Assembly (NCBI GenBank): GCA_964016885.1
Contig: OZ024741.1
Coordinates: 258,354,001-258,418,000, forward strand
Length of the DNA stretch: 64,000 bases
Direction: 5' to 3'
Source: Eledone cirrhosa
Lineage: Eukaryota
Numbering within the stretch: position 1 is the first letter of the stretch; the number at the start of each line of letters is the position of its first letter. Under the pieces are notes generated by a model that made no database searches, had not been told where the DNA came from, and saw only the letters and a list, made by a program, of their open reading frames with translations. Both the position numbers and the translations under genes were made by a program. Below, one piece after another: positions 1 through 64,000 of the stretch.

Positions 1-69
1 AAATAACAAATAGACGCGGTTTCAAATCTCTATGCTTTTCAAATTCATTACATTAATCTTTATTTACAC
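1..69 (+). repeat. AT-rich element, first copy (TTTACAC allele, shared with 37393 and 56563)
   Basis: Read directly from the sequence. Confidence 0.95.
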
Positions 70-640
70 GTTTCGCTTTACGAGTGTTTCGACTTACGAG
101 TGTTTCGACTTACGAGTGTTTCGACTTACGAGTGTTTCAACTTACGAGTGTTTCGACTTACGAGTGTTTTGACTTACGAGTGTTCTGACTTACGAGTGTT
201 CTGACTTACGAGTGTTTCGACTTACGAGTGTTCTGACTTACGAGTGTTCTGACTTACGAGTGTTTCGACTTACGAGTGTTTCGACTTACGAGTGTTTCGA
301 CTTACGAGTGTTTCGACTTACGAGTGTTTCGACTTACGAGTGTTTCGACTTACGAGTGTTCTGACTTACGAGTGTTCTGACTTACGAATGTTTCGACTTA
401 CGAGTGTTTCGGCTTATGAGTGTTTCGACTTACGAGTGTTTCGATACGAGTGTTCTGACTTACGAGTGTTCTGACTTACGAGTGTTCTGACTTACGAGTG
501 TTCCGACTTTACGAGTGTTTCGGCTCACGAGTGTTTCGGCTTACGAGTGTTTTAATTTACGAGTGTTTTGAATTACGGGTGCTTCGACTTACGCGTGTTT
601 CGACTTACGAGTGTTTCGACTTACGAGTGTTTCGACTTAC

Positions 641-3600
641 GAGTGATTCGACTTAGGAGTGTTTCGGCTGGCGAGTGTTTCGACTTACGAGTGTTTTGAC
701 TTAAGGGTGTTTCGACTTACGAGTGTTTCGACTTACGAGTGTTTCGACTTACGAGTGTTTCGGCTTACGAGTGTTTTGACTTAAGGGTGTTTCGACTTAC
801 GAGTGTTTCGATACGAGTGTTTCGACTTACGAGTGTTCTGACTTACGATTGTTCTGACTTACGAGCGTTCTGACTTACGAGTGTTCTGACTTACGAGTGT
901 TTCGGCTTACGAGTGTTTCGGCTTACGAGTGTTTCGACTTACGAGTGTTTCGACTTACGAGTGTTCCGACTTACGGGTGTTTCGACTTACGAGTGTTTTG
1001 GCTTATAGTGTTTCGGCTTACGAGTGTTTCGAGTTAAGAGTGTTTTGACTTACGCGTGTTTTGACATACGAGTGTTCTGACTTACGAGTGTTCTGACTTA
1101 CGAGTGTTCTGACTTACGAGTGTTCTGACTTACGAGTGTTCCGACTTTACGAGTGTTTCGGCTCTCGAGTGTTTCGGCTTACGAGTGTTTCAACTTACGA
1201 AAATAACAAATAGACGCGGTTTCAAATCTCTATGCTTTTGAAATTCATTACATTAATCTTTATTTATACGTTTCGCTTTACGAGTGTTTCCACTTACGAG
1301 TGTTTCGACATACGAGTGTTTCGACTTACGAGTGTTTCGACTTACGAGTGTTCTGATTTACGGATGTTTCGACATACGAGTGTTTCGACTTACGAATGTT
1401 TCGACTTACGAGTGTTTTGACTTACGGGTGTTTTGACATACGAGTGTTTCGATACGAGTGTTTCGACTTACGAGTGTTCTGACTTACGATTGTTCTGACT
1501 TACGAGCGTTCTGACTTACGAGTGTTTCGGCTTACAAGTGATTCGACTTACGAATGTTTTGACTTACGGGTGTTTCGGCTTGCGAGTGTTTCGACTTACG
1601 AGTGTTTCGGCTTGCAAGTGTTTCGACTTACTAATGATTTTACTTACGAGTGTTTCGGCGTACGTGTGTTTCGACTTACGAGTGTTTCGACTTACGAGTG
1701 TTTTGACTTAATGGTGTTTCGACTTACGAGTGTTTCGACTTACGAGTGTTTCGACTTACGAGTGTTTCGGATTACGAGTGTTTTGACTTGAGGGTTTTCG
1801 ACTTACGAGTGTTTCGATACGAGTGTTTCGACTTACGAGTGTTCTGACTTACGAGTGTTCTGACTTACGAGTGTTCTGACTTACAAGTGTTCTTACTTAC
1901 GACTGTTCCGACTTACGAGTGTTCCGACTTACGAGTGTTTTGGCTTACGGTGTTTCGGCTTACGAGTGTTTCGAGTTACGAGACTTTTGACTTACGCGTG
2001 TTTTGACATACGAGTGTTTCGATACGAGTGTTCTGACTTACGAGTGTTCTGACTTACGAGTGTTCTGAGTTACGAGTGTTCTGACTTACGAGTGTTCCGA
2101 CTTTACGAGTGTTTCGGCTCACGAGTGTTTCGGCTTACGAGTGTTTCGACTTACGAAAATAACAAATAGACGCGGTTTCAAATCTCTATGCTTTTCAAAT
2201 TCATTACATTAATCTTTATTCATACGTTTCGCTTTACGAGTGTTTCGACTTACGAGTGTTTCGACATACGAGTGTTTCGGCTTACGAGTGTTTTGATTTA
2301 CGAGTGTTTTGACTTACGGGTGCTTCGACTTACGCGTGTTTCGACTTACGAGTGTTTCGACTTACGAGTGTTTCGACTTACGAGTGTTTCGGCTTACGAG
2401 TGTTTTGACTTACGAGTGTTTCGGCTGGCGAGTGTTTCGACTTACGAGTGTTTTGACTTAAGGGTGTTTCGACTTACGAGTGTTTCGACTTACGTGTGTT
2501 CCGACTTACGAGTGTTTCGGCTATGGGTGTTTCGACTTACGAGTGTTTCGACTTACGAATGTTTTGGCTTACGAGTGTTTCGGCTTAGGAGTGTTTCGAC
2601 TTACGAATGTTTTGGCTTACGAGTGTTTCGGCTTAGGGGTGTTTCGACTTACGAGTGTTTCGATACGAGTGTTTCGACTTACGAGTGTTTCGGCTTACGA
2701 GTGTTTCGACTTACGAGTGTTTCGACTTACGAGTGTTCTGATTTACGGATGTTTCGACATACGAAGGTTTCGACTTACGAGTGTTTCGACTTACGAGTGT
2801 TTTGACTTACGTGTGTTTTGACATACGAGTGTTTCGATACGAGTGTTTCGACTTACGAGTGTTCTGACTTACGATTGTTCTGAATTACCAGCGTTCTGAC
2901 TTACGAGTGTTTCGGCTTACGAGTGTTTCGGCTTACGAGTGTTTCGACTTACGAGTGTTTCGACTTACGAGTGTTCCGACTTACGGGTGTTTCGACTTAC
3001 GAGTGTTTTGGCTTACGGTGTTTCGACTTACGAGTGTTTCGAGTTAAGAGTGTTTTGACTTACGCGTGTTTTGACATACGAGTGTTCTGACTTACGAGTG
3101 TTCTGACTTACGAGTGTTCTGACTTACGAGTGTTCTGACTTACGAGCGTTCCGACTTTACGGGTGTTTCGGCTCACGAGTGTTTCGGCTTACGAGTGTTT
3201 CGACTTACGAAAATAACAAATAGACGCGGTTTCAAATCTCTATGCTTTTAAAATTCATTACATTAATCTTTATTTATACGTTTCGCTTTACGAGTGTTTC
3301 GACTTACGAGTGTTTCGACATACGAGTGTTTCGACTTACGAATGTTTTTGCTTCCGGGTGTTTCGACTTACGAATGTTGTTGCTTACGAGTGTTTCGGTT
3401 TACGAGAGTTCCGACTTACGAGTGTTCCGACTTACGAGTGTTTCGGCTTACGAGTGTTTCCGGCTTACGAGTGTTTCGACTTAGGAGTGTTTCGACATAC
3501 GAATGTTTTGGCTTACGGGTGTTTCGACTTACGAGTGTTTCGACTTACGGGTGTTTCGACTTACGAGTGTTTTGGCTTACGGTGTTTCGACTTACGAGTG

Positions 3601-6600
3601 TTTCGGCTTACGAGTGTTTTGACTTAATGGTGTTTCGACTTACGAGTGTTTCGATACGAGTGTTTCGACTTACGAGTGTTTCGGCTTACGAGTGTTTCGA
3701 CTTACGAGTGTTTCGACTTACGAGTGTTCTGATTTACGGATGTTTCGAAATACGAGTGTTTCGACTTACGAGTGTTCTGACTTACGATTGTTCTGACTTA
3801 CGAGCGTTCTGACTTACGAGTGTTTCGGCTTACGAGTGTTTCGGCTTACGAGTGTTTCGACTTACGAGTGTTTCGACTTACGAGTGTTCCGACTTACGGG
3901 TGTTTCGACTTACGAGTGTTTTGGCTTACGGTGTTTCGACTTACGAGTGTTTCGAGTTAAGAGTGTTTTGACTTACGCGTGTTTTGACATACGAGTGTTC
4001 TGACTTACGAGTGTTCTGACTTACGAGTGTTCTGACTTACGAGTGTTCCGACTTTACGAGTGTTTCGGCTCACGAGTGTTTCGGCTTACGAGTGTTTCGA
4101 CTTACGAAAATAACATATAGACGCGGTTTCAAATCTCTATGCTTTTGAAATTCATTACATTAATCTTTATTTATACGTTTTGCTTTACGAGTGTTTCGAC
4201 TTACGAGTGTTTCGACATACGAGTGTTTCGACTTACGAATGTTTTTGCTTACGGGTGTTTCGACTTACGAATGTTTCGGCTTACGAGTGTTTCGACTTAC
4301 GAGTGTTCTGACTTACGAGTGTTCTGACTTATGAGTGTTCTGACTTACGAGTGTTCTGACTTACGAGTGTTCTGACTTACGAGTGTTTTGACTTACGGTG
4401 TTTCGGCTTACAAGTGATTCGACTTACGAATGTTTTGACTTACGGGTGTTTCGGCTTGTGAGTGTTTCGACTTACGAGTGTTTCGGCTTATGAGTGTTTC
4501 GACTTACTAATGTTTTTACTTACGAGTGATTCGGCGTACGAGTGTTTTGACTTACGAGTGTTTCGGCTTACGAGTGTTTCGACTTACGAGTGTTCTAACT
4601 TACGAGTGTTCTGACTTATGAGTGTTCTGACTTACGAGTGTTCTGACTTACGAGTGTTCCGACTTACGAGTGTTTCGGCTTACGAGTGTTTCGGCTTACG
4701 AGTGTTTCGTCTTACGAGTGTTCTGACTTACGAGTGTTCTGACTTATGAGTGTTCTGACTTACGAGTGTTCTGACTTACGAGTGTTTCGACTTACGAGTG
4801 TTTTGACTTACTGGTATTTTGACATACGAGTGTTTCGATACGAGTGTTTCGACTTACGAGTGTTCTGACTTACGAGTGTTCTAACTTACGAGTGTTCTGA
4901 CTTACGAGTGTTCCGACATTACGAGTGTTTCGGCTCACGAGTGTTTCGGCTTACGAGTGTTTCGACTTACGAAAATAACATATAGACGCGGTTTCAAATC
5001 TCTATGCTTTTCAAATTCATTACATTAATCTTTATTTATACGTTTCGCTTTACGAGTGTTTCGACTTACGAGTGTTTCGACATACGAGTGTTTCGACTTA
5101 CGAATGTTTTTGCTTACGGGTGTTTCGACTTACGAATGTTTCGGCTTACGAGTGTTTCGACTTACGAGTGTTCTGACTTACGAGTGTTCTGACTTATGAG
5201 TGTTCTGACTTACGAGTGTTCTGACTTACGAGTGTTCTGACTTACGAGTGTTTTGACTTACGGTGTTTCGGCTTACAAGTGATTCGACTTACGAATGTTT
5301 TGACTTACGGGTGTTTCGGCTTGCGAGTGTTTCGACTTACGAGTGTTTCGGCTTATGAGTGTTTCGACTTACTAATGTTTTTACTTACGAGTGTTTCGGC
5401 GTACGAGTGTTTTGAATTACGAGTGTTTCGGCTTACGAGTGTTTCGACTTACGAGTGTTCTGACTTACGAGTGTTCTGACTTATGAGTGTTCTGACTTAC
5501 GAGTGTTCTGACTTACGAGTGTTCCGACTTACGAGTGTTTCGGCTTACGAGTGTTTCGGCTTACGAGTGTTTCGTCTTACGAGTGTTCTGACTTACGAGT
5601 GTTCTGACTTATGAGTGTTCTGACTTACGAGTGTTCTGACTTACGAGTGTTTTGACTTACGGTGTTTCGGCTTACGAGTTATTCGACATACGAGTGTTTC
5701 GACACACGAGTGTTTTGACTTACGGGGGTTTCGACTTACGGGTGTTTCGACTTACGAGTGTTTCGGCTTACGAGTGTTTCGACTTACTAATGTTTTTACT
5801 TACGAGTGTTTCGGTGTACGAGTGTTTCGACTTAAGGATGTTTCGACTTACGAGTGTTTCGACTTACGAGTGTTTCGGCTTACGTGAGTTTCGACTTAAG
5901 GGTGTTTTGACTTACGCGTGTTGTGAATTACGAGTGTTCCGATTTACGAGTGTTTTGACTTACGGTGTTTCGGCTTACGAGTTATTCGACTTACGAATGT
6001 TTTGAGTTACGGGTGTTTTGGCTTGCGAGTGTTTCGACTTACGAGTGTTTCGGCTTATGAGTGTTTCGACTTACTAATGTTTTTACTTACGAGTGTTTCG
6101 GCGTACGAGTGTTTTGACTTACGAGTGTTTCGACTTACGGGTGTTTCGGCTTACGAGTCTTTCGACTTACGAGTGTTTCGGCTGGCAAGTGTTTCGACTT
6201 ACGAGTGTTTTGACTTACGAGTGTTTCGACTTACGAGTGTTTCGGCTTACGAGTGTTTTGACTTAAGGGTGTTTCGAATTACGAGTGTTTCGATACGAGT
6301 GTTTCGACTTACGAGTGTTCTGACTTACGAGTGTTCCGACTTACGAGTGTCTCGGCTTACGAGTGTTTCGGCTTACGAGTGTTTCGACTTACGAGTGTTT
6401 CGACTTAAGAGTGTTCCGACTTACGGGTGTTTCGACTTACGAGTGTTTTGGCTTACGGTGTTTCGACTTACGAGTGTTTCGGCTTACGAGTGTTTTGACT
6501 TAAGGGTGTTTCGACTTACGAGTGTTTCGATACGAGTGTTTCGATTTACGAGTGTTTCGGCTTACGAGTGTTTCGACTTACGAGTGTTTCGACTTACGAG

Positions 6601-8200
6601 TGTTCTGATTTACGGATGTTTCGACATACGAGTGTTTCGACTTACGAGTGTTTCGACTTACGAGTGTTTTGACTTACGGGTGTTTTGACATACGAGTGTT
6701 TCGATACGAGTGTTTCGACTTCGAGTGTTCTGACTTACGATTGTTCTGACTTACGAGCGTTCTGACTTACGAGTGTTTCGGCTTACAAGTGATTCGACTT
6801 ACGAATGTTTTGACTTACGGGTGTTTCGGCTTGCGAGTGTTTCGACTTACGAGTGTTTCGGCTTTCGTGTGTTTCGACTTACTAATGATTTTACTTACGA
6901 GTGTTTCGGCGTACGAGTGTTTCGACTTACGAGTGTTTCGACTTACGAGTGTTCCGACTTACGGGTGTTTCGGATTACGAGTGTTTTGACTTGAGGGTTT
7001 TCGACTTACGAGTGTTTCGATACGAGCGTTTCGACTTACGAGTGTTCTGACTTACGAGTGTTCTGACTTACGAGTGTTCTGACTTACAAGTGTTCTTACT
7101 TACGACTGTTTCGACTTACGAGTGTTCCGACTTACGAGTGTTTCGGCTTACGAGTGTTTCGGCTTACGAGTGTTTCGACTTACGAGTGTTCCGACTTACG
7201 GGTGTTTCGACTTACGAGTGTTTTGGCTTACGGTGTTTCGGCTTACGAGTGTTTCGAGTTACGAGAGTTTTGACTTACGCGTGTTTTGACATACGAGTGT
7301 TTCGATACGAGTGTTCTGACTTACGAGTGTTCTGACTTACGAGTGTTCTGAGTTACGAGTGTTCTGACTTACGAGTGTTCCGACTTTACGAGTGTTTCGG
7401 CTCAAGAGTGTTTCGGCTTACGAGTGTTTCGACTTACGAAAATAACAAATAGACGCGGTTTCAAATCTCTATGCTTTTCAAATTCATTACATTAATCTTT
7501 ATTCATACGTTTCGCTTTACGAGTGTTTCGACTTACGAGTGTTTCGACATACGAGTGTTTCGGCTTACGAGTGTTTTGATTTACGAGTGTTTTGACTTAC
7601 GGGTGCTTCGACTTACGCGTGTTTCGACTTACGAGTGTTTCGACTTACGAGTGTTTCGACTTACGAGTGTTTCGGCTTACGAGTGTTTTGACTTACGAGT
7701 GTTTCGGCTGGCGAGTGTTTCGACTTACGAGTGTTTTGACTTAAGGGTGTTTCGACTTACGAGTGTTTCGACTTACGAGTGTTTCGACTTACGAGTGTTT
7801 CGGCTTACGAGTGTTTTGACTTAAGGGTGTTTCGACTTACGAGTGTTTCGATACGAGTGTTTCGACTTACGAGTGTTCTGACTTACGAGTGTTCCGACTT
7901 ACGAGTGTCTCGGCTTACGAGTGTTTCGGCTTACGAGTGTTTCGACTTACGAGTGTTTCGACTTACGAGTGTTCCGACTTACGTGTGTTTCGACTTACGA
8001 GTGTTTTGGCTTAAGGTGTTTCGACTTACGAGTGTTTCGGCTTACGAGTGTTTTGACTTAAGTGTGTTTCGACTTACGAGTGTTTCGATACGAGTGTTTC
8101 GACTTACGAGTGTTTCGGCTTACGAGTGTTTCGACTTACGAGTGTTTCGACTTACGAGTGTTCTGATTTACGGATGTTTCGACATACGAGTGTTTCGACT
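641..8200 (+). repeat. ~7.5-kb higher-order block, duplicated at ~13,468-21,050 (offset 12,827-12,844)
   Basis: Element spacings 956/1054/897/865/2467 recur as 972/1054/897/865/2468 with the same allele order. ORF-track starts pair up: 1232/14059, 2188/15031, 3242/16085, 7471/20315. Confidence 0.9.
4108..5640 (+). repeat. 865-bp tandem duplication (about 1.8 copies) carrying CATAT-allele elements; repeated at 16,951-18,480
   Basis: Elements at 4108 and 4973 are followed by the same variant order. Confidence 0.8.
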
Positions 8201-8750
8201 TACGAGTGTTTCGACTTACGAGTGATTCGACTTAGGAGTGTTTCGGCTGGCGAGTGTTTCGACTTACGAGTGTTTTGACTTAAGGGTGTTTCGACTTACG
8301 AGTGTTTCGACTTACGAGTGTTTCGACTTACGAGTGTTTCGGCTTACGAGTGTTTTGACTTAAGGGTGTTTCGACTTACGAGTGTTTCGATACGAGTGTT
8401 TCGACTTACGAGTGTTCTGACTTACGATTGTTCTGACTTACGAGCGTTCTGACTTACGAGTGTTCTGACTTACGAGTGTTTCGGCTTACGAGTGTTTCGG
8501 CTTACGAGTGTTTCGACTTACGAGTGTTTCGACTTACGAGTGTTCCGACTTACGGGTGTTTCGACTTACGAGTGTTTTGGCTTATAGTGTTTCGGCTTAC
8601 GAGTGTTTCGAGTTAAGAGTGTTTTGACTTACGCGTGTTTTGACATACGAGTGTTCTGACTTACGAGTGTTCTGACTTACGAGTGTTCTGACTTACGAGT
8701 GTTCTGACTTACGAGTGTTCCGACTTTACGAGTGTTTCGGCTCTCGAGTG
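6060..8750 (+). repeat. ~2.7-kb block duplicated at ~11,310-14,000 (offset 5248)
   Basis: ORF pairs 6773/12021, 7090/12338, 7471/12719 and 7779/13027. A 1-bp deletion (GACTTCGAG) is shared at ~6720 and ~11968. Confidence 0.88.
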
Positions 8751-11700
8751 TTTCGACTTACGAGTGTTCTGACTTACGATTGTTCTGACTTACGAGCGTT
8801 CTGACTTACGAGTGTTTCGGCTTACAAGTGATTCGACTTACGAATGTTTTGACTTACGGGTGTTTCGGCTTGCGAGTGTTTCGACTTACGAGTGTTTCGG
8901 CTTGCAAGTGTTTCGACTTACTAATGATTTTACTTACGAGTGTTTCGGCGTACGTGTGTTTCGACTTACGAGTGTTTCGACTTACGAGTGTTTTGACTTA
9001 AGGGTGTTTCGACTTACGAGTGTTTCGACTTACGAGTGTTTCGACTTACGAGTGTTTCGGATTACGAGTGTTTTGACTTGAGGGTTTTCGACTTACGAGT
9101 GTTTCGATACGAGTGTTTCGACTTACGAGTGTTCTGACTTACGAGTGTTCTGACTTACGAGTGTTCTGACTTACAAGTGTTCTTACTTACGACTGTTCCG
9201 ACTTACGAGTGTTCCGACTTACGAGTGTTTTGGCTTACGGTGTTTCGGCTTACGAGTGTTTCGAGTTACGAGACTTTTGACTTACGCGTGTTTTGACATA
9301 CGAGTGTTTCGATACGAGTGTTCTGACTTACGAGTGTTCTGACTTACGAGTGTTCTGAGTTACGAGTGTTCTGACTTACGAGAGTTCCGACTTTACGAGT
9401 GTTTCGGCTCACGAGTGTTTCGGCTTACGAGTGTTTCGACTTACGAAAATAACAAATAGACGCGGTTTCAAATCTCTATGCTTTTCAAATTCATTACATT
9501 AATCTTTATTCATACGTTTCGCTTTACGAGTGTTTCGACTTACGAGTGTTTCGACATACGAGTGTTTCGGCTTACGAGTGTTTTGATTTACGAGTGTTTT
9601 GACTTACGGGTGCTTCGACTTACGCGTGTTTCGACTTACGAGTGTTTCGACTTACGAGTGTTTCGACTTACGAGTGTTTCGGCTTACGAGTGTTTTGACT
9701 TACGAGTGTTTCGGCTGGCGAGTGTTTCGACTTACGAGTGTTTTGACTTAAGGGTGTTTCGACTTACGAGTGTTTCGACTTACGTGTGTTCCGACTTACG
9801 AGTGTTTCGGCTATGGGTGTTTCGACTTATGAGTGTTTCGACTTACGAATGTTTTGGCTTACGAGTGTTTCGGCTTAGGAGTGTTTCGACTTACGAATGT
9901 TTTGGCTTACGAGTGTTTCGGCTTAGGGGTGTTTCGACTTACGAGTGTTTCGATACGAGTGTTTCGACTTACGAGTGTTTCGGCTTACGAGTGTTTCGAC
10001 TTACGAGTGTTTCGACTTACGAGTGTTCTGATTTACGGATGTTTCGACATACGAAGGTTTCGACTTACGAGTGTTTCGACTTACGAGTGTTTTGACTTAC
10101 GTGTGTTTTGACATACGAGTGTTTCGATACGAGTGTTTCGACTTACGAGTGTTCTGACTTACGATTGTTCTGAATTACGAGCGTTCTGACTTACGAGTGT
10201 TTCGGCTTACGAGTGTTTCGGCTTACGAGTGTTTCGACTTACGAGTGTTTCGACTTACGAGTGTTCCGACTTACGGGTGTTTCGACTTACGAGTGTTTTG
10301 GCTTACGGTGTTTCGACTTACGAGTGTTTCGAGTTAAGAGTGTTTTGACTTACGCGTGTTTTGACATACGAGTGTTCTGACTTACGAGTGTTCTGACTTA
10401 CGAGTGTTCTGACTTACGAGTGTTCTGACTTACGGTGTTTCGGCTTACGAGTTATTCGACATACGAGTGTTTCGACACACGAGTGTTTTGACTTACGGGG
10501 GTTTCGACTTACGGGTGTTTCCACTTACGAGTGTTTCGGCTTACGAGTGTTTCGACTTACTAATGTTTTTACTTACGAGTGTTTCGGTGTACGAGTGTTT
10601 CGACTTAAGGATGTTTCGACTTACGAGTGTTTCGACTTACGAGTGTTTCGGCTTACGTGAGTTTCGACTTAAGGGTGTTTTGACTTACGCGTGTTGTGAA
10701 TTACGAGTGTTCCGATTTACGAGTGTTTTGACTTACGGTGTTTCGGCTTACGAGTTATTCGACTTACGAATGTTTTGACTTACGGGTGTTTTGGCTTGCG
10801 AGTGTTTCGACTTACGAGTGTTTCGGCTTATGAGTGTTTCGACTTACTAATGTTTTTACTTACGAGTGTTTCGGCGTACGAGTGTTTTGACTTACGAGTG
10901 TTTAGACTTACGCGTGTTTCGGCTTACGAGTCTTTCGACTTACGAGTGTTTCGGCTGGCAAGTGTTTCGACTTACGAGTGTTTTGACTTACGAGTGTTTC
11001 GACTTACGAGTGTTTCGGCTTACGAGTGTTTTGACTTAAGGGTGTTTCGAATAACGAGTGTTTCGATACGAGTGTTTCGACTTAGTAGTGTTCTGACTTA
11101 CGAGTGTTCCGACTTACGAGTGTCTCGGCTTACGAGTGTTTCGGCTTACGAGTGTTTCGACTTACGAGTGTTTCGACTTACGAGTGTTCCGTCTTACGGG
11201 TGTTTCGACTTACGAGTGTTTTGGCTTACGGTGTTTCGACTTACGAGTGTTTCGGCTTACGAGTGTTTTGACTTAAGGGTGTTTCGACTTACGAGTGTTT
11301 CGATATGAGTGTTTCGATTTACTAATGTTTTTACTTACGAGTGTTTCGGCGTACGAGTGTTTTGACTTACGAGTGTTTCGACTTACGGGTGTTTCGGCTT
11401 ACGAGTCTTTCGACTTACGAGTGTTTCGGCTGGCAAGTGTTTCGACTTACGAGTGTTTTGACTTACGAGTGTTTCGACTTACGAGTGTTTCGGCTTACGA
11501 GTGTTTTGACTTAAGGGTGTTTCGAATTACGAGTGTTTCGATACGAGTGTTTCGACTTACGAGTGTTCTGACTTACGAGTGTTCCGACTTACGAGTGTCT
11601 CGGCTTACGAGTGTTTCGGCTTACGAGTGTTTCGACTTACGAGTGTTTCGACTTAAGAGTGTTCCGACTTACGGGTGTTTCGACTTACGAGTGTTTTGGC

Positions 11701-13467
11701 TTACGGTGTTTCGACTTACGAGTGTTTCGGCTTACGAGTGTTTTGACTTAAGGGTGTTTCGACTTACGAGTGTTTCGATACGAGTGTTTCGATTTACGAG
11801 TGTTTCGGCTTACGAGTGTTTCGACTTACGAGTGTTTCGACTTACGAGTGTTCTGATTTACGGATGTTTCGACATACGAGTGTTTCGACTTACGAGTGTT
11901 TCGACTTACGAGTGTTTTGACTTACGGGTGTTTTGACATACGAGTGTTTCGATACGAGTGTTTCGACTTCGAGTGTTCTGACTTACGATTGTTCTGACTT
12001 ACGAGCGTTCTGACTTACGAGTGTTTCGGCTTACAAGTGATTCGACTTACGAATGTTTTGACTTACGGGTGTTTCGGCTTGCGAGTGTTTCGACTTACGA
12101 GTGTTTCGGCTTTCGTGTGTTTCGACTTACTAATGATTTTACTTACGAGTGTTTCGGCGTACGAGTGTTTCGACTTACGAGTGTTTCGACTTACGAGTGT
12201 TCCGACTTACGGGTGTTTCGGATTACGAGTGTTTTGACTTGAGGGTTTTCGACTTACGAGTGTTTCGATACGAGCGTTTCGACTTACGAGTGTTCTGACT
12301 TACGAGTGTTCTGACTTACGAGTGTTCTGACTTACAAGTGTTCTTACTTACGACTGTTTCGACTTACGAGTGTTCCGACTTACGAGTGTTTCGGCTTACG
12401 AGTGTTTCGGCTTACGAGTGTTTCGACTTACGAGTGTTCCGACTTACGGGTGTTTCGACTTACGAGTGTTTTGGCTTACGGTGTTTCGGCTTACGAGTGT
12501 TTCGAGTTACGAGAGTTTTGACTTACGCGTGTTTTGACATACGAGTGTTTCGATACGAGTGTTCTGACTTACGAGTGTTCTGACTTACGAGTGTTCTGAG
12601 TTACGAGTGTTCTGACTTACGAGTGTTCCGACTTTACGAGTGTTTCGGCTCAAGAGTGTTTCGGCTTACGAGTGTTTCGACTTACGAAAATAACAAATAG
12701 ACGCGGTTTCAAATCTCTATGCTTTTCAAATTCATTACATTAATCTTTATTCATACGTTTCGCTTTACGAGTGTTTCGACTTACGAGTGTTTCGACATAC
12801 GAGTGTTTCGGCTTACGAGTGTTTTGATTTACGAGTGTTTTGACTTACGGGTGCTTCGACTTACGCGTGTTTCGACTTACGAGTGTTTCGACTTACGAGT
12901 GTTTCGACTTACGAGTGTTTCGGCTTACGAGTGTTTTGACTTACGAGTGTTTCGGCTGGCGAGTGTTTCGACTTACGAGTGTTTTGACTTAAGGGTGTTT
13001 CGACTTACGAGTGTTTCGACTTACGAGTGTTTCGACTTACGAGTGTTTCGGCTTACGAGTGTTTTGACTTAAGGGTGTTTCGACTTACGAGTGTTTCGAT
13101 ACGAGTGTTTCGACTTACGAGTGTTCTGACTTACGAGTGTTCCGACTTACGAGTGTCTCGGCTTACGAGTGTTTCGGCTTACGAGTGTTTCGACTTACGA
13201 GTGTTTCGACTTACGAGTGTTCCGACTTACGTGTGTTTCGACTTACGAGTGTTTTGGCTTAAGGTGTTTCGACTTACGAGTGTTTCGGCTTACGAGTGTT
13301 TTGACTTAAGTGTGTTTCGACTTACGAGTGTTTCGATACGAGTGTTTCGACTTACGAGTGTTTCGGCTTACGAGTGTTTCGACTTACGAGTGTTTCGACT
13401 TACGAGTGTTCTGATTTACGGATGTTTCGACATACGAGTGTTTCGACTTACGAGTGTTTCGACTTAC

Positions 13468-16400
13468 GAGTGATTCGACTTAGGAGTGTTTCGGCTGGCG
13501 AGTGTTTCGACTTACGAGTGTTTTGACTTAAGGGTGTTTCGACTTACGAGTGTTTCGACTTACGAGTGTTTCGACTTACGAGTGTTTCGGCTTACGAGTG
13601 TTTTGACTTAAGGGTGTTTCGACTTACGAGTGTTTCGATACGAGTGTTTCGACTTACGAGTGTTCTGACTTACGATTGTTCTGACTTACGAGCGTTCTGA
13701 CTTACGAGTGTTCTGACTTACGAGTGTTTCGGCTTACGAGTGTTTCGGCTTACGAGTGTTTCGACTTACGAGTGTTTCGACTTACGAGTGTTCCGACTTA
13801 CGGGTGTTTCGACTTACGAGTGTTTTGGCTTATAGTGTTTCGGCTTACGAGTGTTTCGAGTTAAGAGTGTTTTGACTTACGCGTGTTTTGACATACGAGT
13901 GTTCTGACTTACGAGTGTTCTGACTTACGAGTGTTCTGACTTACGAGTGTTCTGACTTACGAGTGTTCCGACTTTACGAGTGTTTCGGCTCTCGAGTGTT
14001 TCGGCTTACGAGTGTTTCAACTTACGAAAATAACAAATAGACGCGGTTTCAAATCTCTATGCTTTTGAAATTCATTACATTAATCTTTATTTATACGTTT
14101 CGCTTTACGAGTGTTTCCACTTACGAGTGTTTCGACATACGAGTGTTTCGACTTACGAGTGTTTCGACTTACGAGTGTTCTGATTTACGGATGTTTCGAC
14201 ATACGAGTGTTTCGACTTACGAATGTTTCGACTTACGAGTGTTTTGACTTACGGGTGTTTTGACATACGAGTGTTTCGATACGAGTGTTTCGACTTACGA
14301 GTGTTCTGACTTACGATTGTTCTGACTTACGAGCGTTCTGACTTACGAGTGTTTCGGCTTACAAGTGATTCGACTTACGAATGTTTTGACTTACGGGTGT
14401 TTCGGCTTGCGAGTGTTTCGACTTACGAGTGTTTCGGCTTGCAAGTGTTTCGACTTACTAATGATTTTACTTACGAGTGTTTCGGCGTACGTGTGTTTCG
14501 ACTTACGAGTGTTTCGACTTACGAGTGTTTTGACTTAAGGGTGTTTCGACTTACGAGTGTTTCGACTTACGAGTGTTTCGACTTACGAGTGTTTCGACTT
14601 ACGAGTGTTTCGGATTACGAGTGTTTTGACTTGAGGGTTTTCGACTTACGAGTGTTTCGATACGAGTGTTTCGACTTACGAGTGTTCTGACTTACGAGTG
14701 TTCTGACTTACGAGTGTTCTGACTTACAAGTGTTCTTACTTACGACTGTTCCGACTTACGAGTGTTCCGACTTACGAGTGTTTTGGCTTACGGTGTTTCG
14801 GCTTACGAGTGTTTCGAGTTACGAGACTTTTGACTTACGCGTGTTTTGACATACGAGTGTTTCGATACGAGTGTTCTGACTTACGAGTGTTCTGACTTAC
14901 GAGTGTTCTGAGTTACGAGTGTTCTGACTTACGAGAGTTCCGACTTTACGAGTGTTTCGGCTCACGAGTGTTTCGGCTTACGAGTGTTTCGACTTACGAA
15001 AATAACAAATAGACGCGGTTTCAAATCTCTATGCTTTTCAAATTCATTACATTAATCTTTATTCATACGTTTCGCTTTACGAGTGTTTCGACTTACGAGT
15101 GTTTCGACATACGAGTGTTTCGGCTTACGAGTGTTTTGATTTACGAGTGTTTTGACTTACGGGTGCTTCGACTTACGCGTGTTTCGACTTACGAGTGTTT
15201 CGACTTACGAGTGTTTCGACTTACGAGTGTTTCGGCTTACGAGTGTTTTGACTTACGAGTGTTTCGGCTGGCGAGTGTTTCGACTTACGAGTGTTTTGAC
15301 TTAAGGGTGTTTCGACTTACGAGTGTTTCGACTTACGTGTGTTCCGACTTACGAGTGTTTCGGCTATGGGTGTTTCGACTTATGAGTGTTTCGACTTACG
15401 AATGTTTTGGCTTACGAGTGTTTCGGCTTAGGAGTGTTTCGACTTACGAATGTTTTGGCTTACGAGTGTTTCGGCTTAGGGGTGTTTCGACTTACGAGTG
15501 TTTCGATACGAGTGTTTCGACTTACGAGTGTTTCGGCTTACGAGTGTTTCGACTTACGAGTGTTTCGACTTACGAGTGTTCTGATTTACGGATGTTTCGA
15601 CATACGAAGGTTTCGACTTACGAGTGTTTCGACTTACGAGTGTTTTGACTTACGTGTGTTTTGACATACGAGTGTTTCGATACGAGTGTTTCGACTTACG
15701 AGTGTTCTGACTTACGATTGTTCTGAATTACCAGCGTTCTGACTTACGAGTGTTTCGGCTTACGAGTGTTTCGGCTTACGAGTGTTTCGACTTACGAGTG
15801 TTTCGACTTACGAGTGTTCCGACTTACGGGTGTTTCGACTTACGAGTGTTTTGGCTTACGGTGTTTCGACTTACGAGTGTTTCGAGTTAAGAGTGTTTTG
15901 ACTTACGCGTGTTTTGACATACGAGTGTTCTGACTTACGAGTGTTCTGACTTACGAGTGTTCTGACTTACGAGTGTTCTGACTTACGAGCGTTCCGACTT
16001 TACGAGTGTTTCGGCTCACGAGTGTTTCGGCTTACGAGTGTTTCGACTTACGAAAATAACAAATAGACGCGGTTTCAAATCTCTATGCTTTTAAAATTCA
16101 TTACATTAATCTTTATTTATACGTTTCGCTTTACGAGTGTTTCGACTTACGAGTGTTTCGACATACGAGTGTTTCGACTTACGAATGTTTTTGCTTCCGG
16201 GTGTTTCGACTTACGAATGTTTTTGCTTACGAGTGTTTCGGTTTACGAGAGTTCCGACTTACGAGTGTTCCGACTTACGAGTGTTTCGGCTTACGAGTGT
16301 TTCCGGCTTACGAGTGTTTCGACTTAGGAGTGTTTCGACATACGAATGTTTTGGCTTACGGGTGTTTCGACTTACGAGTGTTTCGACTTACGGGTGTTTC

Positions 16401-19400
16401 GACTTACGAGTGTTTTGGCTTACGGTGTTTCGACTTACGAGTGTTTCGGCTTACGAGTGTTTTGACTTAATGGTGTTTCGACTTACGAGTGTTTCGATAC
16501 GAGTGTTTCGACTTACGAGTGTTTCGGCTTACGAGTGTTTCGACTTACGAGTGTTTCGACTTACGAGTGTTCTGATTTACGGATGTTTCGAAATACGAGT
16601 GTTTCGACTTACGAGTGTTCTGACTTACGATTGTTCTGACTTACGAGCGTTCTGACTTACGAGTGTTTCGGCTTACGAGTGTTTCGGCTTACGAGTGTTT
16701 CGACTTACGAGTGTTTCGACTTACGAGTGTTCCGACTTACGGGTGTTTCGACTTACGAGTGTTTTGGCTTACGGTGTTTCGACTTACGAGTGTTTCGAGT
16801 TAAGAGTGTTTTGACTTACGCGTGTTTTGACATACGAGTGTTCTGACTTACGAGTGTTCTGACTTACGAGTGTTCTGACTTACGAGTGTTCCGACTTTAC
16901 GAGTGTTTCGGCTCACGAGTGTTTCGGCTTACGAGTGTTTCGACTTACGAAAATAACATATAGACGCGGTTTCAAATCTCTATGCTTTTGAAATTCATTA
17001 CATTAATCTTTATTTATACGTTTTGCTTTACGAGTGTTTCGACTTACGAGTGTTTCGACATACGAGTGTTTCGACTTACGAATGTTTTTGCTTACGGGTG
17101 TTTCGACTTACGAATGTTTCGGCTTACGAGTGTTTCGACTTACGAGTGTTCTGACTTACGAGTGTTCTGACTTATGAGTGTTCTGACTTACGAGTGTTCT
17201 GACTTACGAGTGTTCTGACTTACGAGTGTTTTGACTTACGGTGTTTCGGCTTACAAGTGATTCGACTTACGAATGTTTTGACTTACGGGTGTTTCGGCTT
17301 GTGAGTGTTTCGACTTACGAGTGTTTCGGCTTATGAGTGTTTCGACTTACTAATGTTTTTACTTACGAGTGATTCGGCGTACGAGTGTTTTGACTTACGA
17401 GTGTTTCGGCTTACGAGTGTTTCGACTTACGAGTGTTCTAACTTACGAGTGTTCTGACTTATGAGTGTTCTGACTTACGAGTGTTCTGACTTACGAGTGT
17501 TCCGACTTACGAGTGTTTCGGCTTACGAGTGTTTCGGCTTACGAGTGTTTCGTCTTACGAGTGTTCTGACTTACGAGTGTTCTGACTTATGAGTGTTCTG
17601 ACTTACGAGTGTTCTGACTTACGAGTGTTTCGACTTACGAGTGTTTTGACTTACTGGTGTTTTGACATACGAGTGTTTCGATACGAGTGTTTCGACTTAC
17701 GAGTGTTCTGACTTACGAGTGTTCTAACTTACGAGTGTTCTGACTTACGAGTGTTCCGACATTACGAGTGTTTCGGCTCACGAGTGTTTCGGCTTACGAG
17801 TGTTTCGACTTACGAAAATAACATATAGACGCGGTTTCAAATCTCTATGCTTTTCAAATTCATTACATTAATCTTTATTTATACGTTTCGCTTTACGAGT
17901 GTTTCGACTTACGAGTGTTTCGACATACGAGTGTTTCGACTTACGAATGTTTTTGCTTACGGGTGTTTCGACTTACGAATGTTTCGGCTTACGAGTGTTT
18001 CGACTTACGAGTGTTCTGACTTACGAGTGTTCTGACTTATGAGTGTTCTGACTTACGAGTGTTCTGACTTACGAGTGTTCTGACTTACGAGTGTTTTGAC
18101 TTACGGTGTTTCGGCTTACAAGTGATTCGACTTACGAATGTTTTGACTTACGGGTGTTTCGGCTTGCGAGTGTTTCGACTTACGAGTGTTTCGGCTTATG
18201 AGTGTTTCGACTTACTAATGTTTTTACTTACGAGTGTTTCGGCGTACGAGTGTTTTGAATTACGAGTGTTTCGGCTTACGAGTGTTTCGACTTACGAGTG
18301 TTCTGACTTACGAGTGTTCTGACTTATGAGTGTTCTGACTTACGAGTGTTCTGACTTACGAGTGTTCCGACTTACGAGTGTTTCGGCTTACGAGTGTTTC
18401 GGCTTACGAGTGTTTCGTCTTACGAGTGTTCTGACTTACGAGTGTTCTGACTTATGAGTGTTCTGACTTACGAGTGTTCTGACTTACGAGTGTTTTGACT
18501 TACGGTGTTTCGGCTTACGAGTTATTCGACATACGAGTGTTTCGACACACGAGTGTTTTGACTTACGGGGGTTTCGACTTACGGGTGTTTCGACTTACGA
18601 GTGTTTCGGCTTACGAGTGTTTCGACTTACTAATGTTTTTACTTACGAGTGTTTCGGTGTACGAGTGTTTCGACTTAAGGATGTTTCGACTTACGAGTGT
18701 TTCGACTTACGAGTGTTTCGGCTTACGTGAGTTTCGACTTAAGGGTGTTTTGACTTACGCGTGTTGTGAATTACGAGTGTTCCGATTTACGAGTGTTTTG
18801 ACTTACGGTGTTTCGGCTTACGAGTTATTCGACTTACGAATGTTTTGACTTACGGGTGTTTTGGCTTGCGAGTGTTTCGACTTACGAGTGTTTCGGCTTA
18901 TGAGTGTTTCGACTTACTAATGTTTTTACTTACGAGTGTTTCGGCGTACGAGTGTTTTGACTTACGAGTGTTTCGACTTACGGGTGTTTCGGCTTACGAG
19001 TCTTTCGACTTACGAGTGTTTCGGCTGGCAAGTGTTTCGACTTACGAGTGTTTTGACTTACGAGTGTTTCGACTTACGAGTGTTTCGGCTTACGAGTGTT
19101 TTGACTTAAGGGTGTTTCGAATTACGAGTGTTTCGATACGAGTGTTTCGACTTACGAGTGTTCTGACTTACGAGTGTTCCGACTTACGAGTGTCTCGGCT
19201 TACGAGTGTTTCGGCTTACGAGTGTTTCGACTTACGAGTGTTTCGACTTAAGAGTGTTCCGACTTACGGGTGTTTCGACTTACGAGTGTTTTGGCTTACG
19301 GTGTTTCGACTTACGAGTGTTTCGGCTTACGAGTGTTTTGACTTAAGGGTGTTTCGACTTACGAGTGTTTCGATACGAGTGTTTCGATTTACGACTGTTT

Positions 19401-21050
19401 CGGCTTACGAGTGTTTCGACTTACGAGTGTTTCGACTTACGAGTGTTCTGATTTACGGATGTTTCGACATACGAGTGTTTCGACTTACGAGTGTTTCGAC
19501 TTACGAGTGTTTTGACTTACGGGTGTTTTGACATACGAGTGTTTCGATACGAGTGTTTCGACTTACGAGTGTTCTGACTTACGATTGTTCTGACTTACGA
19601 GCGTTCTGACTTACGAGTGTTTCGGCTTACAAGTGATTCGACTTACGAATGTTTTGACTTACGGGTGTTTCGGCTTGCGAGTGTTTCGACTTACGAGTGT
19701 TTCGGCTTTCGTGTGTTTCGACTTACTAATGATTTTACTTACGAGTGTTTCGGCGTACGAGTGTTTCGACTTACGAGTGTTTCGACTTACGAGTGTTCCG
19801 ACTTACGGGTGTTTCGGATTACGAGTGTTTTGACTTGAGGGTTTTCGACTTACGAGTGTTTCGATACGAGCGTTTCGACTTACGAGTGTTCTGACTTACG
19901 AGTGTTCTGACTTACGAGTGTTCTGACTTACAAGTGTTCTTACTTACGACTGTTTCGACTTACGAGTGTTCCGACTTACGAGTGTTTCGGCTTACGAGTG
20001 TTTCGGCTTACGAGTGTTTCGACTTACGAGTGTTCCGACTTACGGGTGTTTCGACTTACGAGTGTTTTGGCTTACGGTGTTTCGGCTTACGAGTGTTTCG
20101 AGTTACGAGAGTTTTGACTTACGCGTGTTTTGACATACGAGTGTTTCGATACGAGTGTTCTGACTTACGAGTGTTCTGACTTACGAGTGTTCTGAGTTAC
20201 GAGTGTTCTGACTTACGAGTGTTCCGACTTTACGAGTGTTTCGGCTCAAGAGTGTTTCGGCTTACGAGTGTTTCGACTTACGAAAATAACAAATAGACGC
20301 GGTTTCAAATCTCTATGCTTTTCAAATTCATTACATTAATCTTTATTCATACGTTTCGCTTTACGAGTGTTTCGACTTACGAGTGTTTCGACATACGAGT
20401 GTTTCGGCTTACGAGTGTTTTGATTTACGAGTGTTTTGACTTACGGGTGCTTCGACTTACGCGTGTTTCGACTTACGAGTGTTTCGACTTACGAGTGTTT
20501 CGACTTACGAGTGTTTCGGCTTACGAGTGTTTTGACTTACGTGTGTTTCGGCTGGCGAGTGTTTCGACTTACGAGTGTTTTGACTTAAGGGTGTTTCGAC
20601 TTACGAGTGTTTCGACTTACGAGTGTTTCGACTTACGAGTGTTTCGGCTTACGAGTGTTTTGACTTAAGGGTGTTTCGACTTACGAGTGTTTCGATACGA
20701 GTGTTTCGACTTACGAGTGTTCTGACTTACGAGTGTTCCGACTTACGAGTGTCTCGGCTTACGAGTGTTTCGGCTTACGAGTGTTTCGACTTACGAGTGT
20801 TTCGACTTACGAGTGTTCCGACTTACGTGTGTTTCGACTTACGAGTGTTTTGGCTTAAGGTGTTTCGACTTACGAGTGTTTCGGCTTACGAGTGTTTTGA
20901 CTTAAGTGTGTTTCGACTTACGAGTGTTTCGATACGAGTGTTTCGACTTACGAGTGTTTCGGCTTACGAGTGTTTCGACTTACGAGTGTTTCGACTTACG
21001 AGTGTTCTGATTTACGGATGTTTCGACATACGAGTGTTTCGACTTACGAG
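13468..21050 (+). repeat. Second copy of the ~7.5-kb higher-order block
   Basis: Shares rare variants with 641-8200, e.g. GAATTACCAGCG at ~2883 and ~15726, and TTGTGAG at ~4456 and ~17299. Confidence 0.9.
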
Positions 21051-24000
21051 TGTTTCGACTTACGAGTGTTTTGACTTACGGGTGTTTTGACATACGAGTG
21101 TTTCGATACGAGTGTTTCGACTTACGAGTGTTCTGACTTACGATTGTTCTGACTTACGAGCGTTCTGACTTACGAGTGTTTCGGCTTACAAGTGATTCGA
21201 CTTACGAATGTTTTGACTTACGGGTGTTTCGGCTTGCGAGTGTTTCGACTTACGAGTGTTTCGGCTTTCGAGTGTTTCGACTTACTAATGATTTTACTTA
21301 CGAGTGTTTCGGCGTACGAGTGTTTCGACTTACGAGTGTTTCGACTTACGGGTGTTTTGACTTACGGGTGTTTCGGCTTACGAGTGTTTCGACTTACGAG
21401 TGTTTCGACTTACGAGTGTTTCGGATTACGAGTGTTTTGACTTGAGGGTTTTCGACTTACGAGTGTTTCGATACGAGCGTTTCGACTTACGAGTGTTCTG
21501 ACTTACGATTGTTCTGACTTACGAGTGTTCTGACTTACAAGTGTTCTTACTTACGACTGTTTCGACTTACGAGTGTTCCGACTTACGAGTGTTTCGGCTT
21601 ACGAGTGTTTCGGCTTACGAGTGTTTCGACTTACGAGTGTTCCGACTTACGGGTGTTTCGACTTACGAGTGTTTTGGCTTACGGTGTTTCGGCTTACGAG
21701 TGTTTCGAGTTACGAGAGTTTTGACTTACGCGTGTTTTGACATACGAGTGTTTCGATACGAGTGTTCTGACTTACGAGTGTTCTGACTTACGAGTGTTCT
21801 GAGTTACGAGTGTTCTGACTTACGAGTGTTCCGACTTTACGAGTGTTTCGGCTCAAGAGTGTTTCGGCTTACGAGTGTTTCGACTTACGAAAATAACAAA
21901 TAGACGCGGTTTCAAATCTCTATGCTTTTCAAATTCATTACATTAATCTTTATTCATACGTTTCGCTTTACGAGTGTTTCGACTTACGAGTGTTTCGACA
22001 TACGAGTGTTTCGGCTTACGAGTGTTTTGATTTACGAGTGTTTTGACTTACGGGTGCTTCGACTTACGCGTGTTTCGACTTACGAGTGTTTCGACTTACG
22101 AGTGTTTCGACTTACGAGTGTTTCGGCTTACGAGTGTTTTGACTTACGAGTGTTTCGGCTGGCGAGTGTTTCGACTTACGAGTGTTTTGACTTAAGGGTG
22201 TTTCGACTTACGAGTGTTTCGACTTACGAGTGTTTCGACTTACGAGTGTTTCGGCTTACGAGTGTTTTGACTTAAGGGTGTTTCGACTTACGAGTGTTTC
22301 GATACGAGTGTTTCGACTTACGAGTGTTCTGACTTACGAGTGTTCCGACTTACGAGTGTCTCGGCTTACGAGTGTTTCGGCTTACGAGTGTTTCGACTTA
22401 CGAGTGTTTCGACTTACGAGTGTTCCGACTTACGTGTGTTTCGACTTACGAGTGTTTTGGCTTAAGGTGTTTCGACTTACGAGTGTTTCGGCTTACGAGT
22501 GTTTTGACTTAAGTGTGTTTCGACTTACGAGTGTTTCGATACGAGTGTTTCGACTTACGAGTGTTTCGGCTTACGAGTGTTTCGACTTACGAGTGTTTCC
22601 ACTTACGAGTGTTCTGATTTACGGATGTTTCGACATACGAGTGTTTCGACTTACGAGTGTTTCGACTTACGAGTGTTTTGACTTACGGGTGTTTTGACAT
22701 ACGAGTGTTTCGATACGAGTGTTTCGACTTACGAGTGTTCTGACTTACGATTGTTCTGACTTACGAGCGTTCTGACTTACGAGTGTTTCGGCTTACAAGT
22801 GATTCGACTTACGAATGTTTTGACTTACGGGTGTTTCGGCTTGCGAGTGTTTCGACTTACGAGTGTTTCGGCTTTCGAGTGTTTCGACTTACTAATGATT
22901 TTACTTACGAGTGTTTCGGCGTACGAGTGTTTCGACTTACGAGTGTTTCGACTTACGGGTGTTTTGACTTACGGGTGTTTCGGCTTACGAGTGTTTCGAC
23001 TTACGAGTGTTTCGACTTACGAGTGTTTCGGATTACGAGTGTTTTGACTTGAGGGTTTTCGACTTACGAGTGTTTCGATACGAGCGTTTCGACTTACGAG
23101 TGTTCTGACTTACGAGTGTTCTGACTTACGAGTGTTCTGACTTACAAGTGTTCTTACTTACGACTGTTTCGACTTACGAGTGTTCCGACTTACGAGTGTT
23201 TCGGCTTACGAGTGTTTCGGCTTACGAGTGTTTCGACTTACGAGTGTTCCGACTTACGGGTGTTTCGACTTACGAGTGTTTTGGCTTACGGTGTTTCGGC
23301 TTACGAGTGTTTCGAGTTACGAGAGTTTTGACTTACGCGTGTTTTGACATACGAGTGTTTCGATACGAGTGTTCTGACTTACGAGTGTTCTGACTTACGA
23401 GTGTTCTGAGTTACGAGTGTTCTGACTTACGAGTGTTCCGACTTTACGAGTGTTTCGGCTCAAGAGTGTTTCGGCTTACGAGTGTTTCGACTTACGAAAA
23501 TAACAAATAGACGCGGTTTCAAATCTCTATGCTTTTCAAATTCATTACATTAATCTTTATTCATACGTTTCGCTTTACGAGTGTTTCGACTTACGAGTGT
23601 TTCGACATACGAGTGTTTCGGCTTACGAGTGTTTTGATTTACGAGTGTTTTGACTTACGGGTGCTTCGACTTACGCGTGTTTCGACTTACGAGTGTTTCG
23701 ACTTACGAGTGTTTCGACTTACGAGTGTTTCGGCTTACGAGTGTTTTGACTTACGAGTGTTTCGGCTGGCGAGTGTTTCGACTTACGAGTGTTTTGACTT
23801 AAGGGTGTTTCGACTTACGAGTGTTTCGACTTACGAGTGTTTCGACATACGAGTGTTTCGGCTTACGAGTGTTTTGACTTAAGGGTGTTTCGACTTACGA
23901 GTGTTTCGATACGAGTGTTTCGACTTACGAGTGTTCTGACTTACGAGTGTTCCGACTTACGAGTGTCTCGGCTTACGAGTGTTTCGGCTTACGAGTGTTT

Positions 24001-24200
24001 CGACTTACGAGTGTTTCGACTTACGAGTGTTCCGACTTACGTGTGTTTCGACTTACGAGTGTTTTGGCTTAAGGTGTTTCGACTTACGAGTGTTTCGGCT
24101 TACGAGTGTTTTGACTTAAGTGTGTTTCGACTTACGAGTGTTTCGATACGAGTGTTTCGACTTACGAGTGTTTCGGCTTACGAGTGTTTCGACTTACGAG
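19900..24200 (+). repeat. 1607-bp tandem higher-order repeat, about 2.7 copies, one element per unit
   Basis: Elements at 20284, 21891 and 23498; ORF triplets 19934/21541/23148 and 20623/22230/23837. Confidence 0.92.
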
Positions 24201-27200
24201 TGTTTCGACTTACGAGTGTTCTGACTTACGATTGTTCTGACTTACGAGCGTTCTGACTTACGAGTGTTTCGGCTTACGAGTGTTTCGGCTTACGAGTGTT
24301 TCGACTTACGAGTGTTTCGACTTACGAGTGTTCCGACTTACGGGTGTTTCGACTTACGAGTGTTTTGGCTTACGGTGTTTCGACTTACGAGTGTTTCGAG
24401 TTAAGAGTGTTTTGACTTACGCGTGTTTTGACATACGAGTGTTCTGACTTACGAGTGTTCTGACTTACGAGTGTTCTGACTTACGAGTGTTCTGACTTAC
24501 GAGTGTTTTGACTTACGAGTGTTTCGGCTGGCGAGTGTTTCGACTTACGAGTGTTTTGACTTAAGGGTGTTTCGACTTACGAGTGTTTCGACTTACGAGT
24601 GTTTCGACTTACGAGTGTTTCGGCTTACGAGTGTTTTGACTTAAGGGTGTTTCGACTTACGAGTGTTTCGATACGAGTGTTTCGACTTACGAGTGTTCTG
24701 ACTTACGAGTGTTCCGACTTACGAGTGTCTCGGCTTACGAGTGTTTCGGCTTACGAGTGTTTCGACTTACGAGTGTTTCGACTTACGAGTGTTCCGACTT
24801 ACGTGTGTTTCGACTTAGGAGTGTTTTGGCTTACGGTGTTTCGTCTTACGAGTGTTTCGGCTTACGAGTGTTTTGACTTAAGTGTGTTTCGACTTACGAG
24901 TGTTTCGATACGAGTGTTTCGACTTACGAGTGTTTCGGCTTACGAGTGTTTCGACTTACGAGTGTTTCGACTTACGAGTGTTCTGACTTACGATTGTTCT
25001 GACTTACGAGCGTTCTGACTTACGAGTGTTTCGTCTTACGAGTGTTTCGGCTTACGAGTGTTTCGACTTACGAGTGTTTCGACTTACGAGTGTTCCGACT
25101 TACGGGTGTTTCGACTTACGAGTGTTTTGGCTTACGGTGTTTCGACTTACGAGTGTTTCGAGTTAAGAGTGTTTTGACTTACGCGTGTTTTGACATACGA
25201 GTGTTCTGACTTACGAGTGTTCTGACTTACGAGTGTTCTGACTTACGAGTGTTCTGACTTACGAGTGTTCCGACTTTACGAGTGTTTCGGCTCACGAGTG
25301 TTTCGGCTTACGAGTGTTTCGACTTACGAAAATAACAAATAGACGCGGTTTCAAATCTCTATGCTTTTAAAATTCATTACATTAATCTTTATTTATACGT
25401 TTCGCTTTACGAGTGTTTCGACTTACGAGTGTTTCGACATACGAGTGTTTCGACTTACGAATGTTTTTGCTTACGGGTGTTTCGACTTACGAATGTTTTT
25501 GCTTACGAGTGTTTCGGTTTACGAGTGTTCCGACTTACGAGTGTTCCGACTTACGAGTGTTTCGGCTTACGAGTGTTTCCGGCTTACGAGTGTTTCGACT
25601 TACGAGTGTTTCGACTTACGAGTGTTTTGACTTACGGTGTTTCGGCTTACGAGTGATTAGACTTACGAGTGTTTTGACTTACGGGTGTTGTGAATTACGA
25701 GTGTTCCGATTTACGAGTGTTTTGACTTACGGTGTTTCGGCTTACAAGTGATTCGACTTACGAATGTTTTGACTTACGGGTGTTTCGGCTTGCGTGTGTT
25801 TCGACTTACGAGTGTTTCGGCTTATGAGTGTTTCGACTTACTAATGTTTTTACTTACGAGTGTTTCGGCGTACGAGTGTTTTGACTTACGAGTGTTTCGA
25901 CTTACGAGTGTTTTGACGTACGAATGTTTTGACTTACGGGTGTTTCGGCTTACGAGTGTTTCGACTTACGAGTGTTTCGGCTTGCGAGTGTTTCGACTTA
26001 CTAATGTTTTTACTTACGAGTGTTTCGGCGTACGAGTGTTTCGACTTACGAGTGTTTCGACTTAAGGGTGTTTCGACTTACGAGTGTTTCGACTTACGAG
26101 TGTTTCGACTTACGAGTGTTTCGACTTACGGGTGTTTCGACTTACGAGTGTTTTGGCTTACGGTGTTTCGACTTACGAGTGTTTCGGCTTACGAGTGTTT
26201 TGACTTAAGGGTGTTTCGACTTACGAGTGTTTCGATACGAGTGTTTCGACTTACGAGTGTTTCGGCTTACGAGTGTTTCGACTTACGAGTGTTTCGACTT
26301 ACGAGTGTTCTGATTTACGGATGTTTCGAAATACGAGTGTTTCGACTTACAAGTGTTTCGACTTACGAGTGTTTTGACTTACGGGTGTTTTGACATACGA
26401 GTGTTTCGATACGAGTGTTTCGACTTACGAGTGTTCTGACTTACGATTGTTCTGACTTACGAGCGTTCTGACTTACGAGTGTTTCGGCTTACGAGTGTTT
26501 CGGCTTACGAGTGTTTCGACTTACGAGTGTTTCGACTTACGAGTGTTCCGACTTACGGGTGTTTCGACTTACGAGTGTTTTGGCTTACGGTGTTTCGACT
26601 TACGAGTGTTTCGAGTTAAGAGTGTTTTGACTTACGCGTGTTTTGACATACGAGTGTTCTGACTTACGAGTGTTCCGACTTTACGAGTGTTTCGGCTCAC
26701 GAGTGTTTCGGCTTACGAGTGTTTCGACTTACGAAAATAACATATAGACGCGGTTTCAAATCTCTATGCTTTTCAAATTCATTACATTAATCTTTATTTA
26801 TACGTTTCGCTTTACGAGTGTTTCGACTTACGAGTGTTTCGACATACGAGTGTTTCGACTTACGAATGTTTTTGCTTACGGGTGTTTCGACTTAAGAATG
26901 TTTTGACTTACGGGTGTTTCGGCTTGCGAGTGTTTCGACTTACGAGTGTTTCGGCTTATGAGTGTTTCGACTTACTAATGTTTTTACTTACGAGTGTTTC
27001 GGCGTACGAGTGTTTTGACTTACGAGTGTTTCGGCTTACGAGTGTTTCGACTTACGAGTGTTCTGACTTACGAGTGTTCTGACTTATGAGTGTTCTGACT
27101 TACGAGTGTTCTGACTTACGAGTGTTCCGACTTACGAGTGTTTCGGCTTACGAGTGTTTGGGCTTACGAGTGTTTCGTCTTACGAGTGTTCTGACTTACG

Positions 27201-30200
27201 AGTGTTCTGACTTATGAGTGTTCTGACTTACGAGTGTTCTGACTTACGAGTGTTTTGACTTACGGTGTTTCGGCTTACGAGTTATTCGACATACGAGTGT
27301 TTCGACACACGAGTGTTTTGACTTACGGGGGTTTCGACTTACGGGTGTTTCGACTTACGAGTGTTTCGGCTTACGAGTGTTTCGACTTACTAATGTTTTT
27401 ACTTACGAGTGTTTCGGTGTACGAGTGTTTCGAATTAAGGATGTTTCGACTTACGAGTGTTTCGACTTACGAGTGTTTCGGCTTACGTGAGTTTCGACTT
27501 AAGGGTGTTTTGACTTACGCGTGTTGTGAATTACGAGTGTTCCGATTTACGAGTGTTTTGACTTACGGTGTTTCGGCTTACGAGTTCGACTTACGAATGT
27601 TTTGACTTACGGGTGTTTTGGCTTGCGAGTGTTTCGACTTACGAGTGTTTCGGCTTATGAGTGTTTCGACTTAGTAATGTTTTTACTTACGAGTGTTTCG
27701 GCGTACGAGTGTTTTGACTTACGAGTGTTTCGACTTACGGGTGTTTCGGCTTACGAGTCTTTCGACTTACGAGTGTTTCGGCTGGCAAGTGTTTCGACTT
27801 ACGAGTGTTTTGACTTACGAGTGTTTCGACTTACGAGTGTTTCGGCTTACGAGTGTTTTGACTTAAGGGTGTTTCGAATTACGAGTGTTTCGATACGAGT
27901 GTTTCGACTTACGAGTGTTCTGACTTACGAGTGTTCCGACTTACGAGTGTCTCGGCTTACGAGTGTTTCGGCTTACGAGTGTTTCGACTTACGAGTGTTT
28001 CGACTTACGAGTGTTCCGACTTACGGGTGTTTCGACTTACGAGTGTTTTGGCTTACGGTGTTTCGACTTACGAGTGTTTCGGCTTACGAGTGTTTTGACT
28101 TAAGGGTGTTTCGACTTACGAGTGTTTCGATACGAGTGTTTCGATTTACGAGTGTTTCGGCTTACTAGTGTTTCGACTTACGAGTGTTTCGACTTACGAG
28201 TGTTTTGACTTACGGGTGTTTTGACATACGAATGTTTCGATACGAGTGTTTCGACTTACGAGTGTTCTGACTTACGATTGTTCTGACTTACGAGCGTTCT
28301 GACTTACGAGTGTTTCGGCTTACAAGTGATTCGACTTACGAATGTTTTAACTTACGGGTGTTTCGGCTTGCGAGTGTTTCGACTTACGAGTGTTTCGGCT
28401 TGCGAGTGTTTCGACTTACTAATGATTTTACTTACGAGTCTTTCGGCGTACGAGTGTTTCGACTTACGAGTGTTTCGACTTACGGGTGTTTTGACTTACG
28501 GGTGTTTCGGCTTACGAGTGTTTCGTCTTACGAGTGTTTCGACTTACGAGTGTTTCGGATTACGAGTGTTTTGGCTTGAGGGTTTTCGACTTACGAGTGT
28601 TTCGATACGAGTGTTTCGACTTACGAGTGTTCTGACTTACGAGTGTTCTGACTTACGAGTGTTCTGACTTACAAGTGTTCTTACTTACGACTGTTTCGAC
28701 TTACGAGTGTTCCGACTTACGAGTGTTTCGGCTTACGAGTGTTTCGGCTTACGAGTGTTTCGACTTACGAGTGTTCCGACTTACGGGTGTTTCGACTTAC
28801 GAGTGTTTTGGCTTACGGTGTTTCGGCTTACGAGTGTTTCGAGTTACGAGAGTTTTGACTTACGCGTGTTCCGACTTACGGGTGTTTCGACTTACGAGTG
28901 TTTTGGCTTACGGTGTTTCGACTTACGAGTGTTTCGAGTTAAGAGTGTTTTGACTTACGCGTGTTTTGACATACGAGTGTTCTGACTTACGAGTGTTCTG
29001 ACTTACGAGTGTTCTGACTTACGAGTGTTCTGAGTTACGAGTGTTTTGACTTACGAGTGTTCCGACTTTACGAGTGTTTCGGCTCACGAGTGTTTCGGCT
29101 TACGAGTGTTTCGACTTACGAAAATAACAAATAGACGCGGTTTCAAATCTCTATGCTTTTCAAATTCATTACATTAATCTTTATTCATACGTTTCGCTTT
29201 ACGAGTGTTTCGACTTACGAGTGTTTCGACATACGAGTGTTTCGGCTTACGAGTGTTTTGATTTACGAGTGTTTTGACTTACGGGTGCTTCGACTTACGC
29301 GTGTTTCGACTTACGAGTGTTTCGACTTACGAGTGTTTCGACTTACGAGTGTTTCGGCTTACGAGTGTTTTGACTTACGAGTGTTTCGGCTGGCGAGTGT
29401 TTCGACTTACGAGTGTTTTGACTTAAGGGTGTTTCGACTTACGAGTGTTTCGACTTACGAGTGTTTCGACTTACGAGTGTTTCGGCTTACGAGTGTTTTG
29501 ACTTAAGGGTGTTTCGACTTACGAGTGTTTCGATACGAGTGTTTCGACTTACGAGTGTTCTGACTTACGAGTGTTCCGACTTACGAGTGTCTCGGCTTAC
29601 GAGTGTTTCGGCTTACGAGTGTTTTGGCTTACGGTGTTTCGACTTAAGAATGTTTCGGCTTACGAGTGTTTTGACTTAAGGGTGTTTCGACTTACGAGTG
29701 TTTCGATACGAGTGTTTCGACTTACGAGTGTTTCGGCTTACGAGTGTTTCGACTTACGAGTGTTTCGACTTACGAGTGTTCTGATTTACGGATGTTTCGA
29801 GATACGAGTGTTTCGACTTACGAGTGTTTCCGACTTACGAGTGTTTTGACTTACGTGTGTTTTGACATACGAGTGTTTCGATACGAGTGTTTCGACTTAC
29901 GAGTGTTCTGACTTACGATTGTTCTGACTTACGAGCGTTCTGACTTACGAGTGTTTCGGCTTACGAGTGTTTCGGCTTACGAGTGTTTCGACTTACGAGT
30001 GTTTCGACTTACTAGTGTTCCGACTTACGGGTGTTTCGACTTACGAGTGTTTTGGCTTACGGTGTTTCGACTTACGAGTGTTTCGAGTTAAGAGTGTTTT
30101 GACTTACGCGTGTTTTGACATACGAGTGTTCTGACTTACGAGTGTTCTGACTTACGAGTGTTCTGACTTACGAGTGTTCTGACTTACGAGTGTTCCGACT

Positions 30201-33200
30201 TTACGAGTGTTTCGGCTCACGAGTGTTTCGGCTTACGAGTGTTTCGACTTACGAAAATAACAAATAGACGCGGTTTCAAATCTCTATGCTTTTAAAATTC
30301 ATTACATAAATCTTTATTTATACGTTTCGCTTTACGAGTGTTTCGACTTACGAGTGTTTCGACATACGAGTGTTTCGACTTACGAATGTTTTTGCTTACG
30401 GGTGTTTCGACTTACGAATGTTTTTGCTTACGAGTGTTTCGGTTTACGAGTGTTCCGACTTACGAGTGTTCCGACTTACGAGTGTTTCGGCTTACGAGTG
30501 TTTCCGGCTTACGAGTGTTTCGACTTACGAGTGTTTCGACTTACAAGTGTTTTGACTTACGGTGTTTCGGCTTACGAGTGATTAGACTTACGAGTGTTTT
30601 GACTTACGGGTGTTTTGACTTACGGGTGTTGTGAATTACGAGTGTTCCGATTTACGAGTGTTTTGACTTACGGTGTTTCGGCTTACAAGTGATTCGACTT
30701 ACGAATGTTTTGACTTACGGGTGTTTCGGCTTGCGTGTGTTTCGACTTACGAGTGTTTCGGCTTATGAGTGTTTCGACTTACTAATGTTTTTACTTACGA
30801 GTGTTTCGGCGTACGAGTGTTTTGACTTACGAGTGTTTCGACTTACGAGTGTTTTGACGTACGAATGTTTTGACTTACGGGTGTTTCGGCTTGCGAGTGT
30901 TTCGACTTACTAATGTTTTTACTTACGAGTGTTTCGGCGTACGAGTGTTTCGACTTACGAGTGTTTCGACTTAAGGGTGTTTTGACTTACGAGTGTTTCG
31001 ACTTACGAGTGTTTCGACTTACGAGTGTTTCGACTTACGGGTGTTTCGACTTACGAGTGTTTTGGCTTACGGTGTTTCGACTTACGAGTGTTTCGGCTTA
31101 CGAGTGTTTTGACTTAAGGGTGTTTCGACTTACGAGTGTTTCGATACGAGTGTTTCGACTTACGAGTGTTTCGGCTTACGAGTGTTTCGACTTACGAGTG
31201 TTTCGACTTACGAGTGTTCTGATTTACGGATGTTTCGAAATACGAGTGTTTCGACTTACGAGTGTTTCGACTTACGAGTGTTTTGACTTACGGGTGTTTT
31301 GACATACGAGTGTTTCGATACGAGTGTTTCGACTTACGAGTGTTCTGACTTACGAGTGTTCTGACTTACGAGCGTTCTGACTTACGAGTGTTTCGGCTTA
31401 CGAGTGTTTCGGCTTACGAGTGTTTCGACTTACGAGTGTTTCGACTTACGAGTGTTCCGACTTACGGGTGTTTCGACTTACGAGTGTTTTGGCTTACGGT
31501 GTTTCGACTTACGAGTGTTTCGAGTTAAGAGTGTTTTGACTTACGCGTGTTTTGACATACGAGTGTTCTGACTTACGAGTGTTCTGACTTACGAGTGTTC
31601 TGACTTACGAGTGTTCTGACTTACGAGTGTTCTGACTTACGAGTGTTCCGACTTTACGAGTGTTTCGGCTCACGAGTGTTTTGGCTTACGAGTGTTTCGG
31701 CTTAGGAGTGTTTCGACTTACGAATGTTTTGGCTTACGAGTGTTTCGGCTTACGGGTGTTTCGACTTACGAGTGTTTTGACTTACGGTGTTTCGGCTTAC
31801 GAGTTATTCGACATACGAGTGTTTCGACACACGAGTGTTTTGACTTACGGGGGTTTCGACTTACGGGTGTTTCGACTTACGAGTGTTTCGGCTTACGAGT
31901 GTTTCGACTTACTAATGTTTTTACTTACGAGTGTTTCGGTGTACGAGTGTTTCGACTTAAGGATGTTTCGACTTACGAGTGTTTCGACTTACGAGTGTTT
32001 CGGCTTACGTGAGTTTCGACTTAAGGGTGTTTTGACTTACGCGTGTTGTGAATTACGAGTGTTCCGATTTACGAGTGTTTTGACTTACGGTGTTTCGGCT
32101 TACGAGTTATTCGACTTACGAATGTTTTGACTTACGGGTGTTTTGGCTTGCGAGTGTTTCGACTTACGAGTGTTTCGGCTTATGAGTGTTTCGACTTACT
32201 AATGTTTTTACTTACGAGTGTTTCGGCGTACGAGTGTTTTGACTTACGAGTGTTTAGACTTACGCGTGTTTCGGCTTACGAGTCTTTCGACTTACGAGTG
32301 TTTCGGCTGGCAAGTGTTTCGACTTACGAGTGTTTTGACTTACGAGTGTTTCGACTTACGAGTGTTTCGGCTTACGAGTGTTTTGACTTAAGGGTGTTTC
32401 GAATTACGAGTGTTTCGATACGAGTGTTTCGACTTACGAGTGTTCTGACTTACGAGTGTTCCGACTTACGAGTGTCTCGGCTTACGAGTGTTTCGGCTTA
32501 TGAGTGTTTCGACTTACGAGTGTTTCGACTTACGAGTGTTCCGACTTACGGGTGTTTCGACTTACGTGTGTTTTGGCTTACGGTGTTTCGACTTACGAGT
32601 GTTTCGGCTTACGAGTGTTTTGACTTAAGGGTGTTTCGACTTACGAGTGTTTCGATATGAGTGTTTCGATTTACGAGTGTTTCGGCTTACGAGTGTTTCG
32701 ACTTACGAGTGTTTCGACTTACGAGTGTTCTGATTTACGGATGTTTCGACATACGAGTGTTTCGACTTACGAGTGTTTCGACTTACGAGTGTTTTGACTT
32801 ACGGGTGTTTTGACATACGAGTGTTTCGATACGAGTGTTTCGACTTACGAGTGTTCTGACTTACGATTGTTCTGACTTACGAGCGTTCTGACTTACGAGT
32901 GTTTCGGCTTACAAGTGATTCGACTTACGAATGTTTTGACTTACGGGTGTTTCGGCTTGCGAGTGTTTCGACTTACGAGTGTTTCGGCTTGCGAGTGTTT
33001 CGACTTACTAATGATTTTACTTACGGGTGTTTCGGCGTACGAGTGTTTCGACTTACGAGTGTTTCGACTTACGGGTGTTTTGACTTACGGGTGTTTCGGC
33101 TTACGAGTGTTTCGACTAACGAGTGTTTTGACTTAAGGGTGTTTCGACTTACGAGTGTTTCGACTTACGAGTGTTTCGGATTACGAGTGTTTTGAATTGA

Positions 33201-36200
33201 GGGTTTTCGACTTACGAGTGTTTCGATACGAGTGTTTCGACTTACGAGTGTTCTGACTTATGAGTGTTCTGACTTACGAGTGTTCTGACTTACAAGTGTT
33301 CTTACTTACGACTGTTCCGACTTACGAGTGTTCCGACTTACGAGTGTTTCGGCTTACGAGTGCTTCGACTTACGCGTGTTTCGACTTACGAGTGTTTCGA
33401 CTTACGAGTGTTTCGACTTACGAGTGTTTCGGCTTACGAGTGTTTTGACTTACGAGTGTTTCGGCTGGCGAGTGTTTCGACTTACGAGTGTTTTGACTTA
33501 AGGGTGTTTCGACTTACGAGTGTTTCGACTTACGAGTGTTTCGACTTACGAGTGTTTCGGCTTACGAGTGTTTTGACTTAAGGGTGTTTCGACTTACGAG
33601 TGTTTCGATACGAGTGTTTCGACTTACGAGTGTTCTGACTTACGAGTGTTCCGACTTACGAGTGTCTCGGCTTACGAGTGTTTCGGCTTACGAGTGTTTC
33701 GACTTACGAGTGTTTCGACTTACGAGTGTTCCGACTTACGTGTGTTTCGACTTACGAGTGTTTTGGCTTACGGTGTTTCGACTTACGAGTGTTTCGGCTT
33801 ACGAGTGTTTTGACTTAAGGGTGTTTCGACTTACGAGTGTTTCGATACGAGTGTTTCGACTTACGAGTGTTTCGGCTTACGAGTGTTTCGACTTACGAGT
33901 GTTTCGACTTACGAGTGTTCTGATTTACGGATGTTTCGACATACGAGTGTTTCGACTTACGAGTGTTTCGACTAACGAGTGTTTTGACTTACGTGTGTTT
34001 TGACATACGAGTGTTTCGATACGAGTGTTTCGACTTACGAGTGTTCTGACTTACGATTGTTCTGACTTACGAGCGTTCTGACTTACGAGTGTTTCGGCTT
34101 ACGAGTGTTTCGGCTTACGAGTGTTTCGACTTACGAGTGTTTCGACTTACGAGTGTTCCGACTTACGGGTGTTTCGACTTACAAGTGTTTTGGCTTACGT
34201 TGTTTCGACTTACGAGTGTTTCGAGTTAAGAGTGTTTTGACTTACGCGTGTTTTGACATACGAGTGTTCTGACTTACGAGTGTTCTGACTTACGAGTGTT
34301 CTGACTTACGAGTGTTCTGACTTACGAGTGTTCCGACTTTACGAGTGTTTCGGCTCACGAGTGTTTCGGCTTACGAGTGTTTCGACTTATGAAAATAACA
34401 AATAGACGCGGTTTCAAATCTCTATGCTTTTAAAATTCATTACATTAATCTTTATTTATACGTTTCGCTTTACGAGTGTTTCGACTTACGAGTGTTTCGA
34501 CAGACGAGTGTTTCGACTTACGAATGTTTTTGCTTACGGGTGTTTCGACTTACGAATGTTTTTGCTTACAAGTGTTTCGGTTTACGAGTGTTCCGACTTA
34601 CGAGTGTTCCGACTTACGAGTGTTTCGGCTTACGAGTGTTTCCGGCTTACGAGTGTTTCGACTTACGAGTGTTTCGACTTACGAGTGTTTTGACTTACGG
34701 TGTTTCGGCTTACGAGTGATTAGACTTACGAGTGTTTTGACTTACGGGTGTTTTGACTTACGGGTGTTGTGAATTACGAGTGTTCCGATTTACGAGTGTT
34801 TTGACTTACGGTGTTTCGGCTTACAAGTGATTCGACTTACGAATGTTTTGACTTATGGGTGTTTCGGCTTGCGTGTGTTTCGACTTACGAGTGTTTCGGC
34901 TTATGAGTGTTTCGACTTACTAATGTTTTTACTTACGAGTGTTTCGGCGTACGAGTGTTTTGACTTACGAGTGTTTCGACTTACGAGTGTTTTGACGTAC
35001 GAATGTTTTGACTTACGGGTGTTTCGGCTTACGAGTGTTTCGACTTACGAGTGTTTCGGCTTGCGAGTGTTTCGACTTACTAATGTTTTTACTTACGAGT
35101 GTTTCGGCGTACGAGTGTTTCGACTTACGAGTGTTTCGACTTAAGGGTGTTTCGACTTACGAGTGTTTCGACTTACGAGTGTTTCGACTTACGAGTGTTT
35201 CGACTTACGGGTGTTTCGACTTACGAGTGTTTTGGCTTACGGTGTTTCGACTTACGAGTGTTTCGGCTTACGAGTGTTTTGACTTAAGGGTGTTTCGACT
35301 TACGAGTGTTTCGATACGAGTGTTTCGACTTACGAGTGTTTCGGCTTACGAGTGTTTCGACTTACGAGTGTTTCGACTTACGAGTGTTCTGATTTACGGA
35401 TGTTTCGAAATACGAGTGTTTCGACTTACGAGTGTTTCGACTTACGACTGTTTTGACTTACGGGTGTTTTGACATACGAGTGTTTCGATACGAGTGTTTC
35501 GACTTACGAGTGTTCTGACTTACGATTGTTCTGACTTACGAGCGTTCTGACTTACGAGTGTTTCGGCTTACGAGTGTTTCGGCTTACGAGTGTTTCGACT
35601 TACGAGTGTTTCGACTTACGAGTGTTCCGACTTACGGGTGTTTCGACTTACGAATGTTTTGGCTTACGGTGTTTCGACTTACGAGTGTTTCGAGTTAAGA
35701 GTGTTTTGACTTACGCGTGTTTTGACATACGAGTGTTCTGACTTACGAGTGTTCTGACTTACGAGTGTTCTGACTTACGAGTGTTCTGACTTACGAGTGT
35801 TCTGACTTACGAGTGTTCCGACTTTACGAGTGTTTCGGCTCACGAATGTTTCGGCTTACGAGTGTTTCGACTTACGAAAATAACATATAGACGCGGTTTC
35901 AAATCTCTATGCTTTTCAAATTCATTACATTAATCTTTATTTATACGTTTCGCTTTACGAGTGTTTCGACTTACGAGTGTTTCGACATACGAGTGTTTCG
36001 ACTTACGAATGTTTTTGCTTACGGGTGATTCGACTTACGAATGTTTCGGCTTACGAGTGTTTCGACTTACGAGTGTTCTGACTTACGAGTGTTCTGACTT
36101 ATGAGTGTTCTGACTTACGAGTGTTCTGACTTACGAGTGTTCTGACTTACGAGTGTTTTGACTTACGGTGTTTCGGCTTACAAGTGATTCGACTTACGAA

Positions 36201-37549
36201 TGTTTTGACTTACGGGTGTTTCGGCTTGCGAGTGTTTCGACTTACGAGTGTTTCGGCTTATGAGTGTTTCGACTTACTAATGTTTTTACGAGTGTTTCGG
36301 CGTACGAGTGTTTTGACTTACGAGTGTTTCGGCTTACGAGTGTTTCGACTTACGAGTGTTCTGACTTACGAGTGTTCTGACTTATGAGTGTTCTGACTTA
36401 CGAGTGTTCTGACTTACGAGTGTTCCGACTTACGAGTGTTTCGGCTTACGAGTGTTTCGGCTTACGAGTGTTTCGTCTTACGAGTGTTCTGACTTACGAG
36501 TGTTCTGACTTATGAGTGTTCTGACTTACGAGTGTTCTGACTTACGAGTGTTTCGACTTACGAGTGTTTTGACTTACTGGTGTTTTGACATACGAGTGTT
36601 TCGATACGAGTGTTTCGACTTACGAGTGTTCTGACTTACGAGTGTTCTAACTTACGAGTGTTCTGACTTACGAGTGTTCTGACTTACGAGTGTTCCGACT
36701 TACGAGTGTTTCGGCTCACGTGTGTTTCGGCTTACGAGTGTTTCGACTTACGAAAATAACAAATAGACGCGGTTTCAAATCTCTATGCTTTTCAAATTCA
36801 TTACATTAATCTTTATTTATACGTTTCGCTTTACGAGTGTTTCGACTTACGAGTGTTTCGGCTTACGAGTGTTTTGACTTACGAGTGTTTTGACTTACAT
36901 GTGTTTCGACTTACGCGTGTTTCGACTTACGAGTGTTTCGACTTGCGAGTGTTTCGACTACGGGTGTTTCGGCTTACGAATGTTTTGACTTACGGATGTT
37001 TTGACTTACGGGTGTTTCGGCTTACGAGTGTTTCGACTTACGAGTGTTTCGACTTACGAGTGTTTTGACTTACGAGTGTTTTGACTTACGGTGTTTCGGC
37101 TTACGAGTGTTTCGACTTACGAGTGTTTTGACTTACGGGTGTTTTGACATACGAGTGTTTCGATACGAGTGTTCTGACTTACGGGTGTTCTGACTTACGA
37201 GTGTTCTGACTTACGAGTGTTCTGACTTACGAGTGTTCTGACATACGTGTGTTCTGACTTACGAGTGTTCCGATATACGAGTGTTTCGGCATATGAGTGT
37301 TTCGACTTGCGGATGTTTTTGCTTACGGGTGTTTCGACTTACGAATGTTTTTGCTTACGAGTGTTTCGGCTTACGTGTGTTTCGACTTACGAAAATAACA
37401 AATAGACGCGGTTTCAAATCTCTATGCTTTTCAAATTCATTACATTAATCTTTATTTACACGTTTCGCTTTACGAGTGTTTCGACTTACGAGTGTTTCGA
37501 CTTACGAGTGTTTCGACTTACGAGTGTTTTGACTTACGAGTGTTCTGAC

Positions 37550-40500
37550 TTACGAGTGTTCTGACTTACGAGTGTTTCGACTTACGAGTGTTCTGACTTA
37601 CGAGTGTTCTGACTTACGAGTGTTTCGACTTACGAGTGTTTCGACTTACGAGTGTTTCGACTTACGAGTGTTTCGACTTACGAGTGTTTCGACTTACGAG
37701 TGTTCTGACTTACGAGTGTTCTGACTTACGAATGTTTCGACTTACGAGTGTTTCGTCTTATGAGTGTTTCGACTTACGAGTGTTTCGGCTTACGAGTGTT
37801 TCGACTTACGAGTGTTTCGACTTACGAGTGTTTCGACTTACGGGTGTTTCCACTTACGAGTGTTTCGACTACGAGTGTTTCGACTTACGAGTGTTTCGGC
37901 TTACGAGTGTTTCGACATACGGGTGTTTCGACTTACGGTGTTTCGGCTTACGAGTGTTTCGATACGAGTGTTCTGACTTACGAGTGTTCTGACTTACGAG
38001 TGTTCTGACTTACGAGTGTTCCGACTTTACGAGTGTTTCGGCTCACGAGTGTTTCGGCTTACGAGTGTTTTAATTTACGAGTGTTTTGAATTACGGGTGC
38101 TTCGACTTACGCGTGTTTCGACTTACGAGTGTTTCGACTTACGAGTGTTTCGACTTACGAGTGATTCGACTTACGAATGTTTTGACTTACGGGTGTTTCG
38201 GCTTGCGAGTGTTTCGACTTACGAGTGTTTCGACTTAGGAGTGTTTCGGCTGGCGAGTGTTTCGACTTACGAGTGTTTTGACTTAAGGGTGTTTCGACTT
38301 ACGAGTGTTTCGACTTACGAGTGTTTCGACTTACGAGTGTTTCGGCTTACGAGTGTTTTGACTTAAGGGTGTTTCGACTTACGAGTGTTTCGATACGAGT
38401 GTTTCGACTTACGAGTGTTCTGACTTACGATTGTTCTGACTTACGAGCGTTCTGACTTACGAGTGTTCTGACTTACGAGTGTTTCGGCTTACGAGTGTTT
38501 CGGCTTACGAGTGTTTCGACTTACGAGTGTTTCGACTTACGAGTGTTCCGACTTACGGGTGTTTCGACTTACGAGTGTTTTGGCTTATAGTGTTTCGGCT
38601 TACGAGTGTTTCGAGTTAAGAGTGTTTTGACTTACGCGTGTTTTGACATACGAGTGTTCTGACTTACGAGTGTTCCGACTTTACGAGTGTTTCTGCTCTC
38701 GAGTGTTTCGGCTTACGAGTGTTTCAACTTACGAAAATAACAAATAGACGCGGTTTCAAATCTCTATGCTTTTGAAATTCATTACATTAATCTTTCTTTA
38801 TACGTTTCGCTTTACGAGTGTTTCCACTTACGAGTGTTTCGACATACTCGTGTTTCGACTAACGAGTGTTTCGACTTACGAGTGTTCTGATTTACGGATG
38901 TTTCGACATACGAGTGTTTCGACTTACGAGTGTTTCGACTTACGAGTGTTTTGACTTACGGGTGTTTTGACATACGAGTGTTTCGATACGAGTGTTTCGA
39001 CTTACGAGTGTTCTGACTTACGATTGTTCTGACTTACGAGCGTTCTGACTTACGAGTGTTTCGGCTTACAAGTGATTCGACTTACGAATGTTTTGACTTA
39101 CGGGTGTTTCGGCTTGCGAGTGTTTCGACTTACGAGTGTTTCGGCTTGCGAGTGTTTCGACTTACTAATGATTTTACTTACGAGTGTTTCGGCGTACGTG
39201 TGTTTCGACTTACGAGTGTTTCGACTTACGGGTGTTTTGACTTACGGGTGTTTCGGCTTACGAGTGTTTCGACTTACGAGTGTTTTGACTTAAGGGTGTT
39301 TCGACTTACGAGTGTTTCGACTTACGAGTGTTTCGACTTACGAGTGTTTCGGATTACGAGTGTTTTGACTTGAGGGTTTTCGACTTACGAGTGTTTCGAT
39401 ACGAGTGTTTCGACTTACGAGTGTTCTGACTTACGAGTGTTCTGACTTACGAGTGTTCTGACTTACAAGTGTTCTTACTTACTACTGTTCCGACTTACGA
39501 GTGTTCCGACTTACGAGTGTTTCGGCTTACGAGTGTTTCGGCTTACGAGTGTTTCGACTTACGAGTGTTCCGACTTACGGGTTTTTCGACTTACGAGTGT
39601 TTTGGCTTACGGTGTTTCGGCTTACGAATGTTTCGAGTTACGAGAGTTTTGACTTACGCGTGTTTTGACATACGAGTGTTTCGATACGAGTGTTCTGACT
39701 TACGAGTGTTCTGACTTACGAGTGTTCTGAGTTACGAGTGTTCTGACTTACGAGTGTTCCGACTTTACGAGTGTTTCGGCTCACGAGTGTTTCGGCTTAC
39801 GAGTGTTTCGACTTACGAAAATAACAAATAGACGCGGTTTCAAATCTCTATGCTTTTCAAATTCATTACATTAATCTTTATTCATACGTTTCGCTTTACG
39901 AGTGTTTCGACTTACGAGTGTTTTGATTTACGAGTGTTTTGACTTACGGGTGCTTCGACTTACGCGTGTTTCGACTTACGAGTGTTTCGACTTACGAGTG
40001 TTTCGACTTACGAGTGTTTCGGCTTACGAGTGTTTTGACTTACGAGTGTTTCGGCTGGCGAGTGTTTCGACTTACGAGTGTTATGACTTAAGGGTGTTTC
40101 GACTTACGAGTGTTTCGACTTACGTGTGTTCCGACTTACGAGTGTTTCGGCTATGGGTGTTTCGACTTACGAGTGTTTCGACTTACGAATGTTTTGGCTT
40201 ACGAGTGTTTCGGCTTAGGAGTGTTTCGACTTACGAATGTTTTGGCTTACGAGTGTTTCGGCTTAGGGGTGTTTCGACTTACGAGTGTTTCGATACGAGT
40301 GTTTCGACTTACGAGTGTTTCGGCTTACGAGTGTTTCGACTTACGAGTGTTTCGACTTACGAGTGTTCTGATTTACGGATGTTTCGACATACGAAGGTTT
40401 CGACTTACGAGTGTTTCGACTTACGAGTGTTTTGACTTACGTGTGTTTTGACATACGAGTGTTTCGATACGAGTGTTTCGACTTACGAGTGTTCTGACTT

Positions 40501-43500
40501 ACGATTGTTCTGAATTACGAGCGTTGTGACTTACGAGTTTTTCGGCTTACGAGTGTTTCGGCTTACGAGTGTTTCGACTTACGAGTGTTTCGACTTACGA
40601 GTGTTCCGACTTACGGGTGTTTCGACTTACGAGTGTTTTGGCTTACGGTGTTTCGACTTACGAGTGTTTCGAGTTAAGAGTGTTTTGACTTACGCGTGTT
40701 TTGACATACGAGTGTTCTGACTTACGAGTGTTCTGACTTACGAGTGTTCTGACTTACGAGTGTTCTGACTTACGAGTGTTCCGACTTTACGAGTGTTTCG
40801 GCTCACGAGTGTTTCGGCTTACGAGTGTTTCGACTTACGAAAATAACAAATAGACGCGGTTTCAAATCTCTATGCTTTTAAAATTCATTACATTAATCTT
40901 TATTTATACGTTTCGCTTTACGAGTGTTTCGACTTACGAGTGTTTCGACATACGAGTGTTTCGACTTACGAATGTTTTTGCTTCCGGGTGTTTCGACTTA
41001 CGAATGTTTTTGCTTACGAGTGTTTCGGTTTACGAGAGTTCCGACTTACGAGTGTTCCGACTTACGAGTGTTTCGGCTTACGAGTGTTTCCGGCTTACGA
41101 GTGTTTCGACTTAGGAGTGTTTCGACATACGAATGTTTTGGCTTACGAGTGTTTCGGCTTACGGGTGTTTCGACTTACGAGTGTTTCGACTTACGAGTGT
41201 TTTGACTTACGGTGTTTCGGCTTACGAGTTATTCGACATACGAGTGTTTCGACACACGAGTGTTTTGACTTACGGGGGTTTCGACTTACGGGTGTTTCGA
41301 CTTACGAGTGTTTCGGCTTACGAGTGTTTCGACTTACTAATGTTTTTACTTACGAGTGTTCTGATTTACGGATGTTTCGACATACGAAGGTTTCGACTTA
41401 CGAGTGTTTCGACTTACGAGTGTTTTGACTTACGTGTGTTTTGACATACGAGTGTTTCGATACGAGTGTTTCGACTTACGAGTGTTCTGACTTACGATTG
41501 TTCTGAATTACGAGCGTTCTGACTTACGAGTGTTTCGGCTTACGAGTGTTTCGATTTCGAGTGTTTCGACTTACGATTGTTTCGACTTACGAGTGTTCCG
41601 ACTTACGGGTGTTTCGACTTACGAGTGTTTTGGCTTACGGTGTTTCGACTTACGAGTGTTTCGAGTTAAGAGTGTTTTGACTTACGCGTGTTTTGACATA
41701 CGAGTGTTCTGACTTACGAGTGTTCTGACTTACGAGTGTTCTGACTTACGAGTGTTCTGACTTACGAGTGTTCCGACTTTACGAGTGTTTCGGCTCACGA
41801 GTGTTTCGGCTTACGAGTGTTTCGACTTACGAAAATAACAAATAGACGCGGTTTCAAATCTCTATGCTTTTAAAATTCATTACATTAATCTTTATTTATA
41901 CGTTTCGCTTTACGAGTGTTTCGACTTACGTGTGTTTCGACATACGAGTGTTTCGACTTACGAATGTTTTTGCTTCCGGGTGTTTCGACTTACGAATGTT
42001 TTTGCTTACGAGTGTTTCGGTTTACGAGAGTTCCGACTTACGAGTGTTCCGACTTACGAGTGTTTCGGCTTACGAGTGTTTCCGGCTTACGAGTGTTTCG
42101 ACTTAGGAGTGTTTCGACATACGAATGTTTTGGCTTACGAGTGTTTCGGCTTACGGGTGTTTCGACTTACGAGTGTTTCGACTTACGAGTGTTTTGACTT
42201 ACGGTGTTTCGGCTTACGAGTTATTCGACATACGAGTGTTTCGACACACGAGTGTTTTGACTTACGGGGGTTTCGACTTACGGGTGTTTCGACTTACGAG
42301 TGTTTCGGCTTACGAGTGTTTCGACTTACTAATGTTTTTACTTACGAGTGTTTCGGTGTACGAGTGTTTCGACTTAAGGATGTTTCGACTTACGAGTGTT
42401 TCGACTTACGAGTGTTTCGGCTTACGTGAGTTTCGACTTAAGGGTGTTTTGACTTACGCGTGTTGTGAATTACGAGTGTTCCGATTTACGAGAGTTTTGA
42501 CTTACGGTGTTTCGGCTTACGAGTTATTCGACTTACGAATGTTTTGACTTACGGGTGTTTTGGCTTGCGAGTGTTTCGACTTACGAGTGTTTCGGCTTAT
42601 CAGTGTTTCGACTTACTAATGTTTTTACTTACGAGTGTTTCGGCGTACGAGTGTTTTGACTTACGAGTGTTTCGACTTACGGGTGTTTCGGCTTACGAGT
42701 CTTTCGACTTACGAGTGTTTCGGCTGGCAAGTGTTTCGACTTACGAGTGTTTTGACTTACGAGTGTTTCGACTTACGAGTGTTTCGGCTTACGAGTGTTT
42801 TGACTTAAGGGTGTTTCGAATTACGAGTGTTTCGATACGAGTGTTTCGACTTACGAGTGTTCTGACTTACGAGTGTTCCGACTTACGAGTGTCTCGGCTT
42901 ACGAGTGTTTCGGCTTACGAGTGTTTCGACTTACGAGTGTTTCGACTTACGAGTGTTCCGACTTACGGGTGTTTCGACTTACGAGTGTTTTGGCTTACGG
43001 TGTTTCGACTTACGAGTGTTTTGGCTTACGAGTGTTTTTTTACTTAAGGGTGTTTCGACTTACGAGTGTTTCGATACGAGTGTTTCGATTTACGAGTGTT
43101 TCGGCTTACGAGTGTTTCGACTTACGAGTGTTTCGACTTACGAGTGTTCTGATTTACGGATGTTTCGACATACGAGTGTTTCGACTTACGAGTGTTTCGA
43201 CTTACGAGTGTTTTGACTTACGGGTGTTTTGACATACGAGTGTTTCGATACGAGTGTTTCGACTTACGAGTGTTCTGACTTACGATTGTTCTGACTTACG
43301 AGCGTTCTGACTTACGAGTGTTTCGGCTTACAAGTGATTCGACTTACGAATGTTTTAACTTACGGGTGTTTCGGCTTGCGAGTGTTTCGACTTACGAGTG
43401 TTTCGGCTTGCGAGTGTTTCGACTTACTAATGATTTTACTAACGAGTCTTTCGGCGTACGAGTGTTTCGACTTACGAGTGTTTCGACTTACGGGTGTTTT

Positions 43501-46500
43501 GACTTACGGGTGTTTCGGCTTATGAGTGTTTCGACTTACGAGTGTTTCGGATTACGAGTGTTTTGACTTGAGGGTTTTCGACTTACGAGTGTTTCGATAC
43601 GAGTGTTTCGACTTACGAGTGTTCTGACTTACGAGTGTTCTGACTTACGAGTGTTCTGACTTACAAGTGTTCTTACTTACGACTGTTTCGACTTACGAGT
43701 GTTCCGACTTACGAGTGTTTCGGCTTACGAGTGTTTCGACTTACGAGTGTTTCGACTTACGAGTGTTCCGACTTACGGGTGTTTCGACTTACGAGTGTTT
43801 TGGCTTACGGTGTTTCGGCTTACGAGTGTTTCGAGTTACGAGAGTTTTGACTTACGCGTGTTTTGACATACGAGTGTTTCGATACGAGTGTTCTGACTTA
43901 CGAGTGTTCTGACTTACGAGTGTTCTGAGTTACGAGTGTTCTGACTTACGAGTGTTCCGACTTTACGAGTGTTTCGGCTCACGAGTGTTTCGGCTTACGA
44001 GTGTTTCGACTTACGAAAATAACAAATAGACGCGGTTTCAAATCTCTATGCTTTTCAAATTCATTACATTAATCTTTATTCATACGTTTCGCTTTACGAG
44101 TGTTTCGACTTACGAGTGTTTCGACATACGAGTGTTTCGGCTTACGAGTGTTTTGATTTACGAGTGTTTTGACTTACGGGTGCTTCGACTTACGCGTGTT
44201 TCGACTTACGAGTGTTTCGACTTACGAGTGTTTCGACTTACGAGTGTTTCGGCTTACGAGTGTTTTGACTTACGAGTGTTTCGGCTGGCGAGTGTTTCGA
44301 CTTACGAGTGTTTTGACTTAAGGGTGTTTCGACTTACGAGTGTTTCGACTTACGAGTGTTTCGACTTACGAGTGTTTCGGCTTACGAGTGTTTTGACTTA
44401 AGGGTGTTTCGACTTACGAGTGTTTCGATACGAGTGTTTCGACTTACGAGTGTTCTGACTTACGAGTGTTCCGACTTACGAGTGTCTCGACTTACGAGTG
44501 TTTCGGCTTACGAGTGTTTCGACTTACGAGTGTTTCGACTTACGAGTGTTCTGATTTACGGATGTTTCGACATACGAGTGTTTCGACTTACGAGTGTTTC
44601 GACTTACGAGTGTTTTGACTTACGTGTGTTTTGACATACGAGTGTTTCGATACGAGTGTTTCGACTTACGAGTGTTCTGACTTACGATTGTTCTGACTTA
44701 CGAGCGTTCTGACTTTCGAGTGTTTCGGCTTACGAGTGTTTCGGCTTACGAGTGTTTCGACTTACGAGTGTTTCGACTTACGAGTGTTCCGACTTACGGG
44801 TGTTTCGACTTACGAGTGTTTTGGCTTACGGTGTTTCGACTTACGAGTGTTTCGAGTTAAGAGTGTTTTGACTTACGCGTGTTTTGACATACGAGTGTTC
44901 TGACTTACGAGTGTTCTGACTTACGAGTGTTCTGACTTACGAGTGTTCTGACTTACGAGTGTTCCGACTTTACGAGTGTTTCGGCTCACGAGTGTTTCGG
45001 CTTACGAGTGTTTCGACTTACGAAAATAACAAATAGACGCGGTTTCAAATCTCTATGCTTTTAAAATTCATTACATTAATCTTTATTTATACGTTTCGCT
45101 TTACGAGTGTTTCGACTTACGAGTGTTTCGACATACGAGTGCTTCGACTTACGAATGTTTTTGCTTACGGGTGTTTCGACTTACGAATGTTTTTGCTTAC
45201 GAGTGTTTCGGTTTACGAGTGTTCCGACTTACGAGTGTTCCGACTTACGAGTGTTTCGGCTTACGAGTGTTTCCGGCTTACGAGTGTTTCGACTTACGAG
45301 TGTTTCGACTTACGAGTGTTTTGACTTACGGTGTTTCGGCTTACGAGTGATTAGACTTACGAGTGTTTTGACTTACGGGTGTTTTGACTTACGGGTGTTG
45401 TGAATTACGAGTGTTCCGATTTACGAGTGTTTTGACTTACGGTGTTTCGGCTTACAAGTGATTCGACTTACGAATGTTTTGACTTACGGGTGTTTCGGCT
45501 TGCGTGTGTTTCGACTTACGAGTGTTTCGGCTTATGAGTGTTTCGACTTACTAATGTTTTTACTTACGAGTGTTTCGGCGTACGAGTGTTTTGACTTACG
45601 AGTGTTTCGACTTACGAGTGTTTTGACGTACGAATGTTTTGACTTACGGGTGTTTCGGCTTACGAGTGTTTCGACTTACGAGTGTTTCGGCTTGCGAGTG
45701 TTTCGACTTACTAATGTTTTTACTTACGAGTGTTTCGGCGTACGAGTGTTTCGACTTACAAGTGTTTCGACTTAAGGGTGTTTCGACTTACGAGTGTTTT
45801 GGCTTACGGTGTTTCGACTTACGAGTGTGTTGGCTTACGAGTGTTTTGACTTAAGGGTGTTTCGACTTACGAGTGTTTCGATACGAGTGTTTCGATTTAC
45901 GAGTGTTTCGGCTTACGAGTGTTTCGACTTACGAGTGTTTCGACTTACGAGTGTTTTGACTTACGGGTGTTTTGACATACGAGTGTTTCGATACGAGTGT
46001 TTCGACTTACGAGTGTTCTGACTTACGATTGTTCTGACTTACGAGCGTTCTGACTTACGAGTGTTTCGGCTTACAAGTGATTCGACTTACGAATGTTTTA
46101 ACTTACGGGTGTTTCGGCTTGCGAGTGTTTCGACTTACGAGTGTTTCGGCTTGCGAGTGTTTCGACTTACTAATGATTTTACTTACGAGTCTTTCGGCGT
46201 ACGAGTGTTTCGATTTACGAGTGTTTCGACTTACGGGTGTTTTGACTTACGGGTGTTTCGGCTTACGAGTGTTTCGACTTACGAGTGTTTCGACTTACGA
46301 GTGTTTCGGATTACGAGTGTTCTGACTTACGAGTGTTCTGACTTACGAGTGTTTTGACTTACGGTGTTTCGGCTTACAAGTGATTCGACTTACGAATGTT
46401 TTGACTTACGGGTGTTTCGGCTTGCGAGTGTTTCGACTTACGAGTGTTTCGGCTTATGAGTGTTTCGACTTACTAATGTTTTTACTTACGAGTGTTTCGG

Positions 46501-49500
46501 CGTACGAGTGTTTTGACTTACGAGTGTTTCGACTTACGGGTGTTTCGGCTTACGAGTCTTTCGACTTACGAGTGTTTCGACTTACGAGTGTTTCGGATTA
46601 CGAGTGTTCTGACTTACGAGTGTTCTGACTTACGAGTGTTCTGACTTACGAGTGTTTCGACTTACGAGTGTTTCGACTTACGAGTGTTTCGACTTACGAG
46701 TGTTTCGACTTACGAGTGTTTCGACTTACGAGTGTTCTGACTTACGAGTGTTCTGACTTACGAATGTTTCGACTTACGAGTGTTTCGGCTTATGAGTGTT
46801 TCGACTTACGAGTGTTTCGGCTTACGAGTGTTTCGACTTACGAGTGTTTCGATTTACGAGTGTTTCGACTTACGGGTGTTTCCACTTACGAGTGTTTCGA
46901 CTACGAGTGTTTCGACTTACGAGTGTTTCGGCTTACGAGTGTTTCGACATACGGGTGTTTCGACTTACGGTGTTTCGGCTTACGAGTGTTTCGATACGAG
47001 TGTTCTGACTTACGAGTGTTCTGACTTACGAGTGTTCTGACTTACGAGTGTTCCGACTTTACGAGTGTTTCGGCTCACGAGTGTTTCGGCTTACGAGTGT
47101 TTTAATTTACGAGTGTTTTGAATTACGGGTGCTTCGACTTACGCGTGTTTCGACTTACGAGTGTTTCGACTTACGAGTGTTTCGACTTACGAGTGATTCG
47201 ACTTACGAATGTTTTGACTTACGGGTGTTTCGGCTTGCGAGTGTTTCGACTTACGAGTGTTTCGACTTAGGAGTGTTTCGGCTGGCGAGTGTTTCGACTT
47301 ACGAGTGTTTTGACTTAAGGGTGTTTCGACTTACGAGTGTTTCGACTTACGAGTGTTTCGACTTACGAGTGTTTCGGCTTACGAGTGTTTTGACTTAAGG
47401 GTGTTTCGACTTACGAGTGTTTCGATACGAGTGTTTCGACTTACGAGTGTTCTGACTTACGATTGTTCTGACTTACGAGCGTTCTGACTTACGAGTGTTC
47501 TGACTTACGAGTGTTTCGGCATACGAGTGTTTCGGCTTACGAGTGTTTCGACTTACGAGTGTTTCGACTTACGAGTGTTCCGACTTACGGGTGTTTCGAC
47601 TTACGAGTGTTTTGGCTTATAGTGTTTCGGCTTACGAGTGTTTCGAGTTAAGAGTGTTTTGACTTATGCGTGTTTTGACATACGAGTGTTCTGACTTACG
47701 AGTGTTCCGACTTTACGAGTGTTTCTGCTCTCGAGTGTTTCGGCTTACGAGTGTTTCAACTTACGAAAATAACAAATAGACGCGGTTTCAAATCTCTATG
47801 CTTTTGAAATTCATTACATTAATCTTTCTTTATACGTTTCGCTTTACGAGTGTTTCCACTTACGAGTGTTTCGACATACGAGTGTTTCGACTTACGAGTG
47901 TTTCGACTTACGAGTGTTCTGATTTACGGATGTTTCGACATACGAGTGTTTCGACTTACGAGTGTTTCGACTTACGAGTGTTTTGACTTACGGGTGTTTT
48001 GACATACGAGTGTTTCGATACGAGTGTTTCGACTTACGAGTGTTCTGACTTACGATTGTTCTGACTTACGAGCGTTCTGACTTACGAGTGTTTCGGCTTA
48101 CAAGTGATTCGACTTACGAATGTTTTGACTTACGGGTGTTTCGGCTTGCGAGTGTTTCGACTTACGAGTGTTTCGGCTTGCGAGTGTTTCGACTTACTAA
48201 TGATTTTACTTACGAGTGTTTCGGCGTACGTGTGTTTCGACTTACGAGTGTTTCGACTTACGGGTGTTTTGACTTACGGGTGTTTCGGCTTACGAGTGTT
48301 TCGACTTACGAGTGTTTTGACTTAAGGGTGTTTCGACTTACGAGTGTTTCGACTTACGAGTGTTTCGACTTACGAGTGTTTCGGATTACGAGTGTTTTGA
48401 CTTGAGGGTTTTCGACTTACGAGTGTTTCGATACGAGTGTTTCGACTTACGAGTGTTCTGACTTACGAGTGTTCTGACTTACGAGTGTTCTGACTTACAA
48501 GTGTTCTTACTTACTACTGTTCCGACTTACGAGTGTTCCGACTTACGAGTGTTTCGGCTTACGAGTGTTTCGGCTTACGAGTGTTTCGACTTACGAGTGT
48601 TCCGACTTACGGGTGTTTCGACTTACGAGTGTTTTGGCTTACGGTGTTTCGGCTTACGAATGTTTCGAGTTACGAGAGTTTTGACTTACGCGTGTTTTGA
48701 CATACGAGTGTTTCGATACGAGTGTTCTGACTTACGAGTGTTCTGACTTACGAGTGTTCTGAGTTACGAGTGTTCTGACTTACGAGTGTTCCGACTTTAC
48801 GAGTGTTTCGGCTCACGAGTGTTTCGGCTTACGAGTGTTTCGACTTACGAAAATAACAAATAGACGCGGTTTCAAATCTCTATGCTTTTCAAATTCATTA
48901 CATTAATCTTTATTCATACGTTTCGCTTTACGAGTGTTTCGACTTACGAGTGTTTCGACATACGAGTGTTTCGGCTTACGAGTGTTTTGATTTACGAGTG
49001 TTTTGACTTACGGGTGCTTCGACTTACGCGTGTTTCGACTTACGAGTGTTTCGACTTACGAGTGTTTCGACTTACGAGTGTTTCGGCTTACGAGTGTTTT
49101 GACTTACGAGTGTTTCGGCTGGCGAGTGTTTCGACTTACGAGTGTTATGACTTAAGGGTGTTTCGACTTACGAGTGTTTCGACTTACGTGTGTTCCGACT
49201 TACGAGTGTTTCGGCTATGGGTGTTTCGACTTACGAGTGTTTCGACTTACGAATGTTTTGGCTTACGAGTGTTTCGGCTTAGGAGTGTTTCGACTTACGA
49301 ATGTTTTGGCTTACGAGTGTTTCGGCTTAGGGGTGTTTCGACTTACGAGTGTTTCGATACGAGTGTTTCGACTTACGAGTGTTTCGGCTTACGAGTGTTT
49401 CGACTTACGAGTGTTTCGACTTACGAGTGTTCTGATTTACGGATGTTTCGACATACGAAGGTTTCGACTTACGAGTGTTTCGACTTACGAGTGTTTTGAC

Positions 49501-52500
49501 TTACGATTGTTCTGAATTACGAGCGTTCTGACTTACGAGTGTTTCGGCTTACGAGTGTTTCGGCTTACGAGTGTTTCGACTTACGAGTGTTTCGACTTAC
49601 GAGTGTTCCGACTTACGGGTGTTTCGACTTACGAGTGTTTTGGCTTACGGTGTTTCGACTTACGAGTGTTTCGAGTTAAGAGTGTTTTGACTTACGCGTG
49701 TTTTGACATACGAGTGTTCTGACTTACGAGTGTTCTGACTTACGAGTGTTCTGACTTACGAGTGTTCTGACTTACGAGTGTTCCGACTTTACGAGTGTTT
49801 CGGCTCACGAGTGTTTCGGCTTACGAGTGTTTCGACTTACGAAAATAACAAATAGACGCGGTTTCAAATCTCTATGCTTTTAAAATTCATTACATTAATC
49901 TTTATTTATACGTTTCGCTTTACGAGTGTTTCGACTTACGAGTGTTTCGACATACGAGTGTTTCGACTTACGAATGTTTTTGCTTCCGGGTGTTTCGACT
50001 TACGAATGTTTTTGCTTACGAGTGTTTCGGTTTACGAGAGTTCCGACTTACGAGTGTTCCGACTTACGAGTGTTTCGGCTTACGAGTGTTTCCGGCTTAC
50101 GAGTGTTTCGACTTAGGAGTGTTTCGACATACGAATGTTTTGGCTTACGAGTGTTTCGGCTTACGGGTGTTTCGACTTACGAGTGTTTCGACTTACGAGT
50201 GTTTTGACTTACGGTGTTTCGGCTTACGAGTTATTCGACATACGAGTGTTTCGACACACGAGTGTTTTGACTTACGGGGGTTTCGACTTACGGGTGTTTC
50301 GACTTACGAGTGTTTCGGCTTACGAGTGTTTCGACTTACTAATGTTTTTACTTACGAGTGTTCTGATTTACGGATGTTTCGACATACGAAGGTTTCGACT
50401 TACGAGTGTTTCGACTTACGAGTGTTTTGACTTACGTGTGTTTTGACATACGAGTGTTTCGATACGAGTGTTTCGACTTACGAGTGTTCTGACTTACGAT
50501 TGTTCTGAATTACGAGCGTTCTGACTTACGAGTGTTTCGGCTTACGAGTGTTTCGATTTCGAGTGTTTCGACTTACGATTGTTTCGACTTACGAGTGTTC
50601 CGACTTACGGGTGTTTCGACTTACGAGTGTTTTGGCTTACGGTGTTTCGACTTACGAGTGTTTCGAGTTAAGAGTGTTTTGACTTACGCGTGTTTTGACA
50701 TACGAGTGTTCTGACTTACGAGTGTTCTGACTTACGAGTGTTCTGACTTACGAGTGTTCTGACTTACGAGTGTTCCGACTTTACGAGTGTTTCGGCTCAC
50801 GAGTGTTTCGGCTTACGAGTGTTTCGACTTACGAAAATAACAAATAGACGCGGTTTCAAATCTCTATGCTTTTAAAATTCATTACATTAATCTTTATTTA
50901 TACGTTTCGCTTTACGAGTGTTTCGACTTACGTGTGTTTCGACATACGAGTGTTTCGACTTACGAATGTTTTTGCTTCCGGGTGTTTCGACTTACGAATG
51001 TTTTTGCTTACGAGTGTTTCGGTTTACGAGAGTTCCGACTTACGAGTGTTCCGACTTACGAGTGTTTCGGCTTACGAGTGTTTCCGGCTTACGAGTGTTT
51101 CGACTTAGGAGTGTTTCGACATACGAATGTTTTGGCTTACGAGTGTTTCGGCTTACGGGTGTTTCGACTTACGAGTGTTTCGACTTACGAGTGTTTTGAC
51201 TTACGGTGTTTCGGCTTACGAGTTATTCGACATACGAGTGTTTCGACACACGAGTGTTTTGACTTACGGGGGTTTCGACTTACGGGTGTTTCGACTTACG
51301 AGTGTTTCGGCTTACGAGTGTTTCGACTTACTAATGTTTTTACTTACGAGTGTTTCGGTGTACGAGTGTTTCGACTTAAGGATGTTTCGACTTACGAGTG
51401 TTTCGACTTACGAGTGTTTCGGCTTACGTGAGTTTCGACTTAAGGGTGTTTTGACTTACGCGTGTTGTGAATTACGAGTGTTCCGATTTACGAGAGTTTT
51501 GACTTACGGTGTTTCGGCTTACGAGTTATTCGACTTACGAATGTTTTGACTTACGGGTGTTTTGGCTTGCGAGTGTTTCGACTTACGAGTGTTTCGGCTT
51601 ATCAGTGTTTCGACTTACTAATGTTTTTACTTACGAGTGTTTCGGCGTACGAGTGTTTTGACTTACGAGTGTTTCGACTTACGGGTGTTTCGGCTTACGA
51701 GTCTTTCGACTTACGAGTGTTTCGGCTGGCAAGTGTTTCGACTTACGAGTGTTTTGACTTACGAGTGTTTCGACTTACGAGTGTTTCGGCTTACGAGTGT
51801 TTTGACTTAAGGGTGTTTCGAATTACGAGTGTTTCGATACGAGTGTTTCGACTTACGAGTGTTCTGACTTACGAGTGTTCCGACTTACGAGTGTCTCGGC
51901 TTACGAGTGTTTCGGCTTACGAGTGTTTCGACTTACGAGTGTTTCGACTTACGAGTGTTCCGACTTACGGGTGTTTCGACTTACGAGTGTTTTGGCTTAC
52001 GGTGTTTCGACTTACGAGTGTTTTGGCTTACGAGTGTTTTTTTACTTAAGGGTGTTTCGACTTACGAGTGTTTCGATACGAGTGTTTCGATTTACGAGTG
52101 TTTCGGCTTACGAGTGTTTCGACTTACGAGTGTTTCGACTTACGAGTGTTCTGATTTACGGATGTTTCGACATACGAGTGTTTCGACTTACGAGTGTTTC
52201 GACTTACGAGTGTTTTGACTTACGGGTGTTTTGACATACGAGTGTTTCGATACGAGTGTTTCGACTTACGAGTGTTCTGACTTACGATTGTTCTGACTTA
52301 CGAGCGTTCTGACTTACGAGTGTTTCGGCTTACAAGTGATTCGACTTACGAATGTTTTAACTTACGGGTGTTTCGGCTTGCGAGTGTTTCGACTTACGAG
52401 TGTTTCGGCTTGCGAGTGTTTCGACTTACTAATGATTTTACTTACGAGTCTTTCGGCGTACGAGTGTTTCGACTTACGAGTGTTTCGACTTACGGGTGTT

Positions 52501-55500
52501 TTGACTTACGGGTGTTTCGGCTTATGAGTGTTTCGACTTACGAGTGTTTCGACTTACGATTGTTTCGGATTACGAGTGTTTTGACTTGAGGGTTTTCGAC
52601 TTACGAGTGTTTCGATACGAGTGTTTCGACTTACGAGTGTTCTGACTTACGAGTGTTCTGACTTACGAGTGTTCTGACTTACAAGTGTTCTTACTTACGA
52701 CTGTTTCGACTTACGAGTGTTCCGACTTACGAGTGTTTCGGCTTACGAGTGTTTCGACTTACGAGTGTTTCGACTTACGAGTGTTCCGACTTACGGGTGT
52801 TTCGACTTACGAGTGTTTTGGCTTACGGTGTTTCGGCTTACGAGTGTTTCGAGTTACGAGAGTTTTGACTTACGCGTGTTTTGACATACGAGTGTTTCGA
52901 TACGAGTGTTCTGACTTACGAGTGTTCTGACTTACGAGTGTTCTGAGTTACGAGTGTTCTGACTTACGAGTGTTCCGACTTTACGAGTGTTTCGGCTCAC
53001 GAGTGTTTCGGCTTACGAGTGTTTCGACTTACGAAAATAACAAATAGACGCGGTTTCAAATCTCTATGCTTTTCAAATTCATTACATTAATCTTTATTCA
53101 TACGTTTCGCTTTACGAGTGTTTCGACTTACGAGTGTTTCGACATACGAGTGTTTCGGCTTACGAGTGTTTTGATTTACGAGTGTTTTGACTTACGGGTG
53201 CTTCGACTTACGCGTGTTTCGACTTACGAGTGTTTCGACTTACGAGTGTTTCGACTTACGAGTGTTTCGGCTTACGAGTGTTTTGACTTACGAGTGTTTC
53301 GGCTGGCGAGTGTTTCGACTTACGAGTGTTTTGACTTAAGGGTGTTTCGACTTACGAGTGTTTCGACTTACGAGTGTTTCGACTTACGAGTGTTTCGGCT
53401 TACGAGTGTTTTGACTTAAGGGTGTTTCGACTTACGAGTGTTTCGATACGAGTGTTTCGACTTACGAGTGTTCTGACTTACGAGTGTTCCGACTTACGAG
53501 TGTCTCGACTTACGAGTGTTTCGGCTTACGAGTGTTTCGACTTACGAGTGTTTCGACTTACGAGTGTTCTGATTTACGGATGTTTCGACATACGAGTGTT
53601 TCGACTTACGAGTGTTTCGACTTACGAGTGTTTTGACTTACGTGTGTTTTGACATACGAGTGTTTCGATACGAGTGTTTCGACTTACGAGTGTTCTGACT
53701 TACGATTGTTCTGACTTACGAGCGTTCTGACTTTCGAGTGTTTCGGCTTACGAGTGTTTCGGCTTACGAGTGTTTCGACTTACGAGTGTTTCGACTTACG
53801 AGTGTTCCGACTTACGGGTGTTTCGACTTACGAGTGTTTTGGCTTACGGTGTTTCGACTTACGAGTGTTTCGAGTTAAGAGTGTTTTGACTTACGCGTGT
53901 TTTGACATACGAGTGTTCTGACTTACGAGTGTTCTGACTTACGAGTGTTCTGACTTACGAGTGTTCTGACTTACGAGTGTTCCGACTTTACGAGTGTTTC
54001 GGCTCACGAGTGTTTCGGCTTACGAGTGTTTCGACTTACGAAAATAACAAATAGACGCGGTTTCAAATCTCTATGCTTTTAAAATTCATTACATTAATCT
54101 TTATTTATACGTTTCGCTTTACGAGTGTTTCGACTTACGAGTGTTTCGACATACGAGTGCTTCGACTTACGAATGTTTTTGCTTACGGGTGTTTCGACTT
54201 ACGAATGTTTTTGCTTACGAGTGTTTCGGTTTACGAGTGTTCCGACTTACGAGTGTTCCGACTTACGAGTGTTTCGGCTTACGAGTGTTTCCGGCTTACG
54301 AGTGTTTCGACTTACGAGTGTTTCGACTTACGAGTGTTTTGACTTACGGTGTTTCGGCTTACGAGTGATTAGACTTACGAGTGTTTTGACTTACGGGTGT
54401 TTTGACTTACGGGTGTTGTGAATTACGAGTGTTCCGATTTACGAGTGTTTTGACTTACGGTGTTTCGGCTTACAAGTGATTCGACTTACGAATGTTTTGA
54501 CTTACGGGTGTTTCGGCTTGCGTGTGTTTCGACTTACGAGTGTTTCGGCTTATGAGTGTTTCGACTTACTAATGTTTTTACTTACGAGTGTTTCGGCGTA
54601 CGAGTGTTTTGACTTACGAGTGTTTCGACTTACGAGTGTTTTGACGTACGAATGTTTTGACTTACGGGTGTTTCGGCTTACGAGTGTTTCGACTTACGAG
54701 TGTTTCGGCTTGCGAGTGTTTCGACTTACTAATGTTTTTACTTACGAGTGTTTCGGCGTACGAGTGTTTCGACTTACAAGTGTTTCGACTTAAGGGTGTT
54801 TCGACTTACGAGTGTTTTGGCTTACGGTGTTTCGACTTACGAGTGTGTTGGCTTACGAGTGTTTTGACTTAAGGGTGTTTCGACTTACGAGTGTTTCGAT
54901 ACGAGTGTTTCGATTTACGAGTGTTTCGGCTTACGAGTGTTTCGACTTACGAGTGTTTCGACTTACGAGTGTTTTGACTTACGGGTGTTTTGACATACGA
55001 GTGTTTCGATACGAGTGTTTCGACTTACGAGTGTTCTGACTTACGATTGTTCTGACTTACGAGCGTTCTGACTTCCGAGTGTTTCGGCTTACAAGTGATT
55101 CGACTTACGAATGTTTTAACTTACGGGTGTTTCGGCTTGCGAGTGTTTCGACTTACGAGTGTTTCGGCTTGCGAGTGTTTCGACTTACTAATGATTTTAC
55201 TTACGAGTCTTTCGGCGTACGAGTGTTTCGATTTACGAGTGTTTCGACTTACGGGTGTTTTGACTTACGGGTGTTTCGGCTTACGAGTGTTTCGACTTAC
55301 GAGTGTTTCGACTTACGAGTGTTTCGGATTACGAGTGTTCTGACTTACGAGTGTTCTGACTTACGAGTGTTTTGACTTACGGTGTTTCGGCTTACAAGTG
55401 ATTCGACTTACGAATGTTTTGACTTACGGGTGTTTCGGCTTGCGAGTGTTTCGACTTACGAGTGTTTCGGCTTATGAGTGTTTCGACTTACTAATGTTTT

Positions 55501-55540
55501 TACTTACGAGTGTTTCGGCGTACGAGTGTTTTGACTTACG
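37550..55540 (+). repeat. ~9.0-kb tandem higher-order duplication (two copies, junction near 46.6 kb)
   Basis: Offsets of 9002-9064 across ORF pairs 37636/46668, 38766/47798, 40872/49874, 44048/53066 and 46380/55398. Shared private variants: TCTTTCTTTA element allele, long T run at ~43035/52037, TTATCAG at ~42600/51602, GTGTGTTGG at ~45826/54844. Confidence 0.93.
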
Positions 55541-57267
55541 AGTGTTTCGGCTTACGAGTGTTTCGACTTACGAGTGTTCTGACTTACGAGTGTTCTGACT
55601 TATGAGTGTTCTGACTTACGAGTGTTCTGACTTACGAGTGTTCCGACTTACGAGTGTTTCGGCTTACGAGTGTTTCGGCTTACGAGTGTTTCGTCTTACG
55701 AGTGTTCTGACTTACGAGTGTTCTGACTTATGAGTGTTCTGACTTACGAGTGTTCTGACTTACGAGTGTTTCGACTTACTGGTGTTTTGACATACGAGTG
55801 TTTCGATACGAGTGTTTCGACTTACGAGTGTTCTGACTTACGAGTGTTCTAACTTACGAGTGTTCCGACTTACGAGTGTTTCGGCTCACGTGTGTTTCGG
55901 CTTACGAGTGTTTCGACTTACGAAAATAACAAATAGACGCGGTTTCAAATCTCTATGCTTTTCAAATTCATTACATTAATCTTTATTTATACGTTTCGCT
56001 TTACGAGTGTTTCGACTTACGAGTGTTTCGGCTTACGAGTGTTTTGACTTACGAGTGTTTTGACTTACATGTGTTTCGACTTACGCGTGTTTCGACTTAC
56101 GAGTGTTTCGACTTGCGAGTGTTTCGACTACGGGTGTTTCGACTTACGAATGTTTTGACTTACGGACGTTTTGACTTACGGGTGTTTCGGCTTACGAGTG
56201 TTTCGACTTACGAGTGTTTCGACTTACGAGTGTTTTGACTTACGAGTGTTTTGACTTACGGTGTTTCGGCTTACGAGTGTTTCGACTTACGAGTGTTTTG
56301 ACTTACGGGTGTTTTGACATACGAGTGTTTCGATACGAGTGTTCTGACTTACGAGTGTTCTGGCTTACGAGTGTTCTGACTTACGAGTGTTTTGACTTAC
56401 GAGTGTTCTGACATACGTGTGTTCTGACTTACGAGTGTTCCGATTTACGAGTGTTTCGGCATATGAGTGTTTCGACTTACGGATGTTTTTGCTTACGGGT
56501 GTTTCGACTTACGAATGTTTTTGCTTACGAGTGTTTCGGCTTACGAGTGTTTCGACTTACGAAAATAACAAATAGACGCGGTTTCAAATCTCTATGCTTT
56601 TCAAATTCATTACATTAATCTTTATTTACACGTTTCGCTTTACGAGTGTTTCGACTTACGAGTGTTTCGGCTTACGAGTGTTTTGACTTACGAGTGTTTC
56701 GGCTGGCGAGTGTTTCGACTTACGAGTGTTTTGACTTAAGGGTGTTTCGACTTACGAGTGTTTCGACTTACGAGTGTTTCGACTTACGAGTGTTTCGGCT
56801 TACGAGTGTTTTGACTTAAGGGTGTTTCGACTTACGAGTGTTTCGACTTACGAGTGTTTCGACTTACGAGTGTTTCGGCTTACGAGTGTTTTGACTTAAG
56901 TGTGTTTCGACTTACGAGTGTTTCGATACGAGTGTTTCGACTTACGAGTGTTTCGGCTTACGAGTGTTTCGACTTACGAGTGTTTCGACTTACGAGTGTT
57001 CTGACTTACGATTGTTCTGACTTACGAGCGTTCTGACTTACGAGTGTTTCGGCTTACGAGTGTTTTGGCTTACGGTGTTTCGACTTACGAGTGTTTCGAG
57101 TTAAGAGTGTTTTGACTTACGCGTGTTTTGACATACGAGTGTTCTGACTTACGAGTGTTCTGACTTACGAGTGTTCTGACTTACGAGTGTTCTGACTTAC
57201 GAGTGTTCCGACTTTACGAGTGTTTCGGCTCACGAGTGTTTCGGCTTACGAGTGTTTCGACTTACGA

Positions 57268-57336
57268 AAATAACAAATAGACGCGGTTTCAAATCTCTAT
57301 GCTTTTAAAATTCATTACATTAATCTTTATTTATAC
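57268..57336 (+). repeat. AT-rich element, last copy in the window (TTTTAAAA allele)
   Basis: Read directly; no further copy seen between 57,337 and 64,000. Confidence 0.95.
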
Positions 57337-57709
57337 GTTTCGCTTTACGAGTGTTTCGACTTACGAGTGTTTCGACTTACGAGTGTTCTGATTTACGGAT
57401 GTTTCGACATACGAGTGTTTCGACTTACGAGTGTTTCGACTTACGAGTGTTTTGACTTACGTGTGTTTTGACATACGAGTGTTTCGATACGAGTGTTTCG
57501 ACTTACGAGTGTTCTGACTTACGATTGTTCTGACTTACGAGCGTTCTGACTTACGAGTGTTTCGGCTTACGAGTGTTTCGGCTTACGAGTGTTTCGACTT
57601 ACGAGTGTTTCGACTTACGAGTGTTCCGACTTACGGGTGTTTCGACTTACGAGTGTTTTGGCTTACGGTGTTTCGACTTACGAGTGTTTCGAGTTAAGAG
57701 TGTTTTGAC

Positions 57710-60700
57710 TTAAGGGTGTTTCGACTTACGAGTATTTTTGGCTTACGAGTGTTTCGACTTACGAGTGTTTCGACTTACGAGTGTTTCGACTTACGGGTGT
57801 TTCGACTCACGAGTGTTCCGACTTACGAGTGTTACGACTTACGGGTGTTCTGACTTACGAGTGTTTCGACTTACGAGTGTTCTGACTTACGGGTGTTTCG
57901 ACTTACGAGTGTTTCGACTTACGAATGTTTTGACTTACGGGTGTTTCGGCTTACGAGTGGTTTGACTTACGAGTGTTCTGACTACGAGTGTTCTGTCTTA
58001 CGAGTGTTTCGACTTACGAGTGTTTCGGCTTATGAGTGTTTCGACTTACGAGTGTTTCGGCTTACGAGTCTTTCGACTTACGAGTGTTTCGACTTACGGG
58101 TGTTTCGACTTACGAGTGTTTCGACTACGAATGTTTCGACTTACGAGTGTTTCGGCTTACGAGTGTTTCGACTTATGGGTGTTTCGACTTACGAGTGTTT
58201 TTACTTACGGTGTTTCGGCTTACGAGTGTTTCGACATACGAGTGTTTTGACTTACGGGTGTTTCGACTTACGAGTGTTTCGACTTACGAATGTTTTGACT
58301 TACGGGTGTTTCGGCTTACGAGTGTTTCGATTTATGAGTGTTTCGGCTTACGAGTGTTTCGACTTACTAATGTTTTTACTTACGAGTGTTTCGGCGTACG
58401 AGAGTTTTGACTTACGAGTGTTTCTACTTACGAGTGTTTCGACTTACGAGTGTTTTGACTTACGAATGTTTTGACTTACGGGTGTTTCGGCTTACGAGTG
58501 TTTCGACTTACGAGTCTTTCGGCTTACGAGTGTTTCGACTTACTAATGTTTTTACTTACGAGTGTTTCGGCGTACGAGTGTTTCGACTTACGAGTGTTTC
58601 GACTTACGGGTGTTTTGACTTACGGGTGTTTCGGCTTACGAGTGTTTCGACTTACGAGTGTTTTGACTTAAGGGTGTTTCGACTTACGAGTATTTTTGGC
58701 TTACGAGTGTTTCGACTTACGAGTGTTTTGACTTACGAGTGTTCTAATTTACGGATGTTTCGACATACGAGTGTTTTGACTTACGAGTGTTTCGACTTAT
58801 GAGTGTTTCGACTTACGAGTGTTTCGGCTTACGAGTGGTTTGACTTACGAGTGTTCTGACTACGAGTGTTTTGACTTACGAGTGTTTCGGCTTATGAGTG
58901 TTTCGACTTACGAGTGTTTCGGCTTATGAGTGTTTCGACTTACGAGTGTTTCGGTTTACGAGTGTTTCGACTTACGAGTGTTTTTACTTAAGGGTGTTTC
59001 GACTTACGAGTATTTTTGGCTTACGAGTGTTTCGACTTACGAGTGTTTTGACTTACGAGTGTTCTGATTTACGAATGTTTCGACATACGAGTGTTTTGAC
59101 TTACGATGTTTCGACTTACGAGTGTTTCGACTTACGAGTGTTTCGACTTACGGGTGTTTCGACTTACGAGTGTTTCGACTTACGAATGTTTCGACTTACG
59201 GGTGTTCCGGCTTACGAGTGTTTCGACTTACGAGTGTACTGACTTACGAGTGTTCTGACTTACGAGTGTTCCGGCTTACGAGTTTTTCGACTTACGAGTG
59301 TTTCGACTTACGAGTGTTTCGACTTACGAGTGTTTCGACTTACGAATGTTTTCGCTTACGAGTGTTTCGACTTACGAGTGTTTCGACTTACGAGTGTTTT
59401 GACTTACGGTTTTTCGGCTTGCGAGTGTTTCGACATACGAGTGTTTTGACTTACGGGCGTTTCGACTTACGGGTGTTTCGACTTACGAGTGTTTCGACTT
59501 ACGAGTGTTCTGACTTACGAGTGTTCTGACTTGCGAGTGTTCCGACTTACGAGTGCTTCGGCTTACGAGTGTTTCGACATACGAGTGTTTTGACTTACGG
59601 ATGTTTCAACTTACGGGTGTTTCGACTTACGAGTGTTTCGACTTACGAGTGTTCTGACTACGAGTGTTCTGACTTACGGGTGCTCTGACTTACGAGTGTT
59701 TCGACTTACGAGTGTTTCGACTTACGAGTGTTTCGGCTTACGAGTGTTTCGACTTACGAGTGTTTTGACTTACGAATGTTTTGCCTTACGGGTGTTCCGG
59801 TTTACGAGTGTTTCGACTTACGAGTATTCTGACTTACGAGTGTTCCGACTTACGGGTGTTTCGACTTACGAGTGTTTCGACTTACGAGTGTTCCGACCTA
59901 TGAGGGTTTCGGCTTACTGGTGTTCCGACTTACGAGTATTTTCGGCTGACGAGTGTTTCGAGTTACGAGTGTTTTGACTTACGATTGTTTCGGCTTACGA
60001 GTGTTTCGGCTTACGAGTGTTTTGATTTACGAGTGTTTTGACTTACGGGTGTTTCGACTTACGCGTGTTTCGACTTACGAGTGTTTCGACTTACGAGTGT
60101 TTCGGCTTATGAGTGTTTCGAATTACGAGTGTTTTGACTTACGGGTATTTTGACATACGAGTGTTTCGGTACGAGTGTTCTGACTTACGAGTGTTCTGAC
60201 TTACGAGTGTTCTGACTTACGAGTGTTCTGACTAACGGGTGTTCTGACTTACGAGTGTTCCGACTTACGAGTGTTTCGGCTATGAGTGTTTTGACTTACG
60301 GGTGTTTCGACTTACGGGTGTTTCGTCTTACGAGTGTTTCGACTTACGTGTGTTTCCGCTTACGAGTGTTTCGGCTTACGAGTGTTTCGACTTACGAGTA
60401 TTTCGACTTACGAGTTTTTTTACTTACGGTGTTTCGGCTTACGAGTGTTTCGACTTATGAGTGTTCTGATTTACGGATGTTTCGACATACGAGTGTTTTG
60501 ACTTACGGTGTTTCGACTTACGAGTGTTTCGACTTACGAGTGTTTCGACTTACGGGTGTTTCGACTTACGAGTGTTTCGACTTACGAGTGTTACGACTTA
60601 CGGGTGTTCTGACTTACGAGTGTTTCGACTTGCGAGTGTTCTGACTTACGGGTGTTTCGACTTACGAGTGTTTCGACTTACGAGTGTTTTGACTTACGAG

Positions 60701-63700
60701 TGTTCTGACTTACGAGTGTTCTGACTTACGAGAGTTCCGACTTACGACTGTTTCGACTTACGAGTGTTTTGACTTACGAGTGTTCTGACTACGAGTGTTC
60801 TGACTTACGGGTGTTCTGACTTACGAGTGTTCCGACTTACGAGTGTTTCGGCTAATGAGTGTTTCGACTTACGGGCGTTTCGACTTACGGGTGTTTCGAC
60901 TTACGAGTGTTTTGACTTACGAGTGTTCTGACTTACGAGTGTTCTGACTTACGAGAGTTTCGACTTATGAGTGTTTCGACTTACGAGTGTTTCGACTTAC
61001 GAGTGTTTTGACTTACGAGTGTTCTGATTTACGAATGTTTCGACATACGAGTGTTTTGACTTACGATGTTTCGACTTACGAGTGTTTCGACTTACGAGTG
61101 TTTCGACTTACGGGTGTTTCGACTTACGAGTGTTTCGACTTACGAATGTTTCGACTTACGGGTGTTCCGGCTTACGAGTGTTTCGACTTACGAGTGTACT
61201 GACTTACGAGTGTTCTGACTTACGAGTGTTCCGGCTTACGAGTTTTTCGACTTACGAGTGTTTCGACTTACGAGTGTTTCGACTTACGAGTGTTTCGACT
61301 TACGAATGTTTTCGCTTACGAGTGTTTCGACTTACGAGTGTTTCGACTTACGAGTGTTTTGACTTACGGTTTTTCGGCTTGCGAGTGTTTCGACATACGA
61401 GTGTTTTGACTTACGGGCGTTTCGACTTACGGGTGTTTCGACTTACGAGTGTTTCGACTTACGAGTGTTCTGACTTACGAGTGTTCTGACTTGCGAGTGT
61501 TCCGACTTACGAGTGCTTCGGCTTACGAGTGTTTCGACATACGAGTGTTTTGACTTACGGATGTTTCAACTTACGGGTGTTTCGACTTACGAGTGTTTCG
61601 ACTTACGAGTGTTCTGACTACGAGTGTTCTGACTTACGGGTGCTCTGACTTACGAGTGTTTCGACTTACGAGTGTTTCGACTTACGAGTGTTTCGGCTTA
61701 CGAGTGTTTCGACTTACGAGTGTTTTGACTTACGAATGTTTTGCCTTACGGGTGTTCCGGTTTACGAGTGTTTCGACTTACGAGTATTCTGACTTACGAG
61801 TGTTCCGACTTACGGGTGTTTCGACTTACGAGTGTTTCGACTTACGAGTGTTCCGACCTATGAGGGTTTCGGCTTACTGGTGTTCCGACTTACGAGTATT
61901 TTCGGCTGACGAGTGTTTCGAGTTACGAGTGTTTTGACTTACGATTGTTTCGGCTTACGAGTGTTTCGGCTTACGAGTGTTTTGATTTACGAGTGTTTTG
62001 ACTTACGGGTGTTTCGACTTACGCGTGTTTCGACTTACGAGTGTTTCGACTTACGAGTGTTTCGGCTTATGAGTGTTTCGAATTACGAGTGTTTTGACTT
62101 ACGGGTATTTTGACATACGAGTGTTTCGGTACGAGTGTTCTGACTTACGAGTGTTCTGACTTACGAGTGTTCTGACTTACGAGTGTTCTGACTAACGGGT
62201 GTTCTGACTTACGAGTGTTCCGACTTACGAGTGTTTCGGCTTTGAGTGTTTTGACTTACGGGTGTTTCGACTTACGGGTGTTTCGTCTTACGAGTGTTTC
62301 GACTTACGTGTGTTTCCGCTTACGAGTGTTTCGGCTTACGAGTGTTTCGACTTACGAGTATTTCGACTTACGAGTTTTTTTACTTACGGTGTTTCGGCTT
62401 ACGAGTGTTTCGACTTATGAGTGTTCTGATTTACGGATGTTTCGACATACGAGTGTTTTGACTTACGGTGTTTCGACTTACGAGTGTTTCGACTTACGAG
62501 TGTTTCGACTTACGGGTGTTTCGACTTACGAGTGTTTCGACTTACGAGTGTTACGACTTACGGGTGTTCTGACTTACGAGTGTTTCGACTTGCGAGTGTT
62601 CTGACTTACGGGTGTTTCGACTTACGAGTGTTTCGACTTGCGAGTGTTTTGACTTACGAGTGTTCTGACTTACGAGTGTTCTGACTTACGAGAGTTCCGA
62701 CTTACGACTGTTTCGACTTACGAGTGTTTTGACTTACGAGTGTTCTGACTACGAGTGTTCTGACTTACGGGTGTTCTGACTTACGAGTGTTCCGACTTAC
62801 GAGTGTTTCGGCTAATGAGTGTTTCGACTTACGGGCGTTTCGACTTACGGGTGTTTCGACTTACGAGTGTTTTGACTTACGAGTGTTCTGACTTACGAGT
62901 GTTCTGACTTACGAGAGTTTCGACTTATGAGTGTTTCGACTTACGAGTGTTTCGGCTTACGAGTGGTTTGACTTACGAGTGTTCTGACTACGAGTGTTTT
63001 GACTTACGAGTATTTCGGCTTATGAGTGTTTCGACTTACGAGTGTTTCGGCTTATGAGTGTTTTGACTTACGAGTGTTTCGACTTATGAGTGTTTCGACT
63101 TACGAGTGTTTCGGCTTACGAGTGGTTTGACTTACGAGTGTTCTGACTACGAGTGTTTTGACTTACGAGTATTTCGGCTTATGAGTGTTTCGACTTACGA
63201 GTGTTTCGGCTTATGAGTGTTTCGACTTACGTGTGTTTCGGTTTACGAGTGTTTCGACTTACGAGTGTTTCGACTTACGGGTGTTTCGACTTACGAGTGT
63301 TTCGACTACGAGTGTTTCGACTTACGAGTGTTTCGGCTTACGAGTGTTTCGACATACGGGTGTTTCGACTTACGATGTTTCGGCTTACGAGTGTTTCGAC
63401 TTACGAGTATTCTGACTTACGGGTGTTTCGACTTACGGGTGTTTCGACTTAAGAGTGTTTCGACTTACGAGCGCTTCGATTTCCGAGTGTTCTGACTTAC
63501 GAGTGTTCTGACTTACGAGTGTTTCGGCTTACGAGTGTTTCGACTTACGAGTGTTCCGGCTTACGCGTGTTTCGACTTACGAGTGTTTCGGCTTATGAGT
63601 GTTTCGACTTACGAGTGCTTCGGCTTACGAGTGTTTCGACTTACGAGTGTTTCGGCTTACGAGAGTTTCGACTTACGAATGTTTTGGCTTACGAGTGTTT

Positions 63701-64000
63701 CGGCTTACGAGTGTTTCGACTTACGGGTGTTTCGACTTACGGGTGTTCCGACTTAAGAGTGATTCGACTTACGAGCGCTTCGACTTACGAGTGTTCCGAC
63801 TTACGAGTGTTTCTGCTTACGAGTGTTTCGACTTACGAATGTTTCGACTTACGAGTGTTTCGGCTTACGAGTGTTTCGACTTACTAATGTTTTTACTTAC
63901 GAGTGTTTCGGCGTACGAGTGTTTCGACTTACGAGTGTTTCGGCTTACGAGTGTTTCGACTTACGAGTGTTTTTACTTAATGGTGTTTCGACTTACGAGT
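57710..64000 (+). repeat. Element-free satellite domain with a distinct variant set
   Basis: No AT-rich element. Characteristic variants are GTATTTTTGGC, GTGGTTTGAC, CTGACTACG, GTTACGAC and GGGCGTTTCG. Confidence 0.88.
59020..62950 (+). repeat. 1960-bp tandem duplication (two near-identical copies)
   Basis: ORF pairs 59122/61082, 59633/61593, 59953/61913, 60255/62215 and 60524/62484. Shared rare variants include CCGACCTATGAGGG and TTTGCCTTACG. Confidence 0.93.

Follow-up and report, generated by a model that had tools for sequence, protein, structure and literature searches.

The growth of a satellite from the internal repeat of a Helitron is a route already published for flies and oysters. 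According to PMC9957191, central-repeat satellites of DINE-TR1 occur in Drosophila virilis, D. biarmipes and D. serrata (dmgsat-7); DINE-TR1 is of Helentron type, with units of ~150 bp and arrays of up to ~82.6 kb. The satellite described here would likewise have come from a non-autonomous rolling-circle element whose central tandem repeat expanded, but with TC...CTAG ends, a 16-bp unit, an estimated total of 6.7-7.7 Mb, and a non-repeat inner segment co-amplified with the monomers. A similar order of left end, microsatellite, short segment, central repeats and right end is described for Cg170/HindIII (CgiSat01) and Cg_HINE of Crassostrea gigas (PMC7492417, PMC8268682), where element-bound, one-sided and free forms also coexist. 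The oyster arrays are reported as short and scattered, with the longest comprising 89 monomers in an element and 232 in the free form, whereas here one founder lineage would have led to megabase blocks with a two-level unit. In plant centromeres, arrays of truncated Helitrons (Xiong, Dooner and Du 2016, as cited in PMC12628747 and PMC8268682) also place a tandem Helitron part before a single 3′ end; as cited, however, they repeat the 5′ end, whereas the unit here is internal and lacks both ends.

Our analysis makes it highly probable that the 69-bp segment recurring in this array is an inner piece of a ~510-bp transposon, and that the 16-bp satellite is the transposon's own internal repeat, likely expanded in one founder copy, with the segment as a passive passenger. 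The satellite is an unusually well-documented new case of Helitron-derived satellites, themselves known. No description of the family was found in the literature, and the supplements of a centromere-atlas preprint (10.64898/2026.09.17.752431) might list it.

The 69-bp segment in the satellite array

The window, that is, the whole 64-kb stretch of DNA analysed (C2:258354001-258418000), was searched without gaps for the 69-mer (26% GC), allowing up to 20 mismatches. The 40 copies found, the last of which ends at 57336, are all on the plus strand with none on the minus strand, and shared 12-mers revealed no partial copies in the window. They form nine haplotypes with six variable columns (9, A/T; 40, C/G/A; 54, 62, 65 and 67), equivalent to the five variable positions of the original prediction, which also gave the copy number, the single orientation and the spacer range (0.57-4.07 kb; measured, 570-4069 bp) correctly. 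Its statement that indels are absent holds for the ungapped window copies, but 2 of 162 array copies, both outside the window, lack 2 bp. Outside the 69-mers, the entire window is a single 16-bp tandem array with 82% matches.

Spacers between the segments have a median of 1015 bp and a mean of 1399 bp (CV 0.55). The predicted spacing of ~1 kb is a local property; in 20 samples of 10 kb the density ranges from 0 to 8 copies, and two samples have none. The final 6664 bases of the window contain no copy, nor do the 44 kb sampled to the right of the last window copy. Drift of the tracts mostly by whole monomers, also predicted, is only part of the picture, as spacer lengths modulo 16 occupy 12 of 16 classes and the gaps found on comparing recent duplicates in the window are 16, 1, 32, 62 and 16. 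The window is built of duplications nested in one another (1.6-12.8 kb) whose gaps are of monomer size (Table 1). The recurrence of the 69-mer is not due to chance, because its 25-base core has 1709 exact matches in the genome and the reversed control has 0.

Table 1. Coordinates of features within the window
Feature	Position	Strand	Basis or detail
16-bp satellite array, unit GTTTCGACTTACGAGT	1..64000	+	period 16, 4009 copies; multi-megabase complex on contig C2
69-bp segment, 40 copies	1..57336	+	starts 1, 1201, 2157, 3211, 4108, 4973, 7440, 9447, 12688, 14028, 15000, 16054, 16951, 17816, 20284, 21891, 23498, 25330, 26735, 29122, 30255, 34393, 35878, 36754, 37393, 38735, 39819, 40841, 41833, 44017, 45024, 47767, 48851, 49843, 50835, 53035, 54042, 55924, 56563, 57268
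Example copy, bases 1-4: end of transposon A-tract	55924..55927	+	array starts L048, L078 and L079; C4 copy L077
Example copy, bases 5-69: unchanged inner segment of dispersed Helitron-like element	55928..55992	+	18 dispersed copies, aligned
Example copy, 17-bp variant first monomer, the segment's native right neighbour in the transposon	55993..56009	+	same variant 3′ of the segment in dispersed and window copies
Recent higher-order duplication, offset ~12.8 kb	1201..20352	+	1201-7508 vs 14028-20352: 8 substitutions in 6308 aligned bases
Recent higher-order duplication, offset ~9.0 kb	38735..54110	+	38735-45092 vs 47767-54110: 7 substitutions in 6296 aligned bases
Satellite without 69-mer, 1960-bp tandem duplication near 59020-62950	57337..64000	+	begins a ~95-kb stretch, of which the 44 kb sampled is free of the 69-mer

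The dispersed Helitron-like element

Judged from alignment, bases 5-69 of the segment and the next monomer appear to be the interior of a ~510-bp dispersed Helitron-like element. The segment occurs with a transposon-type 5′ context in 151 exact genome matches (76 plus, 75 minus), scattered over C1-C4 among the 100 matches listed, and satellite upstream of the segment is absent from dispersed copies. Eighteen copies of 482-755 bp were located by means of the TC motif, after it had first been noticed in the alignment. All 18 show the same layout, i.e. a TC start, (GTCT)n, the segment, 2-4 monomers, a 3′ body, a hairpin and a CTAG end of the CTRR type; upstream of the shared TC terminus the sequence falls into several classes. 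The first 30 bases have 171 exact genome matches, and the last 17 bases have 4607, representing a larger family of ends. In the 3′ hairpin (−12.9 kcal/mol, z −5.05, 0/200 shuffles), a GC-rich core is followed by 11 bases.

Canonical non-autonomous Helitrons are described as having a 5′ TC, a 3′ CTRR, a 16-20-nt palindrome ~11 bases from the 3′ end, and insertion between A and T (PMC4067079). The present element agrees in its TC and CTAG ends, in a palindrome ~11 bases from the end, and in the T that follows in 18/18 copies. It differs in that the stem also runs to the last base and that copies adjoin other Helitron-like elements head to tail, which obscures the true insertion sites. The base before the 5′ end is A in 6 copies, G in 11 and T in 1, the G-preceded copies sharing an upstream module that is not a host site. 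No target-site duplication was visible in the flanks of the 18 copies, and resumption of an interrupted host sequence was not found across them. A TT before the 5′ end, the trait of Helentron, HINE and DINE-1, is seen in none of the 18. The ends and the hairpin suggest assignment to the Helitron class.

The genome has at least 150 matches to RepHel (PF14214), with frames as long as 1718 codons. Twenty 10-kb windows at these loci contained no autonomous partner with matching ends. One more RepHel locus, on C1, has directly before it a sister element whose 3′ hairpin is 90% alike. The satellite monomer presumably resembles pogo/Tigger-type sequence; an origin from a MITE of that type was dropped because the ends of the element are not inverted repeats.

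Array edges and the proposed founder lineage

Three array starts on C2, which share a 6-kb upstream flank (96-99.6% identical) and lack the transposon's first 8 bases, carry the transposon 5′ part, from which a private deletion of 8 bp has been lost so as to form the first bases of the 69-mer. The 5′ part with this deletion has only four genome matches, namely these three and a copy on C4, and the deletion is absent from the 151 dispersed matches. The C4 copy is 2.6 kb long, contains three units, retains its 3′ end, and has an upstream flank different from that of the C2 arrays. Through the founder's deletion the end of the A-tract abuts base 5 of the 69-mer, and its join to the preceding monomer is a single recombination junction common to all array copies, in which one A fits either side. 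This junction has 2022 exact genome matches; placements of core and junction matches refer to the 100 matches listed. An assembly artefact is ruled out, as 19 raw reads of run X21, from another sample under the same species label, span the junction at three listed joints. At L047, L014, L086, L125, L146 and L155, the satellite continues into the transposon 3′ body.

By estimate, most of the satellite is on C2, as are 24/24 perfect six-monomer runs, and the array has also reached C1. Runs of 2-4, 14 and ~40 monomers are found inside complete transposon copies, and the intermediates include the 14-monomer copy, the 2.6-kb three-unit copy and arrays of 4 kb and ~100 kb. The satellite is transposon-derived, in that the monomer of the long array is that of the short array within the dispersed element.

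The following course can be proposed, its first three steps read from existing genome copies and the mechanisms inferred. Ordinary copies with the segment and 2-4 monomers would slip upward in monomer number, as in the copy with 14. One lineage would then have undergone the 8-bp deletion immediately before the segment and grown to ~40 monomers. Next, a single illegitimate event joining a monomer to the upstream A-tract may have duplicated the segment plus ~40 monomers in tandem, flanked by only one 5′ and one 3′ end, an arrangement still present on C4. Unequal exchange and duplication at kilobase to megabase scale would have multiplied this unit of ~0.7-1 kb, while slippage and inter-monomer exchange altered tract lengths and in places dropped the segment. 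The original prediction of one ancient insertion amplified with its flanks is supported as to a single origin and passive amplification, but the 69-mer was not inserted into the satellite and the direction is reversed. The 69-mer replaces a GT in appearance only; on its right it meets the same neighbour as in the parent transposon.

Multiplication mainly by the Helitron's rolling-circle enzyme on an internal circle, rather than by host recombination, is quite unlikely. Such amplification is described for truncated Helitrons (Xiong et al. 2016, as cited in PMC12628747), the long RepHel frames are present, and the differing flanks of the C4 copy and the C2 arrays imply that the expanded form moved. 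The described arrays, however, repeat the 5′ end that is missing from this unit, and the nested duplications of the window, with their monomer-size gaps, also argue against it. Rolling circle may still account for the first triplication.

Diversity of the segment and possible function

The segment is no more conserved than its two neighbouring monomers or another passenger. In 39 window copies, pi is 0.023 in the segment and 0.006-0.018 in two monomers on each side. A gap-aware count over 162 copies gives 36 of 207 possible alleles in the segment and 44 of 195 in two adjacent monomers (p=0.21). In this set 30 of 69 columns vary, the longest invariant run is 5, and the variants are evenly spread with no protected core. 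Across 217 close pairs the values are 0.0083 for the segment and 0.0076 for adjacent monomers. Another passenger, a 690-bp stretch made up of 3′ body and flank, shows differences of 1.3-2.6% between four C2 sites; for the segment the figure is 2.9% between loci. The majority sequence of the 162 copies, to which the example copy at 55924 is identical, is still that of the transposon. Loci L001-L008, chosen as perfect matches, were excluded from the diversity counts. The comparison of element with flanks that had been proposed with the original prediction thus gives the passenger outcome for adjacent monomers.

It is very unlikely that the transposon segment has since been co-opted and selected as a functional landmark, such as a nucleosome-poor site, protein site, promoter or CENP-A seeding point; a landmark function, as first predicted, is unsupported. 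In its favour are the AT-richness of the segment, the location of the array in a satellite-rich block with a strand switch at ~61-63% of the 416-Mb contig C2, and two measurements. Farther flanks, out to 65-129 bp, diverge 1.5-1.8 times faster (0.012-0.015 versus 0.0083; p 0.002 to 1e-8), also when each comparison stops at the first slip, and three duplicated blocks show 0 substitutions in the segment where 3.0 would be expected (P=0.05, or 0.35 with the two long pairs alone). We attribute both to monomer exchange and higher GC, not fully separated. Ungapped counts are inflated by slips; they give 0.019-0.030 for the farther flanks and, in 52 outside copies, 20 alleles in the segment versus 49 (p=2e-4), a difference gone in the gap-aware larger set. 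Against a landmark stand the equal diversity of adjacent monomers and of the other passenger, the even spread of variants, the unchanged majority sequence, and the long stretches that lack the segment. The constant appearance of the segment stems from its youth and from its being the sole part unable to slip out of register.

That satellite and segment came first and the transposon later captured a piece of the array is extremely improbable and largely refuted already: Helitrons do pick up genomic DNA, tandem repeats included (as described in PMC12628747 and PMC8268682), but the arrays start and finish in transposon sequence, their deletion is derived, no satellite precedes the segment in dispersed copies, and the size series lies within complete copies.

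Read as a passenger, the apparent functional landmark becomes a fossil marker. What makes it valuable is how complete the record is: an estimated 7 Mb of satellite can be traced through the private deletion and the one junction to one ~510-bp transposon lineage, and size intermediates are still present alongside the founder marks. The ~2000 passenger copies also offer a built-in neutral clock for rates of monomer-tract slippage, conversion and duplication. It is conceivable, though unlikely, that a single Helitron copy gave rise to the ~8-Mb C2 block as a young centromere core, with the 16-bp array as putative CENP-A carrier. If so, all steps of its birth (2-4, 14, ~40 monomers in three units, 4 kb, 100 kb, megabases) survive in one genome, and the one deletion and one junction that mark them would make the birth of a centromeric satellite datable and directly testable.

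Seventeen further organism labels contain 7-26% of the sequence words, and no RNA data set is listed among the matches. In the data of four of these labels (X4, X5, X6 and X7), the sequence occurs as short, low-depth, near-identical pieces, with one X7 contig carrying the junction at a depth of 5.2; relatives and carry-over being indistinguishable, these were excluded from use. An Rfam identity was rejected, the two matches (E 0.96 and 6.5) being far under the gathering scores, as was a structured RNA or DNA, since 192-193 out of 200 shuffles fold better than the 69-mer itself. A coding role was also rejected: the 12 ATG frames of the window (152-205 aa, all plus) are by-products of a repeated monomer that has no stop on the plus strand.

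The composite array in the window

The window is a single 16-bp tandem array in which copies of the 69-bp segment (26% GC) are interspersed. The prediction of 40 copies in one orientation and without indels is borne out by an ungapped count, which placed 40/40 on the plus strand with six variable columns and 0 indels. The window spans G000:C2:258354001–258418000 in a eukaryotic assembly totalling 3.0 Gb, in which contig C2 is 416 Mb long. At three listed joints, 19 raw reads cross the junction in run X21, a different sample from X1 under the same species label. Spacers measure 570–4069 bp (CV 0.55), as expected from the predicted 0.57–4.07 kb. The proposed kilobase spacing fits their median of 1015 bp in the window, but not the density elsewhere of 0–8 copies per 10 kb (20 samples) nor the final 6664 bases, which hold no copy. 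In the ~95 kb to the right of the last copy, 0 copies were found in 44 kb sampled. Two ~6.3-kb blocks in the window each recur at 99.9% identity, and the low segment diversity there is partly due to this recent duplication.

Probable origin from a Helitron-like element

A 25-base core of the segment has 1709 exact genome matches, many of them single and distant from any satellite. At 18/18 such places retrieved on C1 lies the same element, which runs, 5′ to 3′ in every copy, from a TC-starting AT-rich end through a (GTCT)n tract, an A-tract, segment bases 5–69, a 17-bp variant monomer, 1–3 further monomers and a ~320 bp body to a hairpin ending CTAG, then T. Its length is 482–517 bp in 15/18 copies and 703–755 bp in the 3/18 with a SINE-like insertion, which we take to be reminiscent of octopus SINEs. 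The base after CTAG is T in all 18; because the copies are chained to other elements of this type, host sites are obscured, and with them a putative A|T target and lack of target-site duplication. The 3′ hairpin has a folding energy of −12.9 kcal/mol, with a z-score of −5.05. A TC start, a hairpin and a CTAG end are canonical Helitron features according to the available text of PMC4067079. RepHel matches in the genome number at least 150, and the 20 loci inspected among them lack the ends of this element.

The first four segment bases set array copies apart from dispersed ones. Exact matches number 151 for the transposon-type 5′ context (76+/75−) and 2022 for the left array junction, from monomer to A-tract (1431+/591−). 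At its left edge, the C2 complex has the transposon 5′ part, from base 9, in front of the satellite; an 8-bp deletion in this part fuses the A-tract to base 5 and yields exactly the array-type first four bases. This deleted 5′ part has 4 genome matches, three at C2 array starts and one in a C4 copy (Table). At six sampled places (L014, L047, L086, L125, L146, L155) the satellite runs into the transposon 3′ body; beyond its 3′ end, the C4 copy matches L047 at 98% over 406 bp. The C4 copy retains the upstream module of ordinary copies yet has private deletions, which suggests that it is related to the C2 arrays as a sister rather than as their parent. One dispersed copy without the 8-bp deletion (L080) holds 14 monomers.

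The direct observations are common sequence, retained ends, the private deletion, the single junction and the size series; they place the arrays inside this element, from which they very probably originated. The segment within the satellite is real and explained. A single origin with passive amplification, one of the two readings originally offered, agrees with the one junction and the retained ends; the segment, however, is native to the transposon and was not inserted into a satellite. The internal repeat would have been enlarged by slippage, the segment plus tract duplicated by one illegitimate join with one A of overlap, and the complex built by unequal exchange and large duplications, with no selection required. 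A rolling-circle enzyme may possibly have taken part in the first step, although the amplified unit lacks transposon ends.

Satellites from central repeats of Helitron-type elements are described, in the available parts of these sources, for Drosophila (PMC9957191; review PMC9659126) and the Pacific oyster (PMC7492417, PMC8268682), with a further review of such satellites in PMC12628747. As far as those parts go, our case is alike in its route from central repeat to satellite, but differs in the canonical ends, the 16-bp unit, the megabase size and the co-amplified internal segment. A literature search for four sequence motifs of this family found no paper containing them.

Diversity of the segment and its flanks

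Diversity equal to that of its flanks, together with no chromatin or transcript signal, had been proposed as the mark of a passenger. Against adjacent monomers, the segment shows such equal diversity. Pi in 39 window copies is 0.023 for the segment versus 0.006–0.018 in two monomers per side. Among 162 array copies in gapped alignment, 36/207 possible alleles occur in the segment and 44/195 in 65 flank bases (p=0.21; 0.6–1.0 when split by base class), mean distances from the majority are 173/11174 and 200/10528, and 30/69 segment columns vary, the longest invariant run being 5. In 217 close pairs selected by one flank, the segment diverges by 0.0083, and the opposite flank by 0.0076 over its first 33 bases. 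Between loci the segment differs by 2.9% (167 copies), and a second non-repetitive passenger by 1.3–2.6% between four C2 sites. Against neutrality, flanks out to 65–129 bases diverge 1.5–1.8 times faster than the segment, an ungapped allele count in 52 copies gives p=2e-4, and three duplicated blocks hold 0 segment substitutions versus 3.0 expected (P=0.05). Monomer exchange and higher GC, jointly, are the likely explanation of this apparently slower divergence.

The second passenger (~735 bp) consists of the transposon 3′ body and the start of the next element, and is found repeatedly within the array (L014, L086, L125, L155). In the segment and adjacent monomers, CpG sites diverge by about 0.018, little above A/T sites (0.011–0.015) and below non-CpG C/G sites (0.031–0.036); there is therefore no strong methylation-driven decay.

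The C2 complex and other Helitron-like elements

Extrapolated to genome-wide counts, the 338 kb of satellite sampled correspond to a total of 6.7 Mb by dimers or 7.7 Mb by junctions. Contig spread was judged from listings of at most 100 matches: perfect six-monomer runs lie on C2 in 24/24 cases, and of the 100 junctions listed 25 fall in the C1 array, 4 in a 4-kb C2 array and the others in the main C2 complex. The flank common to three array starts points to megabase-scale segmental duplication as having shaped the complex. The whole block is a candidate (peri)centromere. Neither edge of the C1 array has transposon ends, and the array looks like a piece transferred from one chromosome to another.

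Features of the satellite complex and of related elements
Feature	Location	Description
Sampled satellite	C2:254.73 to about 263.0 Mb	+ strand, except about 258.92–260.12 Mb
Satellite block	C2:254.7–263.5 Mb (L016, L022–L024, L028, L087–L089, L095, L098, L099, L104, L110, L115, L152)	16-bp arrays alternate with 39-bp unit satellite (75-, 114-bp multiples); further 45-, 37-, 26-, 57-, 97-bp units between; ~1.2 Mb inverted
Array starts with deleted 5′ part	C2:254.735, 257.768, 262.043 Mb	~6 kb common upstream flank, 96–99.6%
Copy with deleted 5′ part	C4	2.6 kb; one 5′ part, three [segment + 40–50 monomer] units, one 3′ end
Second passenger	near C2:257.40 Mb	3.1–6.2-kb higher-order unit
Satellite switch	L145:1718 (G000:C2:258506718)	sharp, 16-bp/39-bp, via common GTGTTGT-like overlap
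Small array	C2:240.96 Mb	4 kb
C1 composite array	L084, L085 (G000:C1:279.29–279.40 Mb)	~100 kb; flanked by 25–26-bp and 33-bp satellites
Near-identical RepHel matches	C20:3.5–5.2 Mb, C27:13.1–15.5 Mb, C19:35–40 Mb, C16:0.5–0.8 Mb	four small contigs; every ~110–160 kb
Long open frame	L058 (G000:C2:315.526–315.531 Mb)	unbroken, 1718 codons, Helitron_like_N domain

The 3′ end motif of the parent element has 4607 matches versus 171 for its 5′ end, and one terminator is therefore common to many 5′ modules. Helitron-like elements form head-to-tail chains (L029–L046, L081–L083, L137), in which the CTAG end of most copies directly abuts the TC start of another family and, once, a RepHel-bearing element. 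The RepHel recurrence on four small contigs suggests very large tandem units, each with a Helitron, and L058 is a candidate intact autonomous Helitron.
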